A DNA stretch of 64,000 nucleotides, taken from Pristiophorus japonicus (taxonomy: Eukaryota). The position numbers were made by a program, and so were the translations under genes. Position 1 is the stretch's first letter. Every line of letters begins with the position of its first letter. The stretch spans positions 143,468,001 to 143,532,000 of the forward strand of contig NC_091984.1 of NCBI RefSeq assembly GCF_044704955.1. The letters are read 5' to 3'. Shown here piece by piece: positions 1 to 64,000 of this stretch. The notes under the pieces were generated by a model. The model was not told the origin of the DNA and made no database searches. It worked only from the letters and a program-made list of their open reading frames with translations.

Positions 1-2856
1 TATAGACTGCCATGGCCCCTCTACCCTCCTCGTGTGTCCCAACGGAGCCTTCCTCGGTGAGGGTGTGGATTGTTTGTGGCACATACCAGACAATTCTGGC
101 AATAATCCCTGACATCACTTCTAAGCCCGGGCCACCATCCCACGGCTTCTACTTTATTCCACATTGTTTCTGGCCCTGGATGTCCAGCTCCTGGACCCAC
201 ATGCACCAGCTGCAAGAATTCTTCCCTGCACTGCCCTGGCACGATCCAACTATCTCCCTTGAACAACATTCCTTGCTTTACTGCTATGTCTGCAGCTCCC
301 AAAGGTCCCACTGCAGACTTCCCGTCTATTTTGTCCCTAATCGCTGCTCTAAGGTCTGCATCCTGTAGCTGAGCCTGTTTTAAATCAGGCGGCAATGGGA
401 CTTCTTTGGGCCTCTCTCTGCCTGTTACAGCCGTGATCTGTCCACAGTGACATGGGTCCCAAGGTGTCCCTTCTCCTGCCCCTGTTTTAGCCAGTGTGTC
501 TGCTTTCTCATTCCCTTCCCACTTGGGCTCTGTCTTAGAGTGTGCTTTGACCTTTTGGATGTAGTCACCCTTCTGGTCCGTACCCTTGACGTGCAAAATG
601 ACTTTTAACAATGGAACCATCACCAACCATTTTCCATCTGAGGGCTTAAACCCTCGCCTCGCCAATATGGCTAAATACTCTGTACAGGAGTTAGAAATGA
701 ACATGGAGTCTGAACATATCGTATAGGGAGTTGGGAATTCGTTCGGGTGTGTGACTACATACGCTACTGCTGCTAGCTCGGTCTGCTGCGTACTTAAAGT
801 GTTGGGGATTTTATGGCTTTCTCCATCACTGCCTCTGGATCGTAAATCCCACAGCCTGTCTTTCTCTCTCTGTTTATTACTGAACTGGACCCATCTACAT
901 AGACGTCCCTGCCTGTCAGGTGTTCTCCTGCTCAGAATCCCACATCTACATCCCACACTCCTTCCACTGAACACACATGAGCTGCCCCTGGATAAACCAG
1001 GTTCGGGGCGAGCTTTAATTCTCCTGGCCTCTCGACCTTCAGGTCTAACTGAGTAAGCAACAATGTCCAGCGGGCAATCCTGTTACTGCTCACTGTCCCA
1101 TCTTTCATTCTACCATCCAGTAACACTTGTGTTGTGGTGTGACAGGTCAGTAAAGTTACTGTAGCTAACCCTGTGAGCGACCGAAAATGCTTCACTGCCC
1201 AACATATTACTAACAGATGTCGTTCGCAATTCGAAAAGCTCTTTTCTATTTCGGTGAGAACTCGGGAGACGTAGGCCACCGGTCTCAGCTTGCTGTGTCG
1301 CTCCTGGAGTAACACTGCACTCAAACTGTCCCCAGTCATTGCTACCTCCAGACTAAAGTCCTGGTCCCCATTTACTGCTCCCGACGCTGGTGCTGTCTGT
1401 AACACCTCTTTTAACCAAATGAAAGTTTCCTGACAACTCTCACTCCATTCCCACTCTACTCCTTTCCTAAGAAGCCTCAACAAAGGAGCTGCCATAGTTA
1501 TATATCCCTCTATGAATTCCCTGCAGTAACCCGTTATTCCCAGGAAAGACCTTACTCCAGAAACGTCCTTCGGAACAGGTAGTTCCTGGACTGACTTTCT
1601 CTTCGCTCCATCTATGGCCCTTTCTCCTGCCCTAATGGTCAAACCTAGAAACTGCACCTCCTCTTTGCCTATTTGAGCTTTCTTGGGACTGACTTTAAAA
1701 CCTGCTTCTTTCAACAAATGCAGTAACTCACTGAATAAGGGCCCGTGGTCCTCCGCACTTTCGGAGAATAACAACAGGTTGTCCACGTATTGGACCAACC
1801 GGTCTGGCTGACTAAAACCGTTTAATGCCTCGGCCATACTTTGGTGGAAGATCGAGGGACTGTTGTGAAACCCTTGTGGAAGACATGTCCACTTATACTG
1901 CTGACCTTTAAAGGTAAAGGTCGATTTATACTGGTCCTCCCATCTCAGGAGAATGGACCAAAACCCGTTTGAAATGTCCAGCACTGTGAAAGTTGTTGTG
2001 GCCGCAGGGATACTCCCGATCAAATCCGCTACCACTGCTACCGTGGGCGCACAGGCTGGAATATTTTTATTCAGGTTTCGGTCATCTACCGTGGCCCTCC
2101 ATGAGTTATCGGGCTTCTTTACTGGCCATAGGGGTGAGTTTACATGTGTGGCTATGGTCCTCAACACACCTTGATCCACCAGGGAATTTATAGCAGTTTC
2201 CAAATCCCTTTCTGCTTCCCGGGGAAAATTATACTGTTTCTGGGGTCGTGTCATCCAATCCCCATCTATCTTCACCTCCACCCTAGATACTCTCCCGCAA
2301 TCGTGCTTGTGAATTGCAAACGCATCCATATTCTCCTGTACATACCTTGATACCGGGCCGGAATGTTATCTACTAATCGTTCTCAGTCATAACTCTCTTT
2401 CGGCTTCATCGTGCAGGTGCTACCTTTGTCTGTACTGTCCCTGGGAATCACTACGATCTCTCCCATCTTATCTGCATCAACTGCCCCCCATAGACAATTG
2501 TTTTTCATATCCACTATGGTGTGGTGTGCCAACATGTAGTCGGTCCCGAGAACTCCCGAACCGGGCTGTTCCCACTTCATTAAAATGCCCTCCCATTTCA
2601 TTATGTTCGGTCTTAACTCTACGGTTGAGGGTTTCCACACTGCCCCAGCCTGCTCATTACCCGTAAAACCCACCAGTGTAAATGGTACTCCGCTCAACCA
2701 CGGGGAAGTGGTCGGATTCGGTGAGTGGACAACCGTGCTAGAGGCTCCTGTATCTACTAGATCCCTTCCCCTAATTGTTTCCACCTTCACATCCACACAT
2801 GGCCTGCCCCACCCATCATATATGAGCAGACACAGGTATTCTGGCTGGGCACACCG
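1..2856 (-). pseudogene. pol: pol (protease, RT, RNase H-like tether, second RNase H, integrase N-terminus), disrupted
   Basis: ORF 2383..2796 (LVDTGAS protease); 932..2329 (LPQGFHNSP, YVDN, LRPVAYVSR); 21..974 (TELAAV..SDS..KVKAH..GNEKADTLA RNase H, then H..H..C..C integrase zinc finger). Confidence 0.92.
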
Positions 2857-4516
2857 TCACAGTGGGGGTGCCGACACATTGGGTCCCTTTTCTCCCACTG
2901 CTGCGTCCAGCTTTCCTCCACCCGTGCCCATAACCTGCTGTAATGCGGCCACTAAAACCTGCACTGGGTCGTCGGCTACCTTCTTCTGGCCTTTTCCTGC
3001 CTCAGCACCTCGTACCCTGGCTTCCCTCCTTTAGAGAGCCTACAATCCTTGCTCCAGTGTCCCAACTTCCCACAGTTAAAACACTCGCCTTTAGATCGAC
3101 CCGCATTACCTCCCTCTTGTCTCCATTCTTTCTATGGCCTAACCTCTCCTTTTACTTCGTGTACCTTCCCGTTTAGTTTCTCCTCCTCCCCTTGCCTGGA
3201 CTTAAAGCGAGAGTTAATCTTCTCAGCACCCCTGCCTCTGTATTCTGGAGATGGTCTGGGTCAAACCATACTTCGACCTTTGCTCTGAGCTGTGGCAAAC
3301 AGTTACCATTACGGTTCTCAGCCAATGGTTCCTGGGTTCCTCTATTAAATCTGCCCACACCAGATTTCCTCCAGCAGCCCTTAAATAAATCACCCACAGT
3401 CTGTCTGCAAACGTATCGGGTGATTCGTTTACTTGCTGCCTAGTCTGTTCTACCTGCCAGAACGGACTACCCTGACTGTACCCGAGCACTGCCATCATTT
3501 GCTCCTTTAAGCCCTGTGGGGTTCCTGCACCTAACTTGGTGGCTGTCGACAAGCTCTGATAAAGCTTCCCCTCCAGCGAGAGCAGTGTTAGCTGCACTTT
3601 CTCCTCCTCGCTGCAGTTATTGATACCCGCTATCTGCTCTATATTAGTAAAATGAACAGAGGCATCTCCTCCTTGCTTTAACTGTACTATACCCGTCAGC
3701 ATCTCCTGCAGCTGAAGCGGTGTGTATGGGATCACTAGTCGCTCTGTAATGGTGCCGGACCACCATTTGGGGGGGTGGCCTGAATTTCTGCTGTCTCAAA
3801 GGACACATAGGTTTCAGGGGTCCCGGTGCCTCGGGAGCCGGCCGATGCTCGTGATACTCGGGCCCATAATCTGACTCTTTCCCCTCTGGATCCCAATCTT
3901 CCTCGCCTGTTCCGGGTGCCCTGAGACAAACCATCCCTTTGGTCCCGTCTAACTCTGCCGTTAATTGGTGGATTTTTTCCTTACAAGGTCCGTGATCTGC
4001 TCTCGCGTAACCCTGTTTCTGGGCTACGTGATAGGCTATCGACTCTCCTGACCTGGTCCTCTGCCTCTTGGCTCTTTCTAAATGCCTTTCACTTTGTTCA
4101 ATGTGGGTCTGCTGCTGCTTTTTGTACTCGGTCACCTGGCATTGTAAATACTCAAGGTGATTCCGTGCTGTTTCTTCCTTCCTACCCTGGTCCTGCCTTT
4201 CCTTCTCCAAACTGCCTACCTCGCCCTTTAACCCTTTATTCTCCTTCTCCAGCTTTCCTACCCTTTCTCTCAACAGTTGTGTCTGCTTCTGCAGGCACAT
4301 GAGCCAAACCTCCTTCTCTTTTGACCCTTTGTGGTTACTACTGACTGTCCACTCTGCTGTTTTTTCCTGCGGATCCCCAGAGTGCAGCATTTCCCGTGCC
4401 CATAGCCCTGAAATGTTCAATTTGTTGCCTATATATCCAGCTACCTTAGCCTCCATGGACTTCCTACGATGGCTGTTAGCTGCGGGCTCTACCGCGCTTT
4501 GCTGCGGTGAGTCCAT
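2857..4516 (-). pseudogene. gag: gag, frameshifted, with C-terminal zinc knuckle
   Basis: ORFs 3644..4516 (coiled-coil-rich) and 3223..3735; CFNCGKLGHWSKDC encoded at ~3042-3084 minus; TGA at 2859-2857. Confidence 0.8.
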
Positions 4517-4544
4517 TTCCAGTGCCTCTGGCTGAGAAATTCTC

Positions 4545-5300
4545 TCTGACTACCTTGGTGTCCCCTGAGACCACCTCGCAGTGACCTGCGGTTCCTGTTA
4601 CTTTGGCTTCTCTCTGTGGCTACCCTAGTCGACCCGAGACTACTCCAGCATGTCAGAGACTTTCTCTCCTGGTCCCCTAGTCGCCCTTGAGATCACCTTT
4701 GGCCTCCCTGAGACGACCCCGTGACAATATTGGCTTTTCTCTGTGACTACCCCAGTCAACCGAGATTACTCCAGACTATCCGAGACTGTTTCTCCCTCAG
4801 GCTGCCCTGGCTGCCTGTGAGATTATCCCTGGCCTCCCTGACACCCTGCGCAGACTACCTGCGATTACTTCTCCCAGTGGCTGCCCTAGTCAGCCGGAGC
4901 TCTTCGGCTACTCCTGGTCCCCCTTGAGATTCCCTTGGTCTCCCTGAGACCCCTGCGCAGACTACCTGTGATTACTTCACCCGGTGGCTGCCCTAGTCAG
5001 CCGGAGCTCTTCGGCTACTCCTGGTCCCCCTTGAGATTCCCTTGGTCTCCCTGAGACCCCTTCGCAGACTACCTGCGGCTTTCTCGGTGGCTACACTCGT
5101 CAAGCCAGGATTACTCCAGCCTACCCAAGACTGTTCCTTCGTCTGCTGGCTGCCCTAGCTGCCCTTGAGAGTACAATGGTCTCCCTCAGACCACTGAGCA
5201 ACTACCTGAGACTTCTTTTCTCAGTGGCTACCCTAATCGACTCAAGCCTATCAGACCCTGTTACTCTCCTGGTCGCCCTAGCCGCCCTGGAGAAGATCCT
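4545..5300. repeat. 107-bp tandem repeat in the element's 5' leader
   Basis: cagactacct recurs at 4851, 4958, 5065; degenerate copies on both sides. Confidence 0.85.
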
Positions 5301-5392
5301 TTTCGACCACCTTAGCCGACCTTAGACATAACCAAGCCTCCCTCGGGGTTTTTGCTCTGGTATGTGTCCGTAATACTATTCCCAAAGCCGAG

Positions 5393-5410
5393 GTCCTGCC
5401 GCGGTCACCA
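5393..5410 (-). promoter_or_regulatory. Primer-binding site (tRNA identity ambiguous, Trp- or Ser-like)
   Basis: Minus strand TGGTGACCGCGGCAGGAC, 5 nt after LTR end ...CCTACA. Confidence 0.7.
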
Positions 5411-6738
5411 ATTTCTGTAGGTAGTTTATTTTTCACTCTACTCTGATTCTTAGACCTGGGAACTTGTAGTGGGAAAGGACAACACGTGGCACAACATTTA
5501 GGCTTTACCCAGTGTCAGTTTTATTATGCACAAAAACCGTCGAAAACTACAGGACTAGACTTCTGAGAGAAATCGACTGAATTCATACAATTGCCCTTCC
5601 TGGCTGTAGCTATTGTAGGTCCGTGGTCATTGGTTCCGTGACCGGTTGGTTCTTCTTCTGGCCGTTCTCTGCAGTGCTGTTACTTCTGTGTACGTTTCGT
5701 ACAACATGTTCCTCCGTCCATTCGTCTGTTCGTGCTTTCAACCTGTGTCCATCTGTACATGTGTCCTTCTACTTCTTCTGTGTGCTTCTTCTTCCGTCTG
5801 TTCCTGTCCTTGTTCCATCTCCTGCTGAGCTGCTTCGAGCTCACATATTTATATCCAGGTTATGACTGATCTCCCGCCACTGCGCTTTCTGATAAAGTGT
5901 TTGCATCAATACATTGTTTTGTGGTCCCCTTGGTTGATTGATTACAATAATGAACTCGTCTGTTTTCCCATTTGCACACTGAGTCTGCAAGGCTCAAGTT
6001 GATTTCTCATCTTAACACCTCATCCTAAAAAATGTGCAACTGTTGTGGTTCCTTTGTTGTCAGGTCCTTTTACAGACTTGGGGCTAGAACCTCCTCTTTT
6101 ATTGCCTGTTTAATGCACACTTAACACCCATTTTACCACTGAAATGACATATAATGCCCAGATATCACCCATTTTGGCACAAAATGGAAACTGACGGGCT
6201 TTTTTAGGAGACTTGTCGCCGAGCGTTACTTTCCCAATGGGCTTAACGCAGAGAATAAATATTATCGCCCACCTACTTTTTTGGGGCGGAATCAGCAGAA
6301 TGGGCAAATTCAACGCCCATATTATCACCCAGCGTTACTTTCCTCATGGAATTAATGCCGAGATTCAACATTAACACCCGCCGACTGTTTTTTGTCATGA
6401 ACAGCATATTTCCCCAAAGTAACGGCCATGGAGATCACCCACCGTCAATTTCACCACCTCGTACACATATCGCCCACAATATCGCTCGCTCAAAAAACCA
6501 CCCACAAAAAGTGGAACTAACCAGAACGAATCACAGCGTTATGGACGCCATGATGTAGATCACATGTCGCGTCCTTTCACCTCGGCGGAGTTCAGATGTA
6601 CTCTGCAGGTCGTTGGAGTTGATTTGAACATCTCTGAAAACATCTTGACCACACTGTGACCGATTGGAATTGAAGAGGTGTGCTCGTCGGGACATTCTTT
6701 GCTTGTGTGCAATCGGTGACAGACACAGAGCTACTGCA

Positions 6739-7933
6739 ATGGGGCCTGTCCTTTCTCACTCTCTCTTGGTGACCAAATATATGCAGCAGACTCAACATCG
6801 CTGAAGGAACGCTACATTGCATTATGTGCCCAATGTACGAAATAACAGACAGATGAGGAGGACCAGACGTTACACCCCCCGCAAGTACAAGGAGAAGCAT
6901 TCTTACCTCGACTTGCCCGACACCACCTGCCTTCGGAGACTGCGCTTCCACAAAGAGGTTATCACTGAGGTATGCCAGCTGATAAGGGCAGGCCTACAGC
7001 CTGGCAGCACCATCAGAACTGCACTGTCCGTCGAGGTCAAAGTCACCACGCCACTATCGTTCTATGCCTCGGGTTCTTTTCAGGCCACAGCTGGTGACAT
7101 TTGCAGACTTTCTCAGCATGCCACACATTGCTGCATTAGACAGGTCACTGAAGCCCTGTACACACGCAGGAGGGACTTGATCAGCTTCTCTATGACCAGG
7201 AAGGCACAGAGTGAGAGGGTTCGAGGTTTCTCCAGAATTGCAAACTTCCCCAAGATGCAGGGAGCAATAGACTGTACGCACATCGCGATGTGGGCACCTT
7301 TTCAGGATGCCGCAAGGGATTCCACTCCCTGAATGTCCAGCTGGTTGTCGACCACCAGCAAATTATACTGGCAGTGAATGCTCAATTTCTGGGCAGCATC
7401 CATGCTGCACACATCCTGCGTGAGAGCATTGTATCTGACTTGTTTAACATTGAGCCACAAGGTCAATGCTGGAAACTTGGGGCCAAAGGATATGGCCTTG
7501 CCACCTGGCTGATGACCCCCTGCGTGACACCCACACTGAGGCCGAGAGGTGATACAACGAGAGCCACAGAGCAACTCGCAATATTGTGGAGAAAACCATT
7601 GGAGTGCTGAAGCAGCGCTTTCGATGCCTGGACCACTCAGGTGGTGAGCTCCAATACTACCCTGAGCAGGTAGCTCAATTCGTGGTGATGTGCTCCATGC
7701 TACACAACTTGGCTATCAGGAGGGGACAAGAATTGCCTGATGAGCCTGACAGTCCATCTCACCAGAGAGAGGAAGAGGAGGATGAGGAGGCGGACGCCGA
7801 CATCGGATCAGACAATCAGGCTGACGCTGAAGCCATGCCCCCGCCCTTCTGTAGATCGCATGAAAGGGCCCATGGTGGCATGATAGCTGCAAGCGCCTTA
7901 CACCAGGAGCTCATCAATGATCGCTTTGCCTAA
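6739..7933 (+). pseudogene. Harbinger (HARBI1-like) DDE transposase, frameshifted
   Basis: ORFs 6817..7332, 7290..7610, 7586..7933 with FYASGSFQ, GAIDCTHI, RKGFHSLNVQLVVD, EKTIGVLKQRFRCL, CSMLHN; later catalytic Asp positions read HAA and GAKGY. Confidence 0.9.
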
Positions 7934-8208
7934 AAGAATGTTGGTGTTATTTCCACAGCTGACACACTGCTGGGTGTGCAGGTCATAAATTAATCGTGGA
8001 CATCACCTTGGTGACCGTTAAAGTTTACTTTGATTATATCCTTTGATGTTAACAAATCACCAGCGTGTTACGGTACAGCTATCTGAGCCAATGTGCTGCA
8101 AGGTTTTGTTCAATAAAAAACATTTAAACCAAACATTAGTCTGAAAACATCAGTATTTCTGTCCAAACCAACCCTTCCCCCCACCCACCCCGCTTCTTCT
8201 CCCCAACT

Positions 8209-8500
8209 CTACCCCTTCCCCTTCCCCTTCTGACTCCAAGCCGCCTGACCGCGGAGGTTCTCAGGCGATGCTTCATTGGGAGGTGGGAGGTGATGGACAA
8301 AGCACTGCTTGGACGGATATGGGAGAAGATGGTCCCAAGGTGGGAATGTGCTTCGAGCCAGAAGCGAGATGTTGCTCCTGGCTCTCATGTGTGGTTGGCA
8401 ATGGGGTTGCATCACCTTGGGGTGAAGTGCGGCACTCCGGGATCACTGGGAGCCCTCTGCCACCAGTGTTCCTGGCTACCAGCTCCAGGGCCTCCTCCAT
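8209..8500 (-). pseudogene. Possible C-terminal remnant of the convergent Harbinger second (Myb/SANT) ORF
   Basis: Position and convergent orientation inside the element; no Myb domain visible. Confidence 0.35.
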
Positions 8501-10114
8501 CCCTTACATTTTATATGTTATTTGTGGGACAAAAACTCGATGCCAACTATGTTCTTGGTGCTTAGTGCGCTTTTTGCTGTTGATGAATCTCCCTTGTGCC
8601 TCCCACAACAGCCAAACAAACGCACACCACAGACACACACGCTTTCAGTGCCTCTGAGCTCCCTCTCTCTCTGTCTCCTCTTCTGCGTATGTCATGGTTA
8701 CCCTTGACCTCCAGAATCGAGGGAATGGACCATTGCCATGCTGTTGCTAAGGACGACCGCACTTTACAACAGAAGGTCAGAAAAATGTAACGCTGCCGCC
8801 CATTTGAACTCGTTCGCGATAACGGCCATTTTCAAAGATGTAAACTAAGTGTTTTGAGAATGGGCGAGAAGCCGGCGATCTGAAAATCCTTTTTTACCAC
8901 CCACGCCGGAAATCACGCCCATTTTTGGGCACTAAGCTCAAAAGTGGAGGTTCTAGCCCTTGGTGTCTCCAGTGAGCTTGTTTTCCCCACCCTGGTCAAT
9001 CAAGTTCAGGGCCTCACGTAACAACTCCATTCTTGTTATGCATGGAGTCAGTTTTGGTCCCTGACCACAGAATGTCATTAATTGTCCAGCTTCATTCCAA
9101 AAGCAGGTATTAAGCAATTTTTAGTGCATGGTCTCCTTCTGTGCTTTTCTGAAGATTGGTAACCTTACACACAACACCTCACCTCTCCCACCCCCAAAAC
9201 CGCCCCTCACCCAACCCCAACACCGCCCCCAACTCCCACCCCCAACACAACTCCTCTCCATCCCCCAACACCGCCCCTTTCCCACCTCCAACACTCACCT
9301 TAAACTGACACACACAGCAGGCAGGACTTATGTGGGCACATGACCCCCCGCGGGACACATCACCACTGAGGGGTCATGTCCCCTGGCCTCACAATGGAAA
9401 CCATGGCAACACAGAAACCGCAGGGGTGGACCAATCACAGCAAAGTGCTACAGACTGTGCATTTGTGCCTGAGAGAGCAACGAGGAGAGAGCTTCAATCT
9501 ATTTAACCCTTCGATCCCTGGCTGCCATCTGAAAACTAAGCCTGAGTTGGCAGTGGTGGTGACTACATTATTCCCACTGTTATTCTGCCCCCTGCTCATT
9601 CATCTCAACCCCTGTGTTAATGTTTCTCTGCTCAATGGTACTGCTCCCCACGGCAAATCCAACCAGAGAGATTTCTCAGCTGGGTGTGAAACATGGAGAA
9701 GCAGAGATGGGCATGGACTGTGTGGGGGCACTAAAGGACCCACTGGCTCCGACCAATAATAAAACAGTCAGTAAGGACACGGGGAAAAGTGGGGGATGGG
9801 ATCAGATGATGGACCTGGGCAAGTCCGACAAGGAGGCTGTCCTGCCGGCCAGAGCAATGGTGAAATACACTGGCCTCAGCCTGCCTGGCATTGTGGAAGG
9901 GCAGGCAGCTCCGATCCTTACCGTCCCAGACTGTCAGCCAATCACCGTGGCTTCCTCCTTCGGAGAGTTGTTCAAATCTCCACAGGTTTCACAGCTGCAG
10001 CTCACAGACGCATTGGTGAGCAGATTGTTGGGGTGTTTGCTCTACACTTGTCCAGTTTCTGTGTTTCACGGGCCTGGGCAACTTTACAATTGGAGCCCAT
10101 TACTGGTCTCATAA

Positions 10115-10806
10115 AGTGACGGGCACATTGATTAGTCTGAGCTTTCGACCACACATCCGCAGCATAACTAAGACCATCTATTTCCATCTCCACAACATCG
10201 CCCGTCACTAATCCTGCCTCAGCTCATCCGCTGCTGAAACCCTCATCCATGCCTTTGTTACCTCTAGACTCGACTATTCCAATGCTCTCCTGGCTGGTCT
10301 CCCAGATTCTACTCTACGTAAACTAGCGGTGATCCAAAACTCTTCTGCCCGTGTCCTAACTTGCACCAAGTCCCGCTCACCCATCAGCCCTGTGCTCACT
10401 GACCTACATTGGCTCCTGGTTAAGTAATGCCTCGATTTCAAATTTCACATCCTTATTTTTGAATCGCTCCATGACCTCGCCCCTCCCTATCTCTCTAATC
10501 TCCTCCAGCCCCACAACCCCCTCGCGATGTCTGAGCTCCTCTAATTGTGCCCCCCTGATTATAATCGCTCAACCATTGGTGGCCATGCCTTCTTTTGCCT
10601 GGGTCCCAAGCTCTGGAACTCCCTCCCTAAAAATCTCCGCCTCTCTACCTCTCTTTCCTCCTTCAAGATGCTCCTTAAACTCTATCTCCCTGCGCTAATT
10701 TCTACTTATGCGGCTCAGTTTCAAATTTATATCGCATAATACTCCTGTGAAGCACCATGGGATGTTTCACTACGTTAAAGGCGCTATATAAATACAAGTT
10801 GTTGTT
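10115..10806 (+). mobile_element. L2-type LINE 3' fragment
   Basis: Encodes L2-like AAETLIHAFVTSRLDYSN and LHWL motifs; ends in ...gcgctatataaatacaagttgttgtt tail. Confidence 0.75.
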
Positions 10807-11130
10807 GGGAAAAACAGAACCACAACTGTTTGTAGACAAAACCCACGCAAGGATCCAACCGCTCTGCGATGCCGTGTGATAAAGTGCGGGCTGAAGCTCT
10901 CAGTGTGCTGGGGAACTTGGCCATGGGGGGAATCGGAGGGTCCAGGTGTTGCTGCACCTGGATGGAAACAGTGAGCAGGTCACCAGGTCCTGTTGTTCAA
11001 CACTGCGCTCGGTATTCCCACGTATTGGACCTGCCGAGGCTTCCTCAGTAACTGGGAATGATCCAGGGGAACCCAACAGGGGCTACATGGACTTCCTCAG
11101 TAACTGAGAATGATCCAGGGGAACCCAACA

Positions 11131-12325
11131 GGAACATACCATTATTGTCCCCGAGGGGGGCAAGAGGAGAGGGAAAGGTGAGGAACATACCACTATTTTC
11201 CCCGGGGGGGAGAGGAGAAGGAGAGGTGAGGAACTACAATTGTTTTCATCGTGGAGGGAGAAGAGGTGAGTACATACCATTATTTTCCCCGGGGGAGGGA
11301 GCGAATGGGGAGAGGTGAGGAACATACCATTATTGTCCCCGGGGGAGGGGGCGGGGGGGCGAGAGGAGAGGGAGAGATGCGGAACATACCATTATTGTCC
11401 ACAGGGGTGGGGGTGGTGAAGAGGAGACGGAGACTTGAGGAACATACAATTATTGACCCGGGGAGACGAAGAGAGAGAGCGGTGAGGATCATACCATTAT
11501 TGTCCCTGGGGTGGGGGAGAGGGAGAGGTGCGGAACATACCATTATTTTCCCAGGGAGGGAGGGGGTAGAGGAGAGGGAGAGGTGAGAAACATACCATTA
11601 TTGTCCCCGGGGGGGAGGGGCGAAGAAGGAGAGCGGGTTGACTTATGAGGAATGGTTGAGTAGGTTGAGCCACCACTCATTGGAATTCAGAAGAAAGAGA
11701 GGTGATCTTATCAAAACATATCAGATTATGAGGGGGCTTGACAAGGTGGATGCAGAGAGGATGTTTCCACTGATGGGAGAGACTAGAACTAGAGGGCATA
11801 ATCTGAGAATAGGAGGCCGCCCATTTAAAACTGAGATGAGGAGGAATATCTTCTCTCAGAGGCTGGTGGATCGGTGGAATTCACTGCCTCAGAGAGCTGT
11901 GGAAGCTGGGACATTAAATACATTTTAGACAGAAATACAGTTTCTTAAATGATAACGGGTTATGGGGAACCGGCAGGGAAGTTCACCTGAGTCCATGATC
12001 GGATCAGCCATGATCGTATTAAATGGCGGAGCAGGCTCGAGGGGCGGTGTGGCCAACTCCTGCTCCTATTTCTTCAGTTCTTATGAGAGGTGAGGAACAT
12101 ACCATTATTGTCCCCGGGAGGGGGTGGGAGAGGAGAGGGAGAGGTGAGGAATAAACCATTATTGTCCCCGGGAGGGGGTGGGAGAGGAGAGGGAGAGGTG
12201 AGGAATAAACCATTATTGTCCCTGGGTGGGGGGAGGGAGGGAGAGAGAGAGAAAGAGAGAGGGAGGGGAGCGTTGAAGAACATACGTTATTGTCCTGGGG
12301 GGCGGGGGGGTGAGTGGAGAGGTGA
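11131..12325. repeat. G-rich ~45-55 bp minisatellite (gaggtgaggaacataccattattgtccccgggg...)
   Basis: Core aacataccattattgtcccc recurs more than 12 times; split by a CR1 fragment. Confidence 0.9.
11635..12083 (+). mobile_element. CR1 LINE 3' fragment inserted in the minisatellite
   Basis: ORF 11638..11928 SLEFRRKRGDLI..FSQRLVDRWNSLP plus CR1 3' tail. Confidence 0.9.
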
Positions 12326-12330
12326 AGAAT

Positions 12331-13399
12331 TGTAGCTCCAGCTTTCTGGCCATTTCTATCAACAATACTTTAAATCCTTAAATCCAAATCCCCAAGAAAG
12401 AACTGTCCTGTTTGGCGAGCTTGTGGGGGTGGCATTGAGGTGCATTCATATACAACCGGACATTTCACACTGACAGGTTGGGTGGCAGGGAACCCAGGCC
12501 CATTGATGTCATCACCATCTAAAGTGATTCCTGGGAACAATATCCCGAGAGGTAACTCAGAGACACTGTTCCTTCGCATTGTTAAAGCACAGTCACCACT
12601 CAGTCCCAACCCAAACTGGTGCAGGACAGGAAATGGCCGGGCCATTGTCTTCCAGAAGATAAGCCGGTTAAGCAAGATCAGTTTGTGATCGAAACCCATT
12701 ACCTGCTAATGGGGGCCATCAACTCAGGAAACGACAGACATCCAGTAATCAGCACCCATTGTCTCTCCAGACGCAAGGCCTGGGAGCGGGAAAACAAAAC
12801 ACAATTTTTCACAAAGATTTCAAAGGCTACGAGCCGCTCCAGGACACGGGGAGGTGGGGGGTCCAAACAGATCACCGGAGTCAATCCATCGGTCAGTATT
12901 GGCGGGAGGAAAGGTGATGGGTTTTGGGGATATAAGGAGCCGCTTTCCAAAAAGCTCCAGCTCAGGAGGAAGAACGCTACGGAAAAAGCTCAGGAAAAAG
13001 CCCAGGAAAAAGCTCAGAAAAAACCCAGGAGTGAGACGTTCAGGAAGAAGCTGCAAGCAAGACAACGGGCAATCAGGGTGAGCATATTAGCTGTGTGAGG
13101 GGGTGATTGTAAGTCCCAACCAAACCCAAGGGGTTTAGTGCTGGGGGGGTCCTGTGTTAGTTTATATCACGGGAGGGTTCTTTTATTAAGCCGTGGTAAC
13201 TTAGCACGGCAGGGCTTATTGGACAAGCCAGGGTTGTACTGTTTTGCACTGTTTATGAGTGGTGTTGTTAATCTTATTGAACATAATACAGTTGAGCCTG
13301 AAAAAAATGTGTCCGAGTCTGATCTATCCATATAATCCCTATCGTCCAGAACTTGTAGTTGGAGGTGCATTTACGTTACGCCGGAAAAAAACACCTACA
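12331..13399 (+). mobile_element. Candidate solo LTR
   Basis: TGTAG...CTACA termini, 1069 bp, internal gatataa box near 12930; no TSD. Confidence 0.45.
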
Positions 13400-13401
13400 G
13401 G

Positions 13402-13780
13402 CACCCCCTCAGTACTGCCTCTTCGATAGTGCGGCACTCCCTCAATACTGCCCCTCCGGCAGTGCGGCACCCCCTCAGTACTGCCAATCTGACAGTGCGG
13501 CACTCACTCAGTACTGTCACTCTGACAGTGTGGCACTCCCTCAGTACTGCCCCACCAACATTGCGGCACTCCCTCAGTACTGACGCTCCGACAGTGCGGC
13601 ACTCCCTCAGTACTGCCCCACCAACATTGCGGCACTCCCTCAGTACTGACGCTCCAACAGTGCGGCACTCCCTCAGTACTGCCATTCTGACAGTGCGGCA
13701 CTCCCTCAGTACTGCCCCCCTGACAGTGCAGCACTCCCTCAGTACTGCCCCTCTGACAGTGCAGCAATCCCTCAGGACTG
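13402..13780. repeat. 32-bp tandem satellite (cagtgcggcactccctcagtactgcccctccga-type), ~12 units
   Basis: cagtactg recurs with 32-bp period. Confidence 0.92.
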
Positions 13781-15206
13781 CACAGCAGTGTATGTCTTTA
13801 TTTTACACTCAGGTCCCTGGAGTGGGGCTTGAACCCATGATACAACATTGCATCACTGGATGCTGCACAGTCTGAGCTGTGAGTCAAATCCCGACCTCAG
13901 TTGGAACAGCTAACTTAGAACAAACAACAACAGCAACTTTTATACAGCACCTTTAACACAGTAAAACTCCCCAAGTGCTTTACAGGAGCGTTATAGAATA
14001 AAGATTGACAGCGAGCCACGTAAGGAGACATTGAAAATTGCAGCTCAGTCAAATTGTGAGGAAAATTGTCAGTGCTGTCTTCATACCAAAAGGGGACGAT
14101 GTTGCTTCTGAAAAGACCACATTTTTTGACAATTTCTGTGAAACTCAATTGATTGGTTTGTAAAACCCGTTTGTACCAAACCTCCAGTCAGGTTTGCAGA
14201 ATCATTTCCAGTTCCCCACGTGTCATTTGATGGTGGATCTCAGCATGTATCTCCTCGTCCGCTCGTGAGGCGGTGTCTCAGACCGATTGGTGGGTCAGCA
14301 GCCACTCCGCACTGCATCGAGCATCGGCAGGCCATTCCACTGTGGAAGACCTCACCGCGGAGCTCTGTACAGAGGGTATAACCACACAGAGACGCTCTGC
14401 CGCCAGGTACAGCAGCAACAACCTGCATTGCTATAGCAACTGGAACATTAGAACAACATCCCAAGGCAGCTGACAGAGGCGTAATCTGGTCAAAGTGGTG
14501 CTGAGCCAAATGGGGAGGGGCTGGGAGGGTGATCAAAACGCTCAGTCGCAGATTGGGTTTGAAGGGAGGTCTTAAAAGAGGAGAGAGGTGGAGTGGCAGA
14601 GTGGTTTAGGGAGCAGAGAGTTAGGGCCCAGGCAGCTGAAGGCACGGCCCCCAATGGAGGGGGAAGGGAAGGGGGTGATGGATAAGAAGCCTGAGCCAGA
14701 TACAGCGGCCCCTGAATACAACAACAACTTGTATTTATATAGCGCATGTTGTGACAATGACAGACAGCGAGAATATAACCCTGAGAATGTAACACAGTAT
14801 TTGCAGCACTTGACACTCTGGGGAAAGCTTGTAATTTTAAATCCATGAGCTGTACCTAAGCGAGAGCAGGACCTGTTTGTGACCGGTGCGGAGATCACCA
14901 CTTACAGAAGGGAGTTACTGCAGGGAATTCAGGGCCACAGTGACCTCCTGGACTAGTTTCCATCGCCTGGGGAGCGGGGGATGGTCGGAGAGGAGTTTCC
15001 CAGATTTATTTCCCCCAATGGGTTTTTTCCCTGGTTTTTTGCCTCTCCCAGGAGATCAGGTAGTTTTGGGTGGGGTGGAGAGTCTATACTGTGATACACA
15101 AGGTATCACAATTGTGTGGGACGGGCTGGATGGACCACAGGGTCTTTACCTGTCCGTCACTGTCCGCGGGTTTGGGTTTCAAAGACGTAGAGCTGAATTG
15201 GAAAGA

Positions 15207-16145
15207 AGGACTTGCATTTATATAGCGCCTTTCACTACCTCAGGACATCCCAAAGAGCTTTACAGCCAATGAAGTACTTTTGAAGTGTAGTCGCTGAGGT
15301 AATAGAGGAGACACGACAGACAGTGTGTGCACAGCAAGCTCCCACAAGTTACTTTGGGCCCAAATTATAACTTTTCCAAGCCGAATTCCCGCCCCGGAAG
15401 CAAAATTGGGGTCACAGCCCCTGACAGGAAGTGGAGTGCAATGTGGTGTACAGCATTTCCCCTGGGGGCGGGCTCGGGGGCCAGTGTCAGGCTGCACCAT
15501 CGCGGCACTGACCCCGTCACATCGGCATAGAAAGACCCGACAGGTTAGTTGTCCAAAACAAATGTCGGGGCGCAGAGGCATACACCGCCTGTAACTTTCA
15601 CCCCGTGAGTGAAATGCGGCCCGGTTCGTGACCCACAGGCCTGGTGCGAACACGGCTCACGGGGCACTCTCCGTTTCGTGTCTCTGCTAAATCGCGCGGG
15701 TAGCTCCCCCCCGCACCGCCACTCCATACCCTCGGGGAAAAACTCTGTCACACCCCATAAGCGCCCTCCGGAGGCACTAATGGCAGGCACACAGCAGGGG
15801 AATTTCATCCCCAGTCTGTTTTTGTGATGTTGATTGAGGGATAAATATTGACCAGGACACTGGGGAGAACTCCCCTGCTCTTCTTCAAAACATTGGCATG
15901 GGATCGTTAACGCCAACCTGAGAGAGCAGATGGGGCCTTGGTTTAACCTCTCGCCTGAAAGACGGCACCTCCGACAGTGCGTCACTACCTCAGTTCTGCA
16001 CTGGGACTGTCAGTGTGGATTTCTGAGAGTCTCTGGAGTGGACCATCTCTCCAGCCACGCATTCATCTGTTCTATCCTCCTATTCTGGAGTGGACCTTCG
16101 GACTCAGAGGTGAGTGTGCTGCCCATTGAGCCACAGCTGACTGAG
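15207..16145 (-). mobile_element. tRNA-derived shark SINE interrupted by a ~460-bp MITE-like insert (~15354-15812)
   Basis: Same body as SINEs at 25160-25620 and 60020-60445; insert has imperfect gggcccaaatt/aatttcatccc ends. Confidence 0.65.
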
Positions 16146-16269
16146 CTGGAAACTTAAGGCTCATTAATGGCCCATCGATTGTGTTCGCCCTCAGTGGGGT
16201 GAACAAATCCAGAAATTATGGCCAGAATGATGTAGGCTAGGCCATTATTTGCTTTTTTTTAAGTTTTAA

Positions 16270-19200
16270 ATTTATTTCTGCTAAGTTAGTTCTCAGTCTA
16301 TTAAATAGAGGCATGGCAGGGCAGTTCTGTCCCATGGAGAGCACATCCTGTGCCACGTGGAAAGTCCTGGACACTTCTCGTGGCCTGGACGACCACATGT
16401 GCAGGAAGTGTCACCAGCTACAGCAACTCGAGCTCCGCGTTTCGGAGATTGAGCGGCGGCTGGAGTCACTGCGGTGCATCCGCGAGGCTGAGAACTTCGT
16501 GGATAGCACGTTTCTAGAGGTGGCCACCACTCAGCTTAAGAGTGTGCAGGGATGAGAGGGAATGGGTGACCACCAGACAGAAGAGGAGGTCCAGGCAGGT
16601 AGTGCAGGAGTCCCCTGTGTCCATCTCGCTCTCCAACCAATATTCTGTTCTGAGTATTGATGGGGGCGATGGTTCCTCCAGGAAGTTCAGCCAGAGCCAA
16701 ATCCACGGCACCACGGGTGGCTCAGCTGCACAGGGGGGAGGAAGAAGAGTGGAAGAGCAATAGTGATAGGGGATTCGATAGTTAGGGGAACAGACAGGCA
16801 TTTCTGCGGCCGCAGGCGTGACTCCAGGATGGTATGTTGCCTGCCTGGTGCCAGGGTCAAGGATGTCACTGAGTGGCTGCAGTACATTCTGAGGGGGGAG
16901 GGTGAACAGCCAGAGATTGTGGTCCATATCGATACCAATGACACAGGTAGAAAGAAGTATGTGGTCCTACAGGCAGAGTTTAGGGAGCTAGATTAAAAAG
17001 CAACACAGCAATGGTAGTAATCTCTGTATTACTCCCGGTGCCACGAGCTAGTGAGTACAGAAATATGAGGATAGAGCAGATGAATGCGTGGCTGGAGAGA
17101 TGGTGCAGGACGGAGGGCTTTAGTTACCTGAGGCATTGGGACCATTTCTCGGGGAGGTGGGACCTGTACAAGTCGGACGGGTTACACGTCAACAGAGCCG
17201 GAACCAATATCCTCGCGGGAGATTTGCTAGTGCTGTTGGGGAGAGTTTAAACTAGCTTGGCAGGGGAATGGGAACCGGAGAATAGATTCAGTGGGGAGAG
17301 AAGCAAATCTGGAATTGGAAAGCAGAAAAGTAGTAAGTAAATTTGGAAGACAGAGGAAACAAAGCCCAGAAAATAGACAGCAAAGATGGTTGGCAGTGCT
17401 CAATGGTATATACTTCAATGCAAGGAGTATAGGGAATATTGCAGATGAGCTGCGAGCACAGATAGACAATTAAGAGAACGATATTGAGGTGGAAATTCTG
17501 ACGTGTCCGGGCCTGTACGTAGTTTCTACGGACCCGGGAAGGCATCGGAAAAGCCGGTTTTCAGCGTGCAATGCGCATGCACTGAAAACCTGCTTTTCCG
17601 ATCTGTCAAGCTGGAGCTGGAGAGATCGTAGCCAGATCATGAGCGAGGACATTTGTATGGGCAAGATGGGACTATTTATCCATATCTTGCCCAGCAAATG
17701 TCCTCAAAAATCATAGCCTACTTTTACAGGCGTAAGTGCTTTAAAACATACAGAAACAATTGTAAAATAAAATTATAGACATTTAGTTTATTGTTCAAAA
17801 ACCTCCACACTACAGTAAGTTTATTACCATAATTAAAAAAACTTTTTTAGCAATCGGGAACATATTTTATTTCTATAAGACATAATAACTTTAATTTCAA
17901 ATAATTTTAAATATCTGTGGTCTGTTTTTTAGTTTTTATTATTTTGTGTGTTTGGTTTTGTCACCATTAATAGCACTGAGAACTGGTAGATACGCGAGTC
18001 TTAGTGCTATTAATGGGAACCTGTGAACTACCTACCTGATTGGCTGAGCAGCCACACATGACTGCATCTTCTGCGTGGGAACCCTCTGGACTAGATTGTG
18101 CTTCAATGCATTCAGGAGAATTTTATCAGCGAGTATGTAACAAGTCCAACAAGGGAGGGGACGGATCTGGACTTGGTTTTGGGGAATGAAGAGGGGCAGG
18201 TGGAAGGGGTATCAGTGGGAGAGCATTTTGGCGCCAGTGATCATAATTCAGTTAGATTTAGTGTAGTTATGGAAAAGGACAAAGATAGACCAGGAATAAA
18301 AGTTCTCAATTGGGGAAAAGCCAATTTTGCTGAGCTGAGATGAGATTTGGCCAAAGCGGACTGGAAACAGCTACTTGATGGTAAATCAGTGTCAGAGCAG
18401 TGAGAGGCATTCAAGGAGGAAATCCTGTGGTTTCAGAGTAAGTCTGTTCCCTTAAAGAAAAATGGTGGGACTAAAAATCCTAGGGCACTGGATGTCAAGG
18501 GATATACAGTGTAGGATAAAGTAAAAAAGAGAGGCTTATGACAGATACCGAGGGCTCAATACTGCAGGAACTTTAGAGGGGTATAGAAAGTGCAGGGTGC
18601 AATTAAAAAGGAAATTAGGAAAGCAAAGAGAGAGCATGAAAACATTTTGGCAAGTAAAATCAAGGAAAACCCAAAGATGTTTTATAAATACATTAAGAGC
18701 AGGAGGATAATTAAAGAAAGTGTAGAGCCTATTCGAGACCATAAAGGTAATCTGTGTGTGGAGGCGAAAGACGTGGGTATGTTTCTGAATGAATACTTTC
18801 TGTCTGTTCTCACAAAAGAGAGAGGCAATGCAGACATTGCAATCAGGGAGGAGGAGTGTGAAATATTAGATGAAATAAACATGGTGAGAGAGGAAGTATT
18901 AAGGGGCTCAGCAGCTTTGAAAGTGGATAAATCCCCTGGCCCTGATAAAATGTATCCCAAGCTGTTAAGTGAAGCAAAAGAGGAAATAGCACAGGCTCTG
19001 ACCAACATTATCCAATCCTCTCTGACTGCACATGTGGTGCCAGAGGTCTGGAGGACTGCTAATGTTGTACCTTTGTTTAAAAAGGGAGAAAGGGATAGAC
19101 CGAGCAATTGCAGGCCAGTCAGCCTAACCTCATGGTGGGAAAGTTATTGGAAAAAATTATGAGAGACAGGATAAATCTTCATTTAGAAAGACATGGATTA

Positions 19201-21945
19201 ATCCAGGACAGTCAGCATGGATTTGTAAAGGGAAGGTCGTGTCTGACTAACTTAATTGAATTCATCAAGGAAGTAATAAGGAGGGTTGATGAGGGCAGTG
19301 CGTATGATACATAGAAACATAGAAACATAGAAAATAGGTGCAGGAGTAGGCCATTCGGCCCTTCTAGCCTGCACCGCCATTCAATGAGTTCATGGCTGAA
19401 CATTCAACTTCAGTACCCCATTCCTGCTTTCTCGCCATACCCCTTGATCCCCCTAGTAGTAAGGACCTCATCTAACTCCTTTTTGAATATATTTAGTGAA
19501 TTGGCCTCAACAACTTTCTGTGGTAGAGAATTCCACAGGTTCACCACTCTCTGGGTGAAGAAGTTCCTCCGCATCTCGGTCCTAAATGGCTTACCCCTTA
19601 TCCTTAGACTGTGACCTCTGGTTCTGGACTTCCCCAACATTGGGAACATTCTTCCTGCATCTAACCTATCTAACCCCGTCAGAATTTTAAATGTTTCTAT
19701 GAGGTCCCCTCTCATTCTTCTGAACTCCAGTGAATACAAGCCCAGTTGATCCAGTCTTTCTTGATAGGTCAGTCCCGCCATCCCGGGAATCAGTCTGGTG
19801 AACCTTCGCTGCACTCCCTCAATAGCAAGAATGTCCTTCCTCAGGTTAGGAGACCAAAACTGTACACAATACTCCAGGTGTGGCCTCACCAATGCCCTGT
19901 ACAACTGTAGCAACACCTCCCTGCCCCCGTACTCAAATCCCCTTGCTATGAAGGCCAACATGCCATTTGCTTTCTTAACCGCCTGCTGCACCTGCATGCC
20001 AACCTTCAATGACTGATGTACCATGACACCCAGGTCTCTTTGCACCTCCCCTTTTCCTAATCTGTCACCATTCAGATCGTAGTCTGTCTCTCTGTTTTTA
20101 CCACCAAAGTGAATAACCTCACATTTATCCACATTATACTTCATCTGCCATTCATTTGCCCACTCACCTAACCTATCCAAGTCGCTCTGCAGCCTCACAG
20201 CATCCTCCTCGCAGCTCACACTTAGTGTCATCTGCAAATTTGGAGATACTACATTTAATCCCCTCATCTACATCATTAATGTACAGTGTAAACAGCTGGG
20301 GCCCCAGCACAGAACCTTGCGGTACCCCACTAGTCACTGCCTGCCATTCTGAAAAGTACCCATTTACTCCTACTCTTTGCTTCCTGTCTGACAACCAGTT
20401 CTCAATCGATGTCAGTACACTACCCCCAATCCCATGTGCTCTAACTTTGCACATCAATCTCTTGTGTGGGACCTTGTCGAACGCCTTCTGAAAGTCCAAA
20501 TATACCACATCAACTGGTTCTCCCTTATCCACTCTACTGGAAACATCCTCAAAAAATTCCAGAAGATTTGTCAAGCATGATTTCCCTTTCACAAATCCAT
20601 GCTGACTTGGACCTATCATGTCACCTCATATCATGTAGTGTAGATAGATTTTGCAAGACTTTTGGTAAGGTCCTACATGGCAGACTGGTCATGAAAGTAA
20701 AACCCCTTGGATCTAGGGCAAAGTGGCAAGTTGGATCCAAAATTGGCTCAGAGGCAGGAAGCAAAGGGTAATGGTTGGTGATTTAATGACTGGAAGGCTG
20801 TTTCCAGTGGGGTTCCGCAGGGCTCAGTACAAGGTCATTGCTTTTTGTGGTATATATCAATGATTTAGACTTGAATGTAGGGGGCATGATAAAGAAGTTT
20901 GCAGATGATACTAAAATCGGCCGTGTGGCTGATAATGAAGAAGAAAGCTGCAGACTGCAGGAAGATATCAATGAAATGGTCAGGTGGGCAGAACAGTGGC
21001 AAATAGAATTTAATCCAGAGAAGTGTGAGGTAATGCATTTGGGGAGGGCTACCAAGGCAAGGGAATACACATTAAATTGTAGGATACAGAGAAGTATAGA
21101 GGAACAAAGGGACATATCCACAGATACCTGAAGGTAGCAGGCCAGGTAGATGTGAGGTTATCCACTTTGGCAGAAAGAATAGAAAAGCAAATTATTTTTT
21201 AAATGGAGAATAATTGCAAACTGCTGCAGTACAGAGGGATTTGGGGGTCCTTGTGCATGAAACACAAACATTTAGAATGTAGCAAGTAATCAGGAAAGCA
21301 AATGGAATGTTGGCCGTTATTGCAAGGGGGATGGAGTATAAAAGCAGGGAAGTCCTGCTACAATTGTACAGGGTATTGGTGAGACCTGGAGTACTGCGTG
21401 TAGTTTTGTTCTCCAAATTTAAGAAAGCATATCCTTTCATTGAAGGCAGTTCAGAGGAGGCCCACTCGGTTGATTCCGGAGCTGAGGGGGTTGACTTATG
21501 AAGACTTGTTGAGAATGTTGGGCCTATACTCATTGGAGTTCAGAAGAATGAGAGTTGATCTTCTCGAAACATATAATATAATGAGAGGGCTTGAAAAGGT
21601 GGATGCAGAGAGGATATTTCCACTCATAGAGGAAACTAAAACTAGAGGGCATAGTTTCAGAATAAGGGGTCGCCTATTTAGAACTGAGATGAGGAGGAAT
21701 TTCTTCTCAGAGGGTTGTAAATCTGTGGAATTCTCATGCCGCAGAGAGCTGTGGAGGCTGGGTCATTGAATATATTTAAGGCAGAGATAGACAGATTTTT
21801 GAACAAGAAGTGGATAAAGAGTTATGGTGAGCAGGCAGGGAAGTGGAGCTGAGTCCACGATCAGATCAGCCAAGATCTCATTGAATGGTGGAGCAGGCTC
21901 GAGGGGCCAAATAGACTCCTGCTCCTATTTCTTATGTTCTTAATC
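16270..21945 (+). mobile_element. Degraded CR1 LINE complex including ORF1 (zinc finger + SGNH esterase) and ORF2 pieces, with nested insertions
   Basis: IGDSIVRGTDRHFCG..CLPGARVKD (ORF1 esterase); KSPGPD, QHGF, KFADDTK (RT). Confidence 0.88.
19310..20625 (-). mobile_element. Young CR1 nested in an older CR1
   Basis: ORFs 19410..20267 and 20173..20619; (catagaaa)n tail; host RT resumes at ~20630. Confidence 0.92.
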
Positions 21946-22622
21946 CGTAATACCCTTACCCAACAGGGTGCTGATGGTGCCGGAGAACCAGCCTGAGCCT
22001 CAGATCCTGAACTGTCCACTGCAACACTGGACTGAGACACAGAGGGAGCAGTGTGTGCAAAGTGGTGATTGGCTGGTCCGCTGGTCCCCGAGACCCCTCC
22101 CCGACCCCACAGTCCCAACAGGATCGCCCCCCTCGATACCCAGCACCCAGTCCCACCAGAGCCCCTGACCTCCCCGTGACCCCCATGATCCCTCCCCACC
22201 CCCCGATCACGCCAGTCCCCCCCGTTCCACGCACAGTCAGCCCCCGATAAAGCCCACCCTCCCCCGGCCCGGTCTCCCTTCTCCTGGGTAACAGTCTTGC
22301 ACACACATACACACACCTACAGACAGTGCTGGGTAACAGTCTCACACACACACACACACACACCTACAGGCGGTGCTGGGTAAGTCACACTAACACGCAG
22401 CAACATGTACACGGTGATACACTGACTGCTCCTCTCCCTAAGCTGAGGCCTCACTTGGTACAGTTTTGTGCTGCTGCCATGAGCCACCCGTTAAGGAGAG
22501 AGAATGCAACATTGTGACTGTGGCCTCCTGCCCCCAGATTGCCCCCAGCAGTCAGCACACAGTGCACAGTGCGATCCCACCATCGGGGGCAGCCCCAACA
22601 ACCCCAGTGTGCAGAGTGAGAA

Positions 22623-23735
22623 CCAACAAGCTCCCCGCTGGAGTGGAACTAAACTACAGAACCAGTGGGAACCTGTTCAACCTGCGCAGTCTCCAGGCCA
22701 GATCCAAGGCCACTCCAACCTCGGTCGTCGAGCTACAGTATGTGGACGATGTCCGCATCTGCGCACATACAGAGGCCGCACTCCAGGACATAGTCGACGT
22801 ATTTACTGAGGCATACGAAAGCATGGGCCTTACGCTAAACATCTGTAAGACAAAGGTCCTCCATCAGCCTGCCCTCATCACACAGCACTGCCCCCAGTCA
22901 TCAAGATCCATGGCGCTGCCCTGGACACCGTGGACCACTTCCCATATCTCGGGAGCCACCAATCAACAAGAGCAGGTATTGACGACGAGATCCAACACTG
23001 CCTCCATGCGCCAGTGCAGCCTTCAGTCGCCTGAGGAAAAGAGTGTTTGAAGATCAGGCCCTCCAAACTGCCACCAAGCTCATGGTCTACAGGGCTGTAG
23101 TAATACCTGCCCTCCAATATGGCTCAGAGACATGGACCATGTACAGCAGACACCTCAAGTTGCTGGACAAATATCACCAACGATGTCTCCGCTAGATCCG
23201 ACAAATCCCCTGGGAGGACAGGCACACCAACATCAGCGTCCTCAGTCAGGCTAACATCCCCAGCATTGAAGCACTGTCCACACTCGATAGCTCCGCTGGG
23301 CAGGCCACATAGTCTGCAAGCTAGACACGAGACTCCCAAAGCAAGTGCTGTACTCGGAGCTCCTTCATGGCAAACGAGCCAAAGGTGGGCAGCGGAAACG
23401 CTACAAGGACACCCTCAAAGCCTCCCTGATAAAGTGCAACATCTCCACTGACACCTGGGAGTCCCTGGCCCAAGACCACCCTAAGTGGAGGAAGTGCATC
23501 CGACAGGGCGCTGAGCACCTCGAGTCTCGTCGCCAAGAGCATGCAGAAACCAAGTGCAGGCAGCGGAAAGAGCGTGCGGCGAATCTGTCCCCACCCACCC
23601 CTTCCCTCAATGACTGTCTGTCTCACCTGTGACAGAGTCTGTGGTTCTCGTATTGGACTGTTCAGCCACAAAAGAACTCACTTCAGGATGGAAGCAAGTC
23701 TTTCTTGATTCCGAGGGACTGCCGATGATATGATG
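22623..23735 (+). mobile_element. RTE-clade LINE 3' fragment, present only in the left arm
   Basis: LQYVDD..GLTLNICKTKVL, GGQRKRYKDTLK, (GAT)n tail; absent at the mirrored site ~61800-61820. Confidence 0.88.
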
Positions 23736-24589
23736 AGAATGGGATGGTTTAATCCCAGCAGCTTTTAGTGTCTGTGTTTAATCTTGTGCACTCCAGGGGT
23801 TCGAGGACAAATTGATCGTTTTGAAATGATTGATAATTGGCTTTGAATCAAATCTCCTGCCAACGTGCCATTGATTGACAGCCCACTCAGCCAATCAGGA
23901 CAGACACTTACTGAAATGCAGCCAATCCAGCTGAGGGGGAGGTGGGACATTTCCAAAGCACTCGCCAGACACAGACTAAATATTATTCACATTTATTGCC
24001 TTTTACAGATTCACATTTAGAGAAACAAGATTTGAATAAACAGCCCAGCGAGAGCGAGCTGGAGACATTCACAGGGAGAATGCAGCTTTATTAAAACAGT
24101 TGTGGGGATTTTCTCCACACCGAGAGAATCCTGTCCCTTTAAACGTGGACAAAACCTTGAATTGTAACAGCAGGGTGAGCAGGGAGGGGATCTGCTTACT
24201 GAAGCGGCACTTCGCAGTTTAACATTAGTTTTACTCTGCTGACAGTCTTCAGCATCTTCGAGAGGTTTTACTTGGCAGCACGAGTCAACACTGTCCCATC
24301 AAACCCTCCCAGGGCAGGTACAGCACGGGTCAGATACAGAGTAAAGATCCCTCTACACTGTCCCATCAAACACTCCCAGGGCAGGTACTGAACAGGTTAG
24401 ATACAGAGTAAAGCTCCCTCGACACTGCCCCAATAATGTGCCTTACCCCCTGACCCTCAGATGCTTTCCCTGACCCAGTCCCGAGAAGGAAGAGAGTAGA
24501 AATGCAGTGCTGACAATGACCTTTGTCCTCCCGGCTCACCCCCTGTTCTATTTAAAGTTGCGTCTCCCCCGCGGATTGTCCCTGACACA

Positions 24590-24918
24590 CTACGCACATT
24601 CTGCTCTCCTGACTCCCTTGCTGAGGGGAGAGGAGAGACTCTCGTGGGTGAGGCTGCAGGAGAAGCTGGCGTTGGACTCCCAGTCGGAGCCAGAGAGGGT
24701 CAGCAGGCTGCTGACACTGTAGGTGTTGTCCGAAGCTCGCAGGTAGTCGCTGGTCTGGACCCCGGCCGAAATGGTCGCCCCGTCCTTCTTCCACTCCATC
24801 TCCACCGCATCGGGGTAGAAGTGATCGGCGAGGCACACCAGGGTGGCAGTGCCCTTGGTCGTGACCTCCTCCGGGGAGGGGGGCAGCAGGGTCAGCGTGG
24901 GCGGTGTCTTCCCTCGGC
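24590..24918 (-). CDS. IGKC: Ig kappa-type light-chain constant exon, copy 2 (orphan; no V/J found)
   Basis: Acceptor tttcAG at 24920-24919; RGKTPPTLTLLPPSPEEV..TLVCLADHFYP..W..YSVSSLLTL..FSCSLTHE..RRAECA*; 6 nt differences from copy 1; AATAAA (minus) at 24087-24092 and 23992-23997. Confidence 0.93.
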
Positions 24919-25159
24919 CTGAAAGGGAGGAGAAGGATGTTTAACAGGTGTATATTAGTCTGTGTGTGTGTGTGTGTCACTGTGGGTGTTTCCGTGTGGG
25001 GATAATTCACATCTGATAACGGAGAGTTGGGTTAATGAACTCCTGGCTGGCGATTAACCATTAGAGGCGAGCAACACTAATTCTTAATCTTCTTTGCCTC
25101 GCTTGATAAGTTCAATATAAATATAAATGCGTTTGAAGTTAAGGTATTTAAAAAAAAAA

Positions 25160-25620
25160 ATCTTTCATTTATATTATGCCTTTCACAACCACCGGACATC
25201 TCAAAGCACTTTTCAGCCAATGAAGTACTTTTGGAGTGTCGTCACTGTTGTAATGTGGGAAACACGGCAGTCAATCTGCGCACAGCAAGCTCCCACAAAC
25301 AGCGATGTGATAATGACCTGATAATCTGTTCTTTTGTCATGTTGGTTGAGGGATAAATATTGACCAGGGCACCGGGGAGAACTCCCCTGCTCTTCTTCAA
25401 AATAGGGGCATTGGATCTTTTACATCTACCTGAGAGGGCAGACGAGGCCTCAGTTTAAAATTTCATCTGAAAGACGACACCTCCAACAGTGTTGCACTCA
25501 CTCAGCACTGCCCTGCAGTGTCAGCCTCGATTTTTGTGCTCAAGTGCCTGGTATGGGACTTGAACCCACAACATTCTGAATCAGAAGCGAGAGTGCAACG
25601 CATTGAGCCACGGCTGATGC
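25160..25620 (-). mobile_element. tRNA-derived SINE (mirror copy at ~60020-60445, +)
   Basis: B-box-like GGTTCAAGTCCC on minus strand and a body shared with other copies. Confidence 0.75.
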
Positions 25621-25849
25621 TCAAAATCATACTGGGGTGAGGTCAAGGGTGAGGCTACAATTAGCCTCAGTGTACCAGGGTCAGGCAGGGTCACTGCTCC
25701 CAATGATCCCGTGACCTCCTGGAAGGTCAGAGTGCGCAAACAATGGCCGAGGGTCAGGATCAGGGCCCTCCCACTTCAATGAAAGAAAGCCTTGAATTTA
25801 TATCGCGCCTTTCACAACCTCAGGATGTCCCAAGGTGCTTTACAACCAA

Positions 25850-28800
25850 TTGTACACAGGGAGATTTACGAGGATGTTGCCTGGACTGGAAAATGTTAGC
25901 TATGAAGAAAGATTGGATAGGCTTGGGTTGTTTTCTTTGGAATAGAGGAGTCTGAGGGGAGACCTTATTGAGTTGTATAATATTATGAGGGGCCGAGATA
26001 GAGTGGATAGGACGGACCTATTTCCTTAAGCAGATTGGCCAACAACCAGGGCATAGATTTTAAAGTAATTGCTAGGAGGTTTAGAGGGGATTTGAGGGGA
26101 AATATCTTCACCCAGAGGGGGTGGGGGTCTGGAACTCACTGACTGAAAGGGTGGTAGAGGCAGAAACTCTCATCACTTTTAAAAATTACTTGGATGTACA
26201 CTAGAAGTGCTGTAACCTACAGGGCTACGGACCAAGAGCTGAAAAGTATGATTAGGCTGGATAGATCTTTGCCAGCCAGTGCAGACACGAATGGCCTCCT
26301 TTCATGCTGTAAATTTCTCTGATTCTATGAGCTCCCAGACTGCAATGAGATTATGACCAGATCATCGGCTTTAACTATGTTAGTTGTGGGTTAAATATTG
26401 GCCAGGACACTGGGAAGAACCCCCATGCCCTTCCAATAATGATTATGAGATCTTTCATGTTCACTTAAGAGGGCAGATGGGACTTCGGTTTAACGTCTCA
26501 TCTGAAAGACGGCACCTCTGACAGAGGGAAGATATGTTTGAAGGATCATCAAATGAGGCCATATGGTTTAAACTGATGAACAGAAAAGGGACAATCACAC
26601 TGCTGGGAGTGTACTATCGACCCCTAAACAGTCAGAGGGAGATAGAAGAGAAAATATGTCGGCAAATTGCTGAGAAGTGCAAAAACAATCGGGCAGCAAT
26701 AGTCAGGGATTTCAACTCCCCTCACATTAACTGGGATGGAATCATGTCAAAGGTATAGAGGGTGCAGAATTCTTCAAATGCATTTAGGAGAACTTTTACA
26801 GTCAGTACGTAGCAAGCCCAGCAAGGGAGGCGCGGTTCTTGGCTTAGTTTTTGGAAATGAAGCTGGGCAGGTGGAAGGGAGATCAGTGAGAGAGCATTGT
26901 GGTGCTCGTGATTATAATTCAGTTAGATTTAGTGTAGTTATGGAAAAGGACAAAGATAGAGCAGGAATAAAGGTTCTCAATTGGGGAAAGGCCAATTTTA
27001 CTAAGCTGAGAGGTGATTTAGCAAAAGTGGTCTGGAAACAGCTACTTGAAGGTAAATCAGTGTCAGAGCAGTGGGAGGCATTCAAGGGGGAGATAGTGAG
27101 GGTTCAGAGCAAGTATGTTCCCACAAAGGAAAAGGGTGGCACTCCCAAATCTAGAGCCCCCTGGATGTCAAAGGGCATACAGGATAGGTTATGGCAAAAA
27201 AGGGAAGTTTATGTCAAATACCCAGAGCTAAATACTGCAGAAAGCCCAGAGGTGTATAGAAAGTGCAGGGGTGAAATTAAAAAGGAAATTCGAAATACAA
27301 AGAGAGGGCATAAAAAAATACTGGCAAGTAAAATCAAGGAATACTCAAAGATGTTTTATAAATAAAGAGCAAGAGGATAACTAAAGAAAGAGTTGGGCCT
27401 ATTGGAGACCAAAAAGGTACCCTGTGTGTGGAGGCGGAAGACGGGGGAATGGTTCTTAATGAATATTTTGCATCTGTCTTCACAGAAGAGAGGGACGATG
27501 CAGACATTGTAATTAAGGAGGACAAGTGTGAAATATTAGATGAGATAAACATAGTGAGAGAAGAAGTATTAAGGAGCTTAGCATCTTTGATCGTAGAAAA
27601 ATCACCAGGCCCGGATGAAATGTATCCCAGGCTTTTAAGAGAAGCAAGCGGGGATATAGCAGAGGCTCTGACCATCATTTTCCAATCTACTCTGGCTACA
27701 AGTGTGGTGCCAGAGGACTGGAGGACTGCTAATGTGTACCTTTGTTTGAAAAGTGAGAAAGGGATAGACCGAGTAATTACAGGCCAGTCAGCCGAACCTT
27801 GGTGGAGGGAAAATTATTGGAAACAATAATTGTCATATAGAAAGGGACATATTAATCAAGGACAGTCAGCATGGATTTATTCAGGGAAGGTCGTGCCTGA
27901 CTAACTTGATTTAATTTTTTGCGGAGATAATAAGGAGAGTCGATGAGTTTTGCATCTTTGATGTCGTACACATGGACTTTTGCAAGGTTTTTGGTGAGGT
28001 CTCACATGGCAGAAAAGTAAAAAGCCCAGGGATCCAAGGGAAAGTGGCAAGTTGGATCCAAAATTGGCTCAGTGGCAGGAAGCAAAGTGTAATGATCAAC
28101 GGGTGTTTTTGTGACTGGAAGGCTGTTTCATGTGGGGTTTCAAGCCAGGTTTGCTGATAATACAAAGATGGGAGGAAAAGCAATGTGTGATGAGGATACA
28201 AAAAACCTGCAAAAAGACAGACAGGCAAAGTGAGTGGGCAAAAATTTGGCAGATCGAGTATAATGTTGGAAAGTGTGAGGTTATGCACATTGGCAGAAAA
28301 AAATCAAAGAGCAAGTTATTATTCCAATGGAGAAAAATTGCAAAGTGCTGTAGTACAGCGGGACCTGAGGGTACTTGTGCATGAAACACAAAAGGATAGT
28401 ATGCAGGTACAGCAAGTGGTCTGGAAGGCCAATGGAATCTTGGCCATTAATGCAATGGGGATGGAGTATAAAAGCAGGGAAGTCTAGCTACAGTTATACA
28501 GGGTATTGGTGAGGCCATAGCTGGAATACTGCGTGCAGTTTTGGCTTCAATATTTAAGAAAGGATAGACTTGCTTTGGAGGCAGTTCAGAGAAGGTTCAC
28601 TAGGTTGATTCCAGAGATGAGGGGAGTTGTCTTTTGAAGAAAAGTTGAGTAGGTTGGGCTTCGACTCATTGGAATTCAGAAGAATAAGAGGTGATCTTAT
28701 CAAAACATGTAAGATTATGAGGGGCCATGCAAGGTGGATGCAGAGAGGATGTTTCCACTGATAAGGGAGACTAGAACTAGGGGGCTTAATCTTAGAATAA

Positions 28801-30700
28801 GTGGCCGCCCATTTAAAACTGAGATGAGGAGGAATTTCTTCTCTCAGAATCTTTAACCTCTAAGTATTCTCTAATCTTTGGATTACTCCCGGTGCCGCGA
28901 GCTAGTGAATACAGAAACAGGAGGATAGAGCAGATGAATGTGTGACGGGAGAGATGGTGCAGGCGGGATGCATTAGGTTCCTGAGGCATTGGGACCGCTT
29001 CTGGGGGAGGTGGGACCTGTACAAGCCGACCGGGTTGCTCCTCAACAGAGCCGGGACCAATAGCCACGAGTGGGGCATTTGCTCGTGCTGTTGGGGAGGG
29101 TTTAAACTAGCTTGGCAGGGGGATGGGAACCGGAGAATAGATTCAGTAGGGAGGGAAGTAAAGCTGGAATTAGAAAGCAAAAATAAAGAAAGTGAGTTTG
29201 AAGGAGAGAGGAAACAAGCAGATAAAAAGGGTAAAAAAACAAATTTAAAGGCTCTTTGCCTAAATAACAAAATAGCTGAGTTGATGGCACAAATAGATAC
29301 AAATGAATATGATCTGATAGCCATTACAGAGACGTGGTTGCAAGGTGACCAGGACTGAGAACTAAATACTCAGGAGTCCTTGACAATCCGGAAAGGACAG
29401 ACAGAAAGGTAAAGTAGGTGGGGTAGCTCTGTTGACAAAGGATGGAATTACTGCAATAGTGAGAAATTATATTGGCTCAAATGATCAGGATGTTGAAACT
29501 GTTTGGGAGGAGATAAGGAATAATAAGGGGAAAAAGTCACTGGTGGGCATAGTCTATAGGTCCCCTAACAGTAGCAACTCTGTTGGTCGGAGTATAAACC
29601 AAGAAATAGTGGGGGCCTGTAAAAATGGAACAGCAATAATTATGGGTGATTTTAACCTCCACATTGATTGGATAAATCAAATTGGTCAGGGTAGTCTTGA
29701 GGAAGAGTTCATAGAGTACATAAGGGACGGGTTCCTTGAGCAGTCTGTAATGGAACCAACCAGGGGGCAGGCTATCTTAAATCTGGTCCTGTGTAATGAG
29801 ACAGGATTAGTAAACAATCTCCCAGTAAAGGATCCCCTTGGACTGAGTGATGATAACATGGTTCAATTTCAAATTCAGATGGAGGGTGAGAAAGATGGAT
29901 CTCTAACCAGCGTACTAAGCTTAAATAAAGGAGACTACAAAGGTATAAGTGCAGAGTTGGCTAAAATGGACTGGGAAAATAGATTAAAGTGTAGGACAGC
30001 TGATGAACAGTGGCGTACATATGAAGGAGATATTTCACAACTCTCAAGAAAAATATATTCTAGTGAGGAGGAAAGGGTGCAAAAGAAAAGATAGCCATCC
30101 GTGGCTAACTAAAGAAATAAACAACGGTATCCAATTAAAAACAAGGGCATACAAAGTGGCCAAAACTAGTGGAAGGACAGAAGATTGGGAAGCTTTTAAA
30201 AGCCAACAAAGAATGACTAAAAAAATGATTAAGAAGGGGAAGATAGACGATGAAAGTAAACGAGCACAAAATATAAAAACAGATAGCAAGAGTTTCTATC
30301 GGTATATAAAAAGGAAAAGAGTGGCTAAAGTAAATGATGGTCCCTGAGAGGACAAAACCAGGGAATTAGTGATGAGGAACATGGAGATGGCAGAAACTCT
30401 GAACAAAGATTTTGTATCAGTCTTTACGGTAGAGGACACTGAGATGAGGAGGAATGTTTTCTCTCAGAGGGTTGTAAATCTGTGGAATTTGCTGCCTCAG
30501 AGAGCTGTGGAGGCTGGGTCATTGAATATATTTAAGACAGAGATGGACAGTTTCATAACTGATAAGGGAATAAGGGGTTATGGGGAGCGGGCAGGGAAGT
30601 TGACCTGAGTCCATGATCGGATTGGCCATGATCGTATTAAATGGTGGAGCAGGCTCGAGGGGCTGTGTGGCCTACTCCTGCTCCTATTTCGTATGTTCTT
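25850..30700 (+). mobile_element. Mosaic of CR1 fragments
   Basis: Endonuclease (GVYYRP, GDFN) and RT fragments with several junctions. Confidence 0.85.
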
Positions 30701-30779
30701 AAAATGAGGAGGAGTGGGACTAATTGGGTAAATCTTTCAAAGAGCCGGCACAGGCACGATGGGCCGAATGGCCTCCTTC

Positions 30780-31040
30780 TGTGCTGTAAGATTCTAGTCT
30801 GTGAGCGCGGTTCACAGTTTTCTCCCACGTCATTAACAAACGTACAGCTGTGACAACCTCTCTCTTTCACTTCCTCTGTGGGTGAAGTTTAATTCTTCCG
30901 ATCTGACAATCTCTTCAGTTATTTTTTGCACGGGGGATTTCTGCTGTGGTCTGAGTCTCTAATAATAACGGTCCAATCAGGCAGAATAACAGCAGCTCGG
31001 ACCGGCTAGGACAGCGGACCCAGGCTCAGTGCTGACCCTG
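30780..31040 (-). promoter_or_regulatory. Candidate B-cell enhancer, copy A
   Basis: CAGCTG 30845-30850; EICE tttcacttcctc 30865-30876; GGGGATTTCT 30933-30942; TGTGGT 30945-30950; CTAATAATAA 30959-30968; CCAAT ~30973. Confidence 0.5.
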
Positions 31041-31259
31041 CAACGTCCTCCTCACCAACATCTGGGGACTTGTGCCAAAAGTGGGAGAGCTGCCCCACAG
31101 ACTAGTCAAGCACCAGCCTGACATTGTCCTACTCACAGAATCAGAGCTTTCAGCCAATGTCCTACTGCACCCCCACCACTGACCTTCCTGCCCCCGAAAT
31201 CCGTGAATCCTTAAACAGGAACCCGTTTGAAGAACAGTTTGTATTGAAGTTCTGGGTGT

Positions 31260-34200
31260 GAAAGAGTCTTTGCTGAGAAAACAATCACTATCACGAGAGA
31301 AAAAGTTACTCGGTAAAATAATGGAACTAAAGGTGCACAAGTCCCCTGTACCTGATGGCCTGCATCCTAGGCTCTTAAATGAAGTGGCTGCAGAGATAGT
31401 GGATGCATTGGTTGAAATGCATCAGAGGGTCTAGTGAGGAGGAGGAACTGAAGGATATCCTTGTTCGGCGGGAAATTGTGTAAGTGAAATTGATGGGATT
31501 GAAGGCCGATAAATCCCCGGGGCCTGATAGTCTGCATCCCAGAGTACTTAAGGATGTGGCCCTAGAAATAGCGGATGCATTTGTGATAATTTTCCAACAG
31601 TCTACTGACTCTGGATCAGTTCCTTTGGACTGGAGGGTAGCTAATGCAACACCACTTTTTAAAAAAGGAGGGAGAGAGAAAGTGGATAATTATGGACCGG
31701 TTAGCCTGACATCAGTACTGCGGAAAATGTTGGAATCAATTATTAAGGATGAAATAGCAGCGCAATTGGAAAGCAGTGACAGGATTGGTCCAAGTCAGCA
31801 TGGATTTATAAAGGGGAAATCATGCTTGACAAATCTTCTGGAATGTTTTGAGGATGTAACTGGGAGAGTAGACAAGGGAGAACCAGTGGATGTGGTGTAT
31901 TTGGACTTTCAAAAGGCTTTTGACTAGATCCCACACAGGAGATTGGTGTGCAAAATCAAAGCACTTGGTATTGGGGGTAATATACTGACGCGGATAGAGA
32001 ACTGGTTGGCAGACAGGAAGCAGAGAGTCGGGATAAATTGGTCCTTTTCAGAATGGCAGGCAGTGACTAGTGGAGTGCCACAGGGCTCAGTGCTGGAACC
32101 CCAGCTCTTTACAATATACGTCAATGATTTGGATGAAGGAATCGAGTGTAATATCTCCAAGTTTGCAGATGACACTAAACTGGGTGGCAGTGTGAGCTGT
32201 GAGAGGGACGCTAGGAGGCTGCAGGGTGAATTGGACAGGTTAGGTGAGTGGGCAAATGCATGGCAGATGCAGTATAATGTGGATAAATGTGAGGTTATCC
32301 ACTTTGGGGGTAAAAATGCGAAGACAGAATATTATCTGAATGGTGGCAGATTCGGAAAAGGGGAGGTGCAATGAGACCTGGGTGTCATGGTTCATCAGTC
32401 ATTGAAAGTTGGCACACAGGTACAGCAGGCGGTGAGGAAGGCAAATGGTATGTTGGCCTTCATTGCTAGGCGATTTGAGTACAGGAGCAGGGAGGCCTTA
32501 CTGCAGTTGTACAGGGCCTTAGTGAGGCCTCACCTGGAATATTGTGTTCAGTTTTGGTCTCCTAATCTGAGGAAGGACGTTCTTGCTATTGAGGGAGTGC
32601 AGCGAAGGTTCATCAGACTGATTCCCGGGATGGCTGGACTGACATATGAGGAGAGACTGGATCAACTGGGCCTGTATTCACTGGAGTTTAGAAGGATGAG
32701 ATGGGATCTCATAGAAACATATAAAATTCTGACGAGACTGGACAGGTTAGATGTGGGTAGAATGTTCCCGATGTTGGGGAAGTCCAGAACCAGGGGACAC
32801 AGTCTTAGGATACGGGGTAGGCCATTTAGGACTGCGATGAGGAGAAACTTCTTCAATCAGAGAGTTGTTAACCTGTGGAATTCCCTGCCGCAGAGATTTG
32901 TTGATGCCAGTTCATTAGGTATATTCAAGAGGGAGTTAGATATGGCCCTTACTGCTAAGGGGATCAAGGGATATGGAGAGAAAGCAGGAAAGGGGTACTA
33001 AGGGAATGATCAGCCATGATCTTATTGAATGGTGGTGCAGGCTCGAAGGGCCGAATGGCCTACTCCTGCACCTATTTTCTATGTTTCTATGTAAATCTAC
33101 CAAAGTTCCCTGGATTCTAGAGATGTCCCAGCAGATTGGAAAACTGCAAATATAACGACCCTATTTAAAAAAGGAAGGAGACAGAAAACAGTAAACTATA
33201 GACCAGTTAGCCTAACATCTGTCGTTGGGAAAATGCTGGTGTCCATTATTAAGAAAGCAGTAATAGGACATTTGGAAAAGCATAATTCAGTCAAGCAGAG
33301 TCAGCATGGACTTATGAAAGGGAAATCATGTTTGACACATTTGCTGGAGTTCTTTGAGGAAGTAATGTGCAGGATGGATATGGGGGAACAAGTGGATACG
33401 GTGTATTTGGATTTCCAGAAGGGATTCAATAAGGTGCCACATAAAAGAATACCGCACACGATAAGAGAACACGGGGTTGGTGCTAATACATTAGCATGGT
33501 TCGAGGATTGGCTAACTAACAGAAAACAGAGAGTCAAGATAAATGGGTCATTTTCTGGTCGGCAACCAGTAACTAGTGGGGTTTCACAGGGATCGGTGTT
33601 GGGGCCTCACCTATTTACAATCTATATTAATAACTTGAATGAAAGGACTGAGTGTAAAAAATCGAAGAGCAAATTATTATTTAAATGGAGAAAGATTACA
33701 AAATGCTGTCGGACAGAGGGACCTGGGGGCCCTTGTGCATGAGACACAAAAAGTTAGTATGCAGATACAGCAAGTAATCAGGAAGCAAATGGAATGTTGG
33801 CCTTAATTGCAAGGGGGATGGAGTATAAAAGCAGGGAAGTCCTGCTACATCTGTACAGGGTATTGGTGAGACCACACCGAGAATATTGTGTACAGTTTTG
33901 GTCTCCTTATGTAAGGAGGGATATATTTGCACTGGAGGCAGTTCAGAGAAGGTTCACAAGGTTGATTCCTGAGATGAAGGGGCTGACTTATGAAGAAAGA
34001 TTGAGCAGGTTAATCAGAACATAAGAAATAGGAACAGGAGTAGGACATACGGCCCCTCCGCCATTCAATAAGGTCATGGCTGATCTGATCATGGACTCAG
34101 CTCAACTTCCACGCTCGCTCCACATATTCTTGTAAACTCCAAAGAGTATGAGAGGTGAACTTATTGAAACATATAAGATTCTGAGGGGATTCGACAAGAT

Positions 34201-37200
34201 AGATGCAGTGAGGATGTTTCCACTCATAGGGGAACCAAGAACGAGCGGGCAGAGTTTAAGTATAAGGGGTCGGTCATTTGGAACTGAGATGAGGAGGAAT
34301 TTCTTCTCTCAGAGGGTTGTAAATCTGTGCAATTCTCTGCCCCAGAGAGCTGTGGAGGCTGGGTCAGTGAATATATTGAAGGTGGAGATAGAAAGATTTT
34401 TGAACGATAAGGCAGTAAAGGGTTCTGGGTAGCAGGCAGGGAAGTGGAGCTGAGCCCATTATCAGATCAGCCATGATCTTATTGAATGGCGGAGCAGGCT
34501 CGAGGGGCCAAATGGCCTAATCCTGCTCCTATTTCTTATGTTCTGATGATTCTTTGGCCTAGAATTTCCCTGGTCCAGCACCAGCTAATAAGAGGGTTTT
34601 GTTCAAATAATTGGTTCAAAGGCAGGAAGCAAAGGGTAATAGTTAACGAGTGTTTTTGTGACTGGAAGGCTGTTTCCAGTGGGGTTCCGCAGGTCTCAGT
34701 ACTAGGTCCCTTGCTTTTTGTGGTATATATCAATGACTTGGACTTGAATGTAAGGGGCATGATCAAGAATTTTGCAATTGAAACTAAAATTGGCCGTGTG
34801 GTTGATAATGAAGAAGAAAGCTGTAGACTGCAGGAAGATATCAATTAAATGGTCAGGTGGGCAGAACAGGGCAAATGGAATTCAATCCGGAGTAGTGTGA
34901 GGTAATGCATTTGGGGAGGGCTAACAAGGCAAGGGAATACACATTAACTGGTACGACACTGAAAAGTGCAGAGAAACAAAGGGACCTTGGAGTACAGGTC
35001 CACAGATCCCTGATGGTAGCAGGTCAGGAAGGTAAGATGGTTAAGAAAGCATGTGGAATACTTGCCTTTATTCGACGAGGCATGAATACAAGAGCAAGGA
35101 CATTATGCTTAAACTGTATAAAACACTGGTTAGGCCACAGCAGGAGTACTTTCGTGCATTTCTGGTCACTACATTACATTACATTACAAGAAAGATGTGA
35201 TTGCACTGGAAAGGGTGCAGAGGATGCAGAGGTTACAGGGCTACGGACAGAGAGCTGGAAAGTGGGATGAGGCTGGATAGCTCTTGATCAGCCGGTGCAG
35301 ACACGGTGGGCCGAAACGGATTCCCTCCGTGCTGTGAATTTCTATCATGGACAGATGCATCTACAACAGGCAGATTGTTGAGGACGAGGTCAAGTAGGTT
35401 TTTCCCTCGTGTTGGTTCTCTCCCCATCTGCTCTGGGCCCAGTCTGGCAGATATGTCATAGAATCATAGAATCACAGAGGTTTACAGCACAGAAGGAGGC
35501 CATTTCAGACCATCATATCCGCGCCACCCAACAAAGAGCTATCCAGCCTAATCCCACTTTCCAGCTCTGGGTCCATAGCCCTGCAGGTTACAGAACTTCA
35601 AGTGCACATCCAAGTACTTTTTAAATGTGGTGAGGGTTTCTGCCTCTACTAATGAAGGACCTAATATTCCAGGTCCTGACCTACATCCTGAAGGGTGGAG
35701 GATGCTTGTGCGTGGATTTTTTTTAACATGTGGTGACCATTGCACACCAGCCTTCACACGGGCTCGACAGAGCTAGGTCTTGGTCCAGTGGCAAGGGTTA
35801 ACCAGGACGACTGGAGACCTGCTCTGCTGTACGGACCGAGTGTGCACACATATCACAGTGTGGGCTGGCCCGTGCTACCCCTGGGCCCCTGGCCACACCC
35901 CCACGACACTCTGGGTGAAGAAATTTCCCCTCAAGTCCCCTCCAATCACTTTAAATCTATGCCCCCTGATTGTTGAGCTGGAGGAGGAAATTCAGAAACT
36001 CCAACCCTGAGTTCAAGCACAGACCATTGCTTCTTTGAGTATGAATTGAAGCATAATTAAAGTTACATGCTCTGTTGAAGATTTTGTTCATGGGAAAAAA
36101 ACTTATTTTATTGTAGGAGAGAGCAATTTCAGGTAATATTTGTGTGTCTGGCTAACAGAAATAGGTCCATCCTACCAATTCTTTCCAGGCCCCTCATAAT
36201 TTTGTACACCTCAATCAGGTCTCCCCTCAGCCTCCTCTGTCCAAAGAAAACAAACCCAGCCTATCCCATCGTTCCTCATAGTTAAAATTCTCCAGTCCAG
36301 GCAACATCCTCATATATCCTCTCCACCCTCGGTTTAACGTCCCATCCGAAGAAATCGTACTGTTAATGAAACACTGAAGGCAAGAACTTTGAAGTGGTGG
36401 GAATACTCAATGTATCAAGACAGGAACATTGTAAACATTGATTGTGACATCATGCACTCACAATCTCCCCATAGTATGCACAATGTGAGCACCAGACCCG
36501 AGGACAGAACCCAAGGAGATGTGCCCAGCACCAATCCAGGACAATGATCAATGTAAAGCCAAAGCTGAATGTTATCAGGGCTGCTTTGCCGATGATTGCC
36601 CTGTGATCGCGGGCACCAGCAGCACACACACCTCTTGTGGGTACAGTCGTGTTGTGGTTATGTTGCTGCAGAGCACTCCACAGGCCTGCAATAATAATCC
36701 CCACAATCTCACCATGGCCCTTTGACTATTTCAATTCAGCTCTTTTTTAAATTCTGGAAATAAAAAGCTGGACTCAGTAAAAGTGACCACAAAGCTGTCA
36801 AATTGTCACAAAAGCCCAATTGGTTCACTGACATCCTTTAGGGAAGGAAACCTGCCGTCCTTGCCACATAAAAGGTTGCTGCCCAAGATAAGAGCTCACG
36901 GGGTTGGGGGTAATATATTAGCATGGATAGAGGATTGGCTAACTAACAGCAAACAGAGAGTCAGGATAAATGGGTCATTTTCAGGTCGGCAAATTGTAAT
37001 AAGTGGGGTGCCGCAGGGATCAGTGCTGGGGCCTCAACTATTTACAACCTATATTAATGACTTGAATGAAGGGACCGAGTGTAATGTAACCAAATTTGCT
37101 GATGTACAAAGATAGGTGAGAAAGCAAGTTGTGAGGAAGGCACAAAGATTCTGCAAATGGATATAGACAGGCTGAGTGAGTGGACAAAGATTTGGCAGAT

Positions 37201-37880
37201 GGAGTATAATGTTGGAAAATGTGAATTTATCCACTTTGGTAGGAAAAATAATTATTATTTAAATGGGGAAAGATTACAAAATGCTGTGGTACAGTTCATT
37301 GATATCTTCCTGCAGTCTACAGCTTTCTTCTTCATTATCAACCATAGCCGAGTTTAGTATCATCTGCAAACTTAGTATCATCTGTAATCATTCTCCCTAC
37401 ATTCAAGTCTAAATCATTGATATATACCACAAAAAGCCAGGGACCCAGCACTGATCCCTGCCGAGCCCCACTGGAAACAGCCTGCCAGTCACAAAAACAC
37501 CCATCAACCATTACCCTCTGCTTCCTGCCTCTGAACCAATTTTGGATCCAACTTGTCACTTTGTCCTGGATCCCATGGGCTTTTACTTTTGTGACCAGTC
37601 TGCTGTGTGGGACCTTCTCAAAAGCCTTGTTAAAATCCAAATACACTGCATCATATGCACTGCCCTCATCGACCCTCCTGGTTATCTCCTCAAAAAATTC
37701 AATCAAGTTATTCAGACACGACCTTCCCTTAACAAATCCATGCTGACTATCCTTGATTAATCCGTGTTTTGTTAAATGAAGATTCCTCCTATCCCGCCCC
37801 CGAGGTTAGGCTGACTGACCTGTAGTGACTCGATCTATCCCTTGCTCCCTTTTTAAACAAAGGTACCACGTTTGCAGTCC
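31260..37880. mobile_element. CR1-dominated mosaic, including a long RT-to-3'-tail copy at ~31420-33090 (+)
   Basis: ORFs 31484..33001, 33233..34848, 36783..37706 are CR1 RT pieces. Confidence 0.85.
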
Positions 37881-38329
37881 TCCAGTCCTCCGGTACCTGG
37901 GATTGCAATGTCAGCATCGCCCCTCTCGGCCAGCTCGGTCAGTAATGGTGCTACCGAGACACTCTTGGTGATGGACAGTGAAGTCCCCCACCCAGAGTAC
38001 ATTCTGTACCCTTGCTACTCTGCGTGCTTCTTCCAAGTGGTGTTCAACATGGAGGAGTACTAATTCATCAGCTGGGGGAGGGCGGGAGGTGGTAATCAGC
38101 AGGAGGTTTCATTGACCTGATGCCATGAGACTTCATGGGGTCCGGAGTCAATGTTGAGGACTCCCAGGGCCACTCCCTCCCGACTGTATACCACTGAGCC
38201 GCCACCTCGGGTGATGGAGGAATCTGGGACATTGGCTGAAAGGTCTGATTCTGTGAGTAGGACAATGTCAGGCTGGTGCTTGACTAGTCTGTGGGGCAGC
38301 TCTCTCACTTTTGACACTTTTGGTGAGGC

Positions 38330-38590
38330 GGACGTTGCAGGGTCAGCACTGAGCCTGGGTCCACTGTCCGAGCCGGTCCGAGCTGCTGTTATTCTGCCTG
38401 ATTGGGCGGTTATTATTAGAGACTCAGACCACAGCAGAAATCCCCCGTGCAAAAAATAACTGAAGAGACTGACAGATCGGAAGAATGAAACTTCAGCCAC
38501 AGAGGAAGTGAAAGAGGGAGGTTGTCACAGCTGTACGTTTATTAGTGACACAGGAGAAAACTGCGAACTGCGCTCACAGCCTAGAATCTT
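38330..38590 (+). promoter_or_regulatory. Candidate B-cell enhancer, copy B (inverted duplicate of copy A)
   Basis: ttattattag 38410-38419; accaca 38428-38433; agaaatcccc 38436-38445; GAGGAAGTGAAA 38502-38513; CAGCTG 38528-38533. Confidence 0.5.
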
Positions 38591-39199
38591 ACAGCACAGA
38601 AGGAGGCCATTCGGCCCATCGTGCCTGTGCTGGCTCTTTGACAGAATTACCCAATTAGTCCCACCCCCCCTCTATTTCCCCGTAACCCAGCAAATTGTTC
38701 CTTTTCAAGTATATATCCAATTCCCTCTTGCAGACCTGGGCCCACAGCATTAGATTGCCCCTAACCTGGGCACCACATTGGCATCTCATTCATTCACTGG
38801 GACAGGAAATGCCTGGTGTGGGAAATGGAGTCCAGGGCTCTGAACATTCCCTCTCCTCTCCTGAGGAAGTCTTCATGCTGGGGTCCAGTTCCATGGGCCC
38901 CGACAGCACATTCCGACCTCACCTACTTCCTCATTCCACGTGTGTAAGCCTGGACCCTATCACCAGGATATCTGACTGCAGGAGGCCTCACCACTGTGTC
39001 CAGCACTGTCCTCACCCGAAATCCACACACAGTCTGCATTGATCTGGGGCCTTTAACGTGCCAAAGGTCACAAGACACTTATCATCGCTGTTGTAAGAAC
39101 GTGGGGAACGGGGGTTCGGGGGGCTTTAGGAAGGGTGATTGAAGGCCTGGGTGCAAGGATGGCGTTAGCTGGAGGAGAGAGAGCTGGAGAGGGGGAGGG

Positions 39200-41690
39200 A
39201 TTAGAACATAAGAAATAGGAGCAGGAGTAGGCCTACGGCCCCTCGAGCCTGCTCCACCTTTTAATATGATCATGGCTGATCCGATCATGGACTCAGCTCC
39301 ACTTTCCTGCTTGCTCTCCATAACTCCTTATTCCCTTATCGGTTAAGAAACTGTCTATTTCTGTCTTAAATTTATTCAATGACCCATCTTCCACAACTCT
39401 CTGAGGCAGCGAATTCCACAGATTTACAACCCTCAGAGAAGAAATTCCTCCACATTTCAGTTTTAAATGGGCGGCCCCTTATTCTAAGATTATGCCTCCT
39501 AGTTCTTGTCTCCCCTATCAGTGGAAACAGCCTCTGCATCCACCTTGTCAAGCACCCTCATAATCTTACATGTTTCGATAAGATTACCTTTCATTCTTCT
39601 GATTTCCATTCAGTATAGGCCCAACCTACTCAACCTTTCCTCATAAGTCATTGCCCTCATCTACGGAATCAACCTAGTGAACCTTCTCTGAATGCCTCCA
39701 AAGCAAGTGTATCCTTTCTTAAATATGGAAACCAAAACTGCACGCAGTATTCCAGTTGTCGCTTCACCAATACCCGGTATAACTGTAGCAAACACTTCCT
39801 TGCATTTATACTCTATCCCCTTTGCAATAAAGGCCAAGATTGCATTGGCCTTCCTGATCACTTGCTGAACCTGCATAATAAACTTTTGTGTTTCATGCAC
39901 CAGGACCCCCAGTTCCCGCTGTACTGCAACACTTTGTTATTTTTCTCCATTTAAATAATAACTTGCTCTTTGATTTTTTTCTGACAAAGTGTATAACCTC
40001 ACACTTTCCAACATTATATTCCATCTGCCAAATTTTTGCCCATTCACTTAGCCTGTCTATGTCCTTTTGCAGGTTTTTTGTTTCCTCCTCATACATTGTG
40101 TTTACTCCTTTCTTTATATTGTCAGCAAACTTGGCTACATTACACTCGGTTCCTTCTTCCAAGTCGTTGATATAGATTGTAAATAATTGGGGTCCCAGCA
40201 CTGATTTCTGCGGCATCCCACTAGTGACTGATTGCCAACCCGAGAATGAACCATTTATCACGACTCTGTTTTCTGTTAGTTAGCCAATCCTCTATCCATG
40301 TTTATATATTACCCCCAACTCCGTGAACTTTTATCCTGTGCCTTTAATGTGGCACCTTATTGAATGCCTTCTGGAAATCCAAATACACCACATCCACTGG
40401 TTCCCCTTTATCCACCCTGCTTATAACATCCTCAAAGAATTCCAGCAAATTTGTCAAACATGACTTCCCCTTCATAAATCCATTCTGACTCTGCCTGACT
40501 GAATTATGTTTTTCCAAATGTACTGCTACTATTTCTTTAATATTTTCCCAACCACAGATGTTAGGCTAACTGTTCTCTAGTTTCCTGTTTTTTGTCTGCA
40601 TCCTTTTTTTAATATGGGCATTACATTTGCAGTTTTCCAATCTGCTGGGATCTCCCCAGAATCCAGGGAATTTCGGTAAATTACAACCAATGCATCCACT
40701 ATCCCTGTCATTACTTCTCTTAAGACCCTAGAATGCAAGCCATCAGGTCCAGTGGATTTATCCGCCTTTAGTCCCATTATCTTACTGAGAACCACCTCCT
40801 TAGTGATTGTGATTGTGTGAAGTTCCTCTCCCCCCCCCCCCCCCCATAGACCCCTGACTATGCACTGTTGGGATATTTTTAGTGTCCTCTACTGTAAAGA
40901 TTGCTACAAAATATTTGCTCAGTGTTTCTGCCATCTCCATGTTCCCCATGTTCCCCATCACTAATTCCCCGGTCTCGTCCTCTAAGGGACCAACATTTAT
41001 TTTATCCGCTCTTTTCCTTTTTATATACCTGTAGAAACTCTTGCTATCTGTTTTTATATTTTGTGCTAGTTTACTTTCATCTTCCATTTCTTAATCATTT
41101 TTTTAGTCATTCTTTGCTGGATTTTAAAAGCTTCCCAGTCTTCTGTCCTCCCACTAATTTTGGCCACCTTGTATGCCCTTGTTTTTAAATTGGATACCGT
41201 CCTTTATTTCTTTAGTTAGCCACGGATGGCTATCTTTTTTTTTTACATCCTTTCCATCTCACTGGAATATATTTTTCTTGAGAGTGATTAAATATCTCCT
41301 CAAATGTACGTCACTGTTCATTAACCGTCCTACATTTTAATCTATTTTCCCAGTCCATTTTAACCAACTCTGCCCTCATACTTTTGTAGTCTCCTTTATT
41401 TAATCTTAGTATACTAGTTTGAGATTCAACTTTCTCGCCCTCGATCTAAATTTGAAATTCAACCATGATATGGTCTCTCATTCCAAGGGGATCCTTTACT
41501 GGGAGATTGTTTATTAATCCTGTCTCATTGCACAAGACCAGATCTAAGATAGCCTGCCCCCGGTTAGTTTCTTTACATACTGTACAAGGAACCCATCCCT
41601 TATGCACTCTATCAACTCTTCTTCAAGGCTACCCTGACCAATTTGATTTGTCCAATCAATGTGTAGGTTAAAATCACCCATTACAATCAT
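39200..41690 (-). mobile_element. CR1 LINE (degraded ORF2)
   Basis: ORFs 39661..41087 on minus strand; 3' tail at ~39200. Confidence 0.88.
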
Positions 41691-41699
41691 ACCATGAGA

Positions 41700-42357
41700 A
41701 CTTCCAGTGCGAGCTGCTCCAAGTGAGCGATGGCTTCGAAGTGGGTGATTGGGTGATGGGGTGATGTCATCAGGACCCAGGTCGGCATTTGGAGCGTGGG
41801 CAGGAACATCGGCGGACCCAGGTAAAGCAGAGGAGTGGGAAGGTCGCGGGGAGGTGTGGTGAGTGATCGAGGTGGAGGAGCGATGAGGGATCGTGGCTGA
41901 GATTCAGTTGGTGATCGTGGCGGAAGTCCGGCAAATGTTTGGCGCAGAGGTGCGGCGAGAGATCGTGGCGGAGGTGCGGCGAATGTTGGTGGCGGAGGAG
42001 CGCTGAGGGATCATGGTGGAGGTGCGGCAAATGAGGGTTCGGGGCCCAAAAGAGCCGAGGGCCCAGGGGCAGCACGGGCCAGCCCACACTGCGATATGTA
42101 AGCGCACTGGGTCCGTGCAGAGCAGGCCTCCAGTCATCCGGGTTAATCTTTGCCACTGGATAAAGGCCTAGCTCTGTCAAGCCCGTGTGGTGGCTGATGT
42201 GCAACGGTCACCACGTTAAAAAAAATCCATGCACAGGCATCTTCCAGCCCCTCAGTTGGAGTTCAGGACTGGATCATCGGGTCCTTCATTGAAACATCTG
42301 TGAACTCAGTTGGAAGCAAGTCATCCTCGTTCGAGGGACCGCCAATGATGATGATGA
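41700..42357 (+). mobile_element. Non-autonomous RTE-tailed element
   Basis: Ends ggaagcaagtcatcctcgttcgagggaccgcc..(GAT)n like the RTE at ~23690-23735; partial inverted copy at ~35690-35890. Confidence 0.6.
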
Positions 42358-42450
42358 GTAGGTCAGTGAGGTCAGGGGCAGTAGGTCAGTGAGGTGAGAG
42401 GTAGTAGGTCAGTGAGGTCAGGGGCAGTAGGTCAGTGAGGTCAGGGTTCA
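42358..42450. repeat. 23-bp tandem repeat x4 containing AGGTCA half-sites
   Basis: aggtcagtgagg at 42360, 42383, 42406, 42429. Confidence 0.85.
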
Positions 42451-43449
42451 TATTGGAGTGAGGCAGGGTACGGACACTGCATTTTGGAAAGTTGGGGTTT
42501 ATGGAGAGCGGATGAAGGAAGCCAGGAGGGGACAACGAAATAATCGAGTTTAGAGATGAGACTGCACACAGGGAGGTTAAAGTAATAGTGACCTCAGTCT
42601 TTATCAAGACATTCCAAAGTGAGGAACAGGCCTTAGGGGCTGGCTTATATACAGTGCTCCCAAGGGATGCTGGGATCCCTTGGGACTTCAGGGGATGTGC
42701 TCCCTGGTGGCAGAACATGGGAGTGCATGCTTTACAGATACACAACAGAGCCAAGCAGAGCCATGGGTTTCTTCCATCAAGGGGCTGATGTAGGGCGGAG
42801 ATGGGCAATGTTGGAGATGGAAATAAGAGGATGTGGCGTACGAAGCTCAGTCTTTGGAGAACCAATAGGAAGGAGCCATGTTTCCTGGTCCCTAGTGGAA
42901 GAGCGGCACCCTTCAGTGAGAAAACCAAGGCCTGTCTGAGGCAGGTATTGTGACGGTCAGAGGTCCATTTTGTGGAAGGAGGAAAGGTCAGAGAGACCAC
43001 AGACATTGTGCTCACCATGGACTCCGCCGCTGAGTGGGGTCAGCGGCCGGAAGGAGGCCAGAGCGTCGCCAGGGGCGACGGAGGCCCGAGCGTCGCCGGG
43101 GGGGGGGGGGGCGGGGGGAGGAAGGGAGGCCCGAGCATCGCCGAGGGGGGAGGGAGGGAGGGAGGCCCGTACTTTAGGGTGAGGAGTGAAGGTCGGGCCC
43201 AAACCTGTGGATGGGGCGGATCGGAGGCTCACAGCCGTTGAGTTCGCCGGGATAGGTTGGAGCAGCTGAGTCGGCCAATGGGGAGTGAGAAGCGAGGGTC
43301 CAGCTGGAGGGACATGGCAGCAGGCAGGTCGACCTGGAAGGTAGGCCGAGGATGGGCGATGGGCAGTGGGACCTTGCGTACAGGATTTTAGGGATTTAGC
43401 GGTAGGTAAAATACTTACACCGCAGTCAATCCACCTACGGCCCAAGCAC

Positions 43450-44290
43450 CCAAGGCCCCACCCCACTGCTGGCCAAGAACGAGGAGACACTGAGGCAGTC
43501 AGAACCTGCTGGAAGGAACACTTTGAAGATCTCCTCAATCGAGAATCTGCCTTAGATCTGAGTGTCCTCGACTCCATCCCGCAGCATGCTACCCATCACC
43601 TTCTCAGTAAAACCCCAGCCCTGCACGAGGTTGAAAAGGCCATCTGTCAGCTCAAGAACAATAAGGCATCGGGGACGGATGGAATCCCCGCTGAGGCATT
43701 AATGTATGGCAGAGCGTCACTATTGACATGAATTTATGACCTCATCTCTCTCATCTTGAGGGAGGAGAGCATGCCGGGAGATCGCAGAGATGCAGTAATC
43801 GTGATCCATCTTTAAAAAAGGGGACAAGTCCGACTGCGGCAACAGCAGAGGAATCTCCCTGTTATCAGCCATTGGGAAAGTCATCGCGAGAATCCTCCTC
43901 AACCGTCTTCTCCCTGTGGCTGAGGAGCTCCTGCCGGAGTCACAATGCGGATTCCGTCCACTACGGAGTACAACGGACATGATATTTACAGCGCGACAAC
44001 TGCAAGAGAAAAGCAGGGAACAGCACCAACCCTTGTCCATGGCCGCCTTTGAACTTACAATGGCCTTTGACACTGTTAACCGCGAGGGTCTGTGGAGCGT
44101 CCTCCTCCGTTTCGGCTGCCCCCAAAAGTTTGTCCCCATTCTCAGCCTGCACCACGACGACATGCAAGCCATGGTCCTAACCAACGGATCCATCATAGAC
44201 GCAATCCACATTCGGACCGGAGTCAAGCAGGGCTGCGTCAACGCACAAAACCGATTCTCGATCTTCCTGACGACAATGCTCCACCTCACA
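43450..44290 (+). mobile_element. RTE-clade LINE RT fragment
   Basis: KASGTDGIPAE, LPESQCGFRPLRSTTDMIF, GVKQGC. Confidence 0.88.
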
Positions 44291-44675
44291 CTATTGGAGA
44301 ACCAATAGGAAGGAGCCATGTTTCCTGGTCCCTATTGGAGGACCAATAGGAAGGAGCCATGTTTCCTGGTTCCTATTGGGGGACCAATAGGAAGGAGCCA
44401 TGTTTACTTGTCCCGATTGGGGGACCAATAGGAAGGTATCATGTTTCATGCGACCTATTCGAGGACCAATAGGAAGGAGCCATGTTTCCTGGGCCCTATT
44501 CGAGGACCAATAGGAAGGAACCATGGTTCCTGGTCCCTATTGGGGGACCAATAGGAAGGAACGATGTTTCCTGGTCCCTATTGGGGGACGAATAGGAAGG
44601 AGCCATGTTTCCTGGCCCCTATTGGAGGACCTATAGGAAGGTGCTATGTTTTGTGGGCCCGATTGGAGAACCAGT
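44291..44675. repeat. 41-bp tandem repeat, ~9.5 units, each with a ctattgg/ccaatag hairpin
   Basis: ccaat at 44302, 44343, 44384, 44425, 44466, 44507, 44548. Confidence 0.92.
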
Positions 44676-44819
44676 GGGATGTGGAGTGTGCATCCGTCAT
44701 GTTGTAAATGTTGGATCATCGGCACCTGATCCCAGCAAAAATATCCTGACCTGGAGAGGGGCCATGGAAGGGGAAAGGATTCGTAGGTGTTGTGAGCGGA
44801 AAGGATGGAGCAGTGGGTC

Positions 44820-46510
44820 ATAGAAACATAGAAACATAGAAAATAGGTGCAGGAGCAGGCCATTCAGCCCTTCTAGCCTGCACCGCCATTCAATGAGTTC
44901 ATGGCTGAACATGAAACTTCAGTACCTCCTTCCTGCTTTCTCGCCATAACCCTTGATCCCCCGAGTAGTAAGGACTTCATCTAACTCTCTTTTGAATATA
45001 TTTAGTGAATTGGCCTCAACTACTTTCTGTGGTAGAGAATTCCACAGGTTCACCACTCTCTGGGTGAAGAAGTTTCTCCTCATCTCGGTCCTAAATGGCT
45101 TATCCCTTATCCTCAGACTGTGACCCCTGGTTCTGGACTTCCCCAACATTGGGAACATTCTTTCTGCATCTAACCTGTCTAAACCAATCAGAATTTTAAA
45201 CGTTTCTATGAGGTCCCCTCTCATTCTTCTGAACTCCAGTGAATACAAGCCCAGTTGATCCAATCTTTCTTGATAGGTCAGTCCCGCCATCCCGGGAATC
45301 AGTCTGGTGAACCTTCGCTGCACTCCCTCAATAGCAAGAATGTCCTTCCTCAAGTTAGGAGACCAAAACTGTACACAATACTCCAGCTGTGGCCTCACCA
45401 AGGCCCTGTACAACTGTAGCAACACCTCCCTGCCCCTGTATTCAAATCCCCTTGCTATGAAGGCCAACATGCCATTTGCTTTCTTAACCGCCTGCTGTAC
45501 CTGCATGCTAACCTTCAATGACTGATGTACCATGACACCCAGGTCTCGTTGCACCTTCCCTTTTCCTAATCTGTCACCATTCAGATAATAGTCTGTCTCT
45601 CTGTTTTTACCACCAAAGTGGATAACCTCACATTTATCCACATTATACTTCATCTGCCATGCATTTGCCCACTCACCTAACCTATCCAAGTCACTCTGCA
45701 GCCTAATAGCATCCTCCTCGCAGCTCACACTGCCACCCAACTTAGTATCATCCGCAAATTTGGAGATACTGCATTTAATCCCCTCGTCTAAATCATTAAT
45801 GTACAATGTAAACAGCTGGGGCCCCAGCACAGAACCTTGCGGCACTCCACTAGTCACTGCCTGCCATTCTGAAAAGTACCCGTTTACTCCTACTCTTTGC
45901 TTCCTGTCTGACAACCAGTTCTCAATCCACGTCAGCACACTACCCCCAATCCCATGTGCTTTAACTTTGCACATTAATTTCTTGTGTGGGACCTTGTCGA
46001 AAGCCTTCTGAAAGTCCAAATATACCACATCAACTGGTTCTCCTTTGTCCACTTTACTGGAAACATCCTCAAAAAATTCCAGAAGATTTGTCAAGCATGA
46101 TTTCCCTTTCACAAATCCATGCTGACTTGGACCTATCATGTCACCATTTTCCAGATGCACTGCTATGACATCCTTAATAATTGATTCCATCATTTTACCC
46201 ACTACTGAGGTCAGGCTGACCGGTCTATAATTCCCTGTTTTCTCTCTCCCTCCTTTTTTAAAAAGTGGGGTTACATTGGCTACCCTCCACTCCATAGGAA
46301 CTGATCCAGAGTCAATGGAATGTTGGAAAATGACTGTCAATGCATCCGCTATTTCCAAGGCCACCTCCTTAAGTACTCTAGGATGCAGTCCATCAGGCCC
46401 TGGGGATTTATCGGCCTTCAATCCCATCAATTTCCCCAACACAATTTCCCGACTAATAAAGATTTCCCTCAGTTCCCCCTCCTTACTAGACCCTCTGACC
46501 CCTTTTATAT
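44820..46510 (-). mobile_element. Young 5'-truncated CR1 with an uninterrupted 507-aa RT/C-terminal ORF
   Basis: ORF 44919..46442; (catagaaa)n tail; possible TSD ggtca at 44816-44820 and 46513-46517. Confidence 0.93.
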
Positions 46511-46895
46511 CCGGTCAGATCCTGTCCTGTCGCTCCAGCTCACACTGATGGGGTGAGGATCTCCACCCTCTGCTGGGCCTTCATGAAACCAGCTTTCTGT
46601 CCAAACCGGTCCCCACTGAGAAAAGGCCCTTAATTTGGCAATAAACAGCCAGTGTACTGAGAGAGGCCAAGGGATGGCCACTGTGGGGAATGGGGCCTTA
46701 CTCCAGGAGAATGCATGCTCTGGGGTCAAGGGTTAACATCCATCGGTGGGGCAGGGCACAGGGAGGTTTATTCTGCATTTCAGTATGCTGCACCGGGGAG
46801 TCTGTGGGGAAGGGAGAGTGGAAACGGGGAGAGAGAGGCTATGAATCAGAGACAGAGAGGTGTAGAGGAAAGCTGTGAGACATAGAGCAATGAAG

Positions 46896-46941
<46 letters not shown>

Positions 46942-46970
46942 ACCGGGAAGGAGATGGAGGGAGAGAAGAA

Positions 46971-47067
46971 GAGGAAGTGAAATGTGCTGACGTGGCTTTC
47001 TCTGGGTGAAGACATTTACATACTGAGGGATGGGCAATGAGGCTCTCACAGGCTGCAGGTTTATAAA
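46971..47067 (+). promoter_or_regulatory. V-gene promoter
   Basis: EICE GAGGAAGTGAAA 46971-46982; TGACGT 46988-46993; octamer variant ATTTACAT 47014-47021; TATAAA 47062-47067; (GA)n immediately upstream. Confidence 0.7.
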
Positions 47068-47126
47068 GCAGAGCCCAGTGAAGGGTAGTTTATCAGTAAG
47101 CAGGCACAGGGACAGGAGCAGACACC

Positions 47127-47175
47127 ATGATTTCACCCATCCAGCTGATCTGGCCTCTAGCATTCTGCGTCGCAG
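47127..47175 (+). CDS. IGKV: Ig kappa-type V leader exon (MISPIQLIWPLAFCVA/G)
   Basis: caccATG Kozak context, hydrophobic signal peptide, phase-1 GT donor at 47176. Confidence 0.9.
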
Positions 47176-47361
47176 GTACCAATCTCTCTCCTTCCACGTT
47201 TAATATCTCCCTGCTGTCGATTTCTGTCCAACTCTACTGACCAATGATTGAAGGGCAAATGCTGACACTGGAGGAGAGCTCAGTGTCTCGAGCAATCTCT
47301 CATTTTACAGCGTCTTTCTGTGACGTGCTTACTTCACTTTCTTTCCCCATTTCCCCCTCAG

Positions 47362-47663
47362 GTATCAGTGGGGACATCATCATGACCCAGTCTCCCCCGG
47401 TGCTGTCAGTGAGTGAGGGACAGACTGCAACCATCACCTGTACCGCCAGTGCATCTGTTAGCAGCAGTTATGTTCATTGGTATCAGCAGAAAGCCGGGCA
47501 GAAACCCACTCTGCTGATCTATTATGCAACAACTCGTTTCACTGGAACCTCCGATCGCTTCACCGGCAGTTACCAGTCCAACACGTTCACCCTGAGCATC
47601 AGCAACGTGCAGAGCGAGGATGTCGCAGTCTATTACTGTGGGCAAGGGTATAGCTACCCTCTA
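47362..47663 (+). CDS. IGKV: Ig kappa-type (NS4/type III-like) V exon, germline unrearranged, open
   Basis: AG acceptor 47360-47361; [56 protein letters not shown]. Confidence 0.96.
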
Positions 47664-47691
47664 CACTGTGATACATAGCTGTACAAAAACC
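47664..47691 (+). other. V recombination signal sequence, 12-bp spacer
   Basis: CACTGTG-atacatagctgt-ACAAAAACC. Confidence 0.93.
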
Positions 47692-47992
47692 TCAATATAC
47701 ACAGCCCCACCTCCTGTACTGACTCACCCCACAATTATATATAATTTATAATAATGGACACACAGCCCCACCTCCTGTAAGGTTTTACACATGACTGACA
47801 CACAGCTCGATGGGAGTGACGGCAGGAATATTCAGCTGGAAGCTGCAGTGAATTGGGAAAGGATGGAGTGGGTCAGAGAGGAGTTGGTGCTGTGTCTTCA
47901 TCACTGAGAATCTCACAGCTCCACTCTGTACATTCAGACAGCACGGAGACACTGGGTGTTCCCTGTGTCCTCAATCCAAATCATCTCACAAA

Positions 47993-48800
47993 CCCCCCAC
48001 TATTGAAAGGGCCACAACTTATAAAACCCAAAGCAGAAACATGAAAGGAAAGTGAACAAGTGAAATGTTCGTGCTCTTTCCCTGCCCACCCCACACTCGA
48101 GGCCCTGCGGTGCCCACCTGTCGCAGAAGGCCTCAGGCCTACCCTGGGCTCCGTCCCCAGGTCCACCCGGGTGTGGACAAAGCCCCCGAAGGGAGACAGG
48201 CAGGCAGTGCGGCCACCCCATGGGCCCCGTCCAACTGGGACCTGTGGATGGTCACCTCCGACCTGCCCACTCCACCCGCAGCGGGTGACCCGACCCAGGA
48301 GCAGGCGCACGGGGAGGCCCTCCAACCTGCCCACTCCCCCGGCACTGGGTGGCCAGGCCCAGGAGCAGGCCCACGGGGAGGCCCTCCAACCTGCCCACTC
48401 CCCCCGCACCGGGTGACCAGGCCCAGGACCGTGGGACTGAAGTGGAGCCAGAAATCGAGGAGCAGCCCCTTCAAATAGTGGCAGAGGGGCTGCATCCTCT
48501 CACACTCCACGTACACACGGGTCACGGACTGAGGAAACAGGTTTCTAAAGCCCCTGAAACTCGTTATTTTATAATGATCCCCGAGGAAGGCCTGTGTCAG
48601 CAACACAAACATCTCGCTTGCAGACGGAGCCCGTTGTTCAAGGGGCACAAAGAGGTGAGCCCTGTGTGACGGGGACTTTCATTCTCCAGCAATTCCGTGG
48701 CCCCAGGGTTACCGTCTGATGGGGCGGGAAGGGCAGCTGGGAGATTTGTCCCAAACACGTTGGATCTCCCAACTCTCCCGGGCACTACCACAGGCAACTC
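47993..48800 (-). mobile_element. Tx1-clade LINE 3' fragment between V and J
   Basis: ECERMQPLCHYLKGLLLDFWLHFSP matches the copy at 55731..56384. Confidence 0.75.
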
Positions 48801-49053
48801 GGACACAAAGAGAGGAAGGGAGAGTGAGAGAAAGAGAGTGAGAGGGAAGGAAAGAGAGACTGAGGGAGAGAGAGGGAGTGAGTGAGGGGAAGATGCAGAG
48901 AGAGAGTGAAGGAGAAAGGGTGAGAGAGAGAGAGAAACCGAGAGAGCAACAGATAGAGTGAGACACTGAGAAAGAGACAGAGGGAGACACACACACACAC
49001 ACACACACACAGACAGAGAGAGGGGGAGAGAGACTGAGTGAGCCAGGGACGGA

Positions 49054-49092
49054 GTATATTGTACAGCTACTGCACTGGAAGCTGTCACTGTG
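49054..49092 (-). other. J recombination signal sequence, 23-bp spacer, degenerate nonamer
   Basis: GTATATTGT (49054-49062), 23 nt, CACTGTG (49086-49092). Confidence 0.85.
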
Positions 49093-49127
49093 GCTCACGT
49101 TCGGTAAAGGAACCAAGCTCAGACTGA
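49093..49127 (+). CDS. IGKJ: Ig kappa-type J segment (LTFGKGTKLRL/S)
   Basis: FGxG motif; GTAAGT donor at 49128; splices in frame (A|GC = Ser) to C at 60689. Confidence 0.95.
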
Positions 49128-49214
49128 GTAAGTAAACCCCAATGCTCCATTATTAAATCTTTAAATACTGAATCTTTCTAAGACACAAATGCTGAATATG
49201 CGAAGGTGTTTGTT

Positions 49215-49650
49215 TACATATGATTACATTTGATCCTCCCATCTTTCCTCATCTAAATCTATCAGCATAACCCTCTATTCCCTTCTCCTTCATATCCCTG
49301 TCTAGCCTCCCCTAAAATACATCGATACTATTCACTTCAATCACTCTCTCTGGTAGCCAGTTCCACATTCTCACCACTTGCTGGGTAAAGAATTTTCTCC
49401 TGAATTCCCGATTGGATTTCTTGCTGACTATCTTATATTGATGGCCTCTAGTTCTGCTCTTCCCCACAAGTGGAAACAGTCTCTCTCTATCCACTCTATC
49501 AAAACCTTTCCGAATGTTAAAGACCTCTATCAGGTCACCCCTCAGCCTCAAGAGAAAAGAGCCCCAGCCTGTTCATCCTTTCCTGATATGTACACTCTCG
49601 CATTTCTGGTCTCATCCTTGTAAACCTTCTCTGCACCCTCTCCAGTGCCT
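49215..49650 (-). mobile_element. CR1 3' fragment in the J-C intron
   Basis: RLRGDLIEVFNI..FFTQQVVRMWN. Confidence 0.85.
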
Positions 49651-50213
49651 GTGTATGGGTTATATAATATGGTGGGGAGCTGCGGTGAATGAAAGGGTTA
49701 ATTGAAGAGTGCTGTGTATGACAGGGAGCCCGGCTGTATTCCTTTACCACACTCCCCCTTTACCCAGCAAAGTATAAGTAACGAACTGTTACCCACCGTG
49801 TGGAGGAGATCTGGACGTTGACACACTGCGGTCCCGTCCCTGCACCATCCCCGGAAATCGCTCCCGAGCCTCCTGCCTGTCTCAGTGTGACAGACACAGT
49901 GTGTGAGACACGGTCAGAGTGTGGGTGTGAGTGAGTGAGCTCGCTGGGGGCAGTCTGTGCTCCTGTCACAGTCTCTGATATAACTGAGCTCAGCCTCAGC
50001 ACACATGACACTCCCGAGGTCCCGCCTCCCCCAGCTCCAACTCTGATCTGTCCAGCCCCCGCTCACCTCCTGTCCAACTTCTGATCACAAACAGGGGCAG
50101 CAGGGCTCGCAATCCGGCGGCTGCAGTGCTCCAGGGTTGTGGGGAGACTCTCAGTTGCTGTTTCTGTGGCTCGAGTTCAGGCCGATATTTATCCCTCAAT
50201 CTACATCACTTAA

Positions 50214-53200
50214 ACATAGAAAATAGGAGCAGTAGTAGGCCATTCGGCCCTTCGAGTCTGCACCGACATTCAATATGATCATGTCTGTTCCCCTGTCTCA
50301 ACATCATATTCCCGCTTTTTCCCTATACCCTTTGATGCCTTTTGTAAGCCAAGGGGTAAGCCATTTAGGACCGAGATGAGGAGAAACTTCTTCACCCAGA
50401 GAGTGGTGAACCTGTGGAGTTCTCTACCACAGAAAGTTGTTGAGGCCAATTCACTAAATATATTCAAAAAGGATTTAGATTAAGTCCTTACTACTAGGGG
50501 GATCAAGGGGTATGGCAAGAAAACAGGAATGGGGTACTGAAGTTGCATGTTCAGCCATGAACTCATTGAATGGTGGTGCAGGCTAGAAGGGCCGAATGGC
50601 CTACTCCTGCATCTATTTTCTATGTTTCTAGAAATCCATCTATCTGCCTCTTAAATATATTCAGTGACTTGGCCTCCACAGCCTTCTGTGGTGGAGAATT
50701 CCACAGGTTCACCACCCTCTGAGTGAAAACATTTCTCCTCATCTCGGTCCTAAATTTCCTACCCCGTATCCTGAGATTGTGACCACTTATTCTAAACTTC
50801 CCAGCCCGGGAAAACATCCTCCCCAGATCCAGTCTATCCAACCCAGTCAGAATTTTATATGTTTCAATGAGATCCCCTCATTCTTCTGAACTCTAGTGAC
50901 TGCAGGCCCAGTCGACCCAATCTCTCCTTATACGACAGTCCTGCCATCCCAGGAATCAGTCTGGTGAACCTTCGCTGCACTCCCTCTATGGCAAGGATAT
51001 CCTTTCTTAGGTAAGGAGACCAAAGCTGCACATAATATTCCAGGTGCGGTCTCACCAAGGCCCTGTAGTAAGACCTCGTTGCTCCTGTACTCAAATCCTC
51101 TTGCAATGAAGGCCAACGTACCATTTGCTTTCCTAACTGCTTGCTGCACCTGTATGTTTGCTTTCACTGACTGGTGTACAAGAACACCCAGGTCCCTCTG
51201 TACATCTACACTTCACAAACCATCACCATTTAAATAATACTTTGTCCTTATGTTTTTCCTACCAAAGTGAGTAACTTCACACTTATCCACAATATGTTAC
51301 ATCTGTCATGTGTTTGCTCACTCACTCAACCTGTCTAAGTTTCATTGCATCCTCCTCACAACTCATAATCCAATCTAATTATGTGCTGTCAGAAAACTTG
51401 GAAATATTACATTTGGTTCCCTAATTCAAATCATTTATTTATACATTGTGAATATCTGGGGCCCAAGCACTGATCCCTGTGGTACCCCACTCGTCACTGC
51501 CCACCACCCTGAAACACACCCATTTATTCCGACTGTTTCCTGTCAGTTAACCAATTTTCAATCCATGTCAATACATTACCCACAATCCTATGTGCTTTAA
51601 TTTTGCACACTAACCTCTTTTGTGGGATTTTTATCGAAAGCCTTCTGAAAATCCAAATACACTACATCCACTGGTTCTCCATTACCTATTCTATCAGTTA
51701 GATCCTCAAAAAACTCCAGTATGTTACTTTCATAAATCCACGTGACTGTCTTTAACCCCGTTGATGTTATCGAAGTGCACCGTTATCACTTCCTTTATAA
51801 TAGACTCTAGCATTTTCCCTATTAATGACCGGTCTGTAGTTCCCCGTTTTCTCTCCCTCCTTTTTTAAATAGTGGGGTTACATTTGCCACCCTCCAATCT
51901 GCAGGAACTGTTCCATAATCTATAGAATTTTGGAAGATGACAATCAATGCATCTACTATTTCCATGGCTACCTCTTTTAATACTCTGGGATGCAGATCAT
52001 CAGACCCTGGGGATTTATCAGCCTTCAGGCCCATTAGTTTCTCCAGCACTATTTTCTTACTAATAATCATTTCCTTTAATTCCTCTTGTTCACTGGACCC
52101 ATGGTTCCCTAGCATTTCTGGGAAGTTATTTGTATCCTCCTCCGTGAAGAGATTATTTACCTCAGTGCTGTGTGTGGGAGCTTGCTGTGCACAAATTGGC
52201 TCCCGTGTTGGCCACATTACAACAGTGACGACACTTCAAAATGTACTTCATTGGCTGTGAAGCACTTTGGGACATCCTGAAGTGTGAAAGGTGCAATATA
52301 AATGCAGGTCTTTCTTTAATTTCTCTTTTCTTTTTATTAACTGGGACTCGCACAATTCCCCTGCTGATTAAACCTGGACCCAGCAGAAAATCCCCAGAAC
52401 ACGGACTAACGTTCCATAAGAACATGGGAATTAGGAGCAGGAGGAGGCCATTTGGCCCCTCGAGCCTACTCCATCATTCAATGAGATCATGGCTGATCTT
52501 CTACCTCAACTCCACTTTCCTGCACTGTCCCCATATCCATCGATCCCTTAATATCCAAAAATCTATCGATCTCCGGAATATAGAAACATAGAAACATAGA
52601 AAATAGGTGCAGGAGTAGGCCATTCGGCCCTTCTAGCCTGCACCGCCATTCAATGAGTTCATGGCTGAACATTCAACTTCAGTACCCCATTCCTGCTTTC
52701 TCGCCATACCCGTTGATCCCCCTGGTAGTAAGGACTTCATCTAACTCCTTTTTGAATATATTTAGTGAATTGGCCTCAACAACTTTCTGTGGTAGAGAAT
52801 TCCACAGGTTCACCACTCTCTGGGTGAAGAAGTTCCTCCGCATCTCGGTCCTAAATGGCTTACCCCTTATCCTTAGACTGTGACCTCTGGTTCTGGACTT
52901 CCCCAACATTGGGAACATTCTTCCTGCATCTAACCTGTCTAACCCCGTCAGAATTTTAAATGTTTCTATGAGGTCCCCTCTCATTCTTCTGAACTCCAGT
53001 GAATACAAGCCCAGTTGATCCAGTCTTTCTTGATAGGTCAGTCCCGCCATCCCGGGAATCAGTCTGGTGAACCTTCGCTGCACTCCCTCAATAGCAAGAA
53101 TGTCCTTCCTCAGGTTAGGAGACCAAAACTGTACACAATACTCCAGGTGTGGCCTCACCAATGCCCTGTACAACTGTAGCAACACCTCCCTGCCCCCGTA

Positions 53201-53650
53201 CTCAAATCCCCTTGCTATGAAGGCCAACATGCCATTTGCTTTCTTAACCGCCTGCTGCACCTGCATGCCAACCTTCAATGACTGATGTACCATGACACCC
53301 AGGTCTCTTTGCACCTCCCCTTTTCCTAATCTGTCACCATTCAGATAATAGTCTGTCTCTCTGTTTTTACCACCAAAGTGGATATATTCAAGGACTGAGC
53401 CTCCACAGCCCTCTGGGGTAGAGAATTCCAGAGATTCACCACCCTCTGAATGAAGAGGTTTCTCCTCATCTCAGTCCTAAATGGCCGACCCCTTATTCTG
53501 AGACTGTGACCCCTGGTTCTAGACTTCCCAGCCAGAGGAAACATCCTCCCTGCATCTACCCTGTCAAGCCCTGTCAGAATATTGTATGATTCAATGAGAT
53601 CCCCTCTCATTCTTCTAAACACTAGAGAATATAAGCCTAATATACTCGAT
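50214..53650 (-). mobile_element. CR1 mosaic in the J-C intron (young copy ~52580-53380)
   Basis: ORF 52679..53314 nearly identical to 19410..20267; other RT fragments. Confidence 0.88.
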
Positions 53651-54654
53651 CTCTCCATAGGACAATTTCCCCATCCCAGATGTCCGTCTGATGTGTCTGC
53701 GTGTTTGTCACACGTGACGGAGCAGGAGTTCCACCAGCAACACCGGACGTTACCTCAGTGCCCGGCCCACTTTCCCCATCCACTTACCACATTCTTACAG
53801 GTAAACGGGCTCAGCACCTGCCCTCAGCCGGTGAAATGTCTCCCCTCTACACCACGGGCTGCCCGTCATCTGCTCCCCATTTCACTCCTGTAGGCACTAC
53901 CTCTGGCTGGGGCTCAGCTCCTCTCCCCAAGTGGGCTCATTGTCCCAGTGTGAGCCCAGAGACTGAGCTCCCCAAGTGGGCTCATTGTCCCAGTGTGAGT
54001 CCAGAGAGTGAGCGTGTCAGGCTAATCGACCGTGAGGTGTCAGCCGTGGCTCAGTCGTTAGCATGCTCGGCTCTGAGAAAAGGAAGATTTGCATTTATAT
54101 AGCGCCTTTCACGACCACCAGACATCCCAAAGTGCTTTACAGCCAATGAAGTACTTTTTGAAGTGTACTCACTGTTGTAATGTAGGAAACTCAGCAACCA
54201 ATTTGTGCACAGCAAGCTCCCACAAACAGCAATGTGCTGATGACCAAATAACCTGTTTTTGTTTTGTTGATTGTGGGATAAATATTGGCCAGGACACCAG
54301 AGTTTGATTTGAACCCACAATCTCTGACTCAGAAGCGAGGGTGGTTCCAACTGAGCCACTGGCTGATACCATTCGGCCCATCGTGTCCGTGCCGGCCGAC
54401 AAAGATCTATCCAGCCTAATCCCACTTTCCAGCTCTGGGTCCGTAGCTCTGTAGGTTACGGCACTTCAAGTGCACATCCAAGTACTTCTTAAATGTGGTG
54501 AGGGTTTCTGCCCCTACCACCCTTTCAGGTAGTGAGTTCCAGACCCCCACCACCCTCTGGGTGAAAAGGATTCTCCTCAACTACCCTCTAATCCTTCTAT
54601 CAATTACTTTAAATCTGTGACACCTGGTTAGTGACCCTACTGCAGAGGGAAATA

Positions 54655-56580
54655 GGTCTTGGCCGCATCCTCCGCCAGGATCAACTGAGAAATGTTCCGC
54701 ACTCCTGGTGGGTCAGTGGCAGGTGGACTCCCTGCTGGAGGAGCTCAGGCCTTTTGCCTAGAGCACGACCCATTTCCTCTATCTGGGAGTCTACCTTAGC
54801 CCTGACGAGGAAGCCTGGCCGGCGAACTGCCAGGAGCTGGAGGCCAAAGTCGCCGCTCACCTAGGGCGCTGGACAGGACTGCTCCGAGTGCTGTCCTACA
54901 GGGGTCCAGTGCCATCATAAACCAGCTGGTGGCCTCTATGCTGTGGTACTGGCTGGTCACTTTGACCCCTCCCCCGCGTTTGTCGCCAAGATACAGAAGA
55001 AGCTGGTGGACTTCTTCTGGAACAACAGGAAACATTGGGTCTTTGCTGCGGATTTAAGTCTCCCACTTAGGGAGGGCGGTCAGGCGTTGGTGTGCATCAG
55101 TACCCAGCATGTGACTTTCCATCTTCAGTCCCTACAGAGATACCTGTACGTCGAGCCCCCTCCTACGTGCATTGGGGACGTATTTCTTCCGCCAGCAGTA
55201 CTGCCTCAATTATGACATGCAGCTCCTGTTTGTGAGCCTGGGGGGCATCAGGACCCCCATACGGGGGCTTCCTGTCTTTTACCAGGAATTCATCAGAGTC
55301 TGGAACAGTGTCACCACCAAGCGCAGGTCTCCCCCGTCTGGAGTGGCGGCTGTCCTGCAGGAGCCGCTGCTCAGGAATCTGTACCTCCATGACCGCGGTT
55401 TTAGGTGGCAGGCAGACGAGAGTGCTGTGGCTGGCGAGGTGACCAGGGTCAGGGATCTGCTTGATGGCGGAGGAGTGGGCTGGATGTGGCCAGACTTGGT
55501 AGGATGTTGCCTAAACTGGGTCAACATCCAACGTGCGGCCAATGCCATCGAGTCGCTAAAAACAGCACTGGTCCCTGACTCCGTTAGGTGTGTCGAGGAG
55601 GCTCAAGCACGTGGGTTGATCCCCTCCGAACTGACCCCCGTCCAGACAGAATTCCTCATCGCACCAAGCCCCAAAACCTCCTTTTGGAGCCGGCACCTCC
55701 CAACTTGAGCCTCCTCGGGGAAATCCCCTCGTGCCTTTCAGTTCTGCGTGGAGGGGTTTCCTGTACGGGCTGTTCCTGCACACTCTCAACCTTGCCATTC
55801 TCGTCTGCCGTCCAGACACGCCATGGCATACCATCTTGTCGTCCGGAGGAGGCGGGGGTCCCCAGTGGAGTGCACTCTACGCGGGAGTCCTCCCTCTATT
55901 TATTGGGGACTTGGCCTGGAGGGTGTTGCACGGAGCAGTCCCGTGCAATAAGTTTTTAAGTCGGTTCACGGGCTCCCAGGCCGCTTGCAATTTCTGCTGT
56001 CTGGAAGAGTCCGTGTTCCTTGTTTTTATGGAGTGTGTGAGGTTGCAGCCCCTCTTCTGTTATTTGAAGGGGCTGCTCCTCAAATTCTGGTTGCACTTCA
56101 GTCCCATACACCTGATCTTTGGGCACCCTGTGCGGAGAGGAGCGGGCAGGTCAGAAGGCCTCCCCGTAGGACTGCTCCTGGGCATGGCCAAGTGGGCCAT
56201 CAGCCGGTCCAGGCAGCGGGCGGTCGAAGGGGTTGTTCATCCTGACTGCCTGCCTCTCTTCCACGGTTACATCCGAGCCAGGGTATCCCTGGAGCTGGAG
56301 CACGCGGTGTCCACCGGTACTTTCACGAGAGGTGGGCACTGGAGGGACTGGAGTGCATCATCACCCCCGGCAGCCAAATTTTAATTTGATCATTTAATTT
56401 TATAGTTTAATTTGTTTAATTTGCCAGTTTTAGTGCCCCCCCTTTTTGGCCCAGGGGACACTTGTATAATTTGTGTGTTGGTGCCCTCAAAAAAAAACGG
56501 GCACTGGAAAAATGTATCTTGGTGTGTGACCCTCCCCCCGCCCCCCTTCAGGGGGCATTTGTTTAAAGTGCACAAATAAA
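54655..56580 (+). mobile_element. Tx1-clade LINE, 3' half of ORF2 and 3' UTR
   Basis: YLGVYL, KIQKKLVDFFW..LPLREGG, DLAWRVLHGAV..CNFC..ESVFLVFMEC. Confidence 0.82.
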
Positions 56581-56584
56581 ATAG

Positions 56585-59480
56585 TTGTGGGAAATAGGTC
56601 CTTCTTAACCACTCTATCTCGGCCCCTCATAGTTTTATACACCTCAATTAAATCTCCCCTCAGCCTCCTCTGCTCCAAAGAAAATAACCCAGCCTATCCA
56701 ATCTTTCATCATAACTAAAATTTTCCAGTCCTGGTAACATCCTCATAAATCTCCTTTGTACTCTAGCTGTGGCTGAACTACTATTTTAAACAGTTATAAC
56801 ATAACCTCCCTGCTCTTATATTCAGTGCCACGACTAATAAAGGCAAGTATCCCATATGCCTTCTTAGCCACCTTATCTACCTGGCCTGCTACCTTCAGGG
56901 ATCTGTGGTCCTGCACTCCAAGGTCCCTTTGTTCCTCTACACTTCTCAGGGTCCTACCATTTAATGTGTCTTCCCTTGCCTTGTTAGCCTTCCCCAAATG
57001 CATTACCTCACAGTTCTGGATTGAAATCCATTTGCCACTGTTCTGCCCACCTGACCAGTCCATTGATACCTTCCTGCAGTCGATAGCTTTCTTCCTCACT
57101 ATCATCTGCAAACTTCTTAATCATGTTCTCGACATTGAAATCTAAATCATTGGTGTACATTACAAAGAGCAAGGGACTTAGTACTGAGCCCTACGGAACC
57201 CCACTCGAAACAGCCTTCCAGTCACAAAAACATCCGTTAACCATTACCCTTGGCTTCCTGCCACTGAGCCAATTTTGGATCCAACTTGCTACTTTCCCTT
57301 GGATCCCATGGGCTTTTACTTTTCTGCCACATGAGACTTTGCCAAATGCCTTGCAAAAATCCATGTAGACTACATCAAAGGTGCAACACTCATCGACCCT
57401 CCTTGTTATCTCCGCAAAAAATTCACTCAAGTTAGTCAGGCACGACCTTCCCTTAACAATTCCATGCTGACTGTCCTTGATTAATCTGTCGCTTTCTATA
57501 TGACAATTTATCCTCTCCCTCAGAATTGTTTCCAATAATTTTCCAACCACCGAGGTTAGGCTGACTGGCCTGTAATTACTCGGTCTATCCCTTTCTCACT
57601 TTTTAAACAAAGGTACCACGTTAGCAGTCCTCCAGTCCTCTGACACCACACCTGGAGCCAGAGAGGATTGGAAAATGATAGTCAGAGCCTCTGCTATTTC
57701 CTCCCTTGCTTCTCTTAACAACCTGGGATACATTTGATCTGGGCCTGGTGATTTATCCACTTTCAAAGCTGCTAAGCCCCTCAATACTTCCTCTCTCACT
57801 TTGTTTATCTTATCTCATATTTCATACTTCTCCTCCTTAATTACAATGTCTGCATCGTCCCTCTCTTCTGTGAAGACAGATGCAAAGTATTCACAAAGAA
57901 CCATACCCACGTCTTCCGTCTCCACACACAGGTTATCTTTTTGGTCTCCAATAGGCCCCACTCTTGCCTTGCTCTTTATGTATTTATAAAACATCTTTGG
58001 GTTTTCCTTGATATTACTTGCCAATATGTTTTCATGCCTTCTCTTTGCATTCCTAATTTCCTTTTTAATTTCACCCCTGCACTTTCTAAACTTCTCTGGG
58101 CTTTCTGCAGTATTTAGCACTGGGTATCTGACATAAGCTTCCCTTTTTTGCCTTATCCTACCCTGTATGACCTGTGCCATCCAGGGGGCTCTAGATTTGG
58201 GAGTGCCACCCTTTTCCTTTGTGGGAACATACTTGCTCTGAACCCTCACTATCTCCCACTGCTCTGACACTGATTTACCTTCAAGTAGCTGTTTCCAGCC
58301 CACTTTTGCTAAATCACCTCTCAGCTTAGTAAAATGGGCCTTTCCCCAATTGAGAACCTTTATTCCTGCTCTGTCTTTGTCCTTTTCCAAAACTACGCTA
58401 AATCTAACTGAATTATAATCACTAGCACCAAAATGCTCTCCCACTGATACCCTTTCCACCTGCCCAGCTTCATTCCCTAAAACTAAGTCCAGAACCACCC
58501 CTCCCTTGTTGGGCTTGCTACGTACTGGCTATAAAAGTTCTCCTGAATGCATTTGAAGAATTCTGGGACCTCTGTACCTTTGACACTGATTCCATCCCAG
58601 TTAATGTGAGGGGAGTTGAAATCCCCGACTATTGCTGCCCGATTGTTTTTGACCTTCTCAGCAATTTGCCGACATATTTTCTCTTCTATCTCCCTCTGAC
58701 TGTTGAGGGGTCTATAGTACACTCCCAGCAGTGTGATCGCCCCTTTTATGTTCATCATTTTAACCCATATGGACTCATTTGATGATCCTTCTAACATATC
58801 CTCCCTCTGTCAGAGGTGCTGTCTTTCAGATGAGACGTTAAACCAAAGTCCCGTCTGCCCTCTCAGGTGGACATGAAAGATCCCATAACTACTACTGGAA
58901 GGGCAAGGGGGTTCTTCCCAGTGTCCTGGCCAATATTTATCCCACAACAAACATAGTTAAAACTGATGATCTGGTCATGATCTCATTGCCGTCTGGGAGC
59001 TTCATAGAATCAGAGAAATTTACAGCATGAAAGGAGGCCATTCGGCCCATCGTGTCCACACCGGTCGACAAAGATCTATCCAGCCTAATCCCACTTCCCA
59101 GCTCTTGGTCCGTAGCCCTGTGGGTTACCGCATTTCAAGTGTACATCCAAGTATTTCTTAAATGTGCTAAGGGTTTCTGCCTCTACCATCCTTTCAGGCA
59201 GTGAGTTCCAAACCCTCACCACCCTCTGGGTAATGACATATCCCCTCAAATCCCCTCTAAATCTCCGACCAATCACTTTAGATCTATGCCCTGGTTATTG
59301 AGCCCTATGCTAAGTGAAATAGGTCCGTCTTATCCATGCTATCTAGGGCCCTCATAATTTTATACACCTCAATAAGGTCTCCCCTCAGCCTCCTCTGTTC
59401 CAAAGAAAACAACCCCAGCCTATCCAATCTTTCCTCATAGCTAAAATTTTGCAGTCCAGGCAGCATACTCGTAAACCTTC
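56585..59480 (-). mobile_element. CR1 fragments plus SINE piece (57190 onward mirrors 25850-28140)
   Basis: ORFs 56794..58797 and 59085..59505 on minus strand. Confidence 0.85.
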
Positions 59481-60688
59481 CTGTGTGCAATTGGTTGTGA
59501 AGCAACTTCGGAAGTCCTGAGGTTGTGAAAGGCGCTATATAAATTCAAGGCTTTCTTTCATTGAAGTGGGTGGGCCCTGATCCTGACCCTCAGCCATTGT
59601 CCGCACACTCTGACCTTCCAGGAGGTCATTGGGAGCAGTGACCCTGCCTGACCCCGGTACACTGAGGCTAATTGTAGCCTCACCATTGACCTCACCCCGG
59701 TGCTGGGCAGCAAGCTTTTAAATGCAATCTAGAAGCATCTACACCGACACCCAACATGAAGCCTTGCTGAAGTGTGTTTATACAAGTGTGCCGCAATGTT
59801 CCCGGATAAAGTTCTCCCGATCTGTGTGTGATCTGAGCTTTCTCACTGCTGAGCCTGTTTCCCCTGTATCCACCCATCCACAGTTCGAGCTTCCTGCCAG
59901 TGAACAGTGTCTTAACGGGACACTCAGTCTTTACCGACTCTTACTGTTAACCATTTCAGTGCTGAATGTGTGCCAACCCTGCACTGCAGATGTTTATACA
60001 ACAGTCCAATCTGATTTTGAGTATCAGCTGTGGCTCACTGCGTTGCACTCTCGCCTCGGAGTCAGAAGGTTGTGGGATCAAGTCCCACTCTACGGACTTG
60101 AGCACAAAAATCGAGGCTGACACTCCAGTGCAGTGCTGAGGGAGCGATGTAAAACCGAGGCCCCGTCTGCCATCTCAGGTAGATGTAAAAGATCCCATGC
60201 CACTATTTTGAAGAAGAGCAGGGGAGTTCTCCCCGGTGTCCTGGCCAATATTTATCCCTCAACCAACATGACAAAAGAACAGATTATCAGGTCGTTATCA
60301 CATCGCTGTTTGTGGGAGCTTGCTGTGCACAGATTGGCTGCCGTGTTTCCCACATTACAACAGTGACTACACTCCAAAAGTACTTCATTGGCTGTAAAAT
60401 GCTTTGAGATGTCCGGTGGTTGTGAAAGTTGCAATATAAATGCAATATTTCCTTTTTTTTTAATCACCTTAACATCAAACGCATTTATATTTAGATCAAG
60501 CTGATCAAGTGAGGCAAAGAAGATGAAGAATTAGTGTTGCTCACCTCTAATGGTTAATCACCAGCCAGGAGTTCATTAACCCAACTCTCCGTTATCAGAT
60601 GTGAATTATCCCCACACGGAAACACCCACAGTGACACACACACACACACTAATATACACCTATTAAACATCCTTCTCCTCCCTTTCAG

Positions 60689-61017
60689 GCCGAGGGAAGA
60701 CACCACCCATGCTGACCCTGCTGCCCCCCTCCCCGGAGGAGGTCACGACCAAGGGCACTGCCACCCTGGTGTGCCTCGCCGATCACTTCTACCCCGATGC
60801 GGTGGAGGTGGAGTGGAAGAAGGACGGGGCGACCATTTCGGCCGGGGTCCAGACCAGCGACTACCTGCGAGCTTCGGACAACACCTACAGTGTCAGCAGC
60901 CTGCTGACCCTCTCTGGCTCCGACTGGGAGTCCAACGCCAGCTTCTCCTGCAGCCTCACCCACGAGAGCCTCTCCTCTCCCCTCAGCAAGGGCATCAGGA
61001 GAGCAGAATGTGCGTAG
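60689..61017 (+). CDS. IGKC: Ig kappa-type light-chain constant exon, copy 1 (partner of V/J)
   Basis: Acceptor cctttcAG at 60687-60688; RGKTPPMLTLLPPSPEEV..CLADHFYP..FSCSLTHE..RRAECA*; penultimate Cys typical of the interchain bond. Confidence 0.96.
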
Positions 61018-61448
61018 TGTGTCAGGGACAGTCCGCAGGGGAGACACAACTTTAAATAGAACAAGGGGTGAGCCGGGAGGGCAAAGGTCATTGTCAGCAC
61101 TGCATTTCTCCTTTCTTCCTTCTCGGGACTGGGTCAAGGAAAGCATCTGAGTCTCAGGGGGTAAGGCACGTTATTGGGACAGTGTAGAGGAAGCTTTACT
61201 CTGTATCTAACCCGTGCTGTACCTGCCCTGGGAGTGTTTGATGGGACAGTGTTGACTCGTGCTGCCAAGTAAAACCTCTTGAAGATGCTGAAGACTGTCA
61301 GCAGAGTAAAACTAATGTTAAACTGTGAAGTGCCGCTTCAGTAAGCAGACCTCCTCCCTGCTCACCCTGTTGTTACAATTCAAGGTTTAGTCCCCGTTTA
61401 AAAGGGACAGGATTCTCACGGTGTGGAGAAAATCCCCACAACTGTTTT

Positions 61449-61549
61449 AATAAAGCTGCATTCTCCCTGTGAATGTCTCCAGCTCGCTCTCGCTGGGCTG
61501 TTTATTCAATTCTTGTTACTCTAAATGTGAATCTGTAAAAGGCAATAAA
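61449..61549 (+). terminator. Polyadenylation signals of the light-chain transcript
   Basis: AATAAA at 61449-61454 and 61544-61549, both conserved in the left arm. Confidence 0.65.
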
Positions 61550-62261
61550 CGTGAAGAATATTCATTCTGTGTCTGGCGAGTGCTTTGGAAATGCCCCTCC
61601 TCCCCCTCAGCTAGATTGGCTGCATTTCAGTAAGTGTATGTCCTGATTGGCTCGGTGGGCTGTCAATCAATGGCATGTTAGCAGGAGATTTGTTTTAAAG
61701 CCAATTATCAATCATTTTAAAACGATCAATTTGACCTCGAACCCCTGGAGTGCACAAGATTAAACACAGAGACAGTAAAAGCTGCTGGGATTAAACTCTT
61801 CCAGTCTGGGCATTGTCTCTCACTCTGCACACTGGGCGTGTTGGGGCAGCCCCGATAGTGGGATCGCACTGTGCACTTGTGCTGACTGCTGGGGGCAATC
61901 TGGGGGCAGGAGGCCAAGGTCACAACGTTGCATTCTCTCTCCTTAACGTGTGGCTCGTGGCAGCAGCACAAAACTGTCCCGAGTGAGGCCTCAGCTTCGG
62001 GAGAGGAGCAGTCAGTGTATCACCGTGTACATGTCCCTGAATGTTAGTGTGGCTTACCTAGCACCGCCTGTAGGTGTGTGTGTGTGTGTGTGAGTGTTAC
62101 CCAGCATTGTTATGTCGGCCTGAGGAGTGCTCCGCGGTGATGCGGTCTTTAAGGGACTGTGGGGGAGGAGGGGAGTGGAGGGGTGACCAGGGCGATGATC
62201 AGGGGCTGACCTTGTGTGGAATGGTGGGGACCAGGGCGATCGGGGGGGTGTTCTCAGGGAG

Positions 62262-63830
62262 TCTCACCAATACCCTGTGCAGATGTAGCAGGACTTCTCT
62301 GCTTTTATACTCCATCCCCCTTACAATAAAGGGCAACATTACATTAGCTTCCCTTATCACTTGCTGTACCTGCATACTAACTTTTTGTGTTTCATGCACC
62401 AGGACCCCCAGGTCCCTCTGTACTGCAGCAGTTTGCAAGTTTTCTCCTTTTAAATAATAAATTGCTTTCCTATTCTTTCTGCCAAATGGATAACCTCACA
62501 TTTTCCCACATTATACTCCATCTGCCAACGTTTTGCCCACTCACTGAGCCTGTCTATATCCCTTTGCAGATTTTTAGTGTCCTCTTCACAATGTGCTTTC
62601 CCAGCCACCATCATAGGCAGTCCCTCGGAATTGAGGAAGACTTGCTTCCAATCTTAAAATGAGTCGTTAGGTGACTGAGCAGTCCAATACGAGAACCACA
62701 GTCCCTGCCACAGGTGGGACAGACAGTCACTGAGGGTAAGGGAGGGTGGGACAGGTTTGCTGCACGTTCCTTCCGCTGCCTGCACTTGATTTCTGCATGC
62801 ACCACGGCGATGAGATGCGAAGTGCTCAGCGCCATCCCAGATACATTTCCTCCACTTCGGGAAGTCTTTGGCCAGGGTCTCCCAGGTGTCAGTGGGGATT
62901 TTTCACTTCATCAGGGAGGCTTTGAGGGTGTCCTTGTAACGTTCCTCTGCCCACCTTTGGCTAGTTTGCCGTGAAAGAGTTCCGAGTAGAGCGAGTATTC
63001 AAAAAGGAGTTAGATGTAGTCCTTACTACTAGGGTTAGGGTTAGGGGTCAAGGGGTATGGCGAGAAAGCAGGAATGGGGTACTGAAGTTGCATGTTCAGC
63101 CATGAACTCATTGAATGACGGTGCAGGCTCGAAGGGCCGAATGGCCTACTCCTGCACCTAGTTTCTATGTTTCTATGTTTCTATGTTTGGGTGTCTTGTA
63201 TCTGGCATGTGGACAATGTGGCCTGCCCATGGAGCTGATCAAGTGTGGTCATGCTTCAATGCTGGGGATGTTGACCTGGTCGAGGACACTAATGTTGGTG
63301 CGTCTGTCCTCCCAGCAAATTTTGCTACTTTACACTCAGTTCCTTCGTCATTAATAGAGATTGGAAATAATTGAGGCCACAGCACCGATCCCTGTGGCAC
63401 CTCACTAGTTACTGTTTGCCAAAGGGAAAATGACCCATTTATCCTGATTCTCTGTTTTCTGTTAGTTAGCCAATCTTCTATCCATGCTAATATATTACCC
63501 CCAACCCCGTGAACTTTTATCTTGTGTCTTTTATGTGGCACCTTATCGAATGCCTTCTGGAAATACAAATACACCACATCCACTGGTTCCCCTTTGTCCA
63601 CCCTGCTCGTTACATCCTCAAAGAATTCCAGCAAATTTGTCAAACATGATTTCCCTTTCATAAAACCATGCTGACTCTGCTTGATTGAAATACGCTTTTC
63701 CAAATGTCCTGCTACTGCTTCCTTAATAATGGACTCCAGCATTTTCCCAACGACAGATGTTAGGCTAACTGGTCTATAGTTTCCTGCTTTCTGTCTGCCT
63801 CCTTTTTTAAATAGGGGCGTTACATTTGCT
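62262..63830. mobile_element. CR1 (minus) with nested RTE 3' piece (~62612-62995, minus) and CR1 tail (~62995-63187, plus)
   Basis: CR1 RT motifs; RTE CPTCGRDCGSRIGLLSH motif. Confidence 0.8.
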
Positions 63831-64000
63831 GTGCGTGCTTTGGAGAGGGCGTTAAAAGGAGCGGCGACATCCAGAATACCAGATTTTGCCTCAATTCAAC
63901 AACAACAACTTGTATTTATATAGCGCCTTTAACGTAGTGAAATGTCCCAAGGCACTTCCCAGGCGTATTATGAGATACAAAATTTGACACCAAGTCACAA

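Follow-up and report, generated by a model that had tools for sequence, protein, structure and literature searches.

The kappa light chain genes of nurse shark (NS4, type III) are organized as V-J-C clusters, and a review gives a V-J distance of 250-500 bp in the portions available (PMC2193156, PMC5192425). The available part of a zebrafish study reports neighboring IgL clusters of opposite polarity on one chromosome and inversional rearrangement between clusters; how sharks come to express one light chain out of dozens of clusters, and why rearrangement is confined to single clusters, is argued there from the distance and polarity of clusters, with no map (PMC3014032). The array described here provides such a map, in which clusters as a rule form close head-to-head pairs, nearly all with one arm that lacks V and J. 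As in zebrafish, adjacent clusters lie in opposite polarity, whereas the V, J and C of each shark cluster share one polarity. In contrast to the accessible descriptions of nurse shark kappa, the clusters are mapped here, mostly as head-to-head pairs in a 5.3-Mb array in which one arm is without promoter, V and J, and V and J of the cluster studied are 1.4 kb apart. We found no description of paired or orphan shark kappa clusters in the literature searched, which took in few subscription papers.

We analyzed a 64,000-nucleotide stretch of the Pristiophorus japonicus genome (the window). It contains one intact kappa-type V-J-C cluster on the + strand and, facing away from it, an open-frame C exon on the - strand without promoter, V or J. 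The window is one copy of a repeated module that places an intact cluster head-to-head with one stripped of promoter, V and J. The orphan C exon is probably a pseudogene in neutral decay that block duplication has copied along with its neighbor. The features of the intact cluster and its upstream flank (right arm) are as follows:

38370-38585, + strand: right-arm copy of element E, ~8.8 kb upstream of V, with GGAAGTGAAA at 38504
39200-41690, - strand: right-arm CR1, of the same subfamily as that at 28143-30701 in a different insertion site
46970-47175, + strand: V promoter and leader, with GGAAGTGAAA at 46973, the octamer variant ATTTACAT and a TATA-like box; leader exon at 47127-47175
47362-47691, + strand: V exon (47362-47663, open) and its 12-RSS (47664-47691)
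49054-49127, + strand: 23-RSS and J segment (49093-49127) with a GT donor
56600-58800, - strand: CR1 'LINE-A' in the J-C intron
60689-61017, + strand: the intact cluster's kappa C exon

A single V, a single J and a single C in the same orientation reproduce the cartilaginous-fish kappa cluster layout. The RSS spacers are 12 bp on V and 23 bp on J, which we take to be kappa-type polarity. The 23-RSS nonamer is GTATATTGT where most other J copies have GGATATTGT; it is degenerate in the right arm, and likewise in the other J copies read. FR1 of the V differs from the NS4A primer (PMC2193156) by one mismatch, and the copy number fits NS4/type III. Protein searches returned no named shark light chain among the matches.

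The left arm and the spacer between the arms comprise:

16848-28139, - strand: outer part of the left arm, consisting of 3' flank, C exon and those 3.2 kb of J-C intron that lie nearest C
22622-23735, + strand: LINE fragment, presumably RTE-like, in the 3' flank of the left arm only; it matches 62610-63315 in inverted orientation at 83-84%
24590-24918, - strand: orphan kappa C exon, an open frame of 108 codons with intact splice acceptor and no V or J upstream
26530-28139: CR1 'LINE-A', with which this part of the J-C intron ends
28139-28143, unstranded: nested deletion junction, with ~830 bp lost, 1-2 extra bases and no homology, in 16 copies genome-wide
28143-30701, + strand: block of composite CR1 from what was once the V-upstream flank (a 3' part, then an inserted 5' half, then a 3' end)
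30795-31010, - strand: element E of the left arm, with GGAAGTGAAA at 30865-30874, CAGCTG and TGTGGT; locus-specific
31163-38226, unstranded: spacer of nested LINE fragments

An earlier sequence-only reading had described a ~40-kb head-to-head palindrome of kappa clusters and asked for a self-comparison of the window, which recovered both sets of inverted matches. The outer arms align at 88.6-94% identity (22323-28139 against 62110-57197) and the inner arms in three blocks (29642-30440 against 41681-40881, 87.7%; 30438-30699 against 39461-39203, 88.6%; 30702-31162 against 38677-38227, 91.6%). As proposed, there is a C exon in both outer arms (+ strand 60689-61017, - strand 24918-24590; 98.2% identical), and the frame of each is open. 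The proposed arm ends at 22330 and 62105 do not hold, as inverted homology resumes farther out at 86-91% (16848-21152 against 74000-71030, the second partner lying beyond the window). The spacer is 2.65 kb shorter than its counterpart in the C8:143.80 Mb module, and we found no clean centre of symmetry within it.

Everything that a functional cluster has upstream of C (promoter, leader, V and J) is missing from the left arm. Neither tblastn with V and J nor blastn at word size 7 found a second V or J on either strand of the window, and blastn found no second promoter or leader; the minus strand, where a V or J was to have refuted the earlier reading, yielded nothing. That one arm is without V and J is thus borne out, and the loss is older and more general than had been proposed. 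The same reading held that 41700-57190 has no left counterpart; this stands for V and J, while part of the interval is foreign to the lineage of the left arm.

The arrangement recurs throughout the 5.3-Mb array. A V-J-less arm lies head-to-head with 35 of 44 V-plus-C clusters, and the facing arm is without V or J in 35 of 37 pairs, so the inversional route would be closed there. Only two pairs are intact, both widely spaced (V-V 50-55 kb). On C8, 12 close copies of the form seen in the window are present, and the 38 deleted arms trace to two events; 18 of the 38 have no C within 12 kb. Other broken pieces, including V-only and C-only ones, also occur. A V lies within 30 kb of just 44 of the 76 C exons on C8. 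Even if the pattern is neutral, counts of C exons would overstate the number of shark kappa genes, and much of the array would derive from few duplicated modules.

The sequence-only reading placed the breakpoint of the V/J deletion at 28140. The junction there is real. Of the type-A loci checked, 14 of 14 have it; the flanks of copies that share it are on average 96.7% identical, and a 71-nt contig of run X4, possibly from the assembly's own sample, bridges it without mismatch (28102-28172). The misassembly named as a refuting possibility is not upheld. The placement itself was wrong, as 28140 marks a later, nested deletion of ~830 bp that erased the primary junction of a ~8-kb promoter-V-J deletion. 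The primary junction survives in sister copies (20 genome-wide), is identical in 8 of 8 type-B loci and is equivalent to right-arm positions 40672/56943; of these, 56943 is the J-C intron side of the primary breakpoint, and the nested one matches 57197. At C8:148.79 Mb, a donor-like cluster (G000:C8:148794524) shares this upstream CR1 block, with the composite order of 28143-30701 upstream of its V, and holds 7.8 kb with leader, V and J between both breakpoints. An independent V-J deletion is present in 13 copies genome-wide. Three independent deletions take out promoter, V and J and leave element E.

The deletion had been ascribed to LINEs. We rejected non-allelic homologous recombination between LINEs, since the two LINEs at the junctions are ~61% identical and the junctions are out of register between them, the primary by 738 bp, with 2-3 bp of microhomology, and the nested by 78 bp between the two CR1s. 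Repeats make up 40-60% of these regions regardless. As far as the junction sequences tell, LINEs host the breaks and no role for their homology is demonstrable. The inner arms were said to carry a CR1 of the same type together with an enhancer-like element; the subfamily is indeed the same, but the insertions differ, and the right arm has no insertion at the site that the left inner CR1 fills.

The breakpoints also bear on the very improbable alternatives of an assembly artefact or a germline deletion made by RAG. Near-identical copies exist (98.8% over 19.9 kb; L010 and L011 are identical in the tree), such that a few could be false duplications, and germline-joined VJ is present among the clusters of the array. 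RAG is reported to act in shark germ cells in the part of the source consulted (PMC2193156). The recurrence and bridging of the 28140 junction oppose an artefact, and we rejected RAG because the breakpoints lie kilobases from RSSs with no heptamer at the deleted ends, read by eye. The mammalian kappa-deleting element also loses part of a light-chain unit; it is somatic, acts via RAG and removes C, whereas the shark deletions arose in the germline at a distance from RSSs and took V and J.

A second rival is the earlier model itself, in which this cluster was locally duplicated in inverted orientation and then lost V and J by homologous LINE-LINE deletion at 28140. The inverted arms, the LINE sequence to either side of 28140 and the small register shift of the nested junction speak for it, and a single clade of the 12 orphans with their 12 partners, as an inverted duplication behind the ancestral pair would give, is not rejected (p-AU 0.26). 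However, the two arms of the window are not sisters (AU test, p 1e-76), the CR1 insertion sites differ, the 28140 junction is secondary and the primary junction is far out of register. The CR1 insertions of the left arm are shared with other cluster lineages, and the claim that it is an inverted duplicate of this right arm fails. The left arm comes from another cluster lineage, and the right arm did not give rise to it through a local foldback. The local-duplication model, already refuted on recency and breakpoint, keeps only a slight probability.

In the flank tree, which kept 59 of 76 rows, the 12 orphans form a clade (100/99), and their 12 partners form another (98/96). That all 22 orphans are monophyletic was neither recovered nor rejected (p-AU 0.20) and rests on the junctions. 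The arms show no co-phylogeny over 12 modules (Mantel rho -0.11, p 0.74), which points to a shuffling of arms among the copies. Clusters from different kappa lineages would have come to lie head-to-head, and a ~8-kb germline deletion of end-joining type, without homology, would then have joined the V-upstream CR1 to the J-C intron CR1 of one cluster. The nested ~830-bp deletion would have created the 28140 junction, after which unequal crossing-over and segmental duplication may have multiplied the half-dead pair and shuffled its arms. A second, independent deletion appears to have been amplified likewise.

Fifteen of the 22 orphan C exons are open and ~98% identical to V-linked exons, with flanks at 95% and 90%. 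Variants private to orphan exons (21 N:9 S, small numbers) fit the neutral expectation of 75% N (p 0.53), and those private to V-linked exons (22 N:20 S) suggest purifying selection (p 0.002 vs neutral). Neither the direct contrast between the two (p 0.15) nor the excess of disrupted exons, 7 of 22 orphan against 5 of 44 V-linked (p 0.09), reaches significance.

Alternatively, the orphan C may be maintained, through arm-to-arm conversion or by serving as a V-less transcript or a surrogate chain. Sex-chromosome palindromes likewise have large inverted arms with gene copies, kept near-identical by arm-to-arm gene conversion. The open frame, intact acceptor, uniform ~98% identity of C exons and the 20 of 50 orphan exon variants also found in V-linked exons would agree with maintenance. 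However, a similar share of flank variants is shared (0.42-0.45), the arms here are 88-94% identical, and arms are no more alike within modules than between them (exon, 0.979 vs 0.980, permutation p 0.88; 3' flank, p 0.08; intron, p 0.34; E, p 0.98), on which grounds we rejected arm-to-arm conversion. Lambda-5/IGLL1 is also a V-less C gene, with its own promoter and a J-like exon; the orphan has neither of these nor a leader, and its private variants look neutral. Maintenance is a poor prospect, of about the same low standing as local duplication or slightly below it. Array-wide conversion of C exons may nonetheless have taken place.

Element E is a candidate upstream enhancer on the strength of its motifs. 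GGAAGTGAAA, presumably an EICE-type motif (ETS-IRF composite), occurs in exact form in the window only in both E copies and the V promoter, and CAGCTG, which we take to be an E-box, is present in 62 of 62 E copies. The form GGAAnnGAAA is found in 52 of 62 copies overall and in 21 of 21 orphan copies, which are not independent of one another. In most intact clusters E is found ~3-9 kb upstream of V; in orphans it lies 6-9 kb from C. A CRE-like site was rejected as part of E, being present in just 3 of 62 copies.

These observations lend themselves to a selective explanation, which we regard as unlikely, though less so than the other rivals. The kappa locus would consist of head-to-head pairs with one arm from which promoter, V and J were lost repeatedly while E was kept, leaving one rearrangeable gene with a doubled enhancer; such asymmetry would have been favored and amplified by avoiding cross-arm inversional V-J joining and joint activation, and clusters would be excluded through architecture. 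The prevalence of V-J-less partners facing away, the wide spacing of the two intact pairs, the sparing of E by three deletions and the motif in every orphan E copy are consistent with it, and inversional joining between clusters is known from zebrafish, in the portion of that study consulted (PMC3014032). Against it, only two deletions were amplified, making the count as much founder effect as signal; E is no better conserved between arms than the 3' flank (95.6% vs 95.2%); its enhancer role is putative; and the array also contains other broken pieces.

We consider it likely that a few old deletions spread through block duplication and were not kept for function. Birth-and-death evolution via segmental duplication yields pseudogenes made by deletion, copied with their neighbors and decaying neutrally. 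The shark array resembles such families in these respects, and the birth and death of Ig clusters inferred earlier is supported, along with promoter-V-J loss from one head-to-head cluster. It differs in that amplification kept the dead copy together with intact genes, as their fixed partner, the 38 arms on C8 going back to two events. Neutral drift alone leaves unexplained the 35 of 44 V-J-less partners, the mere two intact pairs and the 21 of 21 orphan E motifs.

The two intact pairs, at C8:148.25-148.31 and 148.51-148.57 Mb, offer a place to test inversional inter-cluster joining in a shark. Two further loci, at C8:144.18 and 145.04 Mb, were considered as inversional V(+)...C(-) units and rejected, since the 20 kb read at each of them contains no J; each is a J-less V lying tail-to-tail with a type-B orphan.

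Self-comparison of the window revealed inverted arms at 22323-28139 and 62110-57197 (88.6-94% identity) and inner inverted matches between 29642-31162 and 41681-38227 (87.7-91.6%). Inverted homology continues leftward to at least 16848 and rightward, past the end of the window, to at least 74000. The sequence-only reading had described two inverted arms, each with a C exon and one without V and J, and self-comparison and tblastn/blastn searches bear this out. A search for V and J on the minus strand had been set beforehand as its test; neither tblastn nor blastn at word size 7 found a second leader, V or J in the window, and the C exon is the sole cluster part on that strand. The features are as follows.

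Leader at 47127, plus strand: promoter and leader, right arm
RSS at 47664, plus strand: open V exon with 12-RSS, right arm
49054-49127, plus strand: J with 23-RSS, right arm
60689-61017, plus strand: C exon of the intact cluster, right arm
24918-24590, minus strand: open orphan C exon, left arm, 98.2% identical to the plus-strand C exon
30795-31010: element E, left arm, locus-specific

The assignment to the kappa (NS4/type III) isotype is a prediction that rests on RSS polarity, a primer match and copy number. We take a 12-RSS on V with a 23-RSS on J to be the kappa-type polarity. The NS4A primer of PMC2193156 matches the window with one mismatch. No named shark light chain occurs among the protein-search matches. 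The sole database relatives of the C exon, P0001 and P0002 (81-83% identical), are labelled bacterial proteins, probably because host DNA contaminates those assemblies. Each C exon is followed, ~0.7 kb downstream, by CCAAT boxes and a G-rich box (23870-23950 and 61600-61680), in a flank that is 94% identical between the arms and may hold a 3' regulatory element.

In most intact clusters, element E is located ~3-9 kb upstream of V; in orphans (C exons of arms lacking promoter, V and J) it is 6-9 kb away from C, and thus the left arm is a cluster with its middle gone. The primary junction survives in eight orphans (type B), where it fuses the V-upstream CR1 (right-arm equivalent 40672) to the CR1 of the intron (56943), with microhomology of 2-3 bp. 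The cluster at 148.79 Mb of the window's contig (C8), itself defective in its J donor and C, shares this CR1 block upstream and still has V and J, with 7.8 kb between the two breakpoints. In fourteen type-A orphans, including that of the window, a further ~830 bp are gone across the primary junction. The joint at 28140, previously read as the breakpoint that removed V and J, is therefore a later, nested loss. Misassembly there, raised in the same reading, is argued against by a 71-nt contig, possibly from the assembly's own sample, spanning 28102-28172 with zero mismatches, and by 16 genome-wide copies of the nested junction. The primary junction has 20; junction copies on other contigs may represent a second haplotype.

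Two more deletions take promoter, V and J yet leave E in place: one occurs a single time (C8:144.40 Mb), the other in 13 copies. The former, at L016/L140 (C8:144406891), is a third promoter-V-J deletion, with right-arm equivalents 41442 to 49961. The latter, independent deletion (L149-L150, C8:143553193, and 12 other copies) starts ~0.5 kb upstream of V and ends inside the CR1 of the intron; the expected C exon position is empty in the copy read.

The proposal that LINEs mediated the loss is not supported, as the two CR1s at the junctions are ~61% identical and out of register by 738 bp (primary) and 78 bp (nested). Given a repeat content of ~40% in the V-upstream flank and 59% in the J-C intron, breaks within LINEs are expected by chance. 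The ends were probably joined by end-joining. RSS-guided breakpoints were rejected, as no RSS heptamer was seen by eye at these ends.

The left arm had also been viewed as an inverted duplicate of the present right arm, which three observations contradict. The CR1 at left E occupies a site that the right arm has uninterrupted; the same site is filled in five further V-bearing clusters that were examined. The 3' flanks of the window's arms are 94% identical, versus 95% between any two clusters. Finally, a tree was built from intron and 3' flank sequence, with 59 of 76 rows kept and the 17 that have no homologous flank excluded. In it, the 12 type-A orphans of the window's form are a clade of their own (100/99), as are their 12 partners (98/96), and the window's arms as sisters are rejected (p-AU 1e-76). 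For the 12 + 12 taken together (p-AU 0.26), and likewise for all 22 orphans (0.20), monophyly is neither shown nor rejected. Between the two arms of one module (an orphan arm and its intact head-to-head partner), similarity in exon, flanks and E is no greater than between arms drawn from separate modules, and distances in one arm show no covariation with those in the other. Array-wide conversion of C exons may have occurred, given their 98% identity.

The window, C8:143468001-143532000, lies at the left edge of a 5.3-Mb kappa array. C8 carries at least 76 C exons and at least 54 kappa-like V exons (lower bounds, as 150 of 154, 150 of 851 and, for J, 40 of 62 candidates were scored), one of each being an outlier at 159.5 Mb. 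Each C and V was read with 10 kb of sequence, and 30 further stretches were added. When the closest landmark in the 60 kb upstream of each V was counted, a deleted arm was opposite 35 of the 44 V-plus-C clusters (the nested form in 13, the primary in 12, the independent deletion in 10); four make up two intact pairs 50-55 kb apart, and five are arranged otherwise. Of 38 deleted arms, 18 lack a C within 12 kb. Selection for one V-J per pair might be invoked for so common an arrangement, and we consider it improbable; the facing-arm copies are not independent, descending from two events. Ordinary birth-and-death, a part of the earlier proposal that stands once LINE mediation is removed, probably produced this architecture through deletion and block duplication.

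Disrupted C exons make up 7 of 22 orphans versus 5 of 44 V-linked copies (p 0.09). Orphan-private variants (21 N:9 S) fit the neutral expectation of 75% N (p 0.53), V-linked-private variants (22:20) depart from it (p 0.002), and the direct contrast gives p 0.15.

An exact 20-mer of E occurs 87 times, 67 in the array and 20 on five other contigs. CAGCTG and TGTGGT are present in all 62 E copies, and GGAAnnGAAA in 52 of 62, including 21/21 orphan copies; we take these to be E-box, RUNX and EICE motifs, respectively. Exact GGAAGTGAAA is confined in the window to both E copies and the V promoter. E is a candidate enhancer, and its conservation does not exceed that of the 3' flank. In L091, L097, L111 and L118, the E-plus-CR1 block has the opposite orientation and sits 6-9 kb upstream of an intact V; the four clusters have this local inversion in common.

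PMC2193156 and PMC5192425 describe one-V-one-J-one-C kappa clusters, ~50-60 per genome and mostly split. According to PMC3014032, rearrangement in sharks is intra-cluster, with distance and polarity proposed as reasons; zebrafish IgL undergoes inversional inter-cluster joining. In the literature searched, we found no description of such half-deleted kappa cluster pairs in sharks, although subscription papers or supplements may contain one; what appears new is that most kappa clusters in the P. japonicus genome sit head-to-head with a V-J-less arm. The two intact pairs, in which each arm carries V and C, lie head-to-head at G000:C8:148249401/148304420 (V-V 55 kb) and 148512828/148562797 (50 kb), a layout that would allow cross-arm inversional V-J joining.

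L066 (C8:148180059) and L115 (C8:146963981), with 293 bp from V to J, are germline-joined VJ kappa genes, a form known from nurse shark. V exons without a same-strand C within 30 kb lie at C8:144184969 (interrupted by a young CR1), 145037941, 146563383, 147156773, 146832722, 143358113 and 145964789. The window's module is recently triplicated (C8:145282000-145340000 and ~147.43-147.47 Mb; 98.8% identity across 19.9 kb, with V exons that are identical or 99% alike), and the copies may be a falsely duplicated haplotype. An LTR-retroelement-like region (935-4549, minus strand) contains an open stretch of 477 aa that carries RVT_1 and RNase H domains; another stretch, of 301 aa, weakly matches a leucine zipper. 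Young CR1 copies occupy 19310-20625, 44819-46514 and 52580-53384, with 95-99% mutual identity, and one carries a 531-aa open RT stretch.

What the first reader, a model, noticed from the sequence alone, without database searches (positions are those of the whole stretch)
30780..38590. Duplicated candidate B-cell enhancer: EICE, E-box, kB-like, RUNX and MEF2 in ~130 bp
An apparently non-transposon ~260-bp island occurs twice in inverted orientation (30780-31040 and 38330-38590) amid LINE debris. Both copies keep GAGGAAGTGAAA (PU.1/Spi-B-IRF composite, as in mammalian Igk 3' and Igl enhancers), CAGCTG, GGGGATTTCT, TGTGGT, CTAATAATAA and CCAAT. The same 12-mer EICE is in the V promoter (46971-46982). 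Copy B is ~8.5 kb 5' of V rather than intronic or 3' as in mammals. Inference: an upstream, per-cluster enhancer of shark kappa miniclusters.
Basis: partly seen in the sequence, partly recalled or inferred. Interest (0 to 1): 0.8.

Follow-up and report, generated by a model that had tools for sequence, protein, structure and literature searches.

The report
Duplicated candidate shark kappa-cluster enhancer
A 250-base non-LINE stretch with the same set of B-cell factor sites as bird and mammal light-chain enhancers sits once in each arm of a mirrored duplication of a shark kappa antibody gene cluster, but nothing yet shows that it works as an enhancer.

Summary
The exact 12-mer GAGGAAGTGAAA recurs at 46971-46982, 155 bp before the V leader ATG.

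The pair is not two insertions. It forms the inner ends of a large inverted segmental duplication of a whole kappa cluster (left arm 22.3-31.2 kb, right arm 62.1-38.2 kb). The right arm keeps V, J and C. The left arm lost 17 kb including V and J, at a join between two LINE copies, which left an orphan C exon.

The island lies between a 5'-truncated LINE 3' end and the start of a LINE endonuclease reading frame. It is multi-copy in one species' read contigs. It was not found at 85% identity or more in three other species.

E-box, kB-like, MEF2 and PU.1-IRF sites together define the conserved human, mouse and chicken Ig-lambda enhancer. In this window all four fall within 150 bp only at the two islands, against 2 of 400 simulated 64-kb sequences.

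Identity between the arms is not clearly above the non-coding background (87th percentile).

Verdict: a credible candidate cluster enhancer (about 0.45) that remains unproven. First readers of this scan flagged the same module at ten or more other kappa clusters of this genome; none of those notes has been followed up.

The parts
30798..31045 (+). Island copy A, in the left, V-less arm. The motif core spans 30845-30977.
   Evidence: At six positions where copy B differs, copy A carries the letter found in all contigs of organism A (table 3, compared).
38325..38581 (-). Island copy B, in the right arm, 8.5 kb 5' of V. The motif core spans 38401-38533.
   Evidence: It has at least six private changes at 38541-38569 and 38406 relative to the contigs of organism A.
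30865..30876 (-). PU.1/Spi-IRF composite site (EICE) GAGGAAGTGAAA in copy A. The copy B site is at 38502-38513 (+).
30845..30850 (.). E-box CAGCTG (CASSTG type) in copy A. The copy B site is at 38528-38533.
30933..30942 (+). kB-like site GGGGATTTCT, one mismatch from GGGRNYYYCC. The copy B site is at 38436-38445 (-).
30945..30951 (+). RUNX/CBF core TGTGGTC. The copy B site is at 38427-38433 (-).
30959..30968 (.). MEF2 consensus CTAATAATAA (YTAWWWWTAR), followed by CCAAT at 30973. The copy B sites are at 38410-38419 and 38401.
   Evidence: Only five MEF2 matches occur in the 64-kb window.
30702..30797 (+). 3' tail of a LINE ('LINE X', ...GGGCCGAATGGCCT...AAGATTCTA) directly 5' of island A.
   Evidence: The tail motif is extremely abundant in contigs of all four species laid.
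38582..38739 (-). 5'-truncated LINE X fragment directly 5' of island B. It runs from the ORF2 C-terminus (...KRELDIYLKRNNLLGYG) through the tail. A candidate target-site duplication flanks it: GCTGTGGGC at 38748-38740 and GCTGTGAGC at 38580-38572.
   Evidence: The contig depth steps at ~38750 and ~38582.
38749..39207 (-). Unique ~450-bp non-LINE stretch that was probably continuous with island B before LINE X inserted. It is deleted in the left arm.
   Evidence: no other copy in the window; candidate TSD; moderate depth in organism A, and one 90%-identical contig in organism C that spans the LINE X junction.
37914..38324 (-). Decayed N-terminal part of a LINE APE-type endonuclease reading frame, directly 3' of island B. 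Copy A keeps only 31046-31162.
   Evidence: Pfam Exo_endo_phos matches below cut-off: E=0.015 and E=0.0014 for the 65%-identical relative P0004. It is highly abundant in all four species.
22323..31162 (+). Left arm of the inverted segmental duplication. It holds the orphan C exon at 24593-24922 (-) and has no V or J.
38227..62110 (-). Right arm of the inverted duplication, a complete kappa cluster on the + strand. The leader ATG is at 47128. The V exon runs to 47663, with a 12-spacer RSS. J is at ~49091-49132 and the C exon at 60685-61014.
28139..28143 (+). Join of a chimeric LINE in the left arm. The part up to 28139 matches right-arm 57197 and above. The part from 28143 matches right-arm 40136 and below. 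The join marks the loss of the 17 kb (40137-57196) that holds V and J.
46971..46982 (+). Third exact GAGGAAGTGAAA, in the V promoter region. It lies next to a (GA)n run, 32 bp 5' of an octamer variant ATTTACAT (47014-47021), ~80 bp 5' of TTTATAAA, and 155 bp 5' of the leader ATG.
   Evidence: The similarity to the island does not extend beyond the motif.

Best explanation
The island is a ~250-bp piece of cluster-linked DNA with no recognisable LINE, SINE or RNA-gene homology, lying upstream of a shark kappa V-J-C cluster. It appears twice here because the whole cluster, with its upstream region, was duplicated in inverted orientation. One arm later lost V and J.

Its most likely function is a lymphoid enhancer serving the cluster. 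PU.1 or Spi-B with IRF4/8 would bind the composite site. An E protein would bind CAGCTG. MEF2, Rel/NF-kB and RUNX would bind the adjacent sites. Together they would open the cluster for transcription and rearrangement and, by analogy with tetrapod Ig enhancers, perhaps target somatic hypermutation.

Shown here: the sequence, the duplication structure, the multi-copy status, and the rarity of the motif set. Inferred: factor binding and any enhancer activity.
For: Structure:
- Colinear inverted blocks run from the C exon to the island with similar divergence: 94%, 91%, 88.6%, 87%, 88.5% and 91.6%.
- The right arm has V, J and C.
- The left arm is the right arm minus 40137-57196, joined at a chimeric LINE.

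Not a recognisable repeat or RNA gene:
- There is no third copy in the window.
- There is no Rfam or tRNA-like match.
- A candidate target-site duplication around the neighbouring LINE fragment ties the island to a unique 450-bp stretch.

Motif grammar:
- The chicken, mouse and human Ig-lambda enhancers share E-box, NFkB, MEF2 and PU.1-IRF4 sites, with little conservation between the sites. Mutating the sites impairs or abolishes the hypermutation-targeting activity assayed (PMC3972084).
- All four site types lie within 150 bp only at the two islands in this window, and in 2 of 400 simulated 64-kb sequences.
- A RUNX/CBF core is also present. A putative CBF site is reported for the chicken 3'Core element.
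- The only other strict EICE in the window sits in the V promoter.

Copies:
- In organism A, 3-6 contigs cover each listed island position, each with word depth in the hundreds. Single LINE-variant contigs have depths of 9-27, so the island is multi-copy.
- CpG observed/expected is 0.6-0.7 in the island, against 0.40 for the window and 0.22-0.35 in the comparison stretches around it.

Leads only: ten or more first-reader notes describe the same module between pseudo-C-kappa and V-kappa at other clusters of this genome.
Against: - There is no functional data of any kind.
- The motif core is 94.7% identical between arms, which is the 87th percentile of non-coding background windows. This is not a significant excess. 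None of the differences between the two copies falls inside a motif, but that is expected about 10% of the time.
- Copy B, next to the intact V, has decayed more than copy A in the V-less arm (table 3, compared).
- No contig at 85% identity or more covers the island in three other species. Organism C does hold the adjacent flank, including the LINE X junction, at 90%. The tool warns that contigs show presence, not absence.
- The kB-like site has a mismatch at its last position.
- The order MEF2-RUNX-kB-EICE-E-box differs from the lambda enhancer order.
- The position is 5' of V, which is unlike the tetrapod enhancers.
- The motif thresholds were set after the sequence had been seen.
- The island directly abuts a LINE endonuclease start, so a transposon promoter origin is not excluded.
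Confidence: 0.45

Rival explanations
1. Inert passenger. The island is ordinary intergenic DNA left between LINE insertions. It is duplicated, and multi-copy, only because it lies inside the amplified kappa-cluster unit. The motif cluster is a coincidence picked out after the fact.
For: - Every block of the inverted duplication, LINE debris included, is kept at 87-94%, and the island is not an outlier.
- The neighbouring unique 450-bp stretch has a contig depth of the same order in organism A.
- No island contig was found in three other species.
- Copy B has decayed more than copy A.
- Short motifs such as CCAAT (204 matches), TGTGGT (61) and CAGCTG (27) are common in the window.
Against: - The literature-defined four-site set falls within 150 bp in only 2 of 400 simulated 64-kb sequences, and nowhere else in the window.
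- The perfect EICE and the perfect MEF2 consensus are rare in the window (3 and 5 matches), yet they lie 83 bp apart in each copy.
- CpG retention is higher than in the comparison stretches around it.
Confidence: 0.3
2. LINE 5' region. The island is the 5' untranslated region or internal promoter of the LINE whose endonuclease frame begins right after it, and belongs to a lineage-specific subfamily. The factor sites would serve the transposon. Any effect on the kappa cluster would be incidental or co-opted.
For: - The island is co-oriented with the start of an APE-type endonuclease frame (LTNIWGLVPKVGELPHRLVKHQPDIVLLTESEL) and abuts it within about ten codons.
- It is multi-copy in organism A and missing from three species that carry the same endonuclease in abundance, as expected of fast-changing LINE 5' ends.
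- Its CpG content is higher than that of the flanks.
- From general knowledge, LINE 5' UTRs carry RUNX and other factor sites, as in human L1.
Against: - Summed contig depth falls about 40-fold (organism A) at the endonuclease/island boundary.
- An in-frame stop lies seven codons before the conserved start, with no ATG and no ORF1.
- The candidate target-site duplication links the island's 5' end to unique non-LINE DNA.
- No other copy of this LINE lies in the window for comparison.
- Unchecked notes place the module only in kappa clusters.
Confidence: 0.15
3. The island is a fragment of another transposon's regulatory region, for example the U3 enhancer of a solo LTR, trapped between LINE insertions.
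For: - Retroviral LTR enhancers combine ETS, RUNX, E-box and CCAAT sites (general knowledge).
- A retrovirus-like pol was noted at 1-2329 of this window.
- The island is multi-copy and restricted to one lineage.
Against: - It has no similarity to anything else in the window, including the region around 1-2329.
- No terminal repeats or LTR ends were recognised.
- The candidate target-site duplication suggests continuity with the 450-bp stretch.
Confidence: 0.05

Closest known systems
Tetrapod Ig-lambda enhancer core (chicken cIg-lambda-E; human and mouse E-lambda), which also acts as a hypermutation-targeting (DIVAC) element
   Same: It is a compact module of ~130-200 bp that combines a CASSTG E-box, an NFkB-type site, a MEF2 site and a composite PU.1-IRF4 site, with little constraint on the spacers (PMC3972084). 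The island has all four site types, plus a RUNX/CBF core, within 133 bp.
   Different: - The island lies 5' of V, whereas the tetrapod enhancers lie 3' of C.
- The site order differs: MEF2-RUNX-kB-EICE-E-box here, against E-box-NFkB-MEF2-PU.1/IRF4.
- The kB site is imperfect.
- There is one copy per small V-J-C cluster, plus one in the V-less mirror arm.
- No activity data exist, and no sequence homology was shown.
Mammalian Ig-kappa 3' enhancer
   Same: It serves a kappa-type light-chain locus and has conserved PU.1-IRF4 composite, E-box and NFkB sites (supplementary figure legend of PMC3972084).
   Different: It lies downstream of C-kappa in a translocon locus. No conserved MEF2 site is listed for it in that paper. 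Homology with the island was not tested.
LINE 5' UTR internal promoters
   Same: The island lies directly upstream of, and co-oriented with, a LINE endonuclease start. It is dense in factor sites, retains more CpG than the comparison stretches around it, is multi-copy, and is restricted to one lineage.
   Different: It does not share the copy number of that LINE. There is no start codon and no ORF1, and an in-frame stop lies just upstream of the endonuclease start. Its 5' end appears continuous with unique DNA.
Inverted orphan C-kappa arrangement noted elsewhere in this genome (scan note s1-874485)
   Same: The layout is the same: a V-J-C cluster with a decayed mirror copy upstream that lost V and J but kept an intact C exon.
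   Different: That note concerns the duplication itself, not the island. Here the loss of V and J is traced to a chimeric LINE join at 28139/28143.

Membership tests
Vertebrate Ig light-chain enhancer (Ig-lambda / 3' kappa type) | Composite PU.1(Spi)-IRF site, GGAANNGAAA | tested here: met
   GAGGAAGTGAAA is present in both copies. Only three strict matches occur in 64 kb.
Vertebrate Ig light-chain enhancer (Ig-lambda / 3' kappa type) | MEF2 site, YTAWWWWTAR | tested here: met
   CTAATAATAA is present in both copies. Five matches occur in 64 kb.
Vertebrate Ig light-chain enhancer (Ig-lambda / 3' kappa type) | NFkB site, GGGRNYYYCC | tested here: inconclusive
   GGGGATTTCT has a T in place of the final C. 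Sites with one mismatch or fewer are common, 152 in the window.
Vertebrate Ig light-chain enhancer (Ig-lambda / 3' kappa type) | E-box of the E2A-preferred CASSTG type | tested here: met
   CAGCTG lies 15 bp from the EICE in both copies.
Vertebrate Ig light-chain enhancer (Ig-lambda / 3' kappa type) | Motifs conserved among species or paralogs more than the spacers and flanks | tested here: inconclusive
   Between the arms, none of the differences between the two copies falls in a motif (chance about 0.1). Core identity is at the 87th percentile of background. No contigs at 85% or more were found in three other species.
Vertebrate Ig light-chain enhancer (Ig-lambda / 3' kappa type) | B-cell-specific enhancer activity, open chromatin, factor occupancy | not testable with these tools
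   No chromatin or reporter data are available.
Vertebrate Ig light-chain enhancer (Ig-lambda / 3' kappa type) | Position in the J-C intron or 3' of C | tested here: not met
   Copy B lies 8.5 kb 5' of V, and copy A lies 5.9 kb 5' of the orphan C.
LINE 5' UTR / internal promoter | Directly 5' of, and co-oriented with, the LINE's first reading frame | tested here: met
   The endonuclease frame starts within about 10 codons of the island's 3' end in both copies.
LINE 5' UTR / internal promoter | Found upstream of other copies of the same LINE; abundance consistent with full-length copies | tested here: inconclusive
   Summed depth falls about 40-fold (organism A) at the boundary. The island is absent from three species rich in this endonuclease. 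5' truncation and fast 5' UTR turnover could explain both.
LINE 5' UTR / internal promoter | Reading frame open from a start codon at the UTR/ORF boundary | tested here: not met
   An in-frame TGA lies seven codons upstream of LTNIWGL, with no ATG, in both copies.
SINE or other small dispersed repeat | tRNA-, 7SL- or 5S-derived head with a LINE-type tail at the 3' end | tested here: not met
   There are no tRNA or Rfam matches. The LINE tail lies 5' of the island, not 3'.
Inverted segmental duplication | Colinear inverted blocks of similar divergence extending far beyond the element | tested here: met
   Seven colinear blocks span 22.3-31.2 kb against 62.1-38.2 kb at 87-94%.

The most novel reading that the evidence does not exclude
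The island is the cis-regulatory module of shark kappa clusters, one per cluster and upstream of V. It would use the same factor grammar (PU.1-IRF composite, MEF2, Rel/NF-kB, E protein, RUNX) as the Ig-lambda and 3' kappa enhancers of birds and mammals. That grammar would then go back to the common ancestor of jawed vertebrates. The module might also be the element that targets somatic hypermutation to shark light-chain genes.
Probability: 0.3. Interest if true: 0.8.

Novelty: new variant of a known kind. Interest (0 to 1): 0.58.

Why it matters
I found no described enhancer of a cartilaginous-fish Ig cluster in the held literature. A 2016 review of fish immunoglobulins does not contain the words 'enhancer' or 'promoter', and targeted searches found nothing.

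Shark Ig genes sit in many small autonomous clusters. How each cluster is switched on, excluded and targeted for hypermutation is an open question. A 250-bp module with the tetrapod light-chain enhancer grammar in each kappa cluster would make that question directly testable, using reporter and hypermutation-targeting assays and chromatin maps. It would also date the grammar to the origin of jawed vertebrates.

If the module is only a passenger or a LINE promoter remnant, the finding is ordinary. It would then mainly document how an inverted duplication and a later join between two LINE copies produced an orphan C-kappa exon.

Tried and rejected
- My first reading was that the island is a dispersed LINE 5' UTR, because both copies share a LINE tail on one side and an endonuclease start on the other. 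I downgraded this for three reasons. The shared flanks are explained by the large inverted duplication. Contig depth falls about 40-fold (organism A) at the endonuclease boundary. A candidate target-site duplication ties the island to unique DNA.
- The search for other copies gave nothing. The word-based protein search with the ORF across island B found no candidates. The C-exon search returned only two shark-like fragments filed under bacterial assemblies and one teleost protein, so that database holds little shark sequence. Exact-pattern scans of the metagenome and prokaryote contig collections found 0 matches.
The Atlas could not read new sequences. The search of earlier findings by sequence was blank.
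- The island and the V upstream region share no similarity beyond the 12-mer. The local alignment score is within the shuffled range.
- Rfam and ARAGORN found nothing. The bacterial promoter/terminator scan found only a small hairpin followed by a T-run at the island's start, within chance expectation.
- Literature search was badly framed and gave nothing useful.


Full report
OBSERVATION

The repeat finder reports arms 30701-31058 / 38320-38677 (358 nt, 93% complementary) and 31072-31162 / 38227-38317 (97%). blastn joins them into 30702-31162 against 38677-38227, at 91.6% over 462 columns. No third copy lies in the window.

All six motifs are present in both copies at the stated places. The exact 12-mer GAGGAAGTGAAA recurs at 46971-46982. 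The strict composite pattern GGAANNGAAA occurs only at these three places in the 64 kb. Copy B ends 8.5 kb before the V leader ATG at 47128.

ANATOMY OF THE SHARED UNIT

Read in the orientation of copy A, the unit has three parts.

(i) The last ~95 nt of a LINE 3' end, ending ...GGGCCGAATGGCCTCCTTCTGTGCTGTAAGATTCTA. It lies at 30702-30797 and 38677-38582.

(ii) The island proper, at 30798-~31045 and 38581-~38325.

(iii) The start of an APE-type LINE endonuclease frame.
- In copy A it reads LTNIWGLVPKVGELPHRLVKHQPDIVLLTESEL.
- In copy B it continues, with an 11-bp deletion and frameshifts, down to 37914 (...GDFTVHHQECLGSTITDRAG).
- Pfam matches to Exo_endo_phos are below the curated cut-off: E=0.015, and E=0.0014 for the 65%-identical, more intact relative P0004.
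- The stretch is very abundant in contigs of four species. I take the endonuclease assignment as probable.

In copy B the LINE fragment 5' of the island is 5'-truncated at about 38739. It is flanked by GCTGTGGGC (38748-38740) and GCTGTGAGC (38580-38572), a candidate target-site duplication. If this is real, the island was once continuous with the unique ~450-bp stretch 39207-38749. That stretch has no other copy in the window.

Rfam, at both the gathering and the E-value threshold, and ARAGORN find nothing in or around the island, so it has no SINE head and is no known RNA gene.

WHY THERE ARE TWO COPIES

The pair forms the inner ends of a much larger inverted segmental duplication. The C exon on the minus strand at 24593-24922 has a 97% identical twin on the plus strand at 60685-61014. 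Colinear inverted blocks run inward from there:

| Left arm | Right arm | Identity |
|---|---|---|
| 23736-24365 | 61807-61175 | 94% |
| 24352-25635 | 61255-60006 | 91% |
| 25631-28139 | 59701-57197 | 88.6% |
| 28143-28847 | 40136-39432 | 87% |
| 30438-30699 | 39461-39203 | 88.5% |
| 30702-31162 | 38677-38227 | 91.6% |

The right arm is a complete kappa cluster:
- a V with a 12-spacer signal, CACTGTG-12-ACAAAAACC, ending at ~47693
- a J at ~49091-49132 (FGKGTKLRLSK)
- a C exon at 60685-61014

The left arm lacks the right-arm interval 40137-57196, which holds V and J. At the join (28139/28143) the left arm carries a chimeric LINE. Its first part matches the LINE next to right-arm 57197 (...NGCFCDWKAVSCGV). 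Its second part matches a different LINE subfamily next to 40136 (FADN...LQKD...EWAKIWQ). Both right-arm LINEs continue past the join point. The simplest reading is therefore a deletion between two LINE copies, which produced the orphan C. The stretch 28848-30437 shows that the left arm was rearranged further.

The duplication ends at 31162/38227, inside the endonuclease frame. The 7-kb spacer between the arms is LINE debris.

So the shared flanks of the two islands, and the fact that both keep the motifs, follow from one duplication event. They are not evidence of selection.

COPIES ELSEWHERE

The reads look-up found eight coded organisms holding 20-45% of the sampled words of 37914-38677. 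I laid contigs of four of them on 37400-39000 at 85% likeness or more.

- The reverse-transcriptase, endonuclease and tail parts are covered by very many contigs in all four species.
- The island (38318-38533) is covered only in organism A.
- In organism A, 3-6 contigs lie at each listed island position, with word depths of several hundred each. Single diverged LINE contigs have depths of 9-27.
- The tool warns that these depths are not copy numbers. I conclude only that the island is multi-copy in organism A, probably tens to hundreds of copies.
- At six positions (38406, 38541, 38545, 38552, 38564, 38569) every contig carries a letter different from copy B. In each case it is the letter of copy A (table 3). 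Copy A is therefore close to the family consensus, and copy B has private changes, partly at CpG sites.
- The unique stretch 38750-39000 has a depth of the same order in organism A.
- In organism C that stretch is matched by one contig (38698-39000, 90% identity, depth 268) that crosses the LINE X truncation junction. Organism C therefore shares this part of the unit.
- Even so, no contig at 85% or more covers the island in organisms B, C or G. Contigs show presence, not absence, so this is a moderate argument against deep conservation, not a proof.

First readers of this scan noted what appears to be the same module, usually as an inverted pair between a pseudo-C-kappa and a V-kappa. They did so at ten or more other places on this and other pieces of the same genome. 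The inverted orphan-C arrangement was also noted elsewhere. I could not read those windows, so these notes are leads, not support. They agree with a multi-copy, cluster-linked element.

IS IT CONSERVED BEYOND ITS SURROUNDINGS?

Within this window it is not clearly so.
- The 133-bp motif core is 94.7% identical between the arms.
- Among 451 background windows of the same length from the other non-coding blocks, the mean is 89%, and 12.9% are at least as conserved.
- None of the differences between the two copies falls inside a motif. The five that lie between the E-box and the MEF2 site all fall in the spacers. That is expected by chance about one time in ten.
- CpG observed/expected is 0.6-0.7, against 0.40 for the window and 0.22-0.35 in the comparison stretches around it. 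With ten CpGs this is only suggestive.

IS THE MOTIF CLUSTER MORE THAN CHANCE?

No simulated 64-kb sequence reached six (0 of 200). That motif set was chosen after seeing the sequence.

A more independent test uses the motif set reported for the Ig-lambda enhancer.
- Human, mouse and chicken enhancers share an E-box and NFkB, MEF2 and composite PU.1-IRF4 sites, despite poor conservation of the spacers.
- Mutation of these sites impairs or abolishes the enhancer's hypermutation-targeting activity (Buerstedde et al. 2014, PMC3972084).
- I required CASSTG, GGGRNYYYCC with at most one mismatch, YTAWWWWTAR and GGAANNGAAA within 150 bp.
- Only the two islands qualify in the window, and 2 of 400 simulated 64-kb sequences contain any such place.
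- I set the thresholds after seeing the island, so the true significance is weaker. The combination is still unusual, and it lies in the locus where it would be expected.
- A RUNX/CBF core lies between the MEF2 and kB-like sites. The same paper reports a putative CBF site in the chicken 3'Core element.

The order here is MEF2, RUNX, kB-like, a 56-bp gap, EICE, a 14-bp gap, E-box. This differs from the lambda enhancer order. The kB-like site ends in T instead of C.

PU.1-family factors exist in cartilaginous fish (Anderson et al. 2001, PNAS, cited in PMC5192425; not read here).

MOST LIKELY EXPLANATION

I put about 0.45 on a real lymphoid regulatory module of the kappa-cluster unit, acting as an upstream enhancer and possibly also as a hypermutation-targeting element. 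I put about 0.30 on an inert passenger of the duplication. I put about 0.15 on the 5' region or promoter of the adjacent LINE, which could also have been co-opted. I put about 0.05 on another transposon's regulatory fragment.

The structure is shown with high confidence. This covers the inverted duplication, the loss of V and J, and the island's position between two LINE pieces. Factor binding and enhancer activity are inference only.

COMPARISON WITH WHAT IS KNOWN

The module works like, or at least looks like, the compact light-chain enhancers of tetrapods. Its position (5' of V), its site order and its per-cluster multiplicity differ from them, and no sequence homology is shown. It should therefore not be filed as an orthologue of those enhancers.

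I found no report of an enhancer in a cartilaginous-fish Ig cluster in the held literature. That library is incomplete.

LIMITS

- Only one reads look-up and one laying were allowed, and both went to DNA. No RNA or chromatin evidence was examined.
- The protein databases hold almost no shark sequence, so other genomic copies could not be read directly.

Noticed in passing
window 24593-24922 (-) and 28139-28143: An intact orphan C-kappa exon, 97% identical in protein to the C exon at 60685-61014, sits in a mirror arm that lost V and J. The loss maps to a chimeric LINE joining two different LINE subfamilies, which corresponds to deletion of right-arm 40137-57196.
   Followed up: yes
window 46880-47130: The V-kappa promoter region contains, in order: a (GA)n run, a perfect PU.1-IRF composite site (46971-46982), an octamer variant ATTTACAT (47014-47021), a TATA-like TTTATAAA (~47061), and the leader ATG at 47128. 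No perfect octamer is present there.
   Followed up: partly
window 47735-47744 and 60485-60494: Two further perfect MEF2 consensus sites. One lies just 3' of the V recombination signal. The other lies 200 bp 5' of the C exon, in the J-C intron.
   Followed up: no
window 38588-38641 (and 30740-30790): The LINE tail motif GGCACGATGGGCCGAATGGCCTCCTTCTGTGCTGTAA is by far the most abundant part of the laid stretch in contigs of all four species. In most copies it is followed by ...TGATTCTATGAT-type short repeats.
   Followed up: partly
proteins P0001, P0002: Proteins 81-84% identical to this shark C-kappa exon are filed under Aeromonas veronii and Salmonella enterica assemblies, on contigs of 507 and 990 nt. 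They are almost certainly contaminating shark DNA in those bacterial records.
   Followed up: no
window 30799-30817 (copy B 38580-38562): An 8-pair hairpin CTGTGAGCGCGGTTCACAG followed by TTTTCT sits at the very start of the island. It overlaps the candidate target-site duplication. The count is within chance expectation, and copy B has two changes in it.
   Followed up: partly
window 48255-48428: Tandem ~64-bp repeat units (89% identical) lie between V and J, with a related inverted copy at 56008-56190.
   Followed up: no
window 28848-30437: A 1.6-kb LINE 5' portion (ORF1-like region plus endonuclease) interrupts the left arm. It is 87.7% identical to right-arm 41681-40881 but out of order, so the left arm underwent more than a simple deletion.
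   Followed up: partly
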